NCBI GenBank assembly: GCA_963796455.1
Contig: CAWCLO010000003.1
Coordinates: 307,574-371,573 of the forward strand
DNA length: 64,000 nt
Direction: 5' to 3'
DNA from: Candidatus Sulfomarinibacteraceae bacterium
GTDB lineage: Bacteria > Acidobacteriota > Thermoanaerobaculia > Thermoanaerobaculales > Sulfomarinibacteraceae
Made by a program: the position numbers and the translations under genes. Of the stretch, positions 1 through 64,000 are shown in pieces. The notes beneath the pieces were generated by a model that did no database searches, was not told the DNA's origin, and saw nothing but the letters and a program-made list of their open reading frames with translations. Within the stretch, counting starts at the first letter, position 1. Every line of letters starts with the position of its first letter.

Positions 1-3000
1 TGCAACCGGTTTCGCCGAAGTTCCAATAGGCCCCGGAAACCTCGCCAGTCAGACCTTCAAGTCGGAATGTCACCGTTTCGCCGATCTCGGGATCCGGGGG
101 TGTCCAACTGAAACCGAGGGCCTTGGCGTTCTTCGACGATTTTTCCGACGTTTCAGTGAAGCTCACCAACTCACCGGTGTAGATCTCGTCGTTCGAGACG
201 ACGAAGGAAGCATCGGGAGCACCATCGGCAAAACAGCACTCACCCTTGTTCTGAACCACCGGGTGTTTGGTCTGGGTGCGGTCGTCGGCCAGAACCATGG
301 TCACCGATTTCTCGCCTGCGGTCTGGAAGGCCCATTCGATGGAATTACAGGCTCCCGGTGGGAGGAAGAGACAGTTGATCTGCGGGCTCGATCCTGCGCA
401 GTTCTCCTCGCCGAAATTCCACGATTCAACCACCAGGATCGGATCTACGGTGAAGGTCACGACCTCGCCGCGTTCGGGGAATGGATTCGACATCGTGAAG
501 TTGGCCGCGACGTATGGCGCCCCCTGATCGACCCGAAAACTCCGACCGCCGGCGACGACAAAACCGGTTCGCGCAGGACCGAAATTCTGCTGTATGGCAA
601 AGCGAACGGTGCCTGTTCCGGAGTCCGTACCGACCGGGTTGAGGATATTGATCCAGCTCGACGTTGAGGTCGCGCTCCACGAACAGCCATAACTCGTAAA
701 GACGGTGAAAGCAAACTCGGCAGCAGCAGGGCCGGGGGCGATGCCTCCGTCACCACTGTGGGTGTAGGTGCAGGTGGTTCCTCCACCACCGCCGCCGCCA
801 CCGGTGGTGCAGCTGCCGCTGGATGCGATCGTGATCGTGCGCTCCTCATCCGGTCGTGTGTCGGTATATCTCGTGCTGCCGATTTCGATCTCGAGCCCGA
901 CATCTTGTCTCCACTCGAGGAATATTTGAATAGCTAGGGCGTCGCAGTCGTGAACAGGCCTCGAGGTGCAGACCTGGGTGGAACTCTCGCCGTCACACCC
1001 GCTGCCACCCATGGTCCAGGTGGCCTTGTCGATCGGAACCCCCACTCCGTCGATGGCGAAGATGAGGTTCGTCGCCCCGCTCCAGCGTGCCGCCCGGGAA
1101 ATCGATGGTCGGCCGGATTTCGCCGTTGAGGAATCGAACATTCGGTTTCGGTGTACTCGCTGGTCTCGGATGCCGCCGCCGGTGACTTTCAGGGTGATGT
1201 CATAAGCGCCCCAGCCCAGCGCATCAGCTGGAATCACACAACGTTCTTCATCGAAACAAACATCACGTTCCATGGCGCAGGCACTGTTGTCACCAGGGGG
1301 CGCATTATCACAATCGGCGGTACGGTTTTTGGGGCCGTAGACCGTCCACTCGTAGAGATCGATCGACCCCTTCGAGTCGCCACCGTCGAGGGTGATGGCC
1401 GAGTTGTTCAGAAGATCGCCGGTCTGCGAATCCGAGCTGATGGTGAAGTCGGCCGCAACCGAGGAGACCGGATATTCCCGCGAGCTTTCGTACTCGTAGG
1501 TTGTGTCTCCATCGAGATCGCCCCAACGGTTGTCATAGGGAAAATCGCTGTCCTGGGAAACGCCGCTCGCGCCATGATCGTAGTTGACGGTCAGCGTGAA
1601 TTCCCAGTCGCCGGAAATATCGAGATCCACATCGATGACCGCACCGTATTCGGTCGTGGGCGGGCTCGACGGTGCGTCGATGGTCCAGACATAGGTGTCG
1701 GTGTCCGAAGGATTGGCTGCGGCGGTGGCTGAGAGGGTCACGGACTCTCCGACGACCGCGGTCTCCGGATCCACGGTAAATCCTGCCGTCGGCTCCCGGT
1801 CGATGCCGATCGGCTTCGAGGCATCCGGCACCGCGGGATCGAGACCACTGTTCGAGATCTCGATGTTGGCCGTGAAGACTTCCCCTATGGCAACATTCTT
1901 GGGCACGGTAAAGCTCATCTCGGATGGGTTGGACGGCACCGGCAGGGTCTCACCAGCCTCGAATACACTGTCGCGTTCGACCCACAGGGCCCAGGCATCA
2001 TAGGACCCTGAGGAGTGGTCGCGGATGGTGACTGCGTCGCCGGGAAAAACCGAGGCCGGGGTCACCGTCAGATCGGCGACGGCTTCGGTCGGGCCCATGC
2101 AGGCTGACAGATCGAAAACCTGGTGCATCGCGTAGCGACTCAAATACAGAGCCGAACCATCGGGTGCCAGGGCTCCGTCCATATCGAGGAGACAATCCTG
2201 ATATTCGTTGTGCGGCTCCGAGAGGTCGCCCCAGAAATCATTGTCAAAGGCTTGCGGCCCGGCCTCGGGATCGATCAGATAGGTGAGGGATGAATTGAGA
2301 AACGACGTCGCGGCCGTCCAGAGCACCAGCGGGCTCGAGCCGTTCTCTGAACCCAGGGCCACCATGCTGGCGTTGCCGGGGATGGACCATGAGGACTTGA
2401 GCTGCGGGTTACCCGGATCATTCGAAAGGTCCCAGAAACGGACTTCACCAACGTTCCGGTTGGCCGAGACCACCAGGTCGTGGGCCTCGTTGACGGCGAG
2501 GTTGTGGTTCTGGCCTTTCATGCCCGAGGGCGACGAAGTGTGTTCGAGACGGAGCCCAAGACCGGTTCCACTGGTCTTGAACACTGCCGCGTCGCCAAAG
2601 AGCCCGGTCCCGAGATAGAGATACGACGTCGAGCCCATTTCAACACTCGCGCCTCCGGAGACCGACACCGCCGATCCGCCGACCTCGATACACTGGAGCT
2701 CGACCAGGCTATTCACCCCATTGACGGCGAAAAGAGCGTGTTGGGAGCAGCTTTCGCTGATTCCACCGGCAATCAGATAGACCTGGTTGTCGTGGGAAAA
2801 GACCTTCGAACTGAGGGTCAGGCGATTGTTCCGGCTGTATTCGGTGAAATCGGGCTCGGAGCCCGTCCCAAAATCGAAGACGACCACCCCCGCGACTTTG
2901 TGGTCCATGACGCCGTAACGGCAGTTGTCGCAGACGTCTACGGAGACAACATCGTAGTCCGAATCGCCGGCAGTTCCGAAGTTGAATCTGGAGCCGTCGA

Positions 3001-3313
3001 TCTTATCCGGATTGGTGGCGTTGGTGCCGCCGATATCGTAGATTTCCAACTCGTTTCCGCGGCTCAGGAGCAGGTACACTCCGCCGTTCCAACTGAATGT
3101 TTCCGTGTTGAGGGCGCGATCGCGATTCGGGCTCGAAACACAGCGCAGATCATCCGCGTAATTCAGGTGCGTGATCAGTGTGTCGGTAAAATCCTGGCAG
3201 TAGGCACCCTGGGCTTCGGCCGTGGGCGCAACGGCAACCGCCGCAAGCATCAGCGCGGAGATTACAACGCACCGAATAAGAGTCGATTTCGTGAGAATCC
3301 ATGAGCACAACAT
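1..3313 (-). CDS. Large secreted PKD/BACON-domain surface protein with N-terminal LVIVD-like repeats (3' end runs off window)
   Basis: Hand translation from ATG 3313 (GGAGG RBS): signal peptide MLCSWILTKSTLIRCVVISALMLAAVAVAPTAEAQ; LEIYDIG/VVVFDFG repeats; Gly linker; BACON-like CSWSATSTSSWI..TGTVRFAIQQN..RTG; PKD-like WNFGE motifs. Absent from ORF track because no stop in window; frame checked only at several points. Confidence 0.8.
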   Translation of the reverse strand, partial: MLCSWILTKSTLIRCVVISALMLAAVAVAPTAEAQGAYCQDFTDTLITHLNYADDLRCVSSPNRDRALNTETFSWNGGVYLLLSRGNELEIYDIGGTNATNPDKIDGSRFNFGTAGDSDYDVVSVDVCDNCRYGVMDHKVAGVVVFDFGTGSEPDFTEYSRNNRLTLSSKVFSHDNQVYLIAGGISESCSQHALFAVNGVNSLVELQCIEVGGSAVSVSGGASVEMGSTSYLYLGTGLFGDAAVFKTSGTGLGLRLEHTSSPSGMKGQNHNLAVNEAHDLVVSANRNVGEVRFWDLSNDPGNPQLKSSWSIPGNASMVALGSENGSSPLVLWTAATSFLNSSLTYLIDPEAGPQAFDNDFWGDLSEPHNEYQDCLLDMDGALAPDGSALYLSRYAMHQVFDLSACMGPTEAVADLTVTPASVFPGDAVTIRDHSSGSYDAWALWVERDSVFEAGETLPVPSNPSEMSFTVPKNVAIGEVFTANIEISNSGLDPAVPDASKPIGIDREPTAGFTVDPETAVVGESVTLSATAAANPSDTDTYVWTIDAPSSPPTTEYGAVIDVDLDISGDWEFTLTVNYDHGASGVSQDSDFPYDNRWGDLDGDTTYEYESSREYPVSSVAADFTISSDSQTGDLLNNSAITLDGGDSKGSIDLYEWTVYGPKNRTADCDNAPPGDNSACAMERDVCFDEERCVIPADALGWGAYDITLKVTGGGIRDQRVHRNRMFDSSTAKSGRPSISRAARWSGATNLIFAIDGVGVPIDKATWTMGGSGCDGESSTQVCTSRPVHDCDALAIQIFLEWRQDVGLEIEIGSTRYTDTRPDEERTITIASSGSCTTGGGGGGGGTTCTYTHSGDGGIAPGPAAAEFAFTVFTSYGCSWSATSTSSWINILNPVGTDSGTGTVRFAIQQNFGPARTGFVVAGGRSFRVDQGAPYVAANFTMSNPFPERGEVVTFTVDPILVVESWNFGEENCAGSSPQINCLFLPPGACNSIEWAFQTAGEKSVTMVLADDRTQTKHPVVQNKGECCFADGAPDASFVVSNDEIYTGELVSFTETSEKSSKNAKALGFSWTPPDPEIGETVTFRLEGLTGEVSGAYWNFGETGC

Positions 3314-3330
3314 GCTCACCTCCGAGGACA

Positions 3331-3360
3331 AAATTACCGCACGAGCGGCCGGGCTGTCAA
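3331..3360 (-). promoter_or_regulatory. Putative sigma70 promoter of PKD protein gene
   Basis: TTGACA-18 nt-TAATTT on minus strand just upstream of RBS. Confidence 0.45.
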
Positions 3361-3558
3361 TCAGCGGGTTCATCATAGACCTTTTATCTTTGAATAATTT
3401 ACGGGGTTGGCGAGGGATGTGACCACGGTCACCGGAAAACGTTTCGGTCCATGCCGAGTTGCGGCATTCTAGGGTCTGGTTCACCATATGTCAATGCGTA
3501 GATATATGGTGGGCGAAAATCGCGAAACCGCATGAGATGGAGCCGGGCTCCCCTAGCC

Positions 3559-3621
3559 TTTTTTGAGGACGCAGCCGGTGGCTGCGCCCTCAAAAAAGAG
3601 GCGGCCCGAAGGCCGCCTCTT
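3559..3621 (-). terminator. Intrinsic terminator plus a second adjacent hairpin
   Basis: AAGAGGCGGCC-CGAA-GGCCGCCTCTT with T-run on minus strand; abutting TTTTTGAGGACGCAGCC-GGT-GGCTGCGCCCTCAAAAA. Confidence 0.8.
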
Positions 3622-3644
3622 CGCAACTGAAGTCAGACTTCAGA

Positions 3645-5189
3645 TTATTCGCTCGCGACGTACATCAGACCGAGGTCCGGAAGAACCTGAGTCTGGTCGC
3701 AGTTGTAGTTCGCCATGACGGCGCCGGTGAGGGCAGCGGTGTAGTCACCGAAGCCGGAGTACTTGGCACCGACCCAGGTCTGGTACCAGTCGTTGACGGC
3801 CACATCGGCGCCGTTCGAACCAGGCCACACGAAGAGGAGCCAACCGAAGAACTCGTCATCCGCATCTTCGCGGACGATGAAGAACTGGCTGATGTCGACT
3901 TCCTGGGTCTCCAGGGGGAGAAGGTTCGGAACCGGGCGGATGGGATCTTCGGTACCGGACCACGGGTCCTCGTCCGAAGAGACCGTGTTCACGTTCTCGT
4001 CCTCATCCCACGCGTAGTAGGTGTAGGGCACACACGCGGAGGCATAGAGGTTGGCGGGACCGGCGGAGGTGATGTTGCCCCAGTTAGGACCAGTGTCCGA
4101 GCTGGCGAGATCCATCACGGTGCGGTTCAGCGACGAGGCTTTGAACGCACGGATCCAGGTGTTGACACCGGCTTCTTCCTGAAGCTGGTAGCGAATGGCC
4201 CACGCGGACGGCAGCGGCTCACGAGCATCCGCACCGGCCGAGAAAGCCAGGGTGTAACGGAAGTAGAAGGTCGGAACCTGACCGGCAACCGGGTAACCGG
4301 CGGGGCCGACAGACTCGAGGTGAACTGCCTGGTCCGCCTCGGAGAAGCGGCTGGTGGCATTGAGCCAAATCGTGTCGCCGACGAGCACGTTGTCATCGAT
4401 GACGCCGTCGGTGTTGGCACGATCAAGGGCGAAGTAGGTGGAAGCCTGCGCATCGGGAAGGTCCTTGTTGCAGGCGGCAACGACGTCGGCGGTGACATAC
4501 ATCCACACCGGGCCGCTATCGCGCGAGATGAACCATGTATCGGCCGGGAAGACCTCGGTGTCGTCATCGCAATTGAGGTAGGACTTCGCAGCGGTCTGGC
4601 TGGCTTTGAGGTAACCCTCGAAGACGCTCAGGGTGCCCGGGGGGATCGCGTCAACATAGTTCTCCGGCGAGGAGATCCAGTCATCGGGATCGCAGTCGAG
4701 CGGGTTGGTCGACTCGGGGTCGTCCAGGTTGTTGATCACGAGGACCGGGTCGTGGAGCTCATTGTGGCTCGACCACGGGCCATCGTCGAACGGCGTGCCG
4801 CCGGCGTTGGAGGTGCCGGTACCATCCCACCAGATGTTCTCTTTGCGGCCGGTGTCGGCGTCCTCGGTCGGCAGCAGGCCGAGGGCGAGGATGTCGCGGA
4901 TGTTCATCCGCGTCACGTCGTAACCGGTCATGGTCAAGTTGAAATCGAGGATCGCGACCGAATAGTCCGTCCACACCGTGATGTGAACGATCTGCGCCTC
5001 CGAAGAGACGTTGGTGATAGCGATCTGGGTGGTGTCGCCATCGAAACCACCTTCATAGTCAAAAGCGACAAACGGGAACAGCAGCGTCGCTGCCGGCACC
5101 GCGTCAAACGAGCAGTAGTTGGCATTTGCCACACCGCTCACGCCAAGGACCGCAGCCCCCAGCAGCGCAATTGTAAGAAACCTCTTCAT
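3645..5189 (-). CDS. Secreted acidic protein, 'CSFDAVPAATLLFPF' family; candidate S-layer/major envelope protein
   Basis: Signal peptide MKRFLTIALLGAAVLGVSGVANA after AGGAG RBS; strongly C/G-ending codons; own promoter and terminator. Confidence 0.8.
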   Translation of the reverse strand: MKRFLTIALLGAAVLGVSGVANANYCSFDAVPAATLLFPFVAFDYEGGFDGDTTQIAITNVSSEAQIVHITVWTDYSVAILDFNLTMTGYDVTRMNIRDILALGLLPTEDADTGRKENIWWDGTGTSNAGGTPFDDGPWSSHNELHDPVLVINNLDDPESTNPLDCDPDDWISSPENYVDAIPPGTLSVFEGYLKASQTAAKSYLNCDDDTEVFPADTWFISRDSGPVWMYVTADVVAACNKDLPDAQASTYFALDRANTDGVIDDNVLVGDTIWLNATSRFSEADQAVHLESVGPAGYPVAGQVPTFYFRYTLAFSAGADAREPLPSAWAIRYQLQEEAGVNTWIRAFKASSLNRTVMDLASSDTGPNWGNITSAGPANLYASACVPYTYYAWDEDENVNTVSSDEDPWSGTEDPIRPVPNLLPLETQEVDISQFFIVREDADDEFFGWLLFVWPGSNGADVAVNDWYQTWVGAKYSGFGDYTAALTGAVMANYNCDQTQVLPDLGLMYVASE

Positions 5190-5352
5190 TCTCAGCTCCT
5201 TCCTTTTCCTCATTAATCGAAATCGAATCTCTGGTTTACGTCCGACCGTCGTGGCCGGTGTGCGGTTCTTCGTCTCTCCGATGTTCCGCATCACCTCCCG
5301 TAAATAATTTCAATCCACGAACTTAAATTTAGAATATGTCATCACAGCATAA

Positions 5353-5382
5353 AAGGTAGCACCTGATGCTCATCCATGTCAA
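5353..5382 (-). promoter_or_regulatory. Putative sigma70 promoter with extended -10
   Basis: TTGACA-18 nt-TACCTT, the -10 preceded by TGC. Confidence 0.55.
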
Positions 5383-5506
5383 CACCGGGATGCCCGAATC
5401 ACATCGTCGATGATCCCATCCTTGCCCCTACAAGTCAAGTTCAAGTACCTGTCCCGGAGTCGATTAAGCCTCGAAAAGGCTGCGGCCTCGGCCGGATCCC
5501 GCGCGA

Positions 5507-7150
5507 TCACTCTCCATCCAGTTTCCGCGTCAACCACACGCCGACGCCGCCCGGCTGGCCCGCCGCCGGCACCAATCCGGCGATGATGTCGTCGCGCCCG
5601 TCTCCGTCGAGGTCGCGCAACCGAATGTCATAAGCCGTCCCGGTCTTATCGAGGTTGTCCGCCACCTCTTTGACAAAGGAGCCGTCTTCGGTCTGCAAAT
5701 AGACCTCGATCCCGCCAGCCTTGCGGCCCGCCACCAAATCGACCCGGCCGTCGCCATCGAGATCACCCAGCCCGAGCCGGAAATACACTGCCGCACGCTC
5801 GGTGTCCCAGACCACGGGATTGCCGTTTCGCCAACCCTCCTTTCGGAAGGCAAAGGGGTAGGCGATGATGCCGTTGCGAATCTCGGTTTCGTTTTGCTGG
5901 ATCTTGAACTGGGCGAAGGTCGAGAAGATCTCACCGCCGAGGGCCTCGACGTTGTAGTGGTAAGCGCCGCTGAGGACACCGTTGAATCCGGCGGCCTGCC
6001 ATCCTTCGTCACCCTTGTTGAGATAGACGAGCCGGCGTTCTCCGACAGTGTTCGACGAGACCACCAGATCGATCAGGTCGTCGCCGTCGATGTCGACCGA
6101 GCGGATGACATCCGCGATCAGGTTTTGGGGCAGGCCCTTGGTCACCACCGTCCACGAATCGGCGCCCTTCTCGAGGACCCACACGGTGGTCGTCTTTTCG
6201 AGACGTTCGCTGGTCTTGAGGTCGTAGTCGATTTCGGCGATGAAGGCGAGATCGGTGTCACCGTCGTTATCGAAGTCGGCGGCCGTGACCGCCCGCGAAG
6301 TGATCCGGGGATCGGGTGTAGGCAGTCGCTCGACCCGTTCGAAGCGACCGGCTCCGTCTCCGTAAAGCGCGAACTGACCACCAAAGTGGACCGCCAGCAC
6401 GATGTCCTGATGACCGTCACCATCGAGATCCGCGACATCGAGTCCACCATAGTCCAGGGGCAGCGTGCTCGGCCATCCGAAATCCGACCAGTTCTTGAAG
6501 GTCCCGTCGCCCTTGCCGAGGAGGATCGACATCAGAGGCGGGTAATCCTTGCGTCGCGGCGGGAAGATCAGATCGACGTGGCCGTCCTCGTTCATGTCGG
6601 CCATCGCGAAACCCATTTGCCAGCGGCCGCCTTCCGGGAGGGAGTCGTCCGCAAACTCGAAGCGGAGACTTTTCTGGAACGGCGCCGGTACGACCTCGGC
6701 CTCGTAGTCGAGAAAGTAGAGGGCACCCGGTGTATTGGACGCCGCCTTCTGGTCCATCAACCGGGCTTCGCCAACCTGCTTGTGCGACCAGACGATATAC
6801 AGAGGTGAGTTCGGGTCCTCCGGCGGGATGCCGCGCAGCCACACGTATTGATCATCTTCGCGGACGATCTCCATCTTGATGCTGGCGACGATATGCGGAT
6901 AGGCATATTTCTCGTCGATCTTGACGACATACTTCTTCTCGAAAGGCTTCGGCGTCAGCCAATCCTCGACAAACTGGGACCAGGATTGCTCGGGTTTGTT
7001 CTTCCAGTAGTCCATCATCTGCTGTTTTCGTTCTTCCGTCATCCTTCCACTTTGGGATGGATCGGAAATGGGCGGAACGGATTGCGTCCAGGCCGCCGTC
7101 GCCGTCAGGGCGAAAACGGTCATGAGCATGGTTATTCTCTTCAAGGTCAT
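5507..7150 (-). CDS. Secreted FG-GAP/VCBS repeat protein
   Basis: Repeated DxDGDGxxDL motifs; signal peptide MTLKRITMLMTVFALTATAAWTQ; GGAGG upstream of ATG 7150. Confidence 0.9.
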   Translation of the reverse strand: MTLKRITMLMTVFALTATAAWTQSVPPISDPSQSGRMTEERKQQMMDYWKNKPEQSWSQFVEDWLTPKPFEKKYVVKIDEKYAYPHIVASIKMEIVREDDQYVWLRGIPPEDPNSPLYIVWSHKQVGEARLMDQKAASNTPGALYFLDYEAEVVPAPFQKSLRFEFADDSLPEGGRWQMGFAMADMNEDGHVDLIFPPRRKDYPPLMSILLGKGDGTFKNWSDFGWPSTLPLDYGGLDVADLDGDGHQDIVLAVHFGGQFALYGDGAGRFERVERLPTPDPRITSRAVTAADFDNDGDTDLAFIAEIDYDLKTSERLEKTTTVWVLEKGADSWTVVTKGLPQNLIADVIRSVDIDGDDLIDLVVSSNTVGERRLVYLNKGDEGWQAAGFNGVLSGAYHYNVEALGGEIFSTFAQFKIQQNETEIRNGIIAYPFAFRKEGWRNGNPVVWDTERAAVYFRLGLGDLDGDGRVDLVAGRKAGGIEVYLQTEDGSFVKEVADNLDKTGTAYDIRLRDLDGDGRDDIIAGLVPAAGQPGGVGVWLTRKLDGE

Positions 7151-7188
7151 CAGAGGCCTCCAAAAATTTTCAGCACCAGATCGCCACA

Positions 7189-8025
7189 TCACACCAGATC
7201 GGCGATCGACGAGCGCCAGCGCTCGAGCGCCGCCGCACCGATCACCAGGAGCAACAGCCCCCCCACGGCCAGATACGCTATGGCCGCGATCGACGGCGGC
7301 GCAGCGCCCAAAAGGCCGGTGCGCATCACACCGACCAGGGGAGTGAGCGGATTGAGTTGAATCACGGTGCGCACCAGATCCGATGGCACCAGCGCGAGAG
7401 GATACACGATCGGCGCCGCGTAGAAAACCACTTGCAGCACCAGACCCATCACCTCGGCGAGATCCGGGAGCAGGGCCCCCACCAGACTGACGGTCAGAGC
7501 AATGCCGACGATCCACAGAATCAGCAACAAGAGCCCCAGCGCCACCCACGGAACACCCGCCAATGTAAGGTGGCCGCGCCAGATGCAAAACACAACCACC
7601 AAAACAAATGAAATTGCATGGTGGAGCAGAACGCCAAAGGTGTCGCCCAGTACCAGCACTTCCACCGGCATCTTGACCCGCTGGACGAGATTGGCATGAG
7701 CGCGAAAAACCCGCGCCGACCGCAACGTTGCATCGTTGACGGCCAGATAGGGCACCAGGCCCGTGATTAAAAACACACCGAATCCCACGGGAGGCAACCG
7801 AGCAAGATCGATGCCAAGACCTTCGACCTTGATTTGGAGAATGGCGGAAAAGACGACCATGTAGAGCACGAACTGGACTGCGGTGCTCAACGGGGTCCAC
7901 AACCAGCCGAGATAGGAGCCCGCATAACGGGAAGCAAAGGCCCGCCACGCGAGCTGGCCGAGCAGGAAGCGATGCTGCGCCAAGGTGCGCGGTAGCCGCA
8001 GAAACGCAAAAACGTGTGTGTTCAT
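7189..8025 (-). CDS. ABC-2 type polysaccharide export permease (Wzm/TagG-like)
   Basis: RYAGSYLGWLW..PL, FYAAPIVYP, LNPLTPLV motifs; multiple TM helices. Confidence 0.9.
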   Translation of the reverse strand: MNTHVFAFLRLPRTLAQHRFLLGQLAWRAFASRYAGSYLGWLWTPLSTAVQFVLYMVVFSAILQIKVEGLGIDLARLPPVGFGVFLITGLVPYLAVNDATLRSARVFRAHANLVQRVKMPVEVLVLGDTFGVLLHHAISFVLVVVFCIWRGHLTLAGVPWVALGLLLLILWIVGIALTVSLVGALLPDLAEVMGLVLQVVFYAAPIVYPLALVPSDLVRTVIQLNPLTPLVGVMRTGLLGAAPPSIAAIAYLAVGGLLLLVIGAAALERWRSSIADLV

Positions 8026-8195
8026 GGTGAATTAGCGTCCACGTGAATACCTGACCCGAAGAATGTTGTGCTGAGGATCACAGGTGCTGCCCATAACGCA
8101 TCTATTTCCTTGACGGTCTTGCTGCAGCACCATATTATAAGTAACGTCTGGCCGTACTGTGTCCGCCCGTCGCGGCGAAGAGTACTACAGGCAGA

Positions 8196-8630
8196 ATGCG
8201 AAGGGCAATCAGCGTGGCAAAGAAAGCGCAACTCACGTCACCGCAGGTGGCCGCCATCGGCAGCCGCATGCGAGAGTTGCGCAAGGAGCGCGGCCTGACT
8301 CAGGCCGAGCTGGCGCGCCAGATTGGCATCCAACAGTCCGACCTGTCGCGAATGGAGAAGGGTGAATACCGGGTCTCGCTGGACAATCTCTTCAGGATCC
8401 TCGGGGTATTCAACCTCGATCTTGCGGATTTCTTCGGCGACAAACCGAGTGCTACCGAGTCGCTGCAGCAACCTCTCAGCCAGCAGGATATGCAGACCCT
8501 GCACATGCTGCGGGAGCTCAGCCCGGCCGGCCGGGCCGAAGTCCAGGAGTTCCTGGAATTCAAACTGCGCCGGGAACGGCAGGAACGACGCACGATCCCG
8601 GCCCGACGCTCCGGAGACCAAAGCTCATGA
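8196..8630 (+). CDS. XRE-family HTH transcriptional regulator (start may be GTG 8214)
   Basis: LRKERGLTQAELARQIGIQQSDLSRMEKG. Confidence 0.9.
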   Translation: MRRAISVAKKAQLTSPQVAAIGSRMRELRKERGLTQAELARQIGIQQSDLSRMEKGEYRVSLDNLFRILGVFNLDLADFFGDKPSATESLQQPLSQQDMQTLHMLRELSPAGRAEVQEFLEFKLRRERQERRTIPARRSGDQSS

Positions 8631-9529
8631 GTGCGCACTACGACGATCTGCTGACGCGCGCGGAGCAGGCCCTCGGGCGTGACGAATTTGAAGAATCCGC
8701 GAAGCTTTTCGCCGAGGCCGAGTCCGAGGCCCGAGCGACCGGCGATTTCGACGGCGCGGACCGCGCGTTCTGCAACCGCTGTTCGGTGCTGGTCGAGCTC
8801 GATCAGGGCGCCGATCAGATTCCCAAGCTGAAGGAAATCCTCCTTCGCTCATCCGATACCCGTAATCGCTTCCTCGCCGCCTATTGCACAGGGGTCGCGT
8901 ACTACGTCTCAGAAGAATTCGACCGTGCTCAAAACTATGCTCGCCGCGCCACTTCCCTGGCGCGCGATCTCGAAGACGCCGGCCTCGAGCACAAAAGCCT
9001 CAACCTGGTGGGCACACTCGCCGCCCGCGCTTCAGTTTTTGATGAGGCCGAAGACGCCTTCAGGCGATGCCTCGAGGCCTACCGGGGGGCAGAAGGCTAT
9101 CAGCGGGTCATGGCAGCGCAGGTCGAGGACAACCTCGGCTACGTGATGCTCTGCACCGATCGCCTCGAAGAGGGCATCTCCCACTGCGAGCATGCTCGAG
9201 AGGTGATGGACCAGATCGGCGCCGATCACTTTGTTTACGAAACACTACAAGATCTTTGTTATGGATACGTCCTTGTCGACGAGCTCGATAGAGCCCAGGA
9301 GCACGGCGCGAGGGCGCTCGAGCTCGCGGTCGAGTTCTCCGACGAGCAGATCGCCAAGAACTGTTTGTTCCTGTTGAGTGAAATCGCGGTGCGACGCGGC
9401 GACACATTCGGTGCCCGCCGATACCTGCACGAGCTCACCGCGTACTACCCGGAGGCCGGAGTTTCCGAGGAGATCATCGATGTCTTCCTCGCAACCGATC
9501 TGACCTCCGTGGTGAATTTGAGGGGGTAG
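8627..9529 (+). CDS. Tetratricopeptide-repeat protein
   Basis: Helical repeats (NLGYVMLC..EEGISHCEHA; DLCYGY..AQEHGARAL); ATGA overlap with XRE gene. Confidence 0.8.
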   Translation: MSAHYDDLLTRAEQALGRDEFEESAKLFAEAESEARATGDFDGADRAFCNRCSVLVELDQGADQIPKLKEILLRSSDTRNRFLAAYCTGVAYYVSEEFDRAQNYARRATSLARDLEDAGLEHKSLNLVGTLAARASVFDEAEDAFRRCLEAYRGAEGYQRVMAAQVEDNLGYVMLCTDRLEEGISHCEHAREVMDQIGADHFVYETLQDLCYGYVLVDELDRAQEHGARALELAVEFSDEQIAKNCLFLLSEIAVRRGDTFGARRYLHELTAYYPEAGVSEEIIDVFLATDLTSVVNLRG

Positions 9530-9531
9530 CG

Positions 9532-10551
9532 ATGAAGGGATTCAGATTCATTCTGATCGCCGTCATCGCGCTCGGCCTTGCCGGATCCGCCGGCGCCGCC
9601 GGGCCGATGGCGCTGACCCGTGACGGCGACCTGTATTCGGTCACCGCCCACGAGACCCGACTGGTGGTCACCGCCCGGCTGGCGGACGGCCCGGTCATCG
9701 ATTTTGTCGTGCCCCAATCGGCAGCCGCGATCGCCGACTCTCTGCAGGTGGGAGTCGATGAAGCGAGCGGTTCTCTCTACGTTGTCTGGCAGACCCGAAC
9801 CGGAATCCACGCAAACGTCAAACTCGCAGCCTACGTCGATGGAACCTGGATCGGTCCGGTGACGATCGGTGGTTTCGACGGCTATGCGGCCTCCAACCCG
9901 CAACTGCTGGTTCATCGCGCCACCTCAGTGGTGACTGAAGAAATGCTTGTCGGTGACCAACCCTCGTACACCGAGGTGGCCACGACCTTCCTCCACCTCG
10001 GATGGTGGAGCCAGGCCGGTGATCAGGACAAAGGCAAAGCCCGCTATCTGGCGATTCCTCTCGAAGCCGACGGCAGCTTTTATACCGGCGATCTGCAAGC
10101 GGTCGATCTGGCTGAGCTCCTGCCCTACGGGGTCGCGTGCTTTGACATTGATGCATCGGACAACCTCAACCATCCAAAACTCTTCATCGACCCGCAGAGC
10201 AGAAAACCGCATATATTCGTCACCGATTATGCCGAGTGTGCGTTCCAGATCATGGAACTGCGGCCGGTCGTGATCGAAGAGATCGACGATGCGGGCGAAA
10301 AGAGACGTCGCCAGATCATCATCCTTCGTCACGGATCAACCATCGCCATGCGTCGCAATCTTCCGCTGGCCACGGCCAAGCTCGAGATCGGCACTGATCT
10401 GTCGATCGTGATGCACTGGGACGAGGGCGTCGATCAGCTGAAGTACATCCTCCTGGACAAGGACGGCACTTCCGAAACCAAGAGCCTCATGATCGACCAG
10501 CTTTTGACCCATGAAAACGCGGTCGAATTGATCCGGGGCTTGACGAACTGA
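9532..10551 (+). CDS. Secreted hypothetical protein
   Basis: Signal peptide MKGFRFILIAVIALGLAGSAGA; operonic spacing; followed by terminator. Confidence 0.75.
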   Translation: MKGFRFILIAVIALGLAGSAGAAGPMALTRDGDLYSVTAHETRLVVTARLADGPVIDFVVPQSAAAIADSLQVGVDEASGSLYVVWQTRTGIHANVKLAAYVDGTWIGPVTIGGFDGYAASNPQLLVHRATSVVTEEMLVGDQPSYTEVATTFLHLGWWSQAGDQDKGKARYLAIPLEADGSFYTGDLQAVDLAELLPYGVACFDIDASDNLNHPKLFIDPQSRKPHIFVTDYAECAFQIMELRPVVIEEIDDAGEKRRRQIIILRHGSTIAMRRNLPLATAKLEIGTDLSIVMHWDEGVDQLKYILLDKDGTSETKSLMIDQLLTHENAVELIRGLTN

Positions 10552-10571
10552 TTCGTTATTCTGAGAAACCC

Positions 10572-10602
10572 AAAGGCCCGCTCTTCGGAGCGGGCCTTTT
10601 TT
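10572..10602 (+). terminator. Intrinsic (probably bidirectional) terminator
   Basis: AAAGGCCCGCTC-TTCG-GAGCGGGCCTTTTTT between convergent genes. Confidence 0.85.
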
Positions 10603-10620
10603 CTTGCAGACGCCGGCTGG

Positions 10621-11739
10621 TCAGGGAATGACCCGACGAACCAGCCCTTCGAGCGATTCGGCATAGCCGGCCCATGTCGATTTTTCGCGCCCGGCCGTTC
10701 CAAGCGTCAACTCGTGCAATCGATTGCGGTCGAGATCTGTCATTGCGCGAGCAATCGCCGTTGCAGAGCCCGGCTGCACGATGAGTCCATCAACACCGTC
10801 CTTCACGACCTCCGGAAGACCCCCGACGGAGGTACTCAAGACCGGGACGCCCGCGCCCAGGGCGAGCGGGGCAACCGCCGACTGCGAGCCCGACCGGTAG
10901 GGAAGCACCACGAGATCGGCGGCAGCGAGCAATCCCGCGACTTCCGGTTCGGGAACCCATCCGAATCGCAAACCGACCCGGTCTTCGAGTCCGAGCCTTT
11001 GGACCTGGGTTCTGAGTTCCTGACCAAGTGATCCCCACGGTTCACCAGCGACGACGAGCATCCAGTCACTGTCCGCCGGAAGCTGTGCCATCGCTTCAAG
11101 GAGAAGATCGACGCCCTTGTACGGCCGTAACAGCCCAAGAAAGAGCGCCACCCGTTTTCCTTCGGCGATCCCCAGGGTCGCCCGCGCCTCCTCGGGCGAG
11201 GGCATTGGACCGGGATCGATGGACGGCAAAGGGCACGAATTCGTTGGGAGACCCGGATAAATTTCCTCGAGTTGTTCCTGGAGCGCCGAAGCGTGAGTGA
11301 AAAGGGCCTGACATCGGCCGAGGACCGAACGGGCCGCCAGACGCTGGATTCGTGAGGCGTCGTGGTCGAAGGGGTTATGCACCACTGCGACCGCAGGCGG
11401 TCGCCGGCCGGCGAGCATGAAGCGCCACAAGCCGGCCCAGGCCCAGGTCCAGTAGGGCAGGATCCACGCCTCACCGCCCAGCGCCAGGGCCCGCTTCCGA
11501 CTTCCGGCCCACGACAGAGGATTCAAAGGGTCCAGCTCTGCGGTGGCAAACTCGAGGCGGCGACAGGCCTCCGGATCGCGGTCGTCCCGGCCCGGAAAAA
11601 GAAACCGGGGATATTGCCGCTTTGGAGTCAGAAAACTGACCTCATGACCACGCGCGGAAAGTGCGTCCGCCATCTCGGTGGTCGTGCGTGCGACGCCGCC
11701 CCGGTATGGATGCCCCGACCCGAAAACGATCAGGCGCAC
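10621..11739 (-). CDS. Glycosyltransferase family 4
   Basis: LFLGLLRPYKGVDLLLEA, ADLVVLPYRSGSQS, VGGLPEVVKDG. Confidence 0.9.
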   Translation of the reverse strand: MRLIVFGSGHPYRGGVARTTTEMADALSARGHEVSFLTPKRQYPRFLFPGRDDRDPEACRRLEFATAELDPLNPLSWAGSRKRALALGGEAWILPYWTWAWAGLWRFMLAGRRPPAVAVVHNPFDHDASRIQRLAARSVLGRCQALFTHASALQEQLEEIYPGLPTNSCPLPSIDPGPMPSPEEARATLGIAEGKRVALFLGLLRPYKGVDLLLEAMAQLPADSDWMLVVAGEPWGSLGQELRTQVQRLGLEDRVGLRFGWVPEPEVAGLLAAADLVVLPYRSGSQSAVAPLALGAGVPVLSTSVGGLPEVVKDGVDGLIVQPGSATAIARAMTDLDRNRLHELTLGTAGREKSTWAGYAESLEGLVRRVIP

Positions 11740-11748
11740 GGCACAGCC

Positions 11749-12264
11749 TCAACTGGTCGGGGGATGGGTCACCTTGCGAAATCGTTTCTCGAGCTGCAGG
11801 CGAACCGGGTCCGGAACCAGCCCGGTCACATCACCACCGAGCACCACCACCTCGCGGACCAGCCTCGAGGAGAGGTAGAGGACCTCCTCCTTGGGGGTCA
11901 GAAAGACCGTCTCGATCGTCGGGGAGAGACGCCGGTTCATCAGCGCCATCTGAAATTCGTACTCGAAATCCGAGACTGCGCGCATACCGCGAATGATGAT
12001 GGTGGCGTCCATCTCGTCGAGAAAATTGACCAACAGACCGGAAAAGGACCGGACTTCGACGGCCGGGTCGTCGTGGTAGATCTCTTCAATCATCTCCGCC
12101 CGTTCGGACGGCGTGAACATGGCGTCTTTGCCAGCGTTCTGGAGGACACCGACGATCACCCGCGGAAAAATCCGGGTCGCCCGTTCGACAATCGCCACGT
12201 GCCCGACGTGGAATGGGTCGAAAGAACCGGGATAGACGGCAAGCGGTTCGTGTTTTTCAGTCAT
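11749..12264 (-). CDS. coaD: Pantetheine-phosphate adenylyltransferase
   Basis: YPGSFDPFHVGH, IRGMRAVSDFEYEFQMALMNRRL, LSSRLVRE. Confidence 0.97.
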   Translation of the reverse strand: MTEKHEPLAVYPGSFDPFHVGHVAIVERATRIFPRVIVGVLQNAGKDAMFTPSERAEMIEEIYHDDPAVEVRSFSGLLVNFLDEMDATIIIRGMRAVSDFEYEFQMALMNRRLSPTIETVFLTPKEEVLYLSSRLVREVVVLGGDVTGLVPDPVRLQLEKRFRKVTHPPTS

Positions 12265-12314
12265 CGCGGGGATTGTAGCACCCGGCTTCACCCTGTGGGC
12301 TGCGCCGCTCGCTC

Positions 12315-12790
12315 GATGCTGGATGCTGGATGCAAGATGCTGGATTTCGAATCACTCTTCTCCAAGACATTGTCCCCGGACGGCATCCAGGGACGCCGAC
12401 GGGGAACGGCGGACAGCGACAGCGAACAGAAATCAGTGTTCAGCGGCAGAGATCAGGTGCATTGACGACGTGGTCACTTCCGGGTCGTTCATCAGAAGGA
12501 ACAGCCCTTGTGGTGCAGGCGTCTCGCCTGCACGCCGTGCGGCCGAGACGGCCGCACCACCAAGGCCGGAGCCCCGAACAAGGTTGAGGGTGATCGTGCG
12601 GTCACCGTCTGAATCGTCCTCAGGTCGATCGCGATCCCGAGAGCGTTTGATTATCTGCGTCCATCTGCGTTATCTGCGGTTTCTCCGTGGGCGAGTGGGC
12701 GGGCACTCAACACGAAGAATTGAGTGCCGTTCGCTGTCGCTGTCGCCCGCGATCCGGACAGCACTGATCCCCGCTCTCCTGGTGACATTG
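12315..12790 (+). mobile_element. Gene-less derivative of the four-helix-bundle element (heptamer repeats, TIR-like end, CAGCGN arm, hairpin 5' arm, REP doublet, ATCTGCG module)
   Basis: (GATGCTG)n 12315-12345; ATCACTCTTCTCCAAGACA 12351-12369; GTGGTCACTTCCGGGTCGTTC 12470-12490; REP doublet 12510-12560; GCTGTC repeats ~12730-12745; right boundary approximate. Confidence 0.65.
12510..12560 (+). repeat. REP doublet copy 1
   Basis: GTGGTGCAGGCGTCTCGCCTGCAC-GCC-GTGCGGCCGAGACGGCCGCACCAC; also at 22247-22297 and 27691-27741. Confidence 0.85.
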
Positions 12791-12827
12791 AGCTATGGGG
12801 ACTGCTGAGCTGGCTGCAAACATTCAA

Positions 12828-12950
12828 GATGTCATCCTGAGCGAAGCGCCTCTGGCGCGTAGTCGAAGGATCTGCGAACCGAGATCTTTCCTTTTCATCT
12901 CATAGATCCTTCGACTACGCCCCTGTGGGGGCTCCGCTCAGGATGACATC
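12828..12950. repeat. ~46-bp inverted repeat pair (GATGTCATCCTGAGCG...GTCGAAGGATCT)
   Basis: Arms 12828-12873 and 12904-12950 are near-perfect reverse complements. Confidence 0.85.
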
Positions 12951-12994
12951 GGGAGGCGACATTCGCATGAGCGCAGAATCAGTGCCGCGCATCT

Positions 12995-13195
12995 CTACCT
13001 TTCTCCCTTGCCCCTCTGCCCCTCTGCCCCTCTGCCCTGTGCCCTGCTGCTCCTCTGCTCCTCTGCCCCTCAGCGATGTGGAGGCTCGTTCTCCCTTTCG
13101 GGAACGGGACGGGATCGGGAATGGAAACGGATAGGCTCTCCCCTTCTCCCCTTCTCCCTTCTCCTTTCTCCCCTTCTTCTCCGCTTCTCCCCCTG
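12995..13195. repeat. Pyrimidine-rich octamer tandem repeats (CCCTCTGC, CCCTTCTC)
   Basis: Visible tandem arrays; same units recur at 19000-19230. Confidence 0.8.
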
Positions 13196-13239
13196 GAAGC
13201 GGTGAAAGCAACGGGAAGGTGGGCGGGAATTCCTGATTC

Positions 13240-15339
13240 CTACTTCTCGACTGCGCCGGCAGTCGAGCGATTGTGTTGCCGATCCACTACCCGAACCACC
13301 ACAACGTGGTCGCCATCGGCAGCAGGAAACTCGAAATTCTCCTCGCGTCCATCGAGCACCCCATCCATCGGAGCGAGGCCCTGCCACGCTTCGCCATCGC
13401 GCGACCACTCGGCCCGGATGATCGGACTCATCGCATCCTTCACGGCAATCAACCATTTTCCACCTGAGCGCTGCAATGTGACTTCCGGCGCAGTGTTGTC
13501 GATCGCAAACCACCGGCTGGCACGTTGCGCCTCGAGGGCCCCGGCCGGGTTCCGCGCTTCGTCAGAAGCGGTCAGGAGGAATCGATAGGTCCCATCCGGC
13601 AATGCACTGGTGTCGATCCCGATCTGGCTGCCGGTGATGCGGTCGCGCACGGGGATACGGTGCTCCCCCCGGTCTTCGATCTCGAGCGAAAACCTCATCG
13701 GGTCCTGGTTCGCATCCACGGCCTTCCACCTGACGGTGCGAAAACCGGTGCGGTAGTACTTCTTGCCCTTGGCCGATCCTCCGTTTTTGGGAGGCGCACC
13801 CTCCTCGATGACGGTGAAGATGCCGTTGAAATTGGGATGAACAGACTCGATGACCGGCCCGGAAGGAGGCGGGCCCGAGAGGTAGACGACCCCAGGGTCC
13901 TCGACCTCGAAACTTTCGATTGACGGTGGCATGTTGATATCGACAACTGCCACTTCCACTCGATCGATGGCCAGATCCGCGTCGCCGCCGGCCGGAAGCT
14001 CGATTTCCCACTGCAGCGCCCGCGCCGAGGGCAGATCGACCACACCGGTGGTCGCCGACGCCCAATCCGTCCACTCGAGCCACGTGTCGTCGGGATCCGC
14101 CGAGACGCCGGAGCGAAAACGAATCCGGGCGGCTGCTGTCGGTGGGTCGACCCTGAATTCACCAAAATGAACAGGTTGTTTGAATTGTTCGGCCGCCGAG
14201 CGATAGCGGCCCGCACGATCATCCACATCCCGCCACAGGATCCCACCCGGGCCCTGGGTGAGCAGCGCACGACCGGCGCCGATCACACCGACCACCTGGA
14301 CCGCATCGATAGTCGCGATCCGCGATCCGCCGTCGCCGACGAAGCGCCAGACCTCTCCCTCATACCCGGTTCCCACCAGAAGACCCTCACCATCCCAGGC
14401 GGCGGCCGATGCCACTTCCTCGAGAAAACGGTGGATGCTCAAGATTCCACCGTCCGGGGTCAGTTTGATCACTTCGGAGGTCGCGGTTTTGCCGTTCACC
14501 TTCGGGAGTTTCATTTCGCTGCCTACGGAGATCTCGGTCTCGGCGGACTCCTCGTCGCCGTTGCCGTTGCTCTTGATCGCTTTGGTCTGGCTTACCGGCT
14601 CGCCCACCAGGGCCGTCGCCCACACCGCCCCGCCTCCGACCACGATGGAGGAAATCTCGGTGAAGGGGCTGTCGGCGAGGACGCCAACGGTGCCTTTGCG
14701 ATCGACGCCGAGAATCAGGCCCTTGTCCGATGTTCCAACGAGCAGCCGGTCGTCGGTTGCAGCGAGGCAGCTTGCGTGGACATCGGGCAATTCGACCCAA
14801 CGTTCCAGACCACGGTCGCCGAGGCGATAAAGAGTCGCGGGTGGCCCGCCGGCAGCAATCACCGCACCGTCAAAATACGCGAGATCCCAGAGCCCGCCGT
14901 CGGCCACCGTCCCGGCCTCCTCGAGCCGGCCATCCCATCGATACACTACGCCGGGAGCCACTGTTGCGATCACGACCCCACCGGACGGGGTGACCAACAA
15001 CGCGGTGATCTGTTCGGCTGGGATCTCGGCGAGCAGCTCGGCCGACGAACCCTTGACCCGATAGAGCCTCGCGGGATGGGAGGTTCCGACGTAAATCGAT
15101 CCGTCGGACGCCGCCGCACCCGCCATCACGACGGGCTCTTCAAATGATGGGCCACTGCTCCAACCGGTGATCGAACGCAACCGGCCTTCCGCGGTGACCG
15201 CCACATTGTCGCCGTGGCCGGCGAGCAGTTCCTGGGTCGTGTCGACGATCCAACGATGGGTCGAGGTGGTCCGTCCCTCCTCGCTGACCGACAGCATCAC
15301 AAGCACACAGGCGACAACAAACAGACGCATCGATTTCAT
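13240..15339 (-). CDS. Secreted beta-propeller plus Ig/FN3-like hypothetical protein
   Basis: Signal-like N-terminus; YVGT/LLVGT blade repeats; C-terminal LPDGTYRFLLTASD..DNTAP. Confidence 0.8.
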   Translation of the reverse strand: MKSMRLFVVACVLVMLSVSEEGRTTSTHRWIVDTTQELLAGHGDNVAVTAEGRLRSITGWSSGPSFEEPVVMAGAAASDGSIYVGTSHPARLYRVKGSSAELLAEIPAEQITALLVTPSGGVVIATVAPGVVYRWDGRLEEAGTVADGGLWDLAYFDGAVIAAGGPPATLYRLGDRGLERWVELPDVHASCLAATDDRLLVGTSDKGLILGVDRKGTVGVLADSPFTEISSIVVGGGAVWATALVGEPVSQTKAIKSNGNGDEESAETEISVGSEMKLPKVNGKTATSEVIKLTPDGGILSIHRFLEEVASAAAWDGEGLLVGTGYEGEVWRFVGDGGSRIATIDAVQVVGVIGAGRALLTQGPGGILWRDVDDRAGRYRSAAEQFKQPVHFGEFRVDPPTAAARIRFRSGVSADPDDTWLEWTDWASATTGVVDLPSARALQWEIELPAGGDADLAIDRVEVAVVDINMPPSIESFEVEDPGVVYLSGPPPSGPVIESVHPNFNGIFTVIEEGAPPKNGGSAKGKKYYRTGFRTVRWKAVDANQDPMRFSLEIEDRGEHRIPVRDRITGSQIGIDTSALPDGTYRFLLTASDEARNPAGALEAQRASRWFAIDNTAPEVTLQRSGGKWLIAVKDAMSPIIRAEWSRDGEAWQGLAPMDGVLDGREENFEFPAADGDHVVVVRVVDRQHNRSTAGAVEK

Positions 15340-15346
15340 GAACTCA

Positions 15347-17083
15347 TCAATCCTTTCGCACCGTGAGCGAGATCCGCTGTGCGCCACTGACGACAAAGGG
15401 CATCTCAACCGTTGTCTTGGCAATCACGGAGTAGGCAGTGGTCTCCAGATTTGGTCCGAGGGCGGATCTCAGCTGCATGACGACACTCGGGGGCGCCGAG
15501 ATGCTGCCACCGGCAACCGTGATCCCCAGATCCTGGCGCTCGAAGACCGCCACGAGGCTGTTGGCCGCTTCGAGGCGATTGACCAATTCGATTTCGTCTT
15601 GGAAATCCGCCGTCAATAACGGTCGCATCTGGAGGTCGTAGGCCGTCCAGGCGGCACCATCCGCGCCGACAAGATCGAGACGCCCGGCGGGCGCACTGTC
15701 GGGCACTTTCAGTTTGAGCGTCTTGACGATTTCGCTCCCGCGGTGGGGCTGCAGGCGAAATCCCACCGCAAGCTCGTCACCGGGCCGCACGACCCGTCGA
15801 TCGGGAACGATCTCGAGAATCCTCGCGGACCGCAGCTCCTCATGAACCGAGAGCTCGATGCTGATCTCTTCGACTTCAGGGGTCTCGAAGGCCGAATTTT
15901 CGAGATAGGCAACCACGGCTGCGGTGTAGGCTGCGGCCTGGGAAGGCGCCTGGTTGCCGGCAAAGGAAGCGGAAACCGCCGCACGATCATCGGGATAACG
16001 AAGTTCCATTCGAAGATCGATGGATTGATCCCCGAGGGCGCGGCCGAAGGCCCCGTGGCTCGACTGGGTCAGATAGGCAGCAAGAAAAGGCAGCAGAGTC
16101 GGGTGGCGCGCCACCCGGAACGAATAGGCTCTTTCATTGACCGTCACCCGAAAGGGAATCATCGGCGCCACCCGATCGAGTTGTCCCACCACCCCGGGGG
16201 CCCGGTCGGCCACCATGGCGCCGATGATCTCGCCGACCGAAAAAAACTTGAACGAGCTCATCAGGCTCGGCATCACGGCCACCACCCCGGCGCGTGCGAG
16301 GGGTAATTCGACGCCCCCGGCGCCAAAGGAAGAGTGCCCGAAGGCCCACAGCCGGTCACCCTGAACCTCGGTGACGGTCCCGGCCGCCGCGATCGACAGA
16401 TCACCGTCGACCAGCACCGCCGCGACCATCGAACCGGGTTTGATCTCACTGCTGGCGGCGCCGGCCGTTGCGGACCCTCCCGCTGCAGCGAGCCAACCCA
16501 TCCGGCGCCAACCTTCGTCGAGCCAGGTCCCACCCGAGAGGCCCGCACCGCCAGCGAACGAAACGGTCAGGGGAAGCGGACGGAGACCCGGCGATGTCCC
16601 GGGCAACAACCAGTCCACCAGACGCTCACCGAGATCGCCCTCGATAGAGGATGCCAGGAGCTCCACGAACTGCGGACGCCCGGCAGCAGTCGCGGGGAAG
16701 GATGCGGCTTCGACCTCGAGCATCCGTTCGAAGGGAGTCACTCCGCCGATCGGATCCTTCGAGAACGGCCACCCATAAGCGAGCGCTCCCAGAAGGCGAC
16801 CATCGAGATAGACCGGCGAACCACTCATACCAGCGATGATCCCGGTCTTCTCGAAGCGGGGGTCGTCGAGGCGCACGAGCACGATCTCCCCGTTTGGCGT
16901 GCCCGAACCGATCGTACCGAGAACGGTGAGCGGGATCTCGACCCGTTCGCCGCCGTCCATTTCGGTGACACAGATTCCGGTTCGGCCCGGTGTGGCGTCC
17001 GCGAGGCTGAGATGCTCGACAGCCCCCGAACAGACGGGAACCAGGATCACGGCAACGGCAATGAGGATCTTTGCGCTTTTCAT
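15347..17083 (-). CDS. SpoIVB peptidase S55 domain protein
   Basis: GIIAGMSGSPVYLDGRLLGALAYGW, GGVTPFERML; signal peptide. Confidence 0.9.
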   Translation of the reverse strand: MKSAKILIAVAVILVPVCSGAVEHLSLADATPGRTGICVTEMDGGERVEIPLTVLGTIGSGTPNGEIVLVRLDDPRFEKTGIIAGMSGSPVYLDGRLLGALAYGWPFSKDPIGGVTPFERMLEVEAASFPATAAGRPQFVELLASSIEGDLGERLVDWLLPGTSPGLRPLPLTVSFAGGAGLSGGTWLDEGWRRMGWLAAAGGSATAGAASSEIKPGSMVAAVLVDGDLSIAAAGTVTEVQGDRLWAFGHSSFGAGGVELPLARAGVVAVMPSLMSSFKFFSVGEIIGAMVADRAPGVVGQLDRVAPMIPFRVTVNERAYSFRVARHPTLLPFLAAYLTQSSHGAFGRALGDQSIDLRMELRYPDDRAAVSASFAGNQAPSQAAAYTAAVVAYLENSAFETPEVEEISIELSVHEELRSARILEIVPDRRVVRPGDELAVGFRLQPHRGSEIVKTLKLKVPDSAPAGRLDLVGADGAAWTAYDLQMRPLLTADFQDEIELVNRLEAANSLVAVFERQDLGITVAGGSISAPPSVVMQLRSALGPNLETTAYSVIAKTTVEMPFVVSGAQRISLTVRKD

Positions 17084-17162
17084 CGGACGAACATTCTACG
17101 TCAGGATCGTCGCCACCACCGGATAATGTGATCGGCCGGACAAAGGCCCACCCGAAAAGGGT

Positions 17163-17192
17163 TTGACCGAGACCTCGGGCAGTCACTACAAT
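17163..17192 (+). promoter_or_regulatory. Putative sigma70 promoter
   Basis: TTGACC-18 nt-TACAAT upstream of ATG 17210. Confidence 0.55.
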
Positions 17193-17209
17193 GGGTGTTC
17201 GGATTTTTT

Positions 17210-18925
17210 ATGAGCAAAAACGTGCTCCCGCACCCGTCGATGATCGACAAACTGGTCGAGGTTGCACGGCGTCTGCGGTCGCTGCGACGTCCCGCGGAGG
17301 CAGCCGAACTCTTCGAGATCGCGGCGGCCCTGTCGCCTCTTGGGGCCGCCGAACTCCGTGCCGAGGCCGAGCGCCTGCGCGGTGAGGAAGGGATTGACGA
17401 CTTCGATCGCGAATTCAAGCGGCGCAACCTCGAGGCCTCGCACGCCCTCGGGATGGCTCACATCTTCGATACCCGCGGCGAGTTCGGCCGGGCAATCGAC
17501 ATGATCGATCTCGCCAAGCTCCGCACCCCATTCAACTACCTCGCATTCGCCGCCGCCGGTTATCTCCATATGCGGCACGGCGACGCCGAAACCGCGTTAT
17601 CGGAGTTCATTCAGGCTCGCCGGCTCAACCCGCTGGATTTTCGACTCGCCGTCGAATCCTCTCGGACGGCTCTTGAAAACGAAGATTTCGATGGCGCCCT
17701 CGAATCCGCCATCGACGCGATGTTACTTGCGAGTTGGCGTTCGGAGCGGGAACAACAACAGGAAAGACGACGCGTCGAGTCCCTCGTCCGGCTCAGTCAC
17801 CGCGAACCGGAAGAAATGGAGCAGTTGATCGCCGACAGGATTGCGGTGCTGCAGCGAGCCTGCGATCACGTCGCCTTGAGCCACGCAAAGATCTTTTCCG
17901 GGGTTGATATCGCGGCGCGCAAGGAAAGCGGAAAATCCGAGGTCGGCAGCGATTTGCTTTTGCGCGCCAACGAGCTTCGTGGCATGAGCCTCTTCCGTCA
18001 TTTCAACGACGAAATGTTGATTCCGCTGGCCAAGATCCTCGAACCGGTTTCGCTCGAAGCGGAGAAAACGATCTTTGCGGAGGGAGACGAGGATCGCAAC
18101 CTCAATATCGTGGTCGAGGGGACGGTGCAGATCACCCGCAGCACCCCCGTCGGAACTCAAATATTGACGACACTCGGGCCCGGTTCCCTGTTTGGCGAAG
18201 TGTCTTTCCTCGACCGCCTCCCCCGCTCGGCCACCGCCTTTGCGGTCAGTGACGGTGCCATCTACAACCTTCCGGCCGACAAATTGGATGCCGTCGTCGG
18301 GTCTAACCGGGAGCTCGCTGTCAGCTTGCTCTGGGGTTTCTGGCAAACGCTGGCATCCAAGGTCCGGGCCGCCAACTCGCAGATGACCGAACTATTCGGA
18401 GCCTCGGCTACGGCGCCCGAACCGCAAAGAGAAGACGGTGGTCTCGGCCTCAGGGTCCACCTCACCGAAGAGACCAAACTCGACATACTGAGAGAACAGG
18501 GTCTTTCCTCCCAGGAGATGCGCCTTCTCGCCAAATACTCCCGCGAGCAGAGCTTCCCCTCGAACGCTCTGATTTTCACCGAGGGGGATCCCGGTGACTG
18601 CCTCTACATCGTGGTCGATGGGTCGGTTCGAATCTCGCGTCACGTGCCCGGGATGGGTGAAGAATGCCTTTCCATCCTCGAACGGGGTGAGGTCTTCGGC
18701 GAGTTGGCGTTGATCGACGACCAACCCCGGTCTGCCGACGCCAGAGCCCACTCCTCCACATGCACTGTGTTTTCGATCAGTAAATCACTGCTCGAGGAGG
18801 TCCTGTCGATGGATCCCGATGCCGCGGTGCAGTTCTTGAACCTCCTCTGCCGCCTGTTGTGCCGCCGCCTCCGAGCCATGAACGAAAGACTCGTGGCCTG
18901 GAGAGTGATGGGCTCACACATGTGA
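17210..18925 (+). CDS. TPR-like N-terminus plus two cyclic-nucleotide-binding domains
   Basis: FGEVSFLDRLPRSATA and FGELALIDDQPRSADA phosphate-binding cassettes; no HTH. Confidence 0.9.
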   Translation: MSKNVLPHPSMIDKLVEVARRLRSLRRPAEAAELFEIAAALSPLGAAELRAEAERLRGEEGIDDFDREFKRRNLEASHALGMAHIFDTRGEFGRAIDMIDLAKLRTPFNYLAFAAAGYLHMRHGDAETALSEFIQARRLNPLDFRLAVESSRTALENEDFDGALESAIDAMLLASWRSEREQQQERRRVESLVRLSHREPEEMEQLIADRIAVLQRACDHVALSHAKIFSGVDIAARKESGKSEVGSDLLLRANELRGMSLFRHFNDEMLIPLAKILEPVSLEAEKTIFAEGDEDRNLNIVVEGTVQITRSTPVGTQILTTLGPGSLFGEVSFLDRLPRSATAFAVSDGAIYNLPADKLDAVVGSNRELAVSLLWGFWQTLASKVRAANSQMTELFGASATAPEPQREDGGLGLRVHLTEETKLDILREQGLSSQEMRLLAKYSREQSFPSNALIFTEGDPGDCLYIVVDGSVRISRHVPGMGEECLSILERGEVFGELALIDDQPRSADARAHSSTCTVFSISKSLLEEVLSMDPDAAVQFLNLLCRLLCRRLRAMNERLVAWRVMGSHM

Positions 18926-18937
18926 ATGGAATAATTG

Positions 18938-19232
18938 GGATTTCGGATTTCGGAGTTCGGAATTTCGAATTCTCCTCGCCAGAAATTCGGATGGCGTCGC
19001 TCCCCTGCCCCTCTTTCCCCCATCTTTCCTGCTCCCTTTCCCCCTTTCCCCCTTTCTCCCTTTCTCCCTTTCTCCCTTTCAGGAACGGTATCCACAGCAG
19101 CCGTTCGATAGCGATAGCGATCCCGATAGCGATAGCGATGGGACCTCTGCCCCTCTGCTCCTCCGCAATGTGGGCTACGGTTCTCCCTTTCCCCCTTTCT
19201 CCCTTTCTCCTCTGCCCCTCAGCCCCTCCGCA
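18938..19232. repeat. Mosaic of short tandem repeats (GGATTTC, CCCTTTCT, GATAGC, CCCCTCTG)
   Basis: Directly visible arrays in non-coding gap. Confidence 0.8.
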
Positions 19233-19290
19233 ATGTGGATGAAACAATTCACCACCCCCTCCGTGTTGACTGGTATGGAGGCACTCACCC

Positions 19291-20001
19291 ATGCACGGAC
19301 CCGACCCGAACGACCAGATCGTGACGCCGCCGCCGGACACGCTCGATGTCCCGGACGTCATACCCATCTTTCCGCTGCCGCGAGTGGTGCTCCTCCAAGG
19401 TGAAGTTCTGCCACTCCATGTTTTTGAGCCGCGATATGTGGAGATGGTCCGCGACGCCATCGCGACCCACCGGGTGATCGGGATCGTGGAAGTCGTGCCC
19501 GGACACGAAGCTGATCTCCCCGGCTCACCTCCGGTCAGAGATTACGGCTGTGTCGGTTTTATCGCCTCCTACGAAGAGCTGCCGGACGGTAGGTTTCTGA
19601 TGTGGTTGATCGGGCTCGAGAGGTTTCAGATCGAAACGGAAATCGAAGCGGAGACCCTTTATCGTCAGGTACGGGTTCATTATCAACCTATAGTCGAATC
19701 ACCCAAACGACTGGCCGGAATCAGGGCTCTGCGACAGGAGTTGCGAGAACTCCTGCCGGGACTGGTGGATCTGGAAGACTCCGCCCGCACCCAGTTCGAA
19801 AACCACATGGACGAGATCTCGGATTCTCAGCTCATTGCCCTGGCCACCCAGATCCTCGAGATATCGAGCGATCGGAAACAGGAACTCCTCGAGGCAGAGA
19901 CTCTCAGCGACCGGTTCTTGATGGTCTACGAAGACCTCTACCGCCACCTCGACCTCAACCCGGAGGGAGTTGACGAGGTGCAACCTGAGGAGTTGAACTG
20001 A
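19291..20001 (+). CDS. Lon protease N-terminal substrate-binding domain protein
   Basis: IPIFPLPRVVLLQGEVLPLHVFEPRYVEMV, LPDGRF. Confidence 0.9.
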   Translation: MHGPDPNDQIVTPPPDTLDVPDVIPIFPLPRVVLLQGEVLPLHVFEPRYVEMVRDAIATHRVIGIVEVVPGHEADLPGSPPVRDYGCVGFIASYEELPDGRFLMWLIGLERFQIETEIEAETLYRQVRVHYQPIVESPKRLAGIRALRQELRELLPGLVDLEDSARTQFENHMDEISDSQLIALATQILEISSDRKQELLEAETLSDRFLMVYEDLYRHLDLNPEGVDEVQPEELN

Positions 20002-20005
20002 GGGC

Positions 20006-20157
20006 ATTTCGGATTTCGGATTTCGGATTTCGGATTTTTCGGGCGGGCAACTTGTCCCCTCACAGAGAACATATTCGTTTTTGGTGTCGGAACCGCTCTC
20101 ACTATCGGGGGGAACCGAGACGTGACCGGCGTTCGATAGCGATCCCGATAGCGATTG
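20006..20157. repeat. (ATTTCGG)n heptamer array and GATAGC hexamers
   Basis: Four-plus tandem ATTTCGG at 20006-20037; GATAGCGATCCCGATAGCGAT at ~20135-20155. Confidence 0.8.
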
Positions 20158-20200
20158 TTCTGAGGACCACGGTGGTATTCTCACTCCATGGAGGTAGGTC

Positions 20201-21925
20201 ATGAGTGAGGGCGAGGTCAACACAGCTGCCCGCGAAGATCTCGACCGTTGGCGTGCCGATGCGGCCGCCAACAACTATGCCGGAGACACCTTCGTGCGCC
20301 GCCTGCTCCACCGTCACGTCGGCTCGCGCTGGGCGGAAGTCGACAGTTTGATGCGCGCGGTGGCCGAGCTGTCCGGCCCGAATCTCGACGACCACGTGCG
20401 AGTGGCGGCTCTCGACGAGAATCTGCCGCGTCTGCAGGCGTTCGACGACCTTGGCCGAAGGACCGAAGAAATCGTCTTCCACCCCGCCCATCACGAGGCC
20501 GGCCGGATTTTCTGGTCGAGCGGCGTTCTGGCATCCCTGGCCGAACCCGGCAACGAAGTGGCTGCGGGCGGCGTCAGCTATCTGCTCGATCAAAACGGCG
20601 AGGCGGGTCACGCCTGCCCGGTGGCGTGTACCGCCGGGGCGATCAAGCTCCTGCAACGGGTCGGCACCGAGGAACAGAAGGATCGCTACCTCCACCGTTT
20701 GTTGAGCTCCAACTACGACCAGCGGCTGCACGCCTCCCAGTTCGTCACGGAGCTCCAGGGCGGCTCGGACGTGGGCGCCAACGCGTGCCGTGCGGCGCCG
20801 GACCCGGATCACACGGGGTGGTACCGGATCACCGGTGAAAAATGGTTCTGCTCGGTGGCGGATGCCGGTCTTTTTGTGGTCAGTGCGCGGATTGACGGCG
20901 CGCCGTCGGGAACAACCGGGCTCGGTCTCTTTCTCGTACCGCGACACATCGACGGCAAGATCAACAACTTCCGATTGCGGCGCCTCAAAGACAAACTCGG
21001 GACCCGTTCCATGCCAACCGCCGAGATCGAGTTCAATGGAGCCCGCGGCGAGTCCATCGGCCGACTCGATCACGGATTCAAGAACCTGGTGGGCATCGTC
21101 CTGGACACTTCGAGAGCCCACAACGCGGTTGCAGCCTGCGGCATCATGCGCCGCGCCCTGCGTGAGGGACAGGCTTTTGCCCGCAACCGGCGCGCGTTCA
21201 GCCAGATCATCGCCGAATACCCCTCCGCTCAGGAGATCATCGCCCGCATGAGACTCCGCACGATGGCCGCCCTGAGCACCACCTTTCGCATTCTTTCGCT
21301 CAGCGATCTCATTGATATGGGGGGCGCCTCGGCCGAGATGGTCCAGGCCCGCCGCATCTCGGTGATGATGAACAAATACTGGACCTCGACGGCCTGCACC
21401 GAGACCGTCCGAGATGCTATCGAGCTTCTCGGTGGCAACGGGACGATCGAGGACTTCTCGGTCCTACCGCGTCTCTACCGGGACGCCATCGTGATCGAAA
21501 GCTGGGAGGGAACGCACAACGCGTTGTGCGCCCAGATTCTGCGTGATTTCTCGACACGACGATTGCACCTGCCGTGGATCCAGCACATGAGGTCGGAGAT
21601 CGCTCTCATCGACCACCTCGAGCTCGAGGAGGATGCCGACCGTGCCCGCCGGCTGCTCAGCGAGGCGGAGGACAGGATCTCGCGTCTGATCTCGGGAAAA
21701 GAACTGGCGGCCACCGCTCACATCCGGCACGTGGTGGATCATCTTTGCCGGCTCACCGACTGGGTGGCCCTTGCCGGACAGCTTCAGTGGGAGAAAACCT
21801 GGGGGGTGGAGTCCGACACCGCGGATGCTCTGGAACTCTACCGGTTGCTCGATCTCGACGGGGCCGACCCCCAGGACACGCCCGCCCTGGTCGAACTCAA
21901 CCGCAAACTGAGCGAGTCGATCTAG
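20201..21925 (+). CDS. Acyl-CoA dehydrogenase family protein (AidB-like)
   Basis: TELQGGSDV, ITGEKWFCS, RLKDKLGTRSMPTAEIEF, LGGNG, SWEGTHN. Confidence 0.9.
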   Translation: MSEGEVNTAAREDLDRWRADAAANNYAGDTFVRRLLHRHVGSRWAEVDSLMRAVAELSGPNLDDHVRVAALDENLPRLQAFDDLGRRTEEIVFHPAHHEAGRIFWSSGVLASLAEPGNEVAAGGVSYLLDQNGEAGHACPVACTAGAIKLLQRVGTEEQKDRYLHRLLSSNYDQRLHASQFVTELQGGSDVGANACRAAPDPDHTGWYRITGEKWFCSVADAGLFVVSARIDGAPSGTTGLGLFLVPRHIDGKINNFRLRRLKDKLGTRSMPTAEIEFNGARGESIGRLDHGFKNLVGIVLDTSRAHNAVAACGIMRRALREGQAFARNRRAFSQIIAEYPSAQEIIARMRLRTMAALSTTFRILSLSDLIDMGGASAEMVQARRISVMMNKYWTSTACTETVRDAIELLGGNGTIEDFSVLPRLYRDAIVIESWEGTHNALCAQILRDFSTRRLHLPWIQHMRSEIALIDHLELEEDADRARRLLSEAEDRISRLISGKELAATAHIRHVVDHLCRLTDWVALAGQLQWEKTWGVESDTADALELYRLLDLDGADPQDTPALVELNRKLSESI

Positions 21926-22040
21926 GCCGTACGCGCGCTGGATGCTGGATGCTGGAAGATCATCGATTGGCCCCGACCGATGTCAAGAATATTTCTGAAA
22001 TCTTGATGATCTGCCGATCGCAGCGGTTGAGGAAAAAGTC

Positions 22041-22068
22041 CTGAAGGTGGGCCAAGGCCCACCTTCAG
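22041..22068. repeat. Perfect 13-bp hairpin (REP-like or terminator)
   Basis: CTGAAGGTGGGCC-AA-GGCCCACCTTCAG. Confidence 0.6.
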
Positions 22069-22086
22069 AGTCGTTTCCAACATCCT

Positions 22087-22465
22087 GGATCACTCGTGCC
22101 CAGGTGCGAGTTTCGGACAACGCTCAGGGACAGCGACGGGGAACGGCAGACAGCATCAGCAAACAGGAGTCAGCGGCAGCGTTCAGTGTTCAGGTTCAGC
22201 GGCCGGGACAGTGAACAGCACTCATTCCTTCGGGGCTCCGGCCTTGGTGGTGCGGCCGTCTCGGCCGCACGGTGTGCAGGCGAGACGCCTACACCACAAC
22301 GGCTTTTCCTTATGTTGAAAGACCCCGAGGTGGCCACATCGTCGCCTGTACTCCTGATCGCTGCCGCTGCTCTCCGTCGCTGTTGTCTGTCGCTGCCGCC
22401 GACTCCTGTTCACAGGCGCTGTCCTCGGTCGCTGTCTGAGACACTGTCCCGGGCAAGAGTGATCC
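22087..22465 (-). mobile_element. Gene-less MITE-like derivative with TIRs, containing hairpin 5' arm and REP doublet
   Basis: TIRs GGATCACTCGTGCCCAGG (22087-22104) and CCCGGGCAAGAGTGATCC (22448-22465); arm 22317-22337; REP 22247-22297; CAGCGN/GCTGTC arms. Confidence 0.7.
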
Positions 22466-22617
22466 TGCATCCTGCATCACTCTTGTCCAAGACAGGTTCT
22501 CGGCTAGCGATCAGGGGCGGCGACAGCGATCAGCGTCAGGGACAGGGAACAGCAATCAGTGTTCAGCGTCAGCGAACAGGAGTCAGCGTCACGTTAGACT
22601 GGCATGGGGCCCTGAAA

Positions 22618-22971
22618 TCAAGACTTCGGGTTGAGCAATCTCCAAGTCATTGCACGCACCTGATCAAAGGCCTTCATCGCGTCACTGGCTCTGTTCGGGC
22701 TGATCGCCCCGGCGTGAGCGAGAAGCTGCAAGTGGCTGTCGACCTCTTTCGCCGAGGCGTAGGCGATTCTCCAGGGGTTCGACCGGTCTCTACCGACTCG
22801 GCCGTGCCCTTCTGCCAGATTCGCAGGGACCGAACTTGCCGAACGGATCACCTGATCGGCTATCGACTTCAGAGGAGCTGGAACCCTCATCACGAGCTTG
22901 ATCGCGATTCCTGCGGCTTCGAGTGCTTTCGAGTGGGCAACGAGGTTGGTGTTCGTGGCGGCTTTGGACAT
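22618..22971 (-). CDS. Four helix bundle protein (23S rRNA IVP/Avd-like), copy 1
   Basis: DQVIRSASSVPANLAEGHGR...AYASAKEV motif; GGAGG RBS before ATG 22971. Confidence 0.9.
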   Translation of the reverse strand: MSKAATNTNLVAHSKALEAAGIAIKLVMRVPAPLKSIADQVIRSASSVPANLAEGHGRVGRDRSNPWRIAYASAKEVDSHLQLLAHAGAISPNRASDAMKAFDQVRAMTWRLLNPKS

Positions 22972-23109
22972 GGTCACCTCCGGGTCGTTCATGCCCCTAC
23001 CCACAAGCCGGTGTGGCGGCCGATGTCAAGGATGCCCTGCACCCTGCCTGTCCTTGACATCGGCCGCCCACCGGCTACCCCTTCCTTTGAACGACCCGGA
23101 GGTGGCCAT
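22970..23109 (-). promoter_or_regulatory. Conserved nested hairpin leader occluding RBS/ATG, copy 1
   Basis: Outer 21-nt stem, middle AGCCGGTG/CACCGGCT, inner GGCCGATGTCAAGGA/TCCTTGACATCGGCC. Confidence 0.75.
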
Positions 23110-23416
23110 TTCGCCACATGAACTCAAGACTGCTGCCGCTGCCCGCCGTCGCTGACCACTGACCGCTGTCCCTGTTCGCTGTTGCCTGTCGCTGCCAACT
23201 GTCGCTGCCGCTGTAATTCGGACGCGGACGCGGACACGGGCAGCCGCGAACCGGATATGCCAACAACCAACCCGTAAACCACGTGTTGTCAGGTGGGTAA
23301 CATCACGTGACAATCTGTTTTGGACAGCAGTGATCCTGCATCCTGCATCCAGCATCCAGCATCAAAAAACGCGGACCGAAGCCCGCGTTTTTCGAGGATT
23401 GAGGTCGTTCGATAAA

Positions 23417-23611
23417 CTAAAAAACGCCGGCCTCGGAGGTCGGCGATGTTTCGTAGGGCGGCTCCGCCTCGGTGGTAAGACTCACGATGGCCAGACCAAA
23501 TGCGAGGACCAGGGCCGCGGCAACGATCGGAATCAGGAACTGGGTCCAACCGGACCCGCTGTCCGTCCCACTTCCCAAACCGCCGGTAGCTTCCGCTTCG
23601 ATCTCGGTCAT
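23417..23611 (-). CDS. Small single-pass membrane protein
   Basis: AGGAGG upstream; one hydrophobic helix FLIPIVAAALVLAFGLAIVSL. Confidence 0.5.
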   Translation of the reverse strand: MTEIEAEATGGLGSGTDSGSGWTQFLIPIVAAALVLAFGLAIVSLTTEAEPPYETSPTSEAGVF

Positions 23612-23701
23612 TTCAGAGCCCCTTCCTCCTAAATATATGACGCCGCAGCCCCCTGAAAAGTTGCAGGCGGGCCGAAATTCGGCCCACCTGCGGCGAAAAA
23701 C

Positions 23702-24169
23702 CTATTTCGAAGCCATCTTGTACTCGGGGTGATTGGATTTCATGTGCTTGGCGATCCACTCGGCCTGCATATCCTTGGGGACATTCGAAAGGGTGGCATC
23801 GATCTTCATTTTGCCGCCCTGCCGCAGAACCACGTACTGGACTTCAGATCCCGGTTCGAGCTTTGAATAGACCTTTTTGAGCTCCGCCTTGTTGTCCTTC
23901 GAGTACTTGACGCCGTCCATGGCGAGCATGACGTCGCCCTTTTCAAAACCGGCTTTCTGGGCCGGGCTTTTGGCGACGACCTTGGAAACCACCCAACGCC
24001 CTTTCTCGTCGGTGTCGTATTCGATCCCGAGCCAGGCCTTCTCTGCGTACTTGGTCTTCATATACTTGGCGCAGTCTTCGGCGTTGCCATCACACTTCTT
24101 CTTGTCTCCGGCAACCGCCGGCACGGCGAAGATCGACACCACCAACAGAATCGCGAGCAGCTTCTTCAT
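23702..24169 (-). CDS. Secreted PDZ-domain protein
   Basis: Signal peptide MKKLLAILLVVSIFAVPAVA; WLGIEY, SPAQKAGFEKGDVMLAMDG. Confidence 0.9.
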   Translation of the reverse strand: MKKLLAILLVVSIFAVPAVAGDKKKCDGNAEDCAKYMKTKYAEKAWLGIEYDTDEKGRWVVSKVVAKSPAQKAGFEKGDVMLAMDGVKYSKDNKAELKKVYSKLEPGSEVQYVVLRQGGKMKIDATLSNVPKDMQAEWIAKHMKSNHPEYKMASK

Positions 24170-24446
24170 TCCCTGACCTCCCGGATTTGTGGATCGGCTA
24201 CCGGCGGCTGCAAACAGCGGCGCGGCATCCGATCCGGGTTGATGAGATCCGCAATCGTCGGTTCGATCGACGAACCGCGTCGTGGATGGGGTGGGTATCT
24301 GTTCGATCATGGCTACCAAGATGCTCCTGACAGATGTGAATGTCCTCACCTTTCCGTCAGAAGCTGTGAAAGGTGTTACCGAGTTGCAAAACCCCGCCAC
24401 GAAAGCCCGTCCGTGCGCTATATTGCAGGCTGAGAGGAGTTCACGA

Positions 24447-26129
24447 GTGTCCTTCTTCGAGAATCACAACGGACCCGGCAACGGAGTTTCAAACTCCGAA
24501 CTCAAGGCGGTCGAGCACAACGTGCTCGGCGGGCGCCGTGTGCTCTGGGCCGGAATTTTGGCGGTGCTGCTTCCCCTGACCATCCTGCTCGGGCTGCAAT
24601 ACCTGTGGCTCACCGATCTCGAACGCAATTCGGCCATCGCCCGCAAGGCGACGCTCAACAACTTCCTCGAGGCCATCACCAAGGACATCCACTACTACTA
24701 CTGGAAGATTTCCGAGCGCGCCCTCAACCTGCCGCCCGAGATCTTTGTTGAAAAAAAGATCGACTACGCGGCATCGTATTTCAAGAAAAAGGAGATCAAG
24801 GGCGCCAAGCGCTTCTTCGTCGTGAGCTACACGACCCGGGACGAGATCCTCTTTTACAACCCGAAGAAACAAAAAATGGAAGTGCCGGACCACTCCGATG
24901 AAACGCTCGCGGTGTGGGCGGCGGCGGCGCCATGGCGATATATGCGAAAAAAGAGCGCCAAGCTCGAAACCACCACTTTGAGCGCCGACTTTCACGATCC
25001 CAACAACAGGATCATTCTCCTTCCGATCACCGATGAGGACTCCAAGCTCGTGGGGTTGGCAGGATTCATCGTCGATCAGGAGTATTTCAAAAAGGTCGTG
25101 CTCCCCGAGGCCATCGAAAAATCTCTGCCCAAGTTCGAAGACGGCGAAAAGGTCAAGCTGCAGGTAATCGTTCGCGACAACCAGAGCCAGCAGGTCCTGC
25201 CCAGGGGCATCCCGACCAACCCGAAGAAAAACCTGACCAAACGTTCCTTTGCTTTTGTCTTCACCGATTGGACCATCAGCCTCCAGGGTGACTTTGCCTC
25301 GCCTGAAAAGTGGGCAAAAGCCAACTTCGCCTACAACATGACGCTCTCTGCAATTCTCGCTGCGGTGCTCCTCGGCGGCATCGCACTCACCGTCCGGACC
25401 GCGCTCCGCGAAATGAAGCTCTCAGCGATGAAGAACGAGTTTGTTTCGAACGTGTCGCACGAGCTCCGGACTCCCTTGTCGTCCATCCGGGTCTTTGGCG
25501 AGTTCATGCGCCGCGGCCGGGTCGAGGACCAGGCCAAGGTCCGGGAGTACGGTTCTTACATCGAAACCGAAAGCCGTCGCCTGACCCAGTTGATCAACAA
25601 TATTCTCGATTTCTCGCGCATCGAATCAGGTCGCAAGGTCTACACCTTCGAAGCAACCGATATCGAGGAGATTCTGGCCGGCACGCTCGCGACCTATACC
25701 ATCCGCCTTCGGGACAAGGGCTTCGAGGTCGAATACACCGGTCCCGACGAGCCGCTGCCCGAGATCTCGGTCGACGGGAACGCCATCGACCGCGCGGTCG
25801 CCAATCTACTCGACAACGCTGTGAAATACTCCAACGGCGACCGCTGGATCGGTGTCGAGCTCGCTTCAAGCGGCGACGAGGTGCTGATTTCGGTCGCCGA
25901 CCATGGAATCGGTATTCCTCGAGACGAGACCGAGAGAATCTTCGAACGCTTCCACCGCGTCAGCACCGGTCTCGTCCACGACGTCAAGGGGTCGGGGCTC
26001 GGTCTTTCGCTGGTCCGGCACATCGCCGAATCCCACGGCGGATCGGTGACCGTCGACAGCGTTGTGGGCGAGGGAAGCACGTTTACCATCCACCTGCCGA
26101 TTGAAGGCGCGACTGGAGAGGGCGCATGA
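24447..26129 (+). CDS. Membrane sensor histidine kinase
   Basis: Two TM helices; [35 protein letters not shown]; start GTG 24447 after GAGGAG (uncertain). Confidence 0.95.
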
Positions 26130-26809
26130 GCAAGGTCCTGGTTGTCGAAGACGACGAGGCGATGGCAGTCGCCCTCCGCGACGGCTTCACCTATGAAGGT
26201 CACGATGTGACCCTGGCGCGTGATGGCGAGGAGGGGCTGCGGCTCGCGCGTGAGGACGGGCCGGAGATCATGATCCTCGATGTCATGCTGCCGAAAATGA
26301 CCGGTCTCGAAGTCTGCAAGCTCCTCCGCGGCGAAGGTTCGAACCTACCGATCATCATGCTCACCGCGCGCGGCCAGGAAATCGACAAGGTCCTGGGGCT
26401 CAAACTCGGGGCGGACGATTATGTGACCAAGCCTTTCAGCTTCATGGAACTGATGGCCCGGGTCGAAGCCGTGTTGCGGCGCAGCAAACCCGGCGGTGGA
26501 TGCCAATCCGCAATCCACGAGTTCGGCGACCTCACCGTCAACCTCGAGTGTCACGAGGCCAGCAAGGCCGGTGAAGCCATCGCTCTCACACCCCGCGAGT
26601 TCCGGCTCCTCGGGTTCTTCCTCGCTCACCCCGGCGAGGTCGTGTCCCGCGAAGAGTTGTTGGATGCGGTGTGGGGATACGACACCATCCCATTCACCCG
26701 CACAGTCGACACTCACATCGCCAAGCTGCGCAAAAAAATCGAGGATGACCCGTCGGATCCGCAGCACATCATCACCGTGCATCGCCTGGGATATAAGTTC
26801 GTAGGCTGA
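26126..26809 (+). CDS. OmpR/PhoB-family response regulator
   Basis: [35 protein letters not shown]. Confidence 0.95.
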
Positions 26810-26965
26810 CCGGAAACCGCGTCCGCGTCCGCGTCCGTGCCCGAATTGCAGCGGCAGCGACAGTGTCCAGCGTCAGCGACAGGCAACAGCGTCAGGGATC
26901 AGCGGTCGGCGATCAAGGGCTGCGTTCAGTTTCCAGCGGCAGCGGTCAGGAGTACAGGCGGCGCA

Positions 26966-27105
26966 GTGGTCACCTCCGGGTCGTTCGACAGAAGGGGTAG
27001 CCGGTGGGCGGCCGATGTCAAGGACAGGCAGGGTGCAGGGCATCCTTGACATCGGCCACCACACCGGCTTTTGGGAATGGGCATGAACGACCCGGAGGTG
27101 ACCAT
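26966..27105 (+). promoter_or_regulatory. Conserved nested hairpin leader occluding RBS/ATG, copy 2
   Basis: 26966-26986 pairs with 27085-27105; 26999-27006 with 27062-27069; 27010-27024 with 27043-27057. Confidence 0.75.
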
Positions 27106-27457
27106 GTCCTCAGCCGCCACGAACACCGACCTCGTTGCCCACTCCAAAGCCCTCGAAGCAGCAGGCATCGCGATCAAGCTCGTGATGAGGGTTCCAGCTC
27201 CACTGAAGTCCATAGCCGATCAGGTAATCCGGTCGGCAAGTTCGGTCCCTGCGAATCTGGCAGAAGGGCACGGCCGAGTTGGTAGAGACCGGTTGAACCA
27301 CTGGAGAATCGCCTACGCCTCGGCGAAAGAGGTCGACAGCCACTTGAAGCTCCTCGTCCACGCTGGGGCGGTCAACCGGAATGGAGCCGGTGAAGCGATG
27401 AAGGCCTTCGATCAGGTCCGTGCCATGACCTGGCGGCTCTTGAATCCGAAGAATTGA
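27104..27457 (+). CDS. Four helix bundle protein, copy 2
   Basis: Same motif; 117 aa from ATG 27104. Confidence 0.9.
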   Translation: MSSAATNTDLVAHSKALEAAGIAIKLVMRVPAPLKSIADQVIRSASSVPANLAEGHGRVGRDRLNHWRIAYASAKEVDSHLKLLVHAGAVNRNGAGEAMKAFDQVRAMTWRLLNPKN

Positions 27458-27574
27458 GCGCTGTTCGCTGTCGCAGACTTCTGTTAGCTGACCCTGTCCG
27501 CTGTAGCTGTCACTGTCGCTGCCGCTGCCGCTGGACGCTGTCTGAGACCCTGTCTTGACCTCGAGCGACCGAAG

Positions 27575-27741
27575 ACGGAGAAACCGCAGATCACGCAGAT
27601 GAACGCAGAGAGTAGGGCAGGAACGTCGAGCGCCGTCTATTGAAGCTGGAGGGTCTCGAGCGTTTCGCGGAGCACGGGGCTCCGGCCATTGTGGTGCGGC
27701 CGTCCCGGCCGCACGGTGTGCAGGCGAGACGCCTGCACCAC
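27575..27741 (-). repeat. REP doublet (27691-27741) plus ATCTGCG module (27575-27609)
   Basis: Reverse-complement matches to 12510-12576 and 12653-12688. Confidence 0.8.
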
Positions 27742-27911
27742 AAACGCGATGTCCTCCCGAGCGGAGCCGCACAAGGGGCCGCGCAGTTGCACCCACTGGA
27801 CGGGACGTCTTGAGTCTGAATACTTTGCTTGAGTGGGTGGGGTTCGATTCCCGGCTTCCGGCTTCGTCTCCGACTACGCCGTGACAGGTCGCATCCGGCT
27901 ACGCCGCGGCA

Positions 27912-27943
27912 TTTTTTCATTCGGCTATTGCCGAACAAAAAAA
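27912..27943 (-). terminator. Putative terminator after tRNA-Glu
   Basis: TTCGGC-TATT-GCCGAA flanked by T and A runs. Confidence 0.5.
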
Positions 27944-28021
27944 TGGTGACCCCAACGGGATTTGAACCCGTGTTGCCGGCGTGAAAGGCCGGTGTCCTAG
28001 ACCTAGCTAGACGATGGGGTC
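27944..28021 (-). tRNA. tRNA-Glu (TTC)
   Basis: GACCCCATCGTCTAG...CCGGCCTTTCACGCCGG...GGTTCAAATCCCGTTGGGGTCACCA; anticodon TTC, encoded CCA. Confidence 0.97.
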
Positions 28022-28109
28022 ACTTTCGCAACCATGTGAACGGCTGTTCTGGCCGTCCGGGCGGGTATCCTACCGCAAAACTGCGCGTGGGAAAAGCCCA
28101 TGTCCAAAT

Positions 28110-28196
28110 TCGCTCTCGCAATCGGGATCGTCATCCGGCCCCGTTGACTGTCCGAGGTCATTCGATAGCGATACCGATTGCGAGAGCGATAGCGAT
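28110..28196. repeat. Inverted repeat built from GATAGC-type hexamers
   Basis: TCGCTCTCGCAATCGGGATCG (28110-28130) vs CGATACCGATTGCGAGAGCGA (28169-28189). Confidence 0.7.
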
Positions 28197-28204
28197 GCGG
28201 CTGT

Positions 28205-28963
28205 TCAGTACCACTCCAAAACCCGCACCTCGATCTCGGAATCGACCGACACAAGGCGTTTGAACTCATCGAGATCGCTCATCCCGCCTTTGCCGCGATA
28301 GTGGTAGGGGAAGACAACCTTTGGTTTGAAATCGAGCACCGCGTCGGCGGCGGGGCCGACATCCATGGTGTAAGGGAGGTTCATGCAGACAAAGGCGGCA
28401 TCGATGTCTTCGAGGGCCCGCATCTCCGGGATGTCCTCGGTGTCACCGGCAATGTAGATCCGCGCGCCATCAATCGTCAGCACATACCCGTTGCCCCGGC
28501 CTTTGGGGTGGAATCCCTGTTTTTCGGGATCGAGGTTGTACATAGGAACGGCTTCAATGATCACACCATGCCAGTCGAGAGACTCGCCATTGGCCATAGA
28601 CGCTAGAACTTCACGATCTCCGGCCGGAAAACGCTCCACTACCGCCGGCGGCGCGATGATCTTTGTTCCAGCAGCGGTCAACGCGGCTACGGTCTCGAGC
28701 GACAGGTGATCACCGTGGATATCGGTGATCAGGATCAGATCGACCGTTTGGATCGGCGCAAAGGCCTCCGCTCCACCCACCGGATCGACTGCCACCCGTT
28801 GCCCAGCCCACTCGAGGACAAAGGTCGCGTGCTCGATCGGGCGGATCGTTACCACTCCTCCGTCGGTCGCGATCTGGTTGTCTGCGGCCACCGCGTCCAG
28901 CACCTGCAGCGACAGAACCGTACACATCAAAAGGCCAACGATCGACGGAGTTTTCTTTGTCAC
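28205..28963 (-). CDS. Secreted MBL-fold metallo-hydrolase
   Basis: ITDIHGDH, IYIAGDTE, PYHY; signal peptide. Confidence 0.9.
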   Translation of the reverse strand: MTKKTPSIVGLLMCTVLSLQVLDAVAADNQIATDGGVVTIRPIEHATFVLEWAGQRVAVDPVGGAEAFAPIQTVDLILITDIHGDHLSLETVAALTAAGTKIIAPPAVVERFPAGDREVLASMANGESLDWHGVIIEAVPMYNLDPEKQGFHPKGRGNGYVLTIDGARIYIAGDTEDIPEMRALEDIDAAFVCMNLPYTMDVGPAADAVLDFKPKVVFPYHYRGKGGMSDLDEFKRLVSVDSEIEVRVLEWY

Positions 28964-29101
28964 TTTGCTCTCTCCTTTGAGAATGCGAGGATACCGTAAA
29001 CGCCCTTCGAAGGAGTTCGCTTTTGCGGTCGTTTCCTGAGATCATGGACTCGCTGGTTGCGATATCCTCGCGAGTGGTCCAAAACATTGAGAGGTAGGGT
29101 C

Positions 29102-29539
29102 ATGGACGATCGAAATCTCCTCGGCGATGCGCCGATCGGTAAACTCAGCGGCCACAAGATCCTCGTCGTCGACGACGATGAGGAAATCAGGGTCTTTTTG
29201 ACGACCCTCCTCTCGGACGAGGGCGCGGCGGTCTTCGAAGCCGCCGACGGCGATGAGGCGATCGAGAAGGCCGCAAGCACCAAGCCCGATCTGATCACCC
29301 TCGATCTTTCGATGCCCGGTAAAAACGGGATCGAAGCCTTTACCGAATTACGACAGAATTCCGATACCGAGGAGATCGCGATCTGTGTCATCACCGGCCA
29401 TCCCGAGTTCCGCTCCGTCATCTACGATCGACCGGTCGCCGCCCCTGAAGGCTTCATCAACAAGCCCTGTGATCCCGACCACGTGGTGGATACCCTTCGC
29501 CGCATCCTCCGAATGAAAAAGCGCAAACAGAGGGGCTGA
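29102..29539 (+). CDS. Single-domain response regulator (receiver)
   Basis: ILVVDDD, PDLITLDLSMPGKNG, FINKP. Confidence 0.9.
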   Translation: MDDRNLLGDAPIGKLSGHKILVVDDDEEIRVFLTTLLSDEGAAVFEAADGDEAIEKAASTKPDLITLDLSMPGKNGIEAFTELRQNSDTEEIAICVITGHPEFRSVIYDRPVAAPEGFINKPCDPDHVVDTLRRILRMKKRKQRG

Positions 29540-29548
29540 GTCTCCGCG

Positions 29549-31102
29549 TCATTGCCACCGGTAGCCGACGATGAGACCGTTGAACTCGAGATCAAAATCG
29601 TTGTGGAGGTCGCTCGAATCAAAGATCCACTCCACCCGGCGATGGACCAGGGCGAGATCCCAACTGGTGGCAAATCGCCAGCGAAAACCGAGCGCCCAAT
29701 CAAAATAACGTTTCGATGAGATTGGCGATCCGTCGGCCTCGGCATAAAACACCATGCTCGAGGACGGCCTCACACCGAAGTGGACATGAAGCACCGGGGC
29801 CACCCGCAGGCCTTCGGCCCGAGAGCTTTTTCCGGGCGTACCGGCAGAGTCCTCCTGGACCGTGATTTCAAGGCGTTCGGCAAGCAGATCGACCCCGGCG
29901 CCCGCCTTGAGAGATAGTGCTCGGGTCTCGAGCAATCGATAACGCCACCGGGTTCTCCAGTCATAACCCACGAACTGGGTATCAAGGACCTCGCTGGGCT
30001 CAAAGGTCGCACCGGCGAAGTCGGTTTCGACCTGGAATTGTTCCTCCTCACGGACCTCGAAGGGAGCCAGACGGGTTGATATTTCGTGGCGGTCGCCGAT
30101 TCGCCGATCGATTTCGAGGTTTGCAGTCACGGCCGGGTTATTGCGCTCGCGGAAGCGAAAATCGATTTCGTCTCCAGCTTCGTCGGGCGCCACGACCTGG
30201 TTTTGGAGCACCGTCGATCGGCCGACCTCCCAGACGTACCGCCACCGCCACGGATCACTGGATTCCTGTGGCCGGGGCTCCGTAGTGGATGAACTGCCGG
30301 TTATCTTCAGCGACAGACCCAGTCCACGATCCACCAGCATCGGGTTCAGTGTCACCCGATCTTCGATCGGCGAGACAAAGGTCCAGCCGCTGATCAGGGC
30401 GATGCTCATCCCCGAGATCACATCGTCGAGATAGTGGCGCTCGGCACTGACCCTGCTGAGCCCGGTGAAGCTTGCCAGAACATAGGCCGGCACGCCCCAC
30501 CGCGGACCATAACGCCGATGGAGGAAGGAGGCACCCGAAAAGGCCGCCTGGGTGTGGGCCGAGGGGAAAGAGTCAAAGTCGGCGGCCGATGGCGTCCGTT
30601 TTTCAACCCCGTACTTGAGGCCATAGGTTGCGGCGGTGCCAACACCGAACTGGATGCCGTACTGCATAGCCCCAGGACCGTCGCCGGCGATCCAGGTCGC
30701 GCCCAGGGCCGAGCCCGGCAACAGGTATTGCAGGAGATCGCCGAGTTTTTCCTCGTCGTCCGCCGATCCCGTATTGAGGATCACGACGCCGCCGGCCGCA
30801 AAGACCCCTGTCAGAATCCAGCTCGTCGTCGTCATCCCGCCCACCACCCGCCGCCGCCGTTTTTCCAATCCGGTAGCGGGAGGTTCTGCAGCCGGAGCAG
30901 GGGCTTGTTGAAGATCCAACATTACCGGGGCGGCAGTCGGCCGAATCGGAATCAGGACGGTTGATTCGAGCCCGAGAGAAAAGCCGGGCTCAACCGGTTC
31001 TCCATCATCCCCATCGGCTCCGCCGGCCATCGCGACGAGCGTGAGCGCCGCGACAATCCCCACGCGAAACCACCATCGGGCCGAAAGAGGCGATCGATCC
31101 AC
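29549..31102 (-). CDS. PAP2-family phosphatase fused to a C-terminal putative outer-membrane beta-barrel
   Basis: K..VEKRTP, SFPSAH, SRV...RHYLDDV; C-terminal alternating strands ending IVGYRWQ. Confidence 0.8.
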   Translation of the reverse strand: MDRSPLSARWWFRVGIVAALTLVAMAGGADGDDGEPVEPGFSLGLESTVLIPIRPTAAPVMLDLQQAPAPAAEPPATGLEKRRRRVVGGMTTTSWILTGVFAAGGVVILNTGSADDEEKLGDLLQYLLPGSALGATWIAGDGPGAMQYGIQFGVGTAATYGLKYGVEKRTPSAADFDSFPSAHTQAAFSGASFLHRRYGPRWGVPAYVLASFTGLSRVSAERHYLDDVISGMSIALISGWTFVSPIEDRVTLNPMLVDRGLGLSLKITGSSSTTEPRPQESSDPWRWRYVWEVGRSTVLQNQVVAPDEAGDEIDFRFRERNNPAVTANLEIDRRIGDRHEISTRLAPFEVREEEQFQVETDFAGATFEPSEVLDTQFVGYDWRTRWRYRLLETRALSLKAGAGVDLLAERLEITVQEDSAGTPGKSSRAEGLRVAPVLHVHFGVRPSSSMVFYAEADGSPISSKRYFDWALGFRWRFATSWDLALVHRRVEWIFDSSDLHNDFDLEFNGLIVGYRWQ

Positions 31103-31138
31103 TCATACCAGCCTACCGCCGCCCAGGTGGACTGCAAA

Positions 31139-31933
31139 TCAGGGCGCGATCTTTTGCGAATAGATGAGGTCGAAGGAGGCCTCGCTGTCGGCCGGGTTGT
31201 GTATCTCGAAGACGACCCCTGCAGGCAGGAACGACATCTCTCCGGCTCGCACGATCACCGGTTCACGGTCACGAGCCCGAACGACGACCCGGCCGGTACG
31301 ACCGATGACCATCCACCGGTTGCCACCCGTGCTCGGTCGCGGGATGACTTCACCCGGCGCGATCCGTCTGCGGTCGATTCCAAAGCCCCCGGTCTCGAAT
31401 CCCATCATCTCGAGATCCGTCTTTTCCGGCGAGGCCGTCCGGATTTTTGCCGGCGCGGGCGGCGCCGTACGGGAGCCCCCGATTTCGGCGCCCAAGACAT
31501 CCATGCGAAGAGCCAGTGAATAGTCGGGCACCGCGACTCCGGGTCGAAAGGAATGATGCTGCCAGTGATCGACCCGCGCGTGGGGAAAGACCTTCTGATA
31601 GAAACGGCCCTCGATCACGATACCCCGGCCCGCACAATCGAGGGGGAAGGTGTGGGCGAGACCGGGGAAATTGACCACGATGCCCTCTCCCCCGCCATCC
31701 GTCGGCACCACCTCGACAAAACACCCTTCGTGGGTACAGACCGACGCGATCCGACCTTCGATTCGCAGGTGGCGATCATGGAACGAGTCAGGATCGTCGA
31801 GAATCGCCTGAATCGGGGTCGCATCGAGATCCTGGAGCGGCTCGCCAAGCCGCAGCCATGCCTCTCCCGCAGCCACCGAAAAGCCGTAAATCAGCACCAA
31901 CGTCGCAATGAGAAATCCGTGCGTTTTCCCCAT
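31139..31933 (-). CDS. Secreted DUF4920-like OB-fold plus cupin-like protein
   Basis: IEGRIASVCTHEGCFVEV; C-terminal VRAGEMSFLPAGVVFEIHN. Confidence 0.6.
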   Translation of the reverse strand: MGKTHGFLIATLVLIYGFSVAAGEAWLRLGEPLQDLDATPIQAILDDPDSFHDRHLRIEGRIASVCTHEGCFVEVVPTDGGGEGIVVNFPGLAHTFPLDCAGRGIVIEGRFYQKVFPHARVDHWQHHSFRPGVAVPDYSLALRMDVLGAEIGGSRTAPPAPAKIRTASPEKTDLEMMGFETGGFGIDRRRIAPGEVIPRPSTGGNRWMVIGRTGRVVVRARDREPVIVRAGEMSFLPAGVVFEIHNPADSEASFDLIYSQKIAP

Positions 31934-32049
31934 GAACCATTCCCCCAATCCTGCCGATTCCAGGACAAGATTATAGGGGGGCCGCAGCAATTTTGCGGGC
32001 GTAAAAACCTACTTTGTCGCGATACCGCAATGCTCGATGAAGTTTGAGC

Positions 32050-33443
32050 TCACTGCAGGTATCCAAGCGCCCGGAGTCGTTCCCGCGCAGCATCCGAAAC
32101 CCGAAGAGCTTCTTCCGCATCAACTCCCTGCTCGAAGCGGAGACGCCAACGACCGAGCGCCTCTTCGAGATCGGCCACCGCTGCATCACCCTGGCGGAAG
32201 AGGTCGTTCTGTTCCAGGGGGTCGTTCTCGAGGTCGTAGAGTTGCCGCCCATCCGTGGAGAGCTCGGATATGAGCTTGAATCGACCATCATCAACACTTC
32301 GCAGATCGTCCTGGAGGCTGAAGACAAAATCGTGCACCGCCTGATTCTGCTCGATGAGGGACCGGAGCGATCTGCCTTCAAGGCCGATATCTGAATAGTC
32401 GATCCCCAGGTAATCCAGAATCGTCGGTACGATATCGACGTTTTCGACCATCGCCGCGACCGGCCCATCGTTCACCACCCCGGGGATGCTCATCACCAGC
32501 GGGGTCTTCGTCGTCGCATCAAAAAGAGAATGACAGTGTTTGACGTGCCCATGCTCCTGGAGGAAATCCTCACCATGATCCGATGCGAGGACGATGATGG
32601 TGTTCTCCATGAGGTGACGGCGGCGAAGAGCACCAAGCAGCGCGCCGAACTCGGAGTCAAAAAATGAGATCTCCTCGTCGTAGAGATCCACCAGGTGATC
32701 GAGATCTGCATCGTTCAAAGGTAGCGGCGGCCCGCTGCGGTAGACCATCAGCTCCATCGGGTTCGGATTTCCCGCCTGGATAAAGCCAGGGCCCTGATTC
32801 TCCCCCGCCCACCGGCGTTTGAAATGCCGTGGCGGCCGGTAGGGATCGTGCGGATCGAAGTAATGCAGATAGGCCAGAAAAGGCTGTCGAACCCGCGACA
32901 GGTACTCGAGGGCCTGTCGGTTGACACAGTCCGCCGATCCCCGCATGCACTGCTCATCGAAGAAATCGAAGCCGCGCCCGAAGTCGCCGTGGGGCTCGCT
33001 CTCGGTCGCCGGTCGGCGCATGATCGGACTGGCCGTCACCGCAAAGGTCGCCATCCCGTTGGCGGCGGCGATTTCCGCAAGCGACAAGGTGTGTTCGGGA
33101 ATGCCCATCTCCCCGTTCGGCTGATTCAAAAAGCGATAGGGATAGGTGGAGGTCAAGAGCGAGTTGACCGAAGGAAAGGTGCACGAAGCCTGGCTCCGAA
33201 CCCTCGAAAACAGCAGATTGTCGTCCGCAAAACGATCAAGATTGGGGCTGGTGTCCCTCGAATAGCCATAGCAGCCGAGATGATCGGCGCGCAGGGTATC
33301 GACGACCACTACAATGACGTTGCGAATCTCCGGCTCAGCCGACGGCTCCGACCTGCAGCCGACGAGGATCCCCATAGCGGCCGTCGCGACGATCAACCAT
33401 TCGAACCCGTATTTTTTCAAGCCAATCACATCCACTCCCGGCA
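32050..33443 (-). CDS. Sulfatase-like hydrolase/transferase, probable lipoprotein (start uncertain)
   Basis: VVDTLRADHLGCYGY, HYFDPHDPY, ASDHGE, DIVPTILD, LYDLENDPLE, LRALGY; LVGC lipobox. Confidence 0.9.
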
Positions 33444-33553
33444 TCGAGAAACTGCATCCACTTTCGATTGTAACGGTGAGCTCTCGGCGATCACGCCAAC
33501 GGGAGCAGACGCGCCTTGACTCGGAGCGACCGGATTGAGGAGAATGCCGGGTC

Positions 33554-34699
33554 ATGATCAATACCAATTCTCATTTCGCTCGCCGAGGTGTTCTTCTACC
33601 TCTCGTCGTTGTCGTCGGACTGACCGTTGGATGTGGGAAACCGCCTGCTACGCCAGCCCCTACAGCCCCCGAAGTCGTCGTCTCGACGGCGACCCAGCGC
33701 GATGTCACCATCGTCCACGAGTTCGTCGGGACCACCCAGGCCCGCGAATCGGTGGAGATCCGCGCCCGGGTCCAGGGCTTTCTCGAAGAAATCAACTTCG
33801 AACCCAGCTCCTACGTGCGCCGGGGCCAAAAGCTCTTTCTCATCGAGCCCGGGCCCTACAAGGCACGGCTCGAGCAGGCCGAGGCGAACATGAAATCAGC
33901 CGAGGCCGGTCTGCAACGAACCGAGTCCGACCTCGACCGGCTCGAACTGGCGGTCCAGACCAACGCGGTGAGCGAGCAGGAGGTCACCCGTGCCCGGGCC
34001 GAGCGCGATCAGGCATCAGCCGGGCTGCTCCAGACGCAGGCAGCGCTGACCAACGCCCAGATCGACCTCAGTTATACGACGATCGAATCGCCGCTGAACG
34101 GTCTCGTGAGCCGCAACTTCGTCGACCTCGGCAACCTGGTCGGTGGCAGTGAGGCGACCCTTCTCGCAACAGTGCGACGGATTGACCCGATCTTTGCGTA
34201 TTTCGAGGTCTCCGAGAGGTTTATGGCAAAGACTCTCGAACAACGGGGTGGTCACGGTGATCCGGGTAAGGGTGAAGATCTCCCTGCCACCCTGCTCCTC
34301 AAGGAGACCGGGTTGGCTATCGAAGGCAAGGTCGATGCGGTGGACAACACCGTCGATGCGGCCACCGGCACGATTCAACTGCGCGCGATTTTTCCCAACC
34401 CCGACAACAAGATCTTTCCGGGTTTCTTCTGTCACGTGCAACTGCCGGGTGAAGAACTCCCGAACGCCGTGCTGGTCCAGGAGACCGCGCTCGGCACCGA
34501 CCTGGGCGGCCGCTACGTCATGGTGGTTGGCGATGGCAATGTGGTCGAGAGGCGGTATATCGAGCCCGGCCCCCTCCAGGAAGACAACACCCGCGTGATC
34601 CTCTCTGGTCTCGAGCCCGGCGAGCGCTATATCTCGGAAGGTCTGCAGCGTGCACGACCGGGGATGCCTGTGACACCAAAAGAAGCAGCAGGGCAGTAG
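33554..34699 (+). CDS. RND efflux periplasmic adaptor subunit
   Basis: VEIRARVQGFL, LSYTTIESPLNG, TGTIQLRAIFPN; lipobox VGC. Confidence 0.95.
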   Translation: MINTNSHFARRGVLLPLVVVVGLTVGCGKPPATPAPTAPEVVVSTATQRDVTIVHEFVGTTQARESVEIRARVQGFLEEINFEPSSYVRRGQKLFLIEPGPYKARLEQAEANMKSAEAGLQRTESDLDRLELAVQTNAVSEQEVTRARAERDQASAGLLQTQAALTNAQIDLSYTTIESPLNGLVSRNFVDLGNLVGGSEATLLATVRRIDPIFAYFEVSERFMAKTLEQRGGHGDPGKGEDLPATLLLKETGLAIEGKVDAVDNTVDAATGTIQLRAIFPNPDNKIFPGFFCHVQLPGEELPNAVLVQETALGTDLGGRYVMVVGDGNVVERRYIEPGPLQEDNTRVILSGLEPGERYISEGLQRARPGMPVTPKEAAGQ

Positions 34700-34702
34700 G
34701 CC

Positions 34703-37700
34703 ATGTTCAGCCGCTTTTTTATCTACCGTCCGATCTTTGCATCGGTCATTGCGATCGTCATCGTGCTTGTGGGCGGGCTTTCAATCCCGCTCCTGCCGAT
34801 CGAAAGCATGCCCGCCATCACGCCGCCGTCGGTGCAGGTTTCGACCTCCTACCCCGGTGCCGGAGCCGGCGTGGTGGCGGAGAGCGTGACCGCCCCGATG
34901 GAAGAGAAGATCAATGGCGTCGAGAACATGCTCTACATGTCGTCGAAATCGGCCTCCGACGGTTCCTGCAACATCACCATCACCTTCGAGGTCGGCACGG
35001 ATGTGGACATGGCCACTGTCCTGGTCCAGAACCGGGTCAACGAGGCCACGCCCGTGCTCCCCGAGGAAGTTAAACGCCAGGGCGTCAAGGTCGAAAAACA
35101 GTCGACCAACATCACCCTCATGATCAACATGTTGTCGCCCGACGGCACCTTTGACGACCTCTATATCTCCAACTACACCACCACCCGAATCAAGGACGTG
35201 CTGGCGCGAATCAACGGCGTTTCCAAGGTCGAGGTCTTCGGCGCCAAGGACTTCGGAATGCGGGTGTGGATCAACCCCGACCGGCTGCGCGCGCGCGGCC
35301 TCACGACCATGGATCTCACCAACGCCCTGCGTGAACAAAACGTTCAGGTGGCCGCGGGACAGATCGGCGGCCAGCCGGCGCCAAAAGATCAGCCCTTCGA
35401 GTACTCGATCTCCACCCTCGGCCGGCTGCAGACCGTGGAACAGTTCGAAAATATCATCGTCAAACGCGGTGAGCAGGGGCAGCTCGTGCGGGTTCGCGAC
35501 GTGGCCCGCGTCGAACTCGGCGCCCAGAGCTACAAGTGGTTCGCAAAATTGGACGGAGCGCCGTCGATCGCAGTTGCGGTCTACCCTGCACCCGGAGCCA
35601 ACGCCCTCAACGTGGCCGAAGGCATCAAGGCCGAAATGGACCGACTCCGGAAAGACTTCCCCGAGGGCCTCGAGGCCCGCATCCTCTACGACACCACCGA
35701 GTACATTCTGCAATCGCTCAAAGAGGTCGTGACCACTCTGATCATCGCCATCCTGCTGGTGATCTTCACGGTCTACATCTTCCTCCAGGACTTCCGCACC
35801 ACACTGGTCCCGGCGGTCACCATACCGGTTTCCCTGCTCGGCACCTTTGCGGTCATGCTCGCCCTCGGTCTGTCCATCAACGGGCTCACCATGTTCGGGT
35901 TGATTCTGGTGATCGGCATCGTCGTCGACGACGCCATCGTGGTGGTGGAAAACACCATGCGCATCATCGACACCGAGGGCCTCGATGCGAAGGCAGCCAC
36001 CGCGAAATCGATGCTCGAGATCACCGGTCCGGTGGTCGCGACGACCCTGGTGCTGTTGGCGGTCTTTGTCCCCACCATCGTCATGCCAGGTATCACCGGC
36101 CGGCTTTACCGGCCGTTCGCGATTACCATCTCGGTGGCGACTCTCTTTTCATCGCTCAACGCGCTGACTCTCAGCCCGGCGCTGTGTGGCATGCTCCTGC
36201 GGCCCTCGGTGGAACGCAAAAAGGGGTTCTTCGGGCTCTTCAACCGGATATTGGACACGGGCACCACCCGCTACGGATCAATCGTCAAATTGCTGCTCCG
36301 CCGCTCGGTCTTCACAGCAATCATCGTCGGTGGGCTCCTGGTGGCCACGTACTTCGGAATGATCGCCATGCCCGCCGGTTTCGTCCCCTCCGAGGACGAA
36401 GGCTACTTCATGGTTGCGGCACAGCTTCCCGACGCGACCTCCCTCGGGCGAACCGAAGAAGTCCTCGACGAGATCTCAGCCATCCTCGATGAGACCGAAG
36501 GCATCCGCGGCGTCATCGCGGTCGGTGGCTATTCATTGCTCGATACGGTCGTGTCGCCAAACGCGGGCGCCTTCTGGGTAGTGCTCGATCACTGGGACGA
36601 ACGATCCACTCCGGAGACCCAGATCCAGGCCATGGTCGATAGCCTGAACCGCCGTTTCTCTCAGGTTCAGGGAGCGGTGGTCTTCGCCACCCGGCCGCCA
36701 CCGATCCAAGGCCTGGGTGCCACCGGCGGATTCCAGATGGAGCTTCAGGATGTCGGCGGATCCGGCCTCGAGCTCTTGCAGCAGGTAGCCAATGACCTCG
36801 TGGAGCAGGGTCGTGAGAGCCCGGTTCTCACGAGCATGAACACGACTTTCCGGGCCGGCGTGCCGCAGCTCTTCCTCGAGGTCGACCGCGAAAAGGCCAA
36901 GCGTCTCGACGTGCCCCTTTCGGTCATCTTCGACACGCTCCAGGCCAACCTCGGATCGGCCTATGTCAACGACTTCAATATTTTCGGCCGGGTCTGGAAG
37001 GTCATGATTCAGGCCGACGAGCCCTACCGGATCGAACGAGCCGACATCACCAAACTCCAGGTTCGCTCCAACTCGGGCAGAATGGTCCCGTTGGCGACCC
37101 TGGTCGACGTTCAGGACACCGTCGGCCCAACAGTTCAAGCCCGCTACAACCTCTACTCCTCGGCATCGATCACCGGAGATGCCGCCGCCGGCTTCAGCTC
37201 CGGTCAGTCGATCGCGACGATGGAGGAGATCGCCCGCAATTCGATGCCGCCCTCGATGAGCTTCGAGTGGACCGGGGTGACCTACCAGCAACTCGCCGCC
37301 GGTGGCGCTGCCGGGTTCATCTTTGCGCTGGCCATCGTTTTTGTTTATCTCTTCCTGGCCGCCCAGTACGAAAGTTGGACCCTGCCCTTCGGCATCATCT
37401 TTTCGGTTCCCATCGCGATCCTGGGTGCGTCCATCCTGACCCTGGCTCGAGGTCTCGACAACAACGTCTACACCCAGATCGGATTCGTTCTGCTGATCGG
37501 TCTCTCGGCCAAGAACGCGATCCTCATCGTCGAGTTTGCCAACCAACTTCGGCAGAGTGGGAAAACCGCCTTCGAAGCGGCTCGGGAAGCTTCAAGGCTC
37601 CGATTCCGGCCGATTCTCATGACCGCATTGAGCTTCATCCTCGGCGTTCTGCCATTGCTCTTCGCCACAGGTGCCGGGGCTGCTAGCCGCGTCGCTCTCG

Positions 37701-37855
37701 GGACCGCGGTTTTTGGCGGGATGGCCTTTGCGACAGTCTTCGGCATCTTTGTCATTCCATGGCTCTACTTCGTGGTTCAGAGCCTGAGTGAAAAAATCGC
37801 CGGCACCAAGACACCCACAGATCCGGAACCGGCAGCCGCCGCCACCGAGAGCTGA
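34703..37855 (+). CDS. RND efflux permease (AcrB/HAE1 family)
   Basis: FFIYRPIFASVIAI, GIVVDDAIVVVEN, KNAILIVEFA, RFRPILMT. Confidence 0.97.
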   Translation: MFSRFFIYRPIFASVIAIVIVLVGGLSIPLLPIESMPAITPPSVQVSTSYPGAGAGVVAESVTAPMEEKINGVENMLYMSSKSASDGSCNITITFEVGTDVDMATVLVQNRVNEATPVLPEEVKRQGVKVEKQSTNITLMINMLSPDGTFDDLYISNYTTTRIKDVLARINGVSKVEVFGAKDFGMRVWINPDRLRARGLTTMDLTNALREQNVQVAAGQIGGQPAPKDQPFEYSISTLGRLQTVEQFENIIVKRGEQGQLVRVRDVARVELGAQSYKWFAKLDGAPSIAVAVYPAPGANALNVAEGIKAEMDRLRKDFPEGLEARILYDTTEYILQSLKEVVTTLIIAILLVIFTVYIFLQDFRTTLVPAVTIPVSLLGTFAVMLALGLSINGLTMFGLILVIGIVVDDAIVVVENTMRIIDTEGLDAKAATAKSMLEITGPVVATTLVLLAVFVPTIVMPGITGRLYRPFAITISVATLFSSLNALTLSPALCGMLLRPSVERKKGFFGLFNRILDTGTTRYGSIVKLLLRRSVFTAIIVGGLLVATYFGMIAMPAGFVPSEDEGYFMVAAQLPDATSLGRTEEVLDEISAILDETEGIRGVIAVGGYSLLDTVVSPNAGAFWVVLDHWDERSTPETQIQAMVDSLNRRFSQVQGAVVFATRPPPIQGLGATGGFQMELQDVGGSGLELLQQVANDLVEQGRESPVLTSMNTTFRAGVPQLFLEVDREKAKRLDVPLSVIFDTLQANLGSAYVNDFNIFGRVWKVMIQADEPYRIERADITKLQVRSNSGRMVPLATLVDVQDTVGPTVQARYNLYSSASITGDAAAGFSSGQSIATMEEIARNSMPPSMSFEWTGVTYQQLAAGGAAGFIFALAIVFVYLFLAAQYESWTLPFGIIFSVPIAILGASILTLARGLDNNVYTQIGFVLLIGLSAKNAILIVEFANQLRQSGKTAFEAAREASRLRFRPILMTALSFILGVLPLLFATGAGAASRVALGTAVFGGMAFATVFGIFVIPWLYFVVQSLSEKIAGTKTPTDPEPAAAATES

Positions 37856-37865
37856 GGAACGAGCT

Positions 37866-39377
37866 ATGAAACGAACCCGCTTCATCCCGTTGATCGCCGT
37901 GGCCTTCGTCGTCGCATTGAGCGGCTGCACCGTCGGACCGGATTACGTACAGCCGGAAATCCCCTCGGTTCCGGACACCTGGAACAGCGCCGCCACCGAA
38001 GGTCTTGCCGACGGTCAGTCATCCTTGCAGGCCTGGTGGACGGTCTTTGACGACGAGGTCCTGACATCTCTGATCGAACGCGCACGACTGTCGAATCTGA
38101 CCCTTCGCGAAGCTGTCTGGCGCGTCGAGGAAGCTCGCGCGTTGCGCGGTGTCGTCGCCGGGGTGCAAAAACCCCAGGTCGGTCTGAGCGGCGATGCCAG
38201 CCGCAACGACCCCTCCAACAATGGTGCATTGGGCGCCGTTGCTCCGGAGGGAGGTTTTGAACCCTCAAATCAGTTCGGCCTCGGGGTCGGAGCGACCTGG
38301 GAAATTGATCTCTGGGGCCGCATCCGCCGCCAGGTCGAAGCTGCTGATGCCCAGGTCGACGCCTCGGTGGAGGACTATCGCGATGTCCTGGTGACCCTCT
38401 TTGCCGAAGTTGCCTTCAACTATGTCAACGTGAGGGAACAGCAGGAAAGGCTCCGTCTGGCGAAAGAAAATGTCAGCGGCCAGGAAGACACCCTCGAACT
38501 CACCAACGATCGCTATAGCGCCGGCCTGGTATCGGCACTCGATGTCGCCCAAGCCGAAAGCAATCTGGCCAACACGAGGTCGTTGATCCCCACTCTCGAG
38601 AAGGGCATCGCCCTGGCCTTGAACCGGCTTGCGGTGCTCCTGGCCACCAGCCCCGGATCGCTGGATGACGAGCTGGCTGACAAGGCCGCCATCCCCACCG
38701 AACCGGAAGCCGTAACTACCGGGCTGCCGGCCGATCTGCTGCGCCAACGTCCCGACATCCGTGCGGCCGAGCGCCTGTTGGCTGCCCAGACCGCCCGCAT
38801 CGGGGTCGCCACAGCCGATCTCTATCCCTCTTTTTCCCTCTCCGGTTTCCTGGGGCTGCAATCCACCTCGGCCGGGGACCTCTTCAGTTCGGATAGCGTC
38901 AACTGGTCCATCGGTCTGCCCGTTCGCTGGAAGCTTTTTGCCGGTGGCGCCGTCCGATCACAGATTGCGGCCGAGGAAGCGCGAACCGAACAGCTTCTGG
39001 CAAACTATGAACGGGCAGTGCTCCTCGCCCTCGAAGAGGTGGAGGATGCCATGGTCTCGTATGAAAAAGAGGTGGTTCGAAGGGCCCATCTATTTGATTC
39101 GGTGGATGCGACCCAACGCTCCCTCGATCTGGTCTTGACCCAATACAGGGCGGGTCTGACGAATTTCCAGAACGTCCTCGACACCCAGCGCTCTCTGCTG
39201 CTTCGCCAGGACGATATGGCAGCCAGCGAGGGAATCGTCATCAAAAACCTCGTCGACCTCTACCGTGCCCTCGGTGGCGGCTGGGATCCGGAGACAGCGC
39301 AATCGCCGGCATTACCCGCTCCGTCCATTCCGCCGGGCGAGTCGGCATCGTCGGAATCAGAGGTCGCGACGCGATAG
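37866..39377 (+). CDS. Outer-membrane efflux lipoprotein (NodT/OprM family)
   Basis: LSGCTVGPDY, WEIDLWGR, LLRQRPDIRAAE, LYRALGGGW. Confidence 0.95.
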   Translation: MKRTRFIPLIAVAFVVALSGCTVGPDYVQPEIPSVPDTWNSAATEGLADGQSSLQAWWTVFDDEVLTSLIERARLSNLTLREAVWRVEEARALRGVVAGVQKPQVGLSGDASRNDPSNNGALGAVAPEGGFEPSNQFGLGVGATWEIDLWGRIRRQVEAADAQVDASVEDYRDVLVTLFAEVAFNYVNVREQQERLRLAKENVSGQEDTLELTNDRYSAGLVSALDVAQAESNLANTRSLIPTLEKGIALALNRLAVLLATSPGSLDDELADKAAIPTEPEAVTTGLPADLLRQRPDIRAAERLLAAQTARIGVATADLYPSFSLSGFLGLQSTSAGDLFSSDSVNWSIGLPVRWKLFAGGAVRSQIAAEEARTEQLLANYERAVLLALEEVEDAMVSYEKEVVRRAHLFDSVDATQRSLDLVLTQYRAGLTNFQNVLDTQRSLLLRQDDMAASEGIVIKNLVDLYRALGGGWDPETAQSPALPAPSIPPGESASSESEVATR

Positions 39378-39440
39378 CAGGAGCAACACACAGCCATCCG
39401 ACCCACCACGGGAGCCGGAGCGCACGAACCAGGAGGTGAT

Positions 39441-41369
39441 ATGGCGGTCGGCAACCTGGGAGTATTCGTCGGACCTGATCTCGATCTGTCGGACCAATTG
39501 CGGTGGGCCGTTCGCCTGGCCGAGGCCCGCAATCTGGACATCGTGGTGTTCCAACGGATCGAAGGCAGTGAGCGGCAAACAGTCAACGTGCCCCTGGACG
39601 GATCCGCCGAAGGCGAGGCCGCAGTGGCGGCAGGCGAGGTCTTCCAGGCCATCGAATCCATGCCCATTCTTCGTGCGGGACCTCGACCTGAAACGGCGGA
39701 AGATGAAGCCTTAGATGACGATGACTCGGTCATCCACGTCCAGTTGAAACTGATCCGCTGCGCCAACCTCCCATCTCTCAGGGAGCTGCTCCTGGCCGAG
39801 GTTCGCAAATCCAAACTCAAGCTCTTCACCGTGGTGCGCAAGGACCTCGGGGGCACCGGCAGCGAGATCACCAGGGAGCGTCGTCAGTTCCTCCGACACG
39901 TTCCGTGCGAGGTGGTCCATTGCAGCGGCTTCAACGAGGACAACGATCTATCTCGGATCCTGGTCACCGTCGCTTCGGGGCCCCATGCAGCGTCGGCATT
40001 GAAAATCGGTCGGGATCTCGCTTCTTCGTCCGGCGCCACCTTGACCGCCCTCCGCGTCAACCCTTCAATCGGCCCCGATGCCGAACAGGTCGGCGCCCGG
40101 CGCCTCGACATTCTGATCAAAAAGTCCCTTGGAAAAGACGAGGGCGAAGTTCTTCGGCGAGTGGTGGTGGACGATCAGATCCCCCGCGGTGTTCGCCGGG
40201 TTTGGGATGAGGGGAACTTCGACCTCGTGATCACCGGTGCGTCGCGGGTCGGTATGCTGGGAAGCCGGGTCGAGGGCAGCATCGGCGCCCGGCTTGCCAG
40301 GGATGAATCCGGGCCCACGGTCGCCGTCGTCAGTTCCGCTTCGCCGGTAAGAAATCGATTTCTCGCCGTGCTGGAAGGGGCGATCGAGCGGCTGGTGCCG
40401 CAGATCGATCGCGAGGACAGGGTGGTACTGGTCGAACGGGTGCAGTCGAGTTCCCATTCGAATTTCGACTTTTTTGCCCTGATGGTTCTTTCCACCTGCA
40501 TCGCCGCCATCGGTCTGATTCAGAACTCGGCCGCCGTCGTCATCGGCGCCATGCTGGTAGCTCCCCTCATGACGCCGCTGCTCGGTCTGGGTCTCGCCCT
40601 GGTCCAGGGCAATCCCGTCCTGGCTCGAATCTCCGTACGCTCGGTCGGTTTCGGTGTCGTGGTCGCGCTCCTGGTTGGATTGACGGTCGGTTTCCTGACC
40701 CCCGGCTTCGAAGAACCGACCCGTGAAATGCTCGGACGCGGCGGACCCAGCGTGCTCGATCTTTTTGTCGCCTTCGCCTCCGGGCTGGCCGCCGCCTATG
40801 CCTCCTCGAGGCCCGGTCTCCTCGCCGCACTTCCTGGGGTCGCCATCGCGGCCGCCCTGGTTCCGCCGATCGCCACCTCCGGTCTGGCCCTGTCTCTCGG
40901 TAACCTGGATCTGGCCTTCAATGCCCTTCTGCTCTTTGTCATCAACATGGTCACAATCGTCCTGGCGACCGTGGTCAGCCTCTGGTTTGTCGGTCTGCGC
41001 AATATCAAGAAAACCTCGCGCTGGGCGGTTCGAGTGGGCGGCGCGGTCCTCCTTGCAGTGTTGGCGCTTGGCGTCTATCTGAGTATCAAACCCACTCCGA
41101 TCCCCACCGCGGCAGGTCTCCCGACCGATTTCATGGAAGACATCCAGCGCCGGCTCGGTGACGACTATCGCCTCGAGGGAATCGGGGTCGCGTATGACGA
41201 GCTCGGCGTGCAACTCAATGTTCGGGTCGTCGGTAAAACGTTTGCGCCTGAGAACGTGGCGAACGAAGTCCGTGCGGCAGCGCGCGAACATTTCGACAAA
41301 CCGGTGAGGGTCCGAATGCTCACCCAGGTGGATGCCGAAGCGGAGGCCTTTGGATCCCAGCTCGACTGA
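39441..41369 (+). CDS. DUF389 membrane protein with N-terminal USP-like domains
   Basis: NSAAVVIGAMLVAPLM, LPGVAIAAALVPP; N-terminal RILVTVASGPHA, DLVITGA. Confidence 0.85.
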   Translation: MAVGNLGVFVGPDLDLSDQLRWAVRLAEARNLDIVVFQRIEGSERQTVNVPLDGSAEGEAAVAAGEVFQAIESMPILRAGPRPETAEDEALDDDDSVIHVQLKLIRCANLPSLRELLLAEVRKSKLKLFTVVRKDLGGTGSEITRERRQFLRHVPCEVVHCSGFNEDNDLSRILVTVASGPHAASALKIGRDLASSSGATLTALRVNPSIGPDAEQVGARRLDILIKKSLGKDEGEVLRRVVVDDQIPRGVRRVWDEGNFDLVITGASRVGMLGSRVEGSIGARLARDESGPTVAVVSSASPVRNRFLAVLEGAIERLVPQIDREDRVVLVERVQSSSHSNFDFFALMVLSTCIAAIGLIQNSAAVVIGAMLVAPLMTPLLGLGLALVQGNPVLARISVRSVGFGVVVALLVGLTVGFLTPGFEEPTREMLGRGGPSVLDLFVAFASGLAAAYASSRPGLLAALPGVAIAAALVPPIATSGLALSLGNLDLAFNALLLFVINMVTIVLATVVSLWFVGLRNIKKTSRWAVRVGGAVLLAVLALGVYLSIKPTPIPTAAGLPTDFMEDIQRRLGDDYRLEGIGVAYDELGVQLNVRVVGKTFAPENVANEVRAAAREHFDKPVRVRMLTQVDAEAEAFGSQLD

Positions 41370-41378
41370 GAACAGCAC

Positions 41379-41732
41379 TCACTTCGTCGGGTGCAACAGT
41401 CGCCAGGTCATGGCACGGACCTGATCGAAAACCTTCATCGCTTCACTGGCTCCGTTTCGGCTGATCGCCCCGGCGTGGGCGAGGAGCTGCAAGTGGCTGT
41501 CGACCTCTTTCGCCGAAGCGTATGCGATTCTCCAGTGGTTCAACCGGTCTCTACCGAATCGGCCATGCCCTTCCGCCAGGTTCGCCGGGACTGAACTGGC
41601 CGACCGGATCGCCTGATCGGCTATCGACTTCAGAGGAGCTGGAACCCTCATCACAAGCTTGATCGCGATCCCTGCTGCTTCGAGGGCTTTGGAGTGGGCA
41701 ACGAGGTTGGTGTTCGTGGCGGCGTTGGACAT
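41379..41732 (-). CDS. Four helix bundle protein, copy 3
   Basis: Same motif; ATG 41732. Confidence 0.9.
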   Translation of the reverse strand: MSNAATNTNLVAHSKALEAAGIAIKLVMRVPAPLKSIADQAIRSASSVPANLAEGHGRFGRDRLNHWRIAYASAKEVDSHLQLLAHAGAISRNGASEAMKVFDQVRAMTWRLLHPTK

Positions 41733-41870
41733 GGTCACCTCCGGGTCGTTCATGTCCATTCCCACAAGCCGGTGTGGCGGCCGATGTCAAGGATGCCCTG
41801 CACCCTGCCTGTCCTTGACATCGGCCGCCCACCGGCTACTCCTTCCGTTGAACGACCCGGAGGTGGCCAC
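41731..41870 (-). promoter_or_regulatory. Conserved nested hairpin leader, copy 3
   Basis: 41731-41751 pairs with 41850-41870; identical 48-nt core. Confidence 0.75.
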
Positions 41871-42010
41871 TTCGCCGACTGGACTCCTGATCGCTGCCGC
41901 CGCCGCTGTCCTCTGTCGCTGTTCCCGGTCGCTGGTCACTGTCGCCGCCACTGAACCCTGTCGCTGGACACTGTCGCTGCCGCTGCATTTCGGGCACGGA
42001 CACGGACTCG
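41871..42010 (-). repeat. CAGCGN-rich left arm of element copy 3
   Basis: Minus strand GTCCGTGTCCGTGCCCGAAATGCAGCGGCAGCGACAGTGTCCAGCG matches the left arm of copy 2 (~26827-26872). Confidence 0.75.
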
Positions 42011-42140
42011 GGGCAACGGCGAATCGGAAAGCACCTCCCCAATACGGGGTCGGATGTGTTCTTCCATTTGACAAAAGAACATCACCGGATCATGTTTATT
42101 CTCAAAATCAAAGGCCGGGAGGAGACGATGCGGCACCTCG

Positions 42141-43490
42141 GTGTCGAGCTGGATCGGGTTCGTGTTCACAGTGGCGGCCGGCACGGCCGCCGCACAGGTG
42201 ATCGAGCGGGTCAGCGTCAGCAGTGCCGAGGTCGAGGCAAACGGCGACAGCTTCCTCCCCCTCTATGACGGCGTCAGCGAAGATGGCCGATTCGTGGTCT
42301 TCGAATCCGACGCCACCAATCTTGTACCGGCTGACGGAAACGGTCTGAGGGATGTCTTCGTCCGCGACCGCCTCCTCGGCACCACCACCCGGGTGAGCGA
42401 GGTGCCGGGAGGCGGCGACGCCTCGGGCGAGTCCCGCTATCCCTCGATCAGCGAGGACGGCCGCTGGATCGCGTTCTCCTCGGATGCCCCTGACCTCGTG
42501 ACCGACGATACGAACGCGGCCCAGGATGTGTTCGTGTACGACCGCGAGACCGGACAGATCGTGCGGGTCAGCATGGCCTGGAACGGCAGCGAGGGCAACG
42601 GGAACAGCCGAACACCGTCGATCAGCGGTGACGGTCGTTTTGTCGCGTTTCGTTCCAACGCGACCAACATTGTTTCCGGATCCAGGGACTCGTCGAAGTT
42701 CATTTACGTCTGCGACCTGCAAACCGGGGACAACGAACTCGCGAGCATGACGTGGGACGACGCCGAAGAAAACGGCGGCAGCTGGTACCCCCACATTTCT
42801 GCCAACGGCAGGCACGTTGCCTTTATTTCGAACTCGACGAACCTCGTATCTTTCGATGCAAATGGGGTGAACGACGTCTATATGCGGGATCTCGACCTCG
42901 GTCTGACCTCCATGATCGGCGTCGACATCGACGGTCAAGATGGGAACAGTAACAGCGGAGGATTCGGCATCAGCTCAAATGGGCGTTTTGCCGGGTTTTC
43001 CTCCAATGCCACGGATCTGCTTCCTCCCGGCGAGGATGACAACGCAGTTCAGGACGCGTTCGTCCGCGATTTCGACCTCGGAGTCACCGAGCGTGTGAGT
43101 GTCAACAGCGAGGAGGAGGAGGCCAATGCCGCCAGCGGACCAGCCACGCTCGACGGGACCGGCAGGTACGCGGCGTTCCATTCCGAGGCGACGAATCTCG
43201 TCGCCAGCGACGACAACGTCGCCACCGATATCTTTGGTCACGACCGTGCGACCGGAATCACGACCCTGTTGACGATCACCGCGGCGGGCTTTCAATCCGA
43301 CAACAACATCGTCGACCCGATATTGTCCGGGGACGGATGCATCGTCGCTTTCGACACAGTAGCGACCAACCTGGTACCGGACGACACAAACGGTTACCAG
43401 GACGTTTTTGTCGCCTACGGCCCGGCGACAATTTTCGCCGACGGATTCGAGACCGGCGGGACCTCACGGTTTTCAGTCACTTTCCCATGA
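42141..43490 (+). CDS. TolB-like/PD40 beta-propeller secreted protein with C-terminal IFADGFE motif
   Basis: Repeats SxDGRxVxFxSxATNLV..DxNxxxDVFVxD; ends IFADGFETGGTSRFS. Confidence 0.85.
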   Translation: MSSWIGFVFTVAAGTAAAQVIERVSVSSAEVEANGDSFLPLYDGVSEDGRFVVFESDATNLVPADGNGLRDVFVRDRLLGTTTRVSEVPGGGDASGESRYPSISEDGRWIAFSSDAPDLVTDDTNAAQDVFVYDRETGQIVRVSMAWNGSEGNGNSRTPSISGDGRFVAFRSNATNIVSGSRDSSKFIYVCDLQTGDNELASMTWDDAEENGGSWYPHISANGRHVAFISNSTNLVSFDANGVNDVYMRDLDLGLTSMIGVDIDGQDGNSNSGGFGISSNGRFAGFSSNATDLLPPGEDDNAVQDAFVRDFDLGVTERVSVNSEEEEANAASGPATLDGTGRYAAFHSEATNLVASDDNVATDIFGHDRATGITTLLTITAAGFQSDNNIVDPILSGDGCIVAFDTVATNLVPDDTNGYQDVFVAYGPATIFADGFETGGTSRFSVTFP

Positions 43491-43613
43491 GGGGACCCGG
43501 TCATCAATTGTCCGTCGGCGCGAGGCGTTCGAGCTGCGGCACGATGTTGGCCTCGAGGTGTTCGCCCGATTGGGTGTGGGCCAGGAAGTCGAAATATTGT
43601 CGGAACCATCGGC

Positions 43614-45389
43614 TCATCGGCCTGAACCGCCCTGTTTTTCGACCCCCATCGCTCGACCGCCCCGCCGCCAATCCGCCACTCCCGTCATTGTCCGGCTTTC
43701 CCGATCGAACCAGATACTGTGGGCGGAGCCCTGGCGGCCGCCTCGCCGGGGACTCTCGATCACGGTGTGGCCCTTGGACTGCAGCACCGTGAGAACCTGA
43801 TCCCAAATAAGCCCGTCCATGTGTTCGAGCTCGATCACGTCCGGAAACCACTGGTGATGGATGCGGGGCCCTTGGATAGCCTCGTCCAGCGGGCGGCCGA
43901 AGAAGAGCGTCTGCACGAGGATGGAGGACACGGTGTTGATGATGGTGCGCCCGCCGGGGCTGCCGGTCAGCAGGACGACCTTACCGTCCCGCTTGACGAT
44001 CGTCGGCGCCGTGGAGCTGAGCATTCGTTTGCCCGGGGCGAGGAGGTTCGCGTCCGTTCCGATCTTGCCCTCTCGATTGGTATAGCCGGGGTACCAGTTG
44101 AAGTCGCCCATTTCGTTGTTCAGCAGAAAGCCGGCGCCCCTTACCACCACGCGGGATCCAAAGGGCGACTCGATCGTGTAGGTATTGCTCACGGCCATTC
44201 CGTCGGCATCGAGGACGGCGAAGTGGGTCGTGCTTTCGCTCTCGTAGGGCCCTTCCGAAAAGCGGATATCGCCCGCCAATGATTCGCTGGAGGTCGCTTT
44301 GTCGAGGCTGATCGACCCCGCAAGCTTGGCGATGAACTCGTCTTCGTAGAGTTCGTGGGGAATCTTGACGAAGTCCGGGTCGCCGAGGAAGGCGGCCCTC
44401 TCCCGAAACGCCCGTTTCATCGCCTCGGCCATGAGGTGAACCTGCCCTTCATTCCAGTACTGCTCCGGATCGGGCACAATCCCACGCCGCTCGATCATTC
44501 GCAGAATCAGGAGGACGGTTGTACCGCCCGAACTGGGCGGCGGCGCCCCGAAGACCTCATACCCGTTGATCTCAGCACTGACCGCCGGACGGCTCACCGC
44601 TTCGTACCCGGCAAGGTCTTCCCGGCTGATAAGCCCTTCGCCGTTTTTCATCTCGGCGACGATCTGCCGTGCGATCCGGCCCTCATAGAATGCGTCCGCC
44701 CCCTTTTTGCCGATCAAGAGAAGCGTGGACGCCAGATCTGGAAGAACCAGCATGTCGCCCGACCGCCAGGGACGCCCCTGCGGATGCCCATAGCTTCGAC
44801 GAAGTTCTCGATACCGATCGTCCTCTCGAACGCTGGAACGTGCGAGGACCTCGTTGAGCGATGCCGCCAGGTTTTCGTCCACCGGGAATCCGTTTCGCGC
44901 CAGCTGGACGGCCGGTTCAACGAGCCGCCGCCAGGGCAGGCGGCCATAGGTCCTGTGGGCCAGGAAGAGCCCACGGACGGTGCCGGGCGTTCCGACCGCT
45001 CGGTGATGGTAGCGGTTCGGGTTGGCGACGAACATGTTTTTCGTAGCACCCGCCGGAGCTGTTTCGCGGTAGTCGACACACACGACGTCGCCATCCGGTG
45101 GGGCGACCATCATGAATCCGCCGCCGCCGATGTTACCCGCCTCCGGCCACGTCACCGCCAGGGCGAAGGCCACTGCCACGGCCGCGTCGACCGCGTTGCC
45201 GCCCTGGGCCAGGATGTCTCGACCAATTCGGGTTGCTTCGGCCGTCTCCGAGACGACCATGCCCATGGTGCTGGTTGCAACATCGACACGAAGCTGCGAC
45301 GTGTCCACATCGCCAATCGCCGCCGTGCACAAGCCCGCGAAGAGCAGCGAGAGCAACGCGAAAGTCCTGAGACGTACCTTCATGATCAT
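43614..45389 (-). CDS. ggt: Gamma-glutamyltransferase
   Basis: GGNAVDAA, GNIGGGGF, YRETAP, TTHF nucleophile, LNNEMGDF, GSPGG. Confidence 0.95.
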   Translation of the reverse strand: MIMKVRLRTFALLSLLFAGLCTAAIGDVDTSQLRVDVATSTMGMVVSETAEATRIGRDILAQGGNAVDAAVAVAFALAVTWPEAGNIGGGGFMMVAPPDGDVVCVDYRETAPAGATKNMFVANPNRYHHRAVGTPGTVRGLFLAHRTYGRLPWRRLVEPAVQLARNGFPVDENLAASLNEVLARSSVREDDRYRELRRSYGHPQGRPWRSGDMLVLPDLASTLLLIGKKGADAFYEGRIARQIVAEMKNGEGLISREDLAGYEAVSRPAVSAEINGYEVFGAPPPSSGGTTVLLILRMIERRGIVPDPEQYWNEGQVHLMAEAMKRAFRERAAFLGDPDFVKIPHELYEDEFIAKLAGSISLDKATSSESLAGDIRFSEGPYESESTTHFAVLDADGMAVSNTYTIESPFGSRVVVRGAGFLLNNEMGDFNWYPGYTNREGKIGTDANLLAPGKRMLSSTAPTIVKRDGKVVLLTGSPGGRTIINTVSSILVQTLFFGRPLDEAIQGPRIHHQWFPDVIELEHMDGLIWDQVLTVLQSKGHTVIESPRRGGRQGSAHSIWFDRESRTMTGVADWRRGGRAMGVEKQGGSGR

Positions 45390-45548
45390 GGGCTCCCCGC
45401 TATGCGACCACAACGTTTTGAAGGGCCTGGAAAGGAGCTTACAGCATGTTGATCGGCCTCGGCGGGTGACACGTCCGCGTGATACAGAGCGCTCCTGATC
45501 AGCTCGGTTTCAAGTGGTCACCTTGACGCTTGTTGCGATCTTGAGATG

Positions 45549-45908
45549 TCAGGCGCCCGGTTCTTCGTCGAGCGCCAAGAAATACGACCGATCGGAAATG
45601 AAGTGCACACCACGCAACGACGGGTCTTGAAGGAACTCCCCCTCGTCGCCGGCGGTGGGCTCGCTCCACGTGTCGACCTGGAGCTGAACCAACCACCCCG
45701 AGATCTCCGGTTCAATCGTGACGATTTCCGCGAGAACTTCTTCGACAGAGGACACCGCTTCTGCAAAGCTCGACCCCGTCACACCGAAGAGCTGGTAATA
45801 CCCATTCGCCACCCCCGAGGAATGCTCGCCCTCTTCCTCGAACTCCTGCAACCCATCGAGCGCCATCTCGATTTCAACACGGAAAAAACCCAGTTCGTCT
45901 TCAACCAC
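45549..45908 (-). CDS. Small acidic hypothetical protein
   Basis: GGAGG RBS before GTG 45908; coding-like composition. Confidence 0.55.
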   Translation of the reverse strand: MVEDELGFFRVEIEMALDGLQEFEEEGEHSSGVANGYYQLFGVTGSSFAEAVSSVEEVLAEIVTIEPEISGWLVQLQVDTWSEPTAGDEGEFLQDPSLRGVHFISDRSYFLALDEEPGA

Positions 45909-46124
45909 GTCACCTCCAGAACACGAAGATCCCTCGCGATTCTATCGCGACACATCCGGGTGCCACGTACACACTTCCCGACTTTTTGGGGGGTGGGCCC
46001 GCCAAGCGTCCGCACGGGAGGACGCCTCGCCCGCGCCGGAGGACGCTCGGACCGGAACCAGGCCCGGTCCTGCTGCTCGATAGGGGCAAGAGCCCCGGCA
46101 CGGTTCTTGCTCCTTCGCCTGAGC

Positions 46125-47066
46125 ATGATGAAGAAGCAATCCCACGTGTGCACCGCAGTTCTCCTCCTCGCGCTCGTCAGTACCGCCGGCCCCATCCATG
46201 CGATGGAGGGTCGAGCGTGGGGCGACATCCACGTCCAGACTCTGGACGGCGCGACCTATGATTTTCAGGCCGCGGGCGAGTTCATCGCGAGCCGCTCGGC
46301 GGCCGGAGATCTCGAGGTCCAGCTCCGTCTCGAGTCGACGGGCTTCTCGAGCTATGTGTCGATCGTCACCGCGGTGGCCGTGCAGGTCGACTCGAGTCGA
46401 GCCTCAGTGGCCCTGGGACGAGATCCCATGCTCTTCGTCGAAGGGCAGTCGGTGACGCTCGAGCCCGGCGAAGGCCTCGATCTTCCGGGCGGTGGCCGCA
46501 TCGAACGCCTGGCGAAAAGCTACGAGATTATCTGGAGCGACGGCTCGAATCTATCCGTCAACGTCGCCAAAAGGCACCTCAACGCCTTTCTGCGGCCTGC
46601 CTTGACCCGGAAAGGCACCTTGACGGGCCTCTTCGGCAACTTCAACGGCAACTCCATGGACGACATCGATGCCGTGACGGCCATGGCCACCCTCGGTTCG
46701 GGCAATGGGTCAGGGTTGCAGCCTCAACTCACGGAGCTGGCACGGGCCCTGTTTCTCGACGAGGATGACGATCGGCTCGTGGCTCAGGACACGTCTCTTT
46801 TCGAGTACAAGCCGGGGCAGAGCACCAAAACCTTTCGTCGGCCGGCGCCACAACGTGAAGCCAGCGTGGCCGGCCTTCCCTCCAGCTGGCGGCGACAGGC
46901 GCAGGCGGCGTGCGAGGAAGCCGGTGTCACCGATCCTGATCTGCTGGACGCCTGCATTGTCGATGTCGGCTACACGCGGGACGAGGGCTTCGCCGAAACC
47001 GCCCTGGCCGTCCAGGCACGGAACCACTCCAACTGGGAGACCGAGCTGGATAAGCGCTCCCCGTAG
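46125..47066 (+). CDS. Secreted von Willebrand factor type D domain protein
   Basis: Signal peptide; WGDIHVQTLDGATYDFQAAGEF, GLFGNFNGNSMDD, C-terminal AC...ACIVDVG. Confidence 0.85.
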   Translation: MMKKQSHVCTAVLLLALVSTAGPIHAMEGRAWGDIHVQTLDGATYDFQAAGEFIASRSAAGDLEVQLRLESTGFSSYVSIVTAVAVQVDSSRASVALGRDPMLFVEGQSVTLEPGEGLDLPGGGRIERLAKSYEIIWSDGSNLSVNVAKRHLNAFLRPALTRKGTLTGLFGNFNGNSMDDIDAVTAMATLGSGNGSGLQPQLTELARALFLDEDDDRLVAQDTSLFEYKPGQSTKTFRRPAPQREASVAGLPSSWRRQAQAACEEAGVTDPDLLDACIVDVGYTRDEGFAETALAVQARNHSNWETELDKRSP

Positions 47067-47144
47067 CTGACCTGTCAGGGTGCCACAAGCATAATCGTGC
47101 CACCCAGCATGACCGTCAGAATCATCTGACCTGGCGCGGATGCG

Positions 47145-49868
47145 TTACCCCGTATTCTGCATACCCCGCGCAATACCCAGCACCGTCACTTTGAGTGCTT
47201 CCTCGAGCTCCGGGTCGCTACAACCGCCGGCTCGCCACCGCGCCAGCAGATCCACCTGCAACAGACTGATAGGGTCGACGTAGGGATTGCGGAGGCGGAT
47301 CGAGCGCCGCAGCACCGGTTCTCGTTCGAGAGGTTCACGGATGCCCTGTAGATCGCAGATCAGCTCCCGGGTTCGGCCGTACTCGGCCAGGATCCCGGGG
47401 AACAGCCTTTCGCCTGTCTCGCCCGCCAGCCCAGCGTAACGTTCGGCGATTCCCATATCGGCCTTGGCGAGCACCATCTCGACGTCGGCCAGGAGATTGT
47501 CGAAAAACGGCCAGTCACGTGCCATCCCGCGGAGGACGTCCTCGCCGTGGGCGTCGATGGCCGCGGCAAGACCCGCGCCGACGCCGTACCAGCCCGGCAA
47601 AAGGTGACGGTTCTGCATCCAGGAGAACACCCAGGGGATGGCGCGCAGATTTTCGACTCCCTCACCCGAGCGGCGGGAGGCTGGTCGCGAGCCGATCTCG
47701 AGCCGCTCGATCACGTCGATGGGCGTGGCAGAACGAAAGTAGGGTATGAAGTCCGGGTCCTCATACACCAGCGCGCGGTATGTTGACCGCCCCTCGCGCG
47801 CAATGGTGGTCATGGCGGCGGTGAATTCCGGGTCGAAGCCCCTCCCGTCACAATCATCGGCGCTGGCCTCGAGCACCGCACCCGTCATCAGTTCGAGGGT
47901 GCGCAATGCGATCCCCCGCAGTCCGTATTTGGCGTGGATGATCTCACCCTGCTCGGTGAGCCGCATCCGCCCGTGCATGACGCCCGCCGGCTGCGCGAGA
48001 ATGCCCGCCCGCGGCTTGCTGCCGCCGCGGCTCGGGGTGCCGCCGCGGCCGTGAAACAAAGTGAGTTCGACCCCTGCCCGGTCGGCGACCTCTGACAGTG
48101 CCGACTCCGCACGATAGAGCGCCCATCGCGAGGCTGCGAGACCGGACTCCTTGCTGGAGTCCGAGTAACCCATCATCACGATCTGCCGGTCGCCCCTTGA
48201 GGCGACGTGTGCGCGGTAGAGAGGATTGTCAAGCAGGGAGGTCAGAGTCTCGGCCGCGTGATCGAGGTCGCCGACGGTCTCGAACAACGGCGCGACGTCA
48301 AGCGGTACGCCGCCACCGGGATCGATCAGCCCGGCACACTTCGCGAGGTACAGCACCGCCAGTGCGTCATCCGGTCCTTGCGCCATGGAGATGATGTAGG
48401 GCCCGAATGCTTCCGGACCAAAGACCTCTCGCCCCTCGGCGATCGCGCGGAAGACGTCGAGGGTCTTGGCGACGCCGGAATCAGAGGAAGCCTCGACTTC
48501 AACGGCTGACCGCAGGGCCTCGCGCAGAACCGAAGTGCGTTCGAGGGTGCCGGCGTATTCAAATGCGGGGTCATCGAGAAGGACGCCGACTGTAAACCGG
48601 TGGACCACGGCGTCCTGCCGGAGATCGAGGCCCGCCAGGTGGAATCCAAAGGTGGCGACACGTTGTACGAGCCGGGATGTCCTGAGAAGGCCGGCGTGCT
48701 CTCCTTTGTGGCGGCGGAGGCTGGCGGTCACCAACTCGAGGTCCTGATGGAAGCCTGAGGCCGACGAGTAGGCGTGGTCGGCATCGATTTTGGTCGCCTC
48801 CAGGCGCGCCCAACAGAACCACAGCAGGATCCGGTACGGCATATCGTCATAACGATCCGGAATCCCAGCCGCCACGTCCGGCATGGTTCGTCGATAGTGC
48901 GCGCATCTTTCCTCGAGTTTCGCATCTACGGGGACCCGGGATCGAGACTGGCTGAGGTGACCGAAGAGCTCCCGAACCTCGGTGATGTAGCGGCCGATGA
49001 TCATCTCGCGCTGACGGTCGAGGGTGCGACGGATCGTGTCGGGCCCGACATTGGGGTTGCCGTCCATATCGCCGCCGACCCACGAACCGAATCGCACGAA
49101 CGGACCCGGGAGACCTCCTCCGGCTTCGGCGCCGAAGGCCGTGAGGAATGCGGCAGACATCGCCTCGTCGAGAGCAGGCACCACGCGATAGATGACGTCG
49201 ATCAGGTAGAACAGGACATGCTCCATCTCGTCGGCCACCGTCCGCCTGACACCGGGGTGTTCGGCGGTTTGCCACATCAGCGTGATCTCGTCACGAAGCT
49301 GTCCCGTGAGCGCGGCATCTTCAGGCGGTGTGCGTTCGCTGTGTTGCAATCGGTCGATCAGGAGAGCTGCGACGCGCTGTTCTTTGGCGAGAATGGTGCG
49401 GCGGATGGCTTCGGTGGGGTGGGCGGTGAAGACAGGTTCCACCAGCATTTCCTGGAGGACGGCGCGGACCTCATGATGCTCCACGCCGGAAGCCGCGAGT
49501 CGATGCATGACGTCATCGAGGCTGCCCGGTTGCGGCGTGCCCGACCGCAGGTATTCGCGGCGGCGCCGGATGCGTTGGACCCGTTCCGCCATGTTGACCA
49601 CCGAGAAGTAGGCCGAGAATGCGCGCGCCACCTCGGCCGCCAGGAGCGGATCGAGACCGCCCAGCAACTCAGCCAGGGTCATCTCAGAATTCTCGTCGCC
49701 ACTCCTCCGAGCACGTGCCGCGACCCGTGCCCCCTCGACGATCTCGAAGAGTCCATCACCGTTTTGTTCGCGCAGCACCTCGCCGAGCAGTGCCCCGAGA
49801 AAACTCACATCCCGGCGCAGTGCGTCGGTGTCGCGGTCGGGTCCCTCGAATATTGCGGTAGTCGTCAT
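47145..49868 (-). CDS. ppc: Phosphoenolpyruvate carboxylase
   Basis: VFTAHPTE, GSWVGGDMDGNP, MMGYSDSSK, FHGRGG, LRAIPWVFSW, GMQNTG. Confidence 0.98.
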   Translation of the reverse strand: MTTTAIFEGPDRDTDALRRDVSFLGALLGEVLREQNGDGLFEIVEGARVAARARRSGDENSEMTLAELLGGLDPLLAAEVARAFSAYFSVVNMAERVQRIRRRREYLRSGTPQPGSLDDVMHRLAASGVEHHEVRAVLQEMLVEPVFTAHPTEAIRRTILAKEQRVAALLIDRLQHSERTPPEDAALTGQLRDEITLMWQTAEHPGVRRTVADEMEHVLFYLIDVIYRVVPALDEAMSAAFLTAFGAEAGGGLPGPFVRFGSWVGGDMDGNPNVGPDTIRRTLDRQREMIIGRYITEVRELFGHLSQSRSRVPVDAKLEERCAHYRRTMPDVAAGIPDRYDDMPYRILLWFCWARLEATKIDADHAYSSASGFHQDLELVTASLRRHKGEHAGLLRTSRLVQRVATFGFHLAGLDLRQDAVVHRFTVGVLLDDPAFEYAGTLERTSVLREALRSAVEVEASSDSGVAKTLDVFRAIAEGREVFGPEAFGPYIISMAQGPDDALAVLYLAKCAGLIDPGGGVPLDVAPLFETVGDLDHAAETLTSLLDNPLYRAHVASRGDRQIVMMGYSDSSKESGLAASRWALYRAESALSEVADRAGVELTLFHGRGGTPSRGGSKPRAGILAQPAGVMHGRMRLTEQGEIIHAKYGLRGIALRTLELMTGAVLEASADDCDGRGFDPEFTAAMTTIAREGRSTYRALVYEDPDFIPYFRSATPIDVIERLEIGSRPASRRSGEGVENLRAIPWVFSWMQNRHLLPGWYGVGAGLAAAIDAHGEDVLRGMARDWPFFDNLLADVEMVLAKADMGIAERYAGLAGETGERLFPGILAEYGRTRELICDLQGIREPLEREPVLRRSIRLRNPYVDPISLLQVDLLARWRAGGCSDPELEEALKVTVLGIARGMQNTG

Positions 49869-50107
49869 GGACCCTCATAACACCACGGACACGCTGCAAT
49901 ATCCAGAATCGGTACCAGGTCCGCAGTACCGCGGTCGCTTGCAGAAACTGCGGAACTCAGGACCTGGCGCCCGTACCGACCCGGTGACACTCCCAGCGGC
50001 CGGACCGCAGTCGCCACCGCTGTGGCGCCGGCAGAGGTGCGGGCCGTTTTCTGTCAGCAGCCTCGACGGGCGGTGACAGATTCGTTGGATCGGGGGCATG
50101 TAAGGCC

Positions 50108-53100
50108 CTACCCGAGCACCACGTGGACCTCGTGCTCACGAGCGTCGTCAGTCAATGGGACGAGGGCATCTGACGGTAGCCGGGTCCCGTCGAGGCTGAG
50201 ACTGGAGATTCCCCGGCAGACTCCCTGCGGGTTTTCGACGGTGATCCGGTAGAGCGCGGCGCCGTGCCGGTAGGCGATCTCGAAGTGCTTCCAATCCTTC
50301 GGAATGCAGGGATCGATGCGGAGGGCGGAGCCCCGCTTCTGGAATCCGAGAATCCACTCCAGACCGAGGCGGTAGAGCCATCCCGCAGCCCCGGTGTACC
50401 ACGTCCACCCTCCCCGCCCCACGTTCGGCGGCTCGGTATAGACATCCGCGGCAACTGCGAAGGGCTCCACTTTGTACACGTCGACAGCGGTGCGGTCGCC
50501 GGCGTGGTGGATGGGGTTGAGCAGGTTGAACAGGTCGAGGGCCGTGTCGCCCTCGCCGAGCATGGCAAAGGCGACGGCCGACCATGTCGCAGCGTGGGTG
50601 TACTGCCCGCCGTTTTCCCGGACACCCGGGAGATAGCCCTTGATGTATCCGGGGTCCAACGGGGTCCGGTCGAATGGCGGCGAAAAGAGCGGCATCAGGC
50701 GATCATCGCGCCGGACGAGTCTTTGCTCCACTGACTTCATGGCGCGACGTGACCGCTCCGGGTCGCCCGCACCGGAGATGACCGCCCACGACTGGGCTAT
50801 GGAGTCGATCCGGCACTCTTCGTTGGCCGCCGATCCGAGCGGCGTGCCGTCGTCGAAAAAAGCGCGCTTATACCACTCCCCGTCCCACGCCTCCTTCTCA
50901 AGGGCAGCCTCGACAGACGCGGCCCTGCTCCGCCACCGCGTCGCCCGTTCGTCTTCGCCGCGGGCCTCGGCGACGCCGGCGAATTCCCGCAGGTTCATGA
51001 GCAGAAACCAGCCCAGCCAGACGCTTTCTCCCCGGCCCTCACGGCCGACGCGGTTCATGCCGTCGTTCCAGTCCCCGGCCCCGATCAAGGGAAGGCCATG
51101 GCTGCCCACTTCGAGGCTACAGTCCAGCGCCCGCGCGCAGTGTTCGTACAAAGTCGCCCGATCTTCTGACTGCTTGGGCTCGAAGTAGGCCTCTTGTTCA
51201 TCTTCCTCCAGGGCCGGTCCCTCGATCCACGCGATTTCTTCGTCGAGCACCGCCTCGTCGTCGGTCATCCGGAGATAGCGAATCGCCGCGTATGGCAACC
51301 AGAGACGGTCGTCAGATATCCGGGTCCGCACGCCCCGGCCCGTCGGGGGGTGCCACCAGTGCTGGACATCACCTTCGGGGAACTGCCGGGCAGCGGCCCG
51401 AAGGAGATGTTCGCGCACGATATCGGGTCGCGCCACTGCCAGGGCCAGGACATCCTGGAGCTGGTCGCGGAACCCGTACGCCCCGCCGGACTGGTAAAAG
51501 GCGGACCGGGCCCTGATCCGGCAGGAGAGCGTCTGATAAAGGAGCCAGCGGTTGAGGAGGAGGTCCATCGAGGGGTCGGGAGTCTTCACCTGAACAGCAC
51601 CCAACACCCGGTCCCATCCTTCAGTGACGTCGAGAAAAGCCGCGTCCAGATCCACCTTACGGTAGTGCTCGACCAGCGATCGGGCGCTTTCGCGGCTCGC
51701 CTCCTCGCCGAGCAGGAATACGAATTCCGTGCGCTCGCCCGGTTCGAGCTCTACGCCCGCCCGCAGGGCGACGCACGGGTCGAGGCCCGCTCCGGTCTTC
51801 CCCGAAAGCTCCCGCTCCAGCGACGCGGGTCGATCGAGACCGGCGTTGCGGCCGAGGAACTCGAGGCGATCGCCGGTGCAGGTGGTCTGGCGCCCGCCGA
51901 GGTCGGCGAAGGCTATCTGATCGGAGAACTCCGCGTTCCAGGAGTTGCGCGCAAACATCGCGCCGGTCGCGGCATCGATCTCGGTGACCACGAATCCTGC
52001 GGAGCCGCCCCTCGCGACCCCCAGCACCCACTCCGCAAAGGCCGTGACTGAAAGCCTCCGTTTGCGTTTGGACCGGTTCTTCAGGGTGAGTCGGGAGATC
52101 TTGACGGGGTCCGACGCAGGAACGAACTGCACCAGGTCCAGCGCAATGCCGTGGGCCGTGTGTTCGAAGCGACTGTAGCCCTGGCCGTGCCGCGCGACAT
52201 ATGGCGAGTCCTCCTCGCGGACAGGGAGCATGGTCGGTCCCCACACGAGGCCGCTGTCCACATCTCGGACGTAGAACGCCTCGCCCGGAGGGTCGCTGAC
52301 TGGATCGTTCGACCAGGGGGTGAGCTTGTTCTCGCGGCTGTTTGCAGACCACGTGTGGCCCGAGCCCGCCTCCGAGGTCTGAAACCCGAAAACAGGGTTG
52401 GCCACCACGTTGATCCAGGGAGCAGGAGTCCACTGCCCGGTCCCGAGCGCCATGACGTACTCGCGGCCGTCCGTCGTAAATCCCCCCAGGCCGTTGAAGA
52501 ACTCGAGATTCAGAGCGGGGGGGGCAACGGTTCCGGTCGACTTTGGTTGCGTGCGGAGCGGAGGCGGAACCGGCTCCAGCGTTGGCCTCCCCAGCCGGAC
52601 CACCTGCTCGGACAGCGTGCCCCGGCGCGCCAGGACCTCCAGCCGCGCCGCGGCGTGCAGCAGGTTCTGGTCCGCCTCCGGCACCAGGTCGGCCCTCAGC
52701 ACGAAGACGCCTCCGTGTTCCCTGTGCGTCTCGTGGCCGGCCGCCGACTGGCTCGCACGCACCATCCCTTCGAGAGACTCCTGGAGGCCGGCTGCGTAGG
52801 ACGTTGCCTGCGCATTGAGGATCACCAGGTCGGCGGATATCCCCTTCCGGTACCAGTACTCGTGCGCCCGCAGGAGCTGCCTCGCGACCTCCCGCTCCTC
52901 TTCCGTCTCGATGCGCACCAGAGCGATCGGCAGGTCACCGGAGATCCCGTAGGCCCAGAGCCCTGACTGGCCGCCGCGGTTTTTCGCCAGCTCCGGAGGC
53001 GCCGCACGCAGCGTGGGATCGACATAGAGCAGGCGATTCGCCAGCCGCTGGAAGAGATGCGCCTCGTCCTGGGTGATCCGGAGATGGTGCAGCTGGACCT

Positions 53101-56100
53101 GGGCCTGGGTCCAGGCCAGCGAGCTCGCCCTCTCGAAGGTCGCCTGCTGGCGGTACTTCTCAGCCCCCGTGAGAGCCTCCTCCCGCGAACCCGCCACCAA
53201 GGTCGTGAACACGAGGTGAACCGTGCCGCCACCGGGAATCGCAACCCGCTGCCGCAAGCTCATGATGGGATCGAGAACAGTCCCCACCGTGTTCGAGAGC
53301 GGTTCCCCGCCGACCACGGACAAGGCCGCCCGAACCCCGCGGCCGCGGCCCAGAAAACGCTCCCGATCGCTTTCGTACTGCAGCTCGCCGAGCGGTTCCT
53401 CCTCGAGAGCAATCAGATGTGCGAGCCACACCCGCGACTCGTCCGCCGACCGCGGCCGACGTGACGCCAGCAGCGTCCCCAGCCCCGGCACGAATTCCGT
53501 CTCCACGAAGAGATTGGAAAAAGCGGGATGGGCCTCGTCGGCGGCCTGCGGAGCCAAAACCACCTCGGCATAGGAGGTGACATCGATCTCACGGTCCCGG
53601 TCCTCGAGATTGGTGACCGTCAGCCGGCGAAGCTCGGCATCGTCCTCCGGGGAGACCACGATCTCGAGGGTGGTCGACAGCGACTGGTGCCGCTGCATGA
53701 TCTTGGCGCGATCCTCGGAGTAGACAACGTCGTAGGCGTCCGCCTCGGTCCCGCTGGGCTGGAATCCGGCCGACCAGAGGTCACCGGTGTCCGCGTCCCG
53801 CAAGTAGATGAAGGAGCCCCAGCAGTCACGGGTCGCGTCCTCCCGCCAGCGGGTGACAGCGAGGTTGTCCCACCGACTGAAGCCGGCGCCGGCAGCCGTG
53901 ACCATCACGGTGTAACGGCCGTTGGACAGGAGGTGAGTGCGCGGCGTGATGTCATGCGGCGATTCAAAGCGGCGCAGGGTCGGCGGGACGAGGCCGCGAA
54001 CGAGCGCAGCCACCCGCACCTCTTCGGCCCGCGGCCGGGCAACCGCAACCGAGCGTGGCGTTCGTTCCTGGAGCAGGAGTTCTGCGGCCTGGATCAGGGG
54101 ATGGGCGTGAAAACGCCTTCGTGTCACGCCATCGTGAACCACGTTCCCCAGGGCGACGACGGTCATCCCCTGGTGGTGGGCCATGTAGGCCCGTACAACA
54201 GCCACCCGGTCGCCGTCGGGCAACCTCGACGGGGTGTAGTCGAGGGCTTCGTAGAAGCCGTACGCGCCGCGGGCCCCGGCCTCCTCGAGACGGGCAAAGT
54301 TTTCCAACGCGTCCTTGGGATCGACCATGGCCGCGAGGGCGGTAGCATAGGGAGCCACGACCACGTCCTCGCCCAGCCCTCGTTTGAACCCCAGACCGGG
54401 AACGCCGAAATCCGAGTACTGATATGTGAGGTGCACGTCACGAACGTTGTAGGCGGATTCGGAGACCCCCCACGGGACCTTCCGGTCCACGCCGTAGCGG
54501 ATTTGATACCCCACCACCAGCCGGCAGGTGAGGTCGAGCAGGCTGTGGGCAGGCTGCCGCATCACGAGCAGCGGCATGAGGTACTCGAACATCGACCCTG
54601 ACCAGGAAACGAGGGCCGCCCCGCGGCCCACCGGCGTGAGCGCCCGGCCCAAACTGAACCAGTGCCGGGGCGACACGTCGCCCTTGGCGATGGCGACAAA
54701 ACTCGCCAGTCTGGCCTCGGAGGCCAGAAGGTCGTAGCAGCCGGGATCGCGCGTTTGATCGGCCACGCGGTACCCGATCGAGAAGACCTTGCGCGAGGTG
54801 TCGAAGAGAAACCTGAAGTCCATGGCCTGGACCATCGCCTCGGCACGCACTGCGAGGTCGGAGAAGTGATGGCCGAGAATCGTCTCCGCCCTCGCCTGTC
54901 CCTCGATCCTCTCGCAGAGCCCGTCCGTTTCGAGGTCCCGGGTGTGGCTCCGGACAGTATTCCAAACAGCCTTCGCCCAAGCCAGGACCTCTGTCGTGGA
55001 AAGATCTTCGTCGTTGTTGGTAAGGCTCGAGGCGACGTCCACGAGCCTTTCCGCCCGGGCCCCGAGATCTTCGAGACATCGGGCCCACTCGCCTGCGGCC
55101 GTCGGGGGACCCTCGAGAACGGCCAGTATTCCTTCCGCCTCTTCACGGAGCTGTCCCACCGCTACCATGGGCGAAAGCCGCGGAGGCCCGACCTTTTCGA
55201 GCGACTCGAGTACCAAGTAGACGGCGTCACCGACGCCCGCCAGGGTTTCTGGGCCGATAGACCGCCGGTGCGCGAGCTCGCGGCACGCCTGGGCGAGGGC
55301 GATCAGGTGCCCGGCGAGGTTGCCGCTATCGACGGTGGAAATGTAGATCGGCTCCAGCGGCTTCAGGTCCAGGGTGTCGTACCAATTGCAGAAGTGGCCC
55401 TGGACGCGGTGCAGACCGGCCATGGTCTGCAACGTCGCCTCGAGCCGATCCGCAGTGTCCTGAGCACCGATCCAGCCGAAGTCGTGCGCGCTCATCACGC
55501 TGAGCAGATAAAGGCCGATGTTCGTCGGTGAGGTTCGGTGGGCCCGGACCGGCTCGGGGTCCTCCTGGAAGTTGTCGGGCGGGAGGGCGTGCTCCTGGTC
55601 GTCGACAAAGGTGTCGAAGAAACGCCAGGTGCGGCGGGCGATGAGCCGCAGCGAGCGCGTCTCCCGGGTGGAAAGCGTCAGCAATGCCGCGTCCTCCGAT
55701 GGCACGCTGACGCGGAGGGCGAGGGCCGGAGCCAGCACCCAGAGGAGAATGAAAGGGGCCGCCACGGGAAGGGCCTCCGGTTTGAACGCCACGCAAAGCG
55801 AGCCGGCCCCGAGGGCGACCAGCACGCCCCAGCGAAGGTCTCGGTAGAAAGACCTCAACGTCAGGGTGGCCCCATAGCCCGCCTGCGCCGCCGTAACCCA
55901 CTCGAGCATGTTTCTCCGCGTCAGGTAGATCCGCCAGAGCGTGCGTACAACGGCATCCGCCATCAGACACGCCTGATCGGCGAGCATGGTGACAAGGAGC
56001 AAGGTCTGCGACGAGGCGACGAAGATGTCTCGGCCCACCGCGCGCAGGTAGCTTCGCTTGGAGATCCGCGATCGCCGCGGGCGGAGATTGTCGAGGACCG

Positions 56101-58741
56101 GGAAAAAGGCCGGCACCGCGATCGATCCCACGATCAGACCGGCCCACAGGAGCGCAGGGACATCGGGCAGGATCCAGGCGGTCACCAATACCAGCAACGA
56201 CGACGGCGCGACCAGGCTTCGGCGGAGGTTGTCCACCATCTTCCACCGATCCTCGACGGGAATACGGGTCTTCTCTTTCCGCCCCGCGGTGTTTCGCGCG
56301 TGGCCAAGGATCCACGGCAGGAGCTGCCAATCGCCCCGCGCCCAGCGATGGTGGCGGCGGGCGGCCACCTCGTAGTTGGTGGGGAACTCCTCGAAGAGAT
56401 CCACGTCGGTCAACAGCCCCGCGCGCGCAAAGACGCCCTCGAAAAGGTCGTGACTGAGGAGCGCGCTCTCCGGGACCTTGCCCTCCAGAGCCGCCTCGAA
56501 GATGTCGACGTCGTAGATCCCCTTCCCCGTGTACGAGCCCCCCTCGAAGAGGTCCTGGTAGACATCGGACACCGCCGCCGCGTAAGGGTCCACGCCGCCG
56601 GGGCCCGAGACGATCCGCTGGTAGGTGGTGCTGCGAGGGCCGGTCGGCAGCGACGGCGTGATCCGGGGTTGCAGGATCCCGTAACCCCCGACGACGCGTC
56701 CCTTGCGCAAGTCGAACCGCGGCCGGTTGAACGGGTGCGCGATCGCCCCGATCAGGCGGTAGGCGGCCCCTTTGGGAAGCCGGGTGTCGGCATCCAGGGT
56801 GATGACATAGCGAACCCCCTCCGGCACCTCGGGCGGCCGTCCGTTGATTGGCATGAACGTGGTGTCAGTCGCGCCACGCAACAGACGGTTCAGCTCGTGG
56901 AGCTTGCCCCGCTTCCTCTCCCATCCGATCCACTTGCCCTCGCCCTCGTTCCACAGACGGCGCCGATGCAGCACGAGGAAACGCTGTCCCTCTCCGGTCG
57001 CGCCTTCGTACTTCTCGTTCAGACGCTCGATGCCCTCGATCAGGGCCGCCAGAAGCTCGTCGTCTCCGCGCCGGTGCTCGTGGCTGGAGTCTGTCCAGTC
57101 GGAGAGGAGGGCGAAGTGGAGGTGTCCTTCGGAGTTCGCGAGGTAGTGCACCTCGAGCCGCTCAAGCTGCTCTTCGATGTCGGCCCGGCTGTTGAGAAAC
57201 GTGGGCACGACGACCATGGATCGGAATTCCGCAGGCACTCCGCCGGAGAGTTCGAGCTTGGGGTGCAACCTGGGTGCGACGAGAGACGTGACCATGCGGT
57301 GGACGAGAACCACCGCGATCTCCGAAGCGGGCGCGAGACCCAGGATCCCCAGCAGGACTACGACCTGGAGGCCCGCCCCGGCGTTCCAGGTGAGCAACAG
57401 GGCGCAGGCGAGCAGGACGGCGGTGATGCCGGCAATCGCTCCCAGGTAGCCGACGATCGCATGGGCGCGATAGAAGCGGCGGAGTCTGATTCGCAGGGGA
57501 ACACGCAGGCCGAGATATTTCTCGAACGCCAGCCGTCCCTGGGACAGGATGTAGTACGCCGGATCCTCCTCGGCAGGCCGACGAATGCTGGCTCGATCAG
57601 GGTCGGTTTCCCGTGGAACGGGCGCGGTTCCCCCCGCCCCCCATTCGCCGGGCCAAGCATCCGTGCTCTCGCGGCCTGCATCGCGCGCCAGGCGCACGGC
57701 ATCCTGTGCCACCTCGAGCTCCGTGTGCCCCGAGCCCCGGGAGAGCAGTTCGATCTGGGTCCGGCACAGGCTCCTGGTCTCGGAGTCCATGTCTGCGAAG
57801 CCCGGGACGGCGCGGAGAGTTTCGTCGACCAGGCTGACCGATTCGAAGAAACCGGTCCAATCGACCGAGGACATCCAGTGCATGCTGGTAATGATGTTGC
57901 AGACGGTGACGTTGGCTGCGCCCTGGGCGTGCTGCTCCCGGGCAATCACCTCATCGGCCGACGTCTCCTGGGCGCTCAGCATCTCGTTGAGTCGGTCCAA
58001 TACCGGAAGGACCGAGAGGTCCTGGTCTCGAAGCCGCTGGAAGAGCTGCATGGCGAAAGCATCGGCGAGAGGGCCGTCGCCCAGGCGCCGCAGAATCTGC
58101 TCCCCCGTCTCCGCCCGCCAGCCGCTGAGACCCAGCAGCCGGTCCGCCAGCTCGTCGGCCCTGGCCCGCGCCTGATGGGAGCGGACGATCAACTGCGCCA
58201 AACGCCGCAGATTCTCCACCAGGGCCACCCGGAGGTGGATGGCGATCGCCCATCCCTCACCGATGGTCAGCGGTTGAACTCGCTGGTAGGCGCGGACGAA
58301 CTGTCGCAGAGTCTCCAGCTGAAACCGGCTGTCGGTGTGGGCGACATAGGCCCAGGCCAGCCCGTAAACACGGGGGTGTCCGACGAGGTGACCTTCCGCG
58401 ATTTTGGGCAACAGACGGTAATAGCCCTTCGGCAGGTGATCCCTGATGTCCCGGATCTGTTCGTCGACGATGTGGAAGTTGTCGAGGAGCCACTCCGCGG
58501 CAGGTGTGATTTCCTTCTTCTCCCGTACCGTCTCGGCAATGTCCCTGTAGGCGGCGAGAAGGACCCGTGCATCGTCATCGATCCGGGCGAGGAGATTCAC
58601 TCTTTTTGACGGCTTCTCCGTCGTCCGTTGTGCGGCGGCCAGGCTCTCGGCGTGCTGCTCCAGGCGCTTCACCCCGAAGATCTCGGCACGGATCGGCTGG
58701 TCGACATGAGGCGCCGCCATGACGGCGTCGGTGGCGCGCAC
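50108..58741 (-). CDS. ndvB: Cyclic beta-1,2-glucan synthase-like protein (NdvB/ChvB; GT84 plus GH94)
   Basis: 2877 aa; [63 protein letters not shown]. Confidence 0.9.
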
Positions 58742-59075
58742 GTTCAGCTGTCGTTCCGGCTGTACCTCACAGGAATGTACCTCCCGAGAAGTCTACTGGA
58801 GTTTCAGTCTCAAAGATACGCGGCTGGAGCAATAGCGCTGCCAGGTACAGAATTCCGCTCGGAGTGGACGCCGGGACAATCCGCCCTTGACTGTACCGTG
58901 GCTCTGGCCGCGAGGTGGATTCTGAAGCCTATCGACATTTCGGCCGTAACCTACTAGGAGGGTGCACAATGGGATATGCCAACCCTCGAAGAAACTTTTA
59001 GAATGCTCGAGCAGTGGAACCAAGCCGCTGCTCAAAAAGCAGGCAAAACCGAGGTCTCCTCCTATGCGAAGTGAC

Positions 59076-60029
59076 ATGCCGAACGAAACCGTCGACCCAT
59101 CGATGAAGAACCTGTTGGTGGTCCTCGGGCCTACCGCCTCCGGCAAGACGCGACTCGGTGTGGAGCTGGCGCGGGAGCTGGGTGGCGAGATCGTGTCCGC
59201 CGACTCACGGCAGGTGTACCGCGGTCTCGACATCGGGGCGGGAAAGGACCTGGACGAGTACTCCTCCGGTGGGTCTCCGGTGGCCTACCACCTCATCGAC
59301 ATCGTCGACCTCGAGTCGGAGTTCAACGTCTTTGAGTACCAGCAGAGGTTCTTCTCCGTGTTCGAGGATCTGCTGGCGCGCGGCGCGGTGCCGATCGTGG
59401 TCGGCGGCAGTGGGCTCTACCTCGAAGCGGTCTTGAACGGCTATCGCATGATCGACGTCCCCGCCGATCCGGTTCTGCGAGCGGATCTGGCGCCGTTGAG
59501 CCAGGCGGCATTGGTGCATCGGCTTCAGGCTCTGCGACCCGTGCACAACACGACGGATCTCGAAGATCGCGACCGCCTCGTGCGGGCGATCGAGATCGCA
59601 CAGTACTCGGCGCAGCACGAACCGGAACCCGGGCCCGACATCCGTCCGGTGGTTCTCGGCGTGCGTTGGGACAGGCGGGTGCTCCGCCAGCGAATCCGCG
59701 AGCGGCTTGGCGCAAGGCTGGAGGAGGGTTTGATCGAAGAGGTTCAGAATCTCCATGACGGGGGTGTCCCGTGGGAAAAGCTCTCCTTCCTGGGACTCGA
59801 ATACCGTTTTGTCTCGGATTTTCTCCGGGGCGACATCAAAAACAAGAACGACCTCAAACAGAAGCTCACGGCGGCCATCTGCAGCTTTGCCAAGCGGCAG
59901 GACACATGGTTTCGCCGGATGGAGCGGAGGGGGACCGAGATCCACTGGCTTGAAGGAGGCGATGTGGATCAAGCGCTTCGAGTCATCGCGGATTGCGGGT
60001 GGCCGATGAACAGTCGCGAGGACGGATGA
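59076..60029 (+). CDS. miaA: tRNA dimethylallyltransferase (start 59076 or 59103)
   Basis: GPTASGKT, SADSRQVYRGLDIG, GGSGLY, FAKRQDTWFR. Confidence 0.95.
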   Translation: MPNETVDPSMKNLLVVLGPTASGKTRLGVELARELGGEIVSADSRQVYRGLDIGAGKDLDEYSSGGSPVAYHLIDIVDLESEFNVFEYQQRFFSVFEDLLARGAVPIVVGGSGLYLEAVLNGYRMIDVPADPVLRADLAPLSQAALVHRLQALRPVHNTTDLEDRDRLVRAIEIAQYSAQHEPEPGPDIRPVVLGVRWDRRVLRQRIRERLGARLEEGLIEEVQNLHDGGVPWEKLSFLGLEYRFVSDFLRGDIKNKNDLKQKLTAAICSFAKRQDTWFRRMERRGTEIHWLEGGDVDQALRVIADCGWPMNSREDG

Positions 60030-61403
60030 GTGAGGAGACAGGCCCTCGACCGTGCGCGCCGGTTTCTGGCCAAGCGTGCCGGTTTTCTGTCAACTCGGCT
60101 TGTCTCTGGAGATCTGGACGGGATAAGCAGAGTGGTGGTGATTCCGGTGTTGGCCGAAGAGGAGAGACTCTTCAACACCCTGAAAAGTCTCGAACGCAAC
60201 CGCGCCGAAGAGCTGGCCGAGACGCTGGTGATCTGTGTTGTCAACAACCGTGCCGAGCCCCACGCCCGACCCGAGCAGGTGGCCGACAACCAACGCACCC
60301 TGGTCCACCTCGATCATCTGGTGCACGGCCGTTCGGCAGCCACCCAACCCCGGATCGACCCCGGCAGCCTGCGTCTGGCCTATGTGGACGCCTCGAGCCC
60401 GGGGTGCGAGATCGGGCCGAAGATGGGGGTCGGTGAGGGGCGTAGGATCGGTCTCGATCTCGGATTGTCGGTCCTGACGGAGAATGCTGGCCCGCCGGGT
60501 CTCCTGATCTGTCTCGATGCGGATACCCTCGTCGAGGCTGGCTACCTGCGCGAGGTGCGGAAACACTTTGAAACCCGAGGCTCGCGGGCCGCCGTCGTGG
60601 GCTACGCGCACACCCTGCCGACCGAGGTACCGCAACGCGCTGCGATCATTCGCTACGAGAGTTTCCTGCGTTACCAGGAGCTCGGTCTGCGCTCGGCGGG
60701 CTCGCCATATGCCTTTCCCACCATCGGGTCCACCATGGTGACCAGTTGTGATGCGTATGTTGCGGCCGGCGGGATGAATCGGCGTCAGGCCGGCGAGGAC
60801 TTCTACTTCCTCCAGGAGCTGGCCAAGACCGGCGGAGTCAGCCGGATCGACTCCACCACAGTCCATCCTTCCGCGCGGTCCTCGGACCGCGTGCCGTTTG
60901 GGACCGGCGCTTCGGTCGGTCGACACCTCTCGGGCGCGGATGACGGGTCGACTGTCTACCATCCGGAGAGTTACAAGATCCTCGGCGACTGGTTGTCCCT
61001 GGTCGTCAACGACCTCGACCGCGGCGCCTCGGCGCTTCTCACCGGCGCCGGCGAAATCTCCCCCCAGTTGAGGGAGTTCCTCGAGCTCCATCGTTTTGAA
61101 GAAATCTGGCCGCGCCTGCAGCAGAACGCGCCACATCATGCGGGACTCGAATCCCAGTTTCACCGATGGTTCGACGGTTTCAAGACCTTGAAGTTGATCC
61201 ACTTCCTGCGAGACCATCAGCTCCCCAGGCTACCGATCTTCGACGCAATAGCCCGCTTGGAACCGAACAGCCCATGCGTTGCAAGGAGCGATCTCATCGA
61301 TGACCTCGGAGCTCAGGAAAACCTGCTCGAGTACCTCCGACGCCGGTGCGCAGAGACGAATTTTGAGCGCCGAAATCGAGGTTCTACTCTTCAGCCGAAA
61401 TGA
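60030..61403 (+). CDS. Glycosyltransferase family 2-like protein
   Basis: VVIPVLAEE, CLDAD, TIGS, GGMNRRQAGEDFYFLQ, RVPFGTG. Confidence 0.8.
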   Translation: MRRQALDRARRFLAKRAGFLSTRLVSGDLDGISRVVVIPVLAEEERLFNTLKSLERNRAEELAETLVICVVNNRAEPHARPEQVADNQRTLVHLDHLVHGRSAATQPRIDPGSLRLAYVDASSPGCEIGPKMGVGEGRRIGLDLGLSVLTENAGPPGLLICLDADTLVEAGYLREVRKHFETRGSRAAVVGYAHTLPTEVPQRAAIIRYESFLRYQELGLRSAGSPYAFPTIGSTMVTSCDAYVAAGGMNRRQAGEDFYFLQELAKTGGVSRIDSTTVHPSARSSDRVPFGTGASVGRHLSGADDGSTVYHPESYKILGDWLSLVVNDLDRGASALLTGAGEISPQLREFLELHRFEEIWPRLQQNAPHHAGLESQFHRWFDGFKTLKLIHFLRDHQLPRLPIFDAIARLEPNSPCVARSDLIDDLGAQENLLEYLRRRCAETNFERRNRGSTLQPK

Positions 61404-61653
61404 TCTCGGCTGTGCTTGCGACGAAACCCTATGACAAGTGCGGGCTCACGCCTCTCGTTCATTCAATCTAAAAAACGTCTTTTCTATGAACAATAGGCAA
61501 TATCGGGAATCTCCTCGAACGAAGAAGACGCGGTGAAGGTCGCCCGGCCGAATACCCCGCGCCTTGCCGTCGTTTGGCTAGGCTGGGCATAGTTCAGGAC
61601 CGGGTACTGGCGTGAAAGCGTTGGTCCGGCTTCGCTCGGTGCTACGCCGGGGC

Positions 61654-61690
61654 AAATAATGCCCTCAGCCGGCAGCTGAGGGCATTATTT
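61654..61690. terminator. Perfect 16-bp hairpin at the 3' side of the tRNA remnant
   Basis: AAATAATGCCCTCAGC-CGGCA-GCTGAGGGCATTATTT. Confidence 0.7.
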
Positions 61691-61760
61691 GGTGAGCCGT
61701 GCTGGATTCGAATCCACCGTCGCCAGCGACCACCAGATGAATGGTCCGCGCCCTGCTACA
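61690..61760 (-). pseudogene. Degenerate tRNA 3' half (Lys-like); possible att remnant
   Basis: Minus strand ...TTCGAATCCAGCACGGCTCACCA; T-arm interrupted by a 10-nt insertion; 5' half not recognisable. Confidence 0.6.
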
Positions 61761-62233
61761 TTGAAGTCGTTAATATTCAGAAGGATACGACGCGCTCGTT
61801 ATATACCCTAGCCCGATCCTAGCCCGGCTGAGCCCGATCTGAAGACCCGCATTTTCACGATGCACCAACCCGGAAAGTGATACCTGAATCGAACCCAGAT
61901 ACGGTGAATCTCGAGGTTGCGAAACCTGGCACCTGTTTGGCCGTGGCTCGAGGTTTCCTCTCAACTCGCCTTGAGCACGGGCTTTGGGAGATTCGAAATC
62001 CGGTTCCGAGCAAGGAGAAGACCGAACACCACTGCGCCATCCTGGTTTCAATTCAGACGCCGGCAGTCAAGCGTCGAACAACCTCGATGAAACTGACTCG
62101 GATCTTCCGATCGGCTCAAGAAAACTTCAACGCCGCAATGAACCAGCGACTGACACAGCTATGCTAATATCCGGGAAATTCGCCTCTCTCCTATGTGCAT
62201 CGTGATGCGGAATTCTCAACCAGGGAGCACCTC

Positions 62234-63182
62234 ATGAAGCGTTTCAAAAAACTGCTGGCCGTTATCAACGGTGGCCCGGGCGACGAGCAGGTCATGCAGC
62301 GCGCGATCAGTTTGGCGAAGGCCAACAAGGCCCAACTGATGTTCTGTGCCACCCATGAAACGCGACCCCCAGTCCAGGGGATGCTGATGGGGAGTGGAGC
62401 TTACAACGAACTGGATCGCCTCATGCGGAAGGAGAACCAATCGAACCTGGACGAGGCCGCCGCGAAAACTCGGGCGCTCGGGCAACCTGTGCGATCCCGA
62501 ATGCTTGAAGGGAAGGCGTTTCTCTCTATCATTCGTGAGGTCCTTCGAGACGATCGCGACCTGGTGCTCTTTCCCGACGACAAGACTCGTCCTTTCGAAG
62601 CCGCCTCTTTGGAAGTACGGCAACCCACCTGCTGCGCAAATGCCCTTGCCCGGTCTGGATCTTGAAGCCGATGCCGGCCAAGTCCAGACAGATACGGTTC
62701 AAACGGGTGTTGGCCGCGGTCAACGCCGCAACCAGCAAACCGGTGGAAGAGGCCTTGAACACCAAGATCCTCGAACTGGCGACCTCGCCGGGGAAACTGG
62801 AGGGCGCCGAGATCCATGTCGTACATTGCTGGTCGGTGGTCGGTGAATCGCTCCTGGCAGGACCACGTGGGCCACTCACCAACGAGGAGATGAAGGCCTA
62901 CCGAAAGAGACTCGACAAAGGAACCACGCCGTCGCAAATGAATTGCTCGCTCGCTTCCTGGACGAAGGGCACGAGATCCAGAAGCACATCCTCAAGGGCG
63001 AACCTGATATGTTGATTCCCGAGATGAGCGAGAAGCTGGCTGCGGATGTGGTTGTCATGGGCACGGTTGCCAGAACCGGCCTCGATGGTGTGCTGATCGG
63101 GAACACCGCAGAGAACGTCCTACAACAGATCGGACGATCGGTTCTCGCCGTCAAGCCCCCACGGCTTCGTGAGTCGGGTTAG
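62234..63182 (+). pseudogene. Tandem-domain universal stress protein (UspE-like) with two frameshifts
   Basis: MKRFKKLLAV.. / LFGSTATHLLRKCPCPVWILKP / VVMGTVARTGLDGVLIGNTAENVL lie in three frames; shifts near 62590 and 62920. Confidence 0.8.
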
Positions 63183-63299
63183 GCCGGACAATCCCGGTCC
63201 TATAAACACCATCAGGCGAGACTGTCGCTGTAGAAGATCTGACGGTCGGACGAACCATCAGCCGATCAGGAGAGCCAGCAGGGAACCGGTGACGACCAG

Positions 63300-64000
63300 A
63301 AGTGCTGCTCCGGCGACCGGCCACGATGCCAGCTTTTCTTCGCCCTGCGCCAGCATCTGACCGAACCACCCAACATCCGAGCGGCGCCACGGGAATCGGT
63401 CTCGGACTGGTCATCACAGTACTCGTGGCCGTCTTCTGCCGGAGGTGGCACCCGGGCACTCGCGAGCAGCGGGGCGACAGAGGCGGCCGAGGATGACGCC
63501 GACATCGCCCGGGGCGATCCAGTTGGATCGGATTGGTGTTCAACCGTCGCCGGAATTGGTGGGGAGCTGGGCGGAGAGCAGGCCGCCAGCAAACAACGGC
63601 CAGGTCGCCAACCAGAGCTTGCCGGGGGAGAGGGTGACACCGAGCCAATCAAATGCGCCGGGCAGCAGCCAGGCGGCCGCCACCACGGCCGCCACGAGGG
63701 AAAGCCACGGCGCCCATTCGCCGTCGGCGGAGTGCTCCGGTTGCTCGGTGGCCGGCCGCCACAGCAGCCACAGGAGGCGGATCATCATCCCCGATGTTCC
63801 CACCGCGGGAAGCGGCAGGATGATCCCCAAGCGCTCGGGCCCAACTGTCAGGCAAGAAGACGAGGTTGCTCTTGAGCGCGACCCTTCGCCAACGCCCCGC
63901 TGGTCAGCGTGTTCGGCCAGGGCCAGGGCGGGAATCAGCATTCCGATCCGAGCGGTCAACACCTCCCACCGGCCTCTCGCGGCCGCCGATGCCCGATGCC
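63300..64000 (-). pseudogene. Frameshifted C-terminal part of a proton-conducting membrane transporter subunit (Mrp/complex I subunit 5-like)
   Basis: IPALALA and TSGALAK in different frames; AVGTSGMMIRLLWL; IAPGDV in another frame; runs off window. Confidence 0.5.

Follow-up and report, generated by a model that had tools for sequence, protein, structure and literature searches.

The repeated genes found in this stretch of DNA (the window, 64,000 nucleotides in full) appear to be part of an IS4-derived mobile insertion cassette, in which arms, a leader hairpin and a gene of the 23S-IVS type lie between IS4Sa-like ends, a reading to which we assign a rough probability of 0.72. A complete copy measures about 850 bp and is flanked by target duplications of 9 bp; its terminal inverted repeats, each of 16 bp, enclose a passenger gene and no transposase. 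The cutting and pasting would have been carried out by a cognate DDE transposase supplied in trans, which we consider likely. This picture agrees with the original prediction that the element proliferates, lacks a transposase of its own and, with its structured and conserved leader, is mobilised in trans.

Three copies in the window

Three open reading frames of 117 aa, with start codons at 22971 (-), 27104 (+) and 41732 (-), encode proteins that differ pairwise at 13, 12 and 13 positions, matching the 12-13 differences first reported. In an HMM search all three exceed the cut-offs of TIGR02436 and PF05635, the families first named. The common leader was recovered as two inverted-repeat matches, 524 and 538 nt long and 90-91% identical, and contains a (GTCCGY)n run, a CAGCGR arm and a nested hairpin; mirror arms of GCTG words are present 3' of the gene in copies 1 and 2, as had been described. 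The copies are intergenic and, again as predicted, each adjoins the 3' end of an unrelated host gene (acyl-CoA dehydrogenase, response regulator/tRNA and DUF389). Copy 1 is bounded by terminal inverted repeats and an exact target duplication of 9 bp. In copy 2 the left IS end is missing and the right one degenerate, and copy 3, which has neither IS end, stops about 10 bp past its own stop codon. Gene-less sister elements are also found in the window, and the one that shares an array with copy 1 has a REP-like doublet (22246-22298) in the place of the gene, degenerate ends and a duplication of 8/9. With regard to the subterminal stretch of copy 1, shuffled sequences scored as high against IS4 in 12 of 1000 and in 6 of 2000 cases, the latter figure being the best among many loci compared.

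Table 1. Positions of the cassette copies, their parts and related elements in the window
Feature	Position	Strand
Copy 1, complete 855-bp cassette with IS4-type terminal inverted repeats	22478..23332	-
Copy 1, left terminal repeat CACTGCTGTCCAAAAC, sequence shared exactly with the 3' end of L107, L108 and L118 (autonomous IS4 elements)	23317..23332	-
Copy 1, subterminal stretch with weak similarity to the 3' end region of IS4	23241..23316	-
Copy 1, left arm: (GTCCGC)n run, GAATT, mosaic CAGCGR words	23110..23240	-
Copy 1, leader hairpin	22969..23109	-
Copy 1, four-helix-bundle gene, 117 aa, TIGR02436/PF05635	22618..22971	-
Copy 1, right arm: mirror GCTG words, complementary to left arm	22494..22617	-
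Copy 1, right terminal repeat CACTCTTGTCCAAGAC	22478..22493	+
Copy 1, target duplication ATCCTGCAT, first copy, within heptamer array	22469..22477	+
Copy 1, target duplication ATCCTGCAT (23333-23341), then (CWGCATC)n heptamer array	23333..23363	+
Gene-less sister element in the same array as copy 1, with the same arms and leader 5' half	22091..22461	-
Copy 2: arms, leader and gene, between response-regulator stop and tRNA gene	26815..27560	+
Copy 2, leader hairpin	26966..27106	+
Copy 2, four-helix-bundle gene	27104..27457	+
REP-like doublet plus the tail of a sister element without a gene, facing copy 2 tail to tail	27675..27743	-
Copy 3: left arm, leader and gene; right arm cut at DUF389 stop codon	41370..42012	-
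Copy 3, leader hairpin	41730..41870	-
Copy 3, four-helix-bundle gene	41379..41732	-
Gene-less, interrupted REP-cargo derivative with degenerate IS4-type ends	12353..12766	+

Insertion footprint and the candidate transposase

A genome-wide count in the analysed assembly (G000, completeness 90.5%) yielded 63 full copies, 57 of them with an intact 117-aa TIGR02436/PF05635 gene. The repeated element first proposed is real, but it is larger than described, its IS ends, target duplications, gene-less sister elements and many further copies having been missed. End-like motifs number 253, with 85 on contig C1 against 4 in a shuffled C1. Of the 69 facing end pairs, 20 have an exact 9-bp duplication and 35 a duplication of at least 8/9, compared with a mean of 2.5 and a maximum of 7 exact duplications under shuffled pairing; a scan of duplication lengths from 3 to 14 revealed an excess at 9 bp and at no other length. 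Insertions lie mostly in heptamer arrays, and the symmetric target ATSCWGSAT matches the arrays of G000. Exact duplications outside the arrays were found at L062, L071 and C4:224392, and these sites, together with the length scan, rule out a target duplication of 2 or 5 bp. Both ends are kept in only 30 of the 63 full copies (the left in 41, the right in 44).

Derivatives that are gene-less or deleted number about 83, of which 57 have REP cargo and 26 are internally deleted. The REP-cargo copies bear the same IS4 ends as the gene-bearing ones, and the record of duplications of at least 8/9 is similar in gene-less and gene-bearing copies (22/38 vs 13/27). Since the gene-less derivatives are as numerous as the gene-bearing ones, the protein does not seem to be needed in cis for transposition, and the combination of RNA and protein that had been put forward as the basis of mobility is not upheld. 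In truncated copies the left arm is retained and the loss is internal, with 7 matches beginning at one microhomology, and a retro-type 5' truncation was rejected on these grounds. Where the junction is complete in a congener, the site of copy 2 is empty (9 of 9 congeners), and IVP is absent from 11 of 11 syntenic regions; orthologous sites in these congeners lack the element. No same-species empty site was found in JGI metagenomes, nor did four sequencing runs contain a joint cleanly removing a copy; read depth over the genes in these runs was tens of times that of the flanks, a ratio that does not amount to a copy number.

Intact elements encoding an IS4-family transposase have these same ends elsewhere, one congener included, with exact 9-bp duplications at two of the three elements whose end is identical to that of copy 1 (L107 and L108). 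The transposase of the third, L118, scores 251 bits on NF033592, and a matching end is present in 69 of 80 metagenomic relatives of the L118-type transposase. Of 36 metagenomic IS4 elements in which both ends are present, only 7 have an exact duplication; such elements lie on short contigs of multicopy IS, which may be chimeric. IS4Sa ends are given as CA------T, with repeats of 8-10 bp, in Table 1 of PMC2266710. Because terminal repeats and 9-bp duplications are shared with IS4 elements, the sequence evidence indicates a mobile insertion cassette that is probably moved in trans by a DDE transposase, and not by a reverse transcriptase or HUH enzyme, with the protein as a passenger of IS4-end transposition. 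Where the original prediction settled on no mover, the ends and the duplication are those of an IS4-family DDE element.

The cognate IS4 transposase was not found in G000, nor in a second genome (G006), and was detected in only 1 of 24 congeners (G017); a four-helix-bundle gene as an IS4 passenger was seen at 0 of 80 loci. In G006, the 22 best-scoring copies, a biased sample, show a median ORF identity of 98% and exact duplications in 11. Other candidate movers were discarded, among them the PF01609 match of G006, which we read as IS1380-like and which has different ends, and that of G000, an ORF that we read as IS5-like with no matching end nearby. The association with a reverse transcriptase, raised in the original prediction, has no counterpart in G000, where RVT_1 gave no match, and this enzyme was rejected as the mover. 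No IS256 was present in 5 genomes and no ISL3 in G000, and a generic repeat-plus-duplication scan, a weak one in that near-perfect repeats were required, returned no transposase-size element.

The protein, the hairpin and the core in congeners

Structure comparison places the fold at a TM of about 0.8 to 2GSC and 2RLD and of 0.76 to bAvd (4DWL); the protein has a net charge of +7 to +8 and an identity to Avd of only 6-10%. In copy 1, the outer stem of the hairpin pairs across the GGAGG box and the ATG, and the inner stem covaries across the genus. The hairpin first noticed in the leader has a strong predicted fold in copy 2 (-110 kcal/mol for 26940-27125, z -9.2; whole copy, z -6.8), and the complementary arms enclose the gene in a long stem-loop. 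A promoter scan of copy 1 found no site driving the gene, and the tRNA alone passes in an Rfam search. The single 23S gene of G000 (C10:140644-143654) has no PF05635 match.

The dN/dS of the copies, a check suggested from the outset, is 0.14. Private nonsynonymous and synonymous changes stand at 49:28 in intact copies versus 43:4 in broken remnants (p 6e-4, and 0.005 under stricter filters), and private amino-acid changes are about 3-fold fewer in intact than in broken copies. The median identity among copies is only 89%, with codon-structured variation. Purifying selection still acts on both the protein and the hairpin, in resident copies too. The copies are recombinant mosaics in which linkage decays within 15-30 nt (p 0.001), a decay repeated in two other genomes, and short blocks are evidently exchanged among them by recombination; the recombination test fell short of significance in one set, of 28 near-identical copies (p 0.06). 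A reason for the selection can be offered tentatively, at somewhat below even odds: the gene may be weakly expressed under the control of the hairpin, which would bury the ribosome-binding site, its product may be a basic homopentameric nucleic-acid binder like Xcc0516 and Avd, and missense subunits would poison the shared pool, knock-outs being cost-free.

In other congeners the same core of arms, hairpin and gene is found between ISL3 ends with 8-bp duplications, and also without recognisable IS ends. ISL3 elements generate target duplications of 8 bp. Three PF01610 elements (L142, L138 and L145) have the GGYTCATCCGG ends that are shared with the ISL3-ended cassettes, whose 8-bp duplication is exact in 6 and at least 7/8 in 14 of 19; in another genome it is exact in 5 of 17. 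One genome, G004, has 45 matches, with IS4 or ISL3 ends in 0 of the 4 distinct copies inspected, and match counts within the genus range from 0 to 97. In the tree, the IS4-ended copies form one clade nested among the ISL3-ended ones, a position that rests on support values and a midpoint root, and this nesting suggests that the core is older than the IS4 ends. G000 also contains four unrelated IVP genes, each boxed by its own inverted repeat array.

Competing explanations and known systems

It seems unlikely that the core is itself the selfish element and that the IS ends are hitch-hiking add-ons captured more than once. The protein would then act on its own RNA or ssDNA, making intact copies better donors when repeat arrays and existing elements receive sequence by copying or gene conversion, in keeping with the occurrence of the core with IS4 ends, ISL3 ends or none, the high match count of G004 despite its missing ends, the purifying selection on shared and private variants, the fine mosaicism, the boxed IVP genes of G000 and the failure to find the cognate transposase where copy number peaks. 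New insertions with ends nevertheless show a DDE footprint, gene-less derivatives are just as numerous and have a similar duplication record, no reverse transcriptase was found in G000 and we know of no catalytic site in the four-helix-bundle fold. It is likewise doubtful that hairpin and gene constitute a self-promoting RNA-protein module with its own cis-acting route among short-repeat arrays, which would have repeatedly captured unrelated IS ends (IS4, ISL3) and of which the 23S IVS and the DGR Avd would be domesticated offshoots.

Selection at the level of the host could also keep the copies, through a dosage benefit that the protein gives to the host or, by way of addiction, to the cassette; the hairpin would then lock translation as the 5' UTR of a type I toxin-antitoxin system does. 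The conserved stem does hold the start codon and the GGAGG box and, by crude gene calls, for intact copies a tail-to-tail arrangement with the neighbour downstream occurs in 45 of 63 cases against about 49% expected, an excess that the REP-cargo copies do not share (27/57, by the same crude calls). We regard this as improbable, given the wide variation of match counts in one genus, the persistence of the knock-out derivatives and the little selection that a benefit in trans would be expected to exert on each of sixty redundant copies. A REPIN-like or retro-element, whose hairpin is acted on by a RAYT/HUH enzyme or a reverse transcriptase, might be suspected from the cargo, as its REP-like doublets match those around two Y1 genes, and from the resemblance of the protein to Avd. 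This is highly improbable, and for copies with ends it is largely refuted: a duplication fixed at 9 bp, together with terminal repeats, is the footprint of a DDE enzyme, the REP-cargo copies have the same IS4 ends, RVT_1 is missing from G000 and the truncations are internal rather than 5'. The assembly is incomplete, and an assembler that duplicated or shuffled repeats could in principle mimic such a family; the low identity and codon-structured variation of the copies, the target duplication proper to each, the same architecture and mosaicism in independent genomes and the existence of 4087 related protein clusters make such an artefact extremely improbable.

TIGR02436/PF05635 is a large family whose functional assignment is limited to DGRs, and the cassette offers a handle on it. 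One subfamily is now placed in a defined mobile unit with a probable IS4-type mover, about 83 natural knock-out controls and about 60 selected alleles, so that a role of the protein in the service of the element, in that of the host or as a poison can be put to a direct test. The cassette also ties together IVS-type genes, short tandem arrays and mobile insertion cassettes, all three poorly explained; a single passenger module uses ends from both of two unrelated IS families, and heptamer arrays serve as targets of the IS ends. The main texts of the open-access literature yielded no paper on four-helix-bundle genes inside IS ends, and both the twin with ISL3 ends and the selection acting on resident copies seem to be new.

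As for the IS4-derived cassette and its nearest known relatives, mobile insertion cassettes have IS ends without a transposase and are moved in trans by the cognate IS, according to the passages cited from PMC3129680, and those from PMC2266710 mention passenger genes in IS231 elements. The present cassette resembles MIC231-type cassettes and IS-derived MITEs in its IS ends and lack of a transposase, here of the IS4 family with 9-bp duplications. Unlike the MIC231 type, it carries a four-helix-bundle gene of the IVS type, accompanied by a hairpin and arms of its own, its intact copies are selected and recombining, its passenger also occurs on ISL3 ends and its cognate IS was not found in this assembly. 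One end is the same as in the IS4Sa-like subgroup (L118, L108, L107), the other is near-identical and the duplication is again 9 bp, whereas the transposase is lacking and the cassette gene is oriented opposite to it. The 23S rRNA IVS of Coxiella and Leptospira (S23p) similarly holds a PF05635 gene within a long stem-loop, with poor access for translation in the account given by the cited part of PMC4990558; the cassette, by contrast, lies outside 23S, is bounded by IS ends and target duplications, and holds an ORF that is conserved and not decaying. A basic four-helix bundle is shared with Avd, Xcc0516 (2GSC) and BT_0352 (2RLD), but the low identity to Avd and the lack of a reverse transcriptase, template repeat and target gene set the cassette apart from a DGR. 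Like REP/REPIN-RAYT systems, it consists of non-autonomous intergenic hairpin elements, from which it differs by its DDE footprint, its heptamer-array targets and REP doublets that are merely cargo. REP-targeting IS, as the cited part of PMC1525189 describes them, favour existing repeats as targets, as the cassette does.

An amplified cassette with a DDE footprint

The three four-helix-bundle genes of the window are genuine paralogs, as originally predicted: each encodes 117 aa from its ATG (pairwise differences 13, 12 and 13) and exceeds the TIGR02436 and PF05635 cut-offs in a profile search. The copies have 524-538 nt in common at ~90% identity, which bears out the non-coding leader that they were said to share. 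These genes belong to a real mobile cassette, 780-890 bp when complete, which starts with CACTGCTGTCCAAAAC and ends with GTCTTGGACAAGAGTG. With regard to its supposed proliferation, the source genome (G000; 5.02 Mb, 10 contigs, 90.5% complete) holds 63 full-length copies (57 intact, one with a late stop and five broken); the left end is retained in 41 of the 63, the right end in 44, and both ends in 30. The 9-mers flanking 69 facing end pairs are identical in 20 and differ by at most one mismatch in 35, where shuffled pairing gives a mean of 2.5 exact matches, and in the same pairs none of the other lengths between 3 and 14 is in excess. The symmetrised target, ATSCWGSAT, amounts to slightly more than one unit of the (GATGCWG)n arrays frequent in intergenic regions of G000; the duplication length of 9 is set by exact duplications at non-array sites. 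The available text of PMC4692102 reports no connection between its heptamer arrays and mobile elements.

The gene is dispensable for amplification. Among matches to the leader start, a REP-like doublet replaces it in 57 G000 copies and internal deletions mark 26, counts that leave out 88 further partial or unclassified G000 matches. This REP matches the ones surrounding two Y1 transposase genes. Seven remnant matches start at a CGGCCGA microhomology fusing leader to gene, which may reflect recurrent deletion or the spread of one event. Across 18 sampled congeners the cassette matches range from 0 to 53 per genome, and related loci appear in records titled Ca. Sulfomarinibacteraceae, Thermoanaerobaculia and Holophagae.

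The window copies do not occupy fixed orthologous positions in the congeners compared; the gene is found in none of 11 syntenic regions, including four with the copy-1 gene pair and three with the gene adjoining copy 3. The spacer of copy 2 is free of the cassette in all nine congeners with a complete junction (two more contigs end too early), each having its own, different small hairpin there. As the compared congeners are different species, the pre-insertion allele is not readable from them, and a search including JGI metagenomes found no same-species empty site. The surrounding response regulator-tRNA spacer (L019-L028 in congeners) is an insertion hot spot: nearly all congeners have their own, distinct small repeat in it.

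At the sequence level the cassette fits the definition of a mobile insertion cassette given in the available text of PMC3129680. Its layout is like that of ORF-bearing 23S intervening sequences, but the cassette does not lie in rRNA, and it is neither a DGR nor a REPIN. Searches of open-access text found no description of a four-helix-bundle cassette with IS ends.

Positions of the features discussed (window coordinates unless a contig, C, of G000 or a fetched locus, L, is named)
Feature	Position	Remark
Copy 1, complete cassette	22478-23332	target duplication ATCCTGCAT
Gene-less sister element	22091-22461	adjoins copy 1
Copies 2 and 3 (genes)	27104-27457 (+); 41379-41732 (-)	ends lost
Inner stem, copy 1 leader	23008-23075	TTGACA on both strands
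Response regulator-tRNA spacer	26809-27947	
CGGCCGA-start remnants, examples	C1:1000024; C1:1137369; C3:98136	
IS4 element L118	congener G017	transposase intact
IS4 element L108		transposase intact; exact target duplication
IS4 element L107		transposase frameshifted; exact target duplication
ISL3 and cassette, tail to tail	L142:948-3186	in G017
Single-copy PF05635 genes L098-L101	C4:1278094; C1:983149; C9:2726; C10:733004	
Gene-less inverted arrays	12990-13080; 18937-19240; 20003-20040; 28161-28197	
CTCAGGATGAC hairpins and CGCAGAT-type arrays	12822-12950; 12654-12688; 27575-27609	
9-mer plus GTG-GGTCCGCTG-like motif	C4:869249-872546	every 0.9-1.4 kb, between short ORFs

A probable cognate transposase and two kinds of IS ends

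The cognate IS family of the window-type cassette is IS4. Its exact end motif is present in 20 of the 401 genomes of the class, and the 20 places fetched comprise three elements of 1.3-1.4 kb with an IS4 transposase gene, eight gene-less elements of 280-410 bp and six at which the contig ended or the second end was not seen, the remainder being ambiguous. The L118 transposase scores 251 bits on NF033592, and the ends and duplication length fit subgroup IS4Sa, for which the available text of PMC2266710 gives ends CA------T and 8-10 bp repeats. Among 80 metagenomic relatives of this transposase a matching end was seen in 69 and both ends in 36, seven of them with an exact duplication; none of the 80 contains a four-helix-bundle gene. 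The transposase was found in only one of 24 congeners and not in G000 (at 90.5% completeness) or in the related genomes G006 and G034, the last of which has 45 exact IS4 end motifs. Gene-less elements with the same ends and other contents occur in G008, G032 and G034 (L113-L117, L174, L175), one set carrying REP-like hairpins. A 409-bp gene-less element with IS4 ends, a leader and an exact 9-bp duplication (L109, L110) lies directly upstream of a homologue of the window DUF389 gene in another genus.

All 22 sampled G006 copies (the best-scoring ones) have IS4 ends, 11 with an exact duplication. IS4-ended copies almost identical to the G006-type genes (L209, L249) lie on a contig titled Alphaproteobacteria, which may reflect horizontal transfer or mis-binning. 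Copies in G005, G008, G014, G016, G033 and G034 bear GGYTCATCCGGAATT ends in place of IS4 ends; 19 retain both, with an 8-bp duplication exact in six and matching at 7 or more of 8 positions in 14. In one further genome both GGYTCATCCGGAATT-type ends are found in 17 of 23 copies, with five exact duplications, some of them non-array. Autonomous ISL3 elements (L142, L138, L145) bear ends of this type. In midpoint-rooted gene trees, with recombination present among copies, the copies cluster largely by genome and the IS4-ended ones form one clade (99/98) nested within the ISL3-ended ones, so that the core of arms, hairpin and gene probably predates its IS4 ends. The L142 locus pairs an intact ISL3, in tail-to-tail orientation, with a cassette of the ISL3-ended type whose inner end is gone. 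Their outer ends might delimit a composite element, which would be a candidate intermediate of capture.

The idea of an element mobilised in trans stood, while its gene proved dispensable for amplification. We infer that the cassette was moved in trans by an IS4 transposase that has since been lost or is missing from the assembly. Mobilisation of a reverse-transcriptase type was abandoned, as no reverse transcriptase was found in G000 and the ends carry the footprint of a DDE enzyme. In the main rival, the four-helix-bundle gene would act in cis when one site is copied to another, a reading kept tenable by G004 and similar cases of high copy number without IS ends; neither IS4 nor ISL3 ends were seen in the examined copies of G003 (3), G004 (4 distinct) and G015 (1).

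Constraint on the protein and its leader

The 57 intact G000 genes have a median pairwise identity of 89%, and the dN/dS check proposed for them gave 0.14 (pN 0.047, pS 0.28). Intact copies carry 49 non-synonymous and 28 synonymous private changes, against 43 and 4 in 36 broken pieces, where 12.5 and 5.8 would be expected on matched sites; the two sets are therefore of similar synonymous age, with about threefold fewer amino-acid changes in the intact one (p near 0.005 under stricter filters). The predicted structure is a four-helix bundle (pLDDT 94.6), nearest to 2GSC and 2RLD (TM ~0.8) and then bAvd (0.76).

The leader forms a long nested hairpin (z -9.2 against shuffles, copy 2), which matches no Rfam family and in which the GGAGG box and start codon are paired within the outer stem. 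Three of its four stem strands vary at 0.013-0.033 and the outer 5' strand at 0.09, far below third codon positions (0.215). Across 27 genus leaders, related to each other and compared without a formal test, 14 of 45 predicted pairs changed on both sides, chiefly in the inner stem. TTGACA stands on both strands of the inner stem in every leader, with an invariant TAG directly outside it; a promoter scan found no complete promoter there. Some G006 copies (L054, L056, L062, L069-L072) have an alternative leader, in which the outer stem spanning the start codon is retained and the inner hairpin differs; many copies also have a REP-like hairpin of another kind inserted into their left arm.

Copies also recombine: variants form short blocks shuffled among them (r2 drops from 0.18 to 0.05 over 30 nt; p 0.001 by permutation), as in two other genomes (p 0.001 each), and linkage decay was not significant in one near-identical copy set (p 0.06). 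By crude gene calls, 45 of 63 intact copies are arranged tail to tail with the gene downstream, where ~49% would be expected, an excess absent from REP-cargo (27/57) and deleted copies (10/26). As to the constraint on protein and hairpin, our preferred reading is that the hairpin would keep expression of the gene low, and that missense subunits might be costly in a homopentamer, by analogy with Xcc0516, a pentamer according to the available text of PMC4990558.

Other repeats

Four unrelated single-copy PF05635 genes of G000 are each enclosed by inverted arrays of their own 6-8-nt repeat, and similar arrays without a gene occur in the window. The CTCAGGATGAC hairpins (244 motif matches) and CGCAGAT-type arrays (101 matches) constitute two further repeat families, presumably linked to GIY-YIG and GxxExxY genes. 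On C4, a 9-mer recurs together with the GTG-GGTCCGCTG-like motif.

Follow-up and report, generated by a model that had tools for sequence, protein, structure and literature searches.

A nested hairpin ahead of a multicopy PF05635 gene in a Sulfomarinibacteraceae genome as a likely single-stranded-DNA promoter

Why should a small gene, present in dozens of copies, sit behind a long nested hairpin that buries its own Shine–Dalgarno (SD) sequence and start codon? The question is raised by a locus between a response regulator gene and tRNA-Glu in a stretch of 64,000 nucleotides (the window) from a Candidatus Sulfomarinibacteraceae bacterium. The gene encodes a four-helix-bundle protein of PF05635, a family related to Avd (PMC10053308, cited, like all papers below, from the portions available to us), and its family profile matches PDB 2gsc (E 2.7e-10; relative of Xanthomonas XCC0516). 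PF05635/S23p genes are common, and the available text of PMC4990558 treats their function and expression as open questions. A literature search, with most subscription journals outside its coverage, found no paper on this leader.

A preliminary description made from the sequence alone had proposed a 21-bp outer stem, an 8-bp middle stem and a 15-bp inner stem, and all three were recovered (Table 1). The outer stem consists of 20 Watson–Crick pairs and one G-T pair, its 3′ arm holding the SD and the AT of the ATG, and its 5′ arm is the anti-SD in read-through RNA. TTGACA was likewise confirmed on both strands, at 27046-51 (+) and 27021-27016 (−). A second in-frame ATG at 27083, additional to the ATG at 27104, had escaped that description. 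The + strand folds at −110.4 kcal/mol (z −10.4; 0/200 shuffles as good) and the − strand comparably (−111, z −11.3), and the single-strand DNA fold amounts to −56.8 kcal/mol. The Rfam search that had been suggested, run on the window with Rfam 15 at the gathering threshold, left the leader without a family, tRNA-Glu being the sole match.

Table 1. Features of the focal leader, its gene and related copies in the window (positions are those of the window)
Feature	Position	Strand	Remark
Upstream short-repeat array, CCGCGT and CAGCG-type units	26812..26965	+	begins right after response-regulator stop
Outer stem, 5′ arm	26966..26986	+	predicted non-template strand of downstream duplex when bottom strand folds
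Unpaired linker, predicted non-template side of pre-opened bubble	26987..26998	−	
−10-like hexamer TACCCC, bottom strand	26994..26999	−	−12 T paired, −11 A first unpaired, no −7 T
Putative promoter spacer (16 nt): middle stem and outer part of inner stem, 5′ arm	26999..27015	+	length 16-17
Middle stem	26999-27006/27062-27069		8 bp
Inner stem	27010-27024/27043-27057		15 bp
Putative −35 hexamer TTGACA, bottom strand	27016..27021	−	non-template in folded strand
Terminal loop	27025..27042	strand-neutral	18 nt in focal copy
Top-strand TTGACA + 17 nt + T	27046..27069	+	partner arm of −35 and spacer
Unpaired purine-rich linker, predicted template side of bubble	27070..27082	+	13 nt here; family mode 11
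Predicted transcription start (27081-27083) and upstream in-frame ATG (27083)	27081..27085	+	
Outer stem, 3′ arm	27085..27105	+	SD GGAGG 27094-27098; start of ATG 27104
117-aa four-helix-bundle gene, PF05635 23S_rRNA_IVP (S23p/Avd-like)	27104..27457	+	Pfam E 2e-14
Downstream CGCTG-type array, inverted relative to upstream array	27458..27559	+	ends in cut-off right terminal repeat
Second intact window copy	22618..23141	−	both terminal repeats and exact 9-bp duplication
Third intact window copy	41363..41900	−	
Gene-less derivative: outer 5′ arm and linker joined to REP-like palindrome	12464..12578	+	−11 base lost
Second gene-less derivative of the same type	22229..22343	−	

The core had also been described as identical in three copies, which is true of the window: an identical 61-nt run is common to the three, and 11/141 columns vary among their leaders against 57/351 in the ORF. 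The number itself does not extend to the genome, which carries 68 full leader copies (~70). The 46-nt core is exact in 52 of the 68 and the 18-nt loop in 60, an intact ORF lies behind 57, and a pairwise dN/dS of 0.16 over these intact copies indicates purifying selection. The 68 copies are scattered across contigs between ordinary genes, not in a conjugative leading region, and favour neither replication strand (39:28, where all ORFs give 1812:1708).

For comparison across genera, 112 distinct leaders were parsed from 152 gene hits (8 unparsed); seven with an alternative inner module or a mis-parse were removed by hand, and dropping those >90% alike gave 54, for which the structure was set by hand, RNAalifold recovering part of it (27 pairs). 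A further 80 metagenome loci served as a held-out set, of which 64 had enough flank and, after 8 unparsed and 14 redundant ones, 42 were scored. The stems covary in the homologous leaders, and the loop does not: both partners have changed in 29 of 47 pairs (168 cells), a value that kinship inflates and that none of 500 shuffles reached, and controls with a slid structure were 28-42% paired. Compensatory change was found at 12 of the 22 outer pairs, and the stem that forms the spacer (26999..27015 here) is free to vary in sequence, with compensation. Nearly fixed are TGTCAAGGG, CCCTTGAC, the TAG foot and the outer stem, and the terminal loop, 18-34 nt long, is not conserved across species. The hairpin persists down to ~55% protein identity and its outer stem buries the SD and ATG in nearly all genus-level leaders; in L250, a homolog from another class, the nested hairpin is kept with both outside the stem. 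Of 94 leaders, 87 have ATG as the upstream codon, and the GTG, ACG and AGG variants keep a purine at +1. In the L139 and G036 copies the only ATG is the one at +1, and in genera with only this upstream ATG the mRNA would be leaderless. A covariance model gave three hits in 149 other genomes of the phylum, none of them before a PF05635 gene (19 candidates scored per genome). Several genomes or loci (L033, L043, L057, L061, L064, L109 and L205) carry an insertion of ~130 nt, a structured module of another kind, at the top of the outer 3′ arm, with loss of the upstream ATG and, in some copies, of the usual inner hairpin, whose place it takes.

Which strand is it that folds? An mRNA structure is expected to tolerate G-U pairs on the sense strand. 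Among 96 non-redundant leaders, 98 cells are A-C, which is G-T on the bottom strand, against 22 with G-T on the top strand; 54 sequences lean to bottom-strand and 7 to top-strand wobble, with 60 against 19 distinct contexts, and the held-out set alone gave 55 against 10 cells and 26 against 2 sequences, the leaders being kin, so that p values overstate the significance. Rare variants in the ORF predict an A-C share of 42% only, the flanking arrays under identical scoring gave 340 against 351, and T-to-C and G-to-A changes contribute about equally to the excess. Within this genome the distinct-context wobbles (15 against 8, p 0.21) are not significant. Watson–Crick pairs make up 3634 of 3912 cells and bottom-strand wobbles ~2.5%, and the bottom strand folds better than the top in 61/68, 35/54 and 35/42 leaders of the genome, first and held-out sets, respectively. 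The type of mismatch indicates that the fold has been selected on the bottom strand and not in the mRNA; the wobble bias alone cannot separate bottom-strand DNA from antisense RNA. The loops bear on this point. In 93 loops GCGNAGC occurs on the bottom strand in 38, with all four bases at N, and on the top strand in 11; in the 42 held-out leaders the counts are 22 and 3, and the motif is absent from this genome's own loop. According to the available text of PMC13037366, GCGNAGC forms mini-hairpins that are stable as DNA and much less stable as RNA, and that occur at the G4 origin, ssiA and N4 promoters. A novel cis-regulatory RNA, one of the earlier suggestions, is not favoured by pairing that is almost purely Watson–Crick and by loops with such DNA-type mini-hairpins.

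Host promoters here follow TTGAC(A/T)-17-TAnnnT (64 of 2082 sites, against 2-18 at other spacers), and a promoter scan found no full consensus promoter in duplex DNA on either strand of the leader. The bottom strand reads TTGACA, 16-17 nt and then TA at the bubble edge. Since TA belonged to the parse of the first set, only the held-out set, parsed without it, tests this dinucleotide: there, bottom-strand TA lies at spacer 16/17 in 37 of 42 leaders and at any other spacer in three at most, and top-strand TA at spacer 16-18 in 0/42. The near-invariant −11 A corresponds to position 26998, which is T on the top strand in 53/54 aligned leaders and in 66/70 full copies in the genome. Variants of the bottom −35 keep TT in 41 of 42 held-out leaders, and the top copy lacks its first T in 7/42. 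On the top strand TTGACA is followed by 17 nt, T and then 11 nt to the in-frame ATG at 27083; in the held-out set the distance from TTGACA to the upstream ATG is 28-31 nt in 40/41, with modes at 29 and 30, where a 17-bp promoter predicts 29 nt. A sense promoter inside the hairpin was rejected, with no −10 after TTGACA on the + strand and A at −11 in 0/53 leaders.

In the folded bottom strand the −12 T is the last paired and the −11 A the first unpaired base, followed by a bubble of 11-13 nt (2 nt longer here than the family mode) and 21-22 bp of duplex whose template arm is the gene's template. This layout is the geometry of an open sigma70 complex. A −7 T is found in 4/53 leaders of the first set and 9/37 of the held-out set, so the −10 is not near consensus. 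Selection against a −7 T, suggested by the first set, failed in the held-out set, and the idea that host promoters go without it was ruled out by their TAnnnT at spacer 17. As a counterpoint, the 11-nt purine-rich linker on one side of the bubble also fits an SD-to-ATG spacing, and 27070..27082 could be an SD for the ATG at 27083.

On the observed stems, compensatory changes, strand bias of the wobbles, fixed spacings and purifying selection, it seems likely that the hairpin is a single-stranded-DNA promoter, with a translation lock as a secondary effect, a judgement made from sequence. Once the gene's template (bottom) strand becomes single-stranded it would fold, and the fold would unite the −35 box and TA at the rim of a bubble that is already open; host RNA polymerase would initiate at or near the upstream ATG and yield a short translatable mRNA for the four-helix-bundle gene, and the same outer stem would keep read-through RNA untranslated. 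Polymerase binding, the start site and silence in duplex DNA are predictions of this model. The single strand may be supplied by DNA uptake, by conjugative transfer or when replication stalls, which is the most speculative step of the model; no source of it was found, the ComEC and DprA genes of this genome being near universal. Resident duplex copies would be silent and protein would come from the exposed copy alone; this would account for selection acting on the gene of each individual copy. Second-strand synthesis might also be primed at this site. More tentatively, and at somewhat less than even odds, the cassettes may be selfish elements with a single-stranded-DNA stage, their own single-strand promoter and possibly a priming site, the Avd-like protein being made only from the incoming or displaced strand and acting on that copy.

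The reading that the preliminary description had put first, a translational lock under read-through transcription, can be kept in part. As an account of the whole element, with an mRNA leader that closes the SD and start codon until some signal or nuclease opens it, we regard it as unlikely. The predicted probability that the SD and ATG are unpaired is 0.055 in read-through RNA and 0.44 in an RNA starting at 27083 (a predicted mRNA from 27081-27083 has no anti-SD arm), the outer stem is maintained by compensation, a same-strand gene lies upstream of 37/68 copies by a crude ORF caller, and in Coxiella RNase III removes the SD of S23p (PMC4990558, available part). Against it stand the wobbles, which favour the strand opposite to the mRNA, and L250 with its SD and ATG outside the stem, and it leaves the fixed spacer of 16-17 nt, the unpaired invariant T and the DNA mini-hairpins unexplained. 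The lock is thus a sound prediction that may matter as with Coxiella S23p, and it is not what the wobbles record. Leader sequestration of this kind, in which read-through RNA buries the SD and start codon, is known from IS10 and IS200; there the gene is a transposase, whereas here it is a non-transposase gene and the selected fold is on the other strand.

The bottom-strand TTGACA-16/17-TA might also be an ordinary weak duplex promoter facing outward, whose antisense RNA would arise from the outer arm in the manner of IS10 RNA-OUT. The motif and its spacing are conserved on that strand and some copies carry a full TAnnnT (the 9/37 above). We nevertheless hold this to be improbable. Unlike host promoters, most copies have no −7 T, and the spacer is 16 nt in half of them; the scan gave no promoter on either strand of this leader; and the mirror arm, for which such a promoter would have no use, covaries and places the ATG 29-30 nt from its own −35. 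Little credence is likewise given to the folded bottom strand being an antisense RNA, a 6S-like promoter mimic that binds RNA polymerase and perhaps templates a short sense RNA. Geometry and wobble bias would be the same, and a convergent downstream gene at 44/68 copies could supply antisense read-through; opposed to it are the low RNA stability of GCGNAGC mini-hairpins (PMC13037366, available part), the small share of bottom-strand wobbles among all cells and the lack of an Rfam match.

Beside the single-stranded-DNA promoter that we favour for the core, the question of how the cassette travels has to be answered. Both terminal inverted repeats were found in 34/68 copies; neither is intact at the focal copy, where the terminal-repeat scan found the left one absent. 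An exact 9-bp duplication occurs in 20/65 end pairs and one with ≤1 mismatch in 35/65, against 1.75 in shuffled pairs; this excess indicates that a DDE-type transposase moved the cassette frame. A cognate transposase was not found: the genome's single DDE_Tnp_1 gene lies within different ends, and none was seen next to the repeat at 30 loci taken with flanks of 1.5 kb. The focal site is empty in all 13 relatives in which the response regulator and tRNA-Glu are linked (two further contigs were too short), and the element was matched in 22/41 relatives and in 15/121 genomes of the class. In other species the same core lies within different ends or none, and core and frame therefore have separate histories. 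Mobile insertion cassettes and passenger MITEs of DDE transposons likewise have terminal inverted repeats, 9-bp duplications and no transposase, a likeness that covers the frame and not the hairpin.

Several further observations concern the frame and its derivatives. The framed cassette mostly inserts in GATGCTG/CAGCATC heptamer arrays (window 12311-12345 and 23316-23363, and genome-wide), the source of the 9-bp duplication. The same terminal repeats bound miniature elements of 250-390 bp (L403, L405-L408, L410, L413-L415, L417) in six genomes (G008, G012, G016, G020, G021, G024). At three places in the focal genome, G000 (C10:353281, C4:218060 and C1:372271), a right-type end lies upstream of the hairpin, as if the core had flipped within the frame or two elements had joined. 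One gene-less derivative, with a REP-like double palindrome in place of hairpin core and gene, has been amplified to ~45 places in this genome, and the palindrome also occurs alone at 27691-27741 of the window. Gene-less derivatives are mostly without the −11 base, T being present in 28/79 other hits against the 66/70 full copies; the 79 include some chance matches, and the loss is largely one ancestral change. In some 25 deletion derivatives the break falls within the 5′ arm of the middle or inner stem, with the other end at variable positions of the ORF, and only two have lost the outer 5′ arm while keeping the gene start; possible causes are a polymerase stalled by the folded bottom strand and the purging of copies that have lost the lock. 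No relatives of the protein were found in viral contigs, nor in plasmids with one distant family member as query.

It had also been suggested that the hairpin is a recognition or cleavage site for mobilisation. As a nuclease or recombinase site it might have a REP-like RTAG foot read by a Y1 transposase, or be an invertible segment between the outer arms. There is an RTAG at the foot of the middle stem, the genome holds six Y1 transposase matches, and many deletions begin inside the 5′ arm. The suggestion is nevertheless not supported and seems highly improbable, as derivatives that have no hairpin spread to those ~45 places and the marks of mobility are the terminal repeats with their 9-bp duplications, hundreds of bases from the hairpin; none of 70 cores is inverted, which also disposes of an invertible promoter switch. 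Three of the Y1-type matches score equally, in frames of ~340 aa, two of them 3 kb apart (G000 C4:1144044-1147347, C8:150867-151193). Least probable of all is an absence of function, with template switching, the process of quasi-palindrome correction, keeping the palindrome perfect while the cassette drifts: templated correction would give the same near-complete Watson–Crick pairing, but it predicts no strand bias, fixed spacer, invariant unpaired base or persistence to distant protein homologs. A diversity-generating retroelement with Avd as partner was rejected, since the 90.5% complete genome has no RVT_1 match and there is no adenine bias, A-to-N changes not being dominant.

If the hairpin is a single-stranded-DNA promoter, it resembles known systems. 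Three classes of plasmid single-strand promoters have been described, their start sites determined by 5′ RACE (Wen et al. 2025, PMC12672017). As we read the sequences, class 2 (klcA, ardA) and class 3 of pESBL and F have the same outer stem, bubble and paired spacer, a −35 adjoining a large loop, the −35 and TA on the gene's template strand, and an ATG at the top of the outer 3′ arm. They differ in lying in plasmid leading regions and in having a −7 T (TAAGAT, TAACGT), a bubble of ~3 nt, a loop of >100 nt and the gene's SD outside the stem, whereas here the bubble measures 11-13 nt per side, −7 is free and the SD is usually inside. Our own reading of the class-2 hairpins of F and pESBL finds TTGCAT, TAAGAT and GCGAAGC on the template strand, GCGAAGC being beside the −35. 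The likeness of the class-2 5′ arm is marginal (11-15/200 shuffles as high; 6-15/200 when the M.EcoGIX-operon hairpin is counted in) and the 3′ arm gives no signal (82-143/200), and neither blastn nor the covariance model gave a hit against the klcA/ardA and M.EcoGIX-operon hairpins. In class 1 (Frpo1/Frpo2, ssi1-3) a stem-loop rebuilds −35 and −10 for host RNA polymerase (Masai and Arai 1997, in PMC9849209 and PMC11541004, available parts). The shared trait there is a stem-loop active as single-stranded DNA and silent as duplex, and the difference is that the Frpo/ssi elements serve conjugative transfer and anti-defence genes, unlike here; blastn against Frpo1/2 gave a best E of about 1, and the covariance model had no hit at those hairpins. 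By analogy, the element would work like a single-strand promoter, whether or not it belongs to classes 1-3.

The single-strand origins (sso) of rolling-circle plasmids, primed by RNA polymerase (PMC8860593 and PMC5714925, available parts), are also long hairpins on single-stranded DNA read by the host enzyme. They prime the replication of a circle, and the cassette has no known Rep gene or circle; its predicted RNA enters a gene with its own SD, unlike at these origins. The minus-strand origin of filamentous phages is another single-strand origin primed by RNA polymerase. In viral contigs the −35 inverted repeat gave at least 124 hits, against 18 for a scrambled control, and in 18 of the 124 it extends into a paired spacer. 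The 13 extended loci with ORFs scanned include three microviruses and one inovirus, the 44 mostly non-extended loci two clearly single-strand phages, and the micro- and inovirus motifs carry GCGNAGC on the gene-sense strand. The repeat with its GCGNAGC loop was seen between microvirus genes A/B and D, or right after inovirus gene I (L285, L328, L349 (701-732); L299, L342 (701-736); L316, L324, L308). These are candidate complementary-strand origins, and L316, L324 and L308 match the covariance model at 50-66 bits.

Among relatives of the protein itself, the S23p intervening sequence of Coxiella rRNA belongs to the same family and has its gene boxed by complementary ends with heptamer repeats, and its protein seems silent under normal transcription; that element lies in rRNA and its terminal stem is cut by RNase III, and the available text describes no promoter-like leader hairpin (PMC4990558). 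The window contains no rRNA, and the cassette is not inside an rRNA gene.

Other observations were made along the way. Two hairpins built like this one turned up elsewhere: one directly follows the transposase C-terminus at the right end of an IS3-family remnant (L452:1500-1650, G278), where it might prime second-strand synthesis of an IS circle, and one lies upstream of a tyrosine recombinase gene (L451:1490-1700, G056). The window carries further intergenic repeats, namely a palindrome pair at 12849-12928, 8-mer C/T-rich arrays and GATAGC arrays (12990-13200, 18999-19237, 28110-28197), and a 2877-aa ORF at 50108-58741, with GH94 and glycoamylase domains in the 1630 aa scanned, which we take to be probably a cyclic beta-1,2-glucan synthase.

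For unexplained leaders in general, the strand of the wobbles offers a cheap means to tell a DNA fold from an RNA fold. If the proposed single-stranded-DNA promoter is real, it would be the first on a chromosomal element without a transposase, would carry this kind of promoter beyond plasmid leading regions to a chromosomal cassette of 70 copies, and would add a form of promoter with a fully open bubble and no −7 T. It would explain why the gene is under selection in each copy although the frame moved in trans. To our knowledge, S23p/IVP proteins have never been seen expressed; the promoter would name the condition under which they are made, and the protein would have to be sought in DNA uptake, conjugation or replication stress, not in normal growth.
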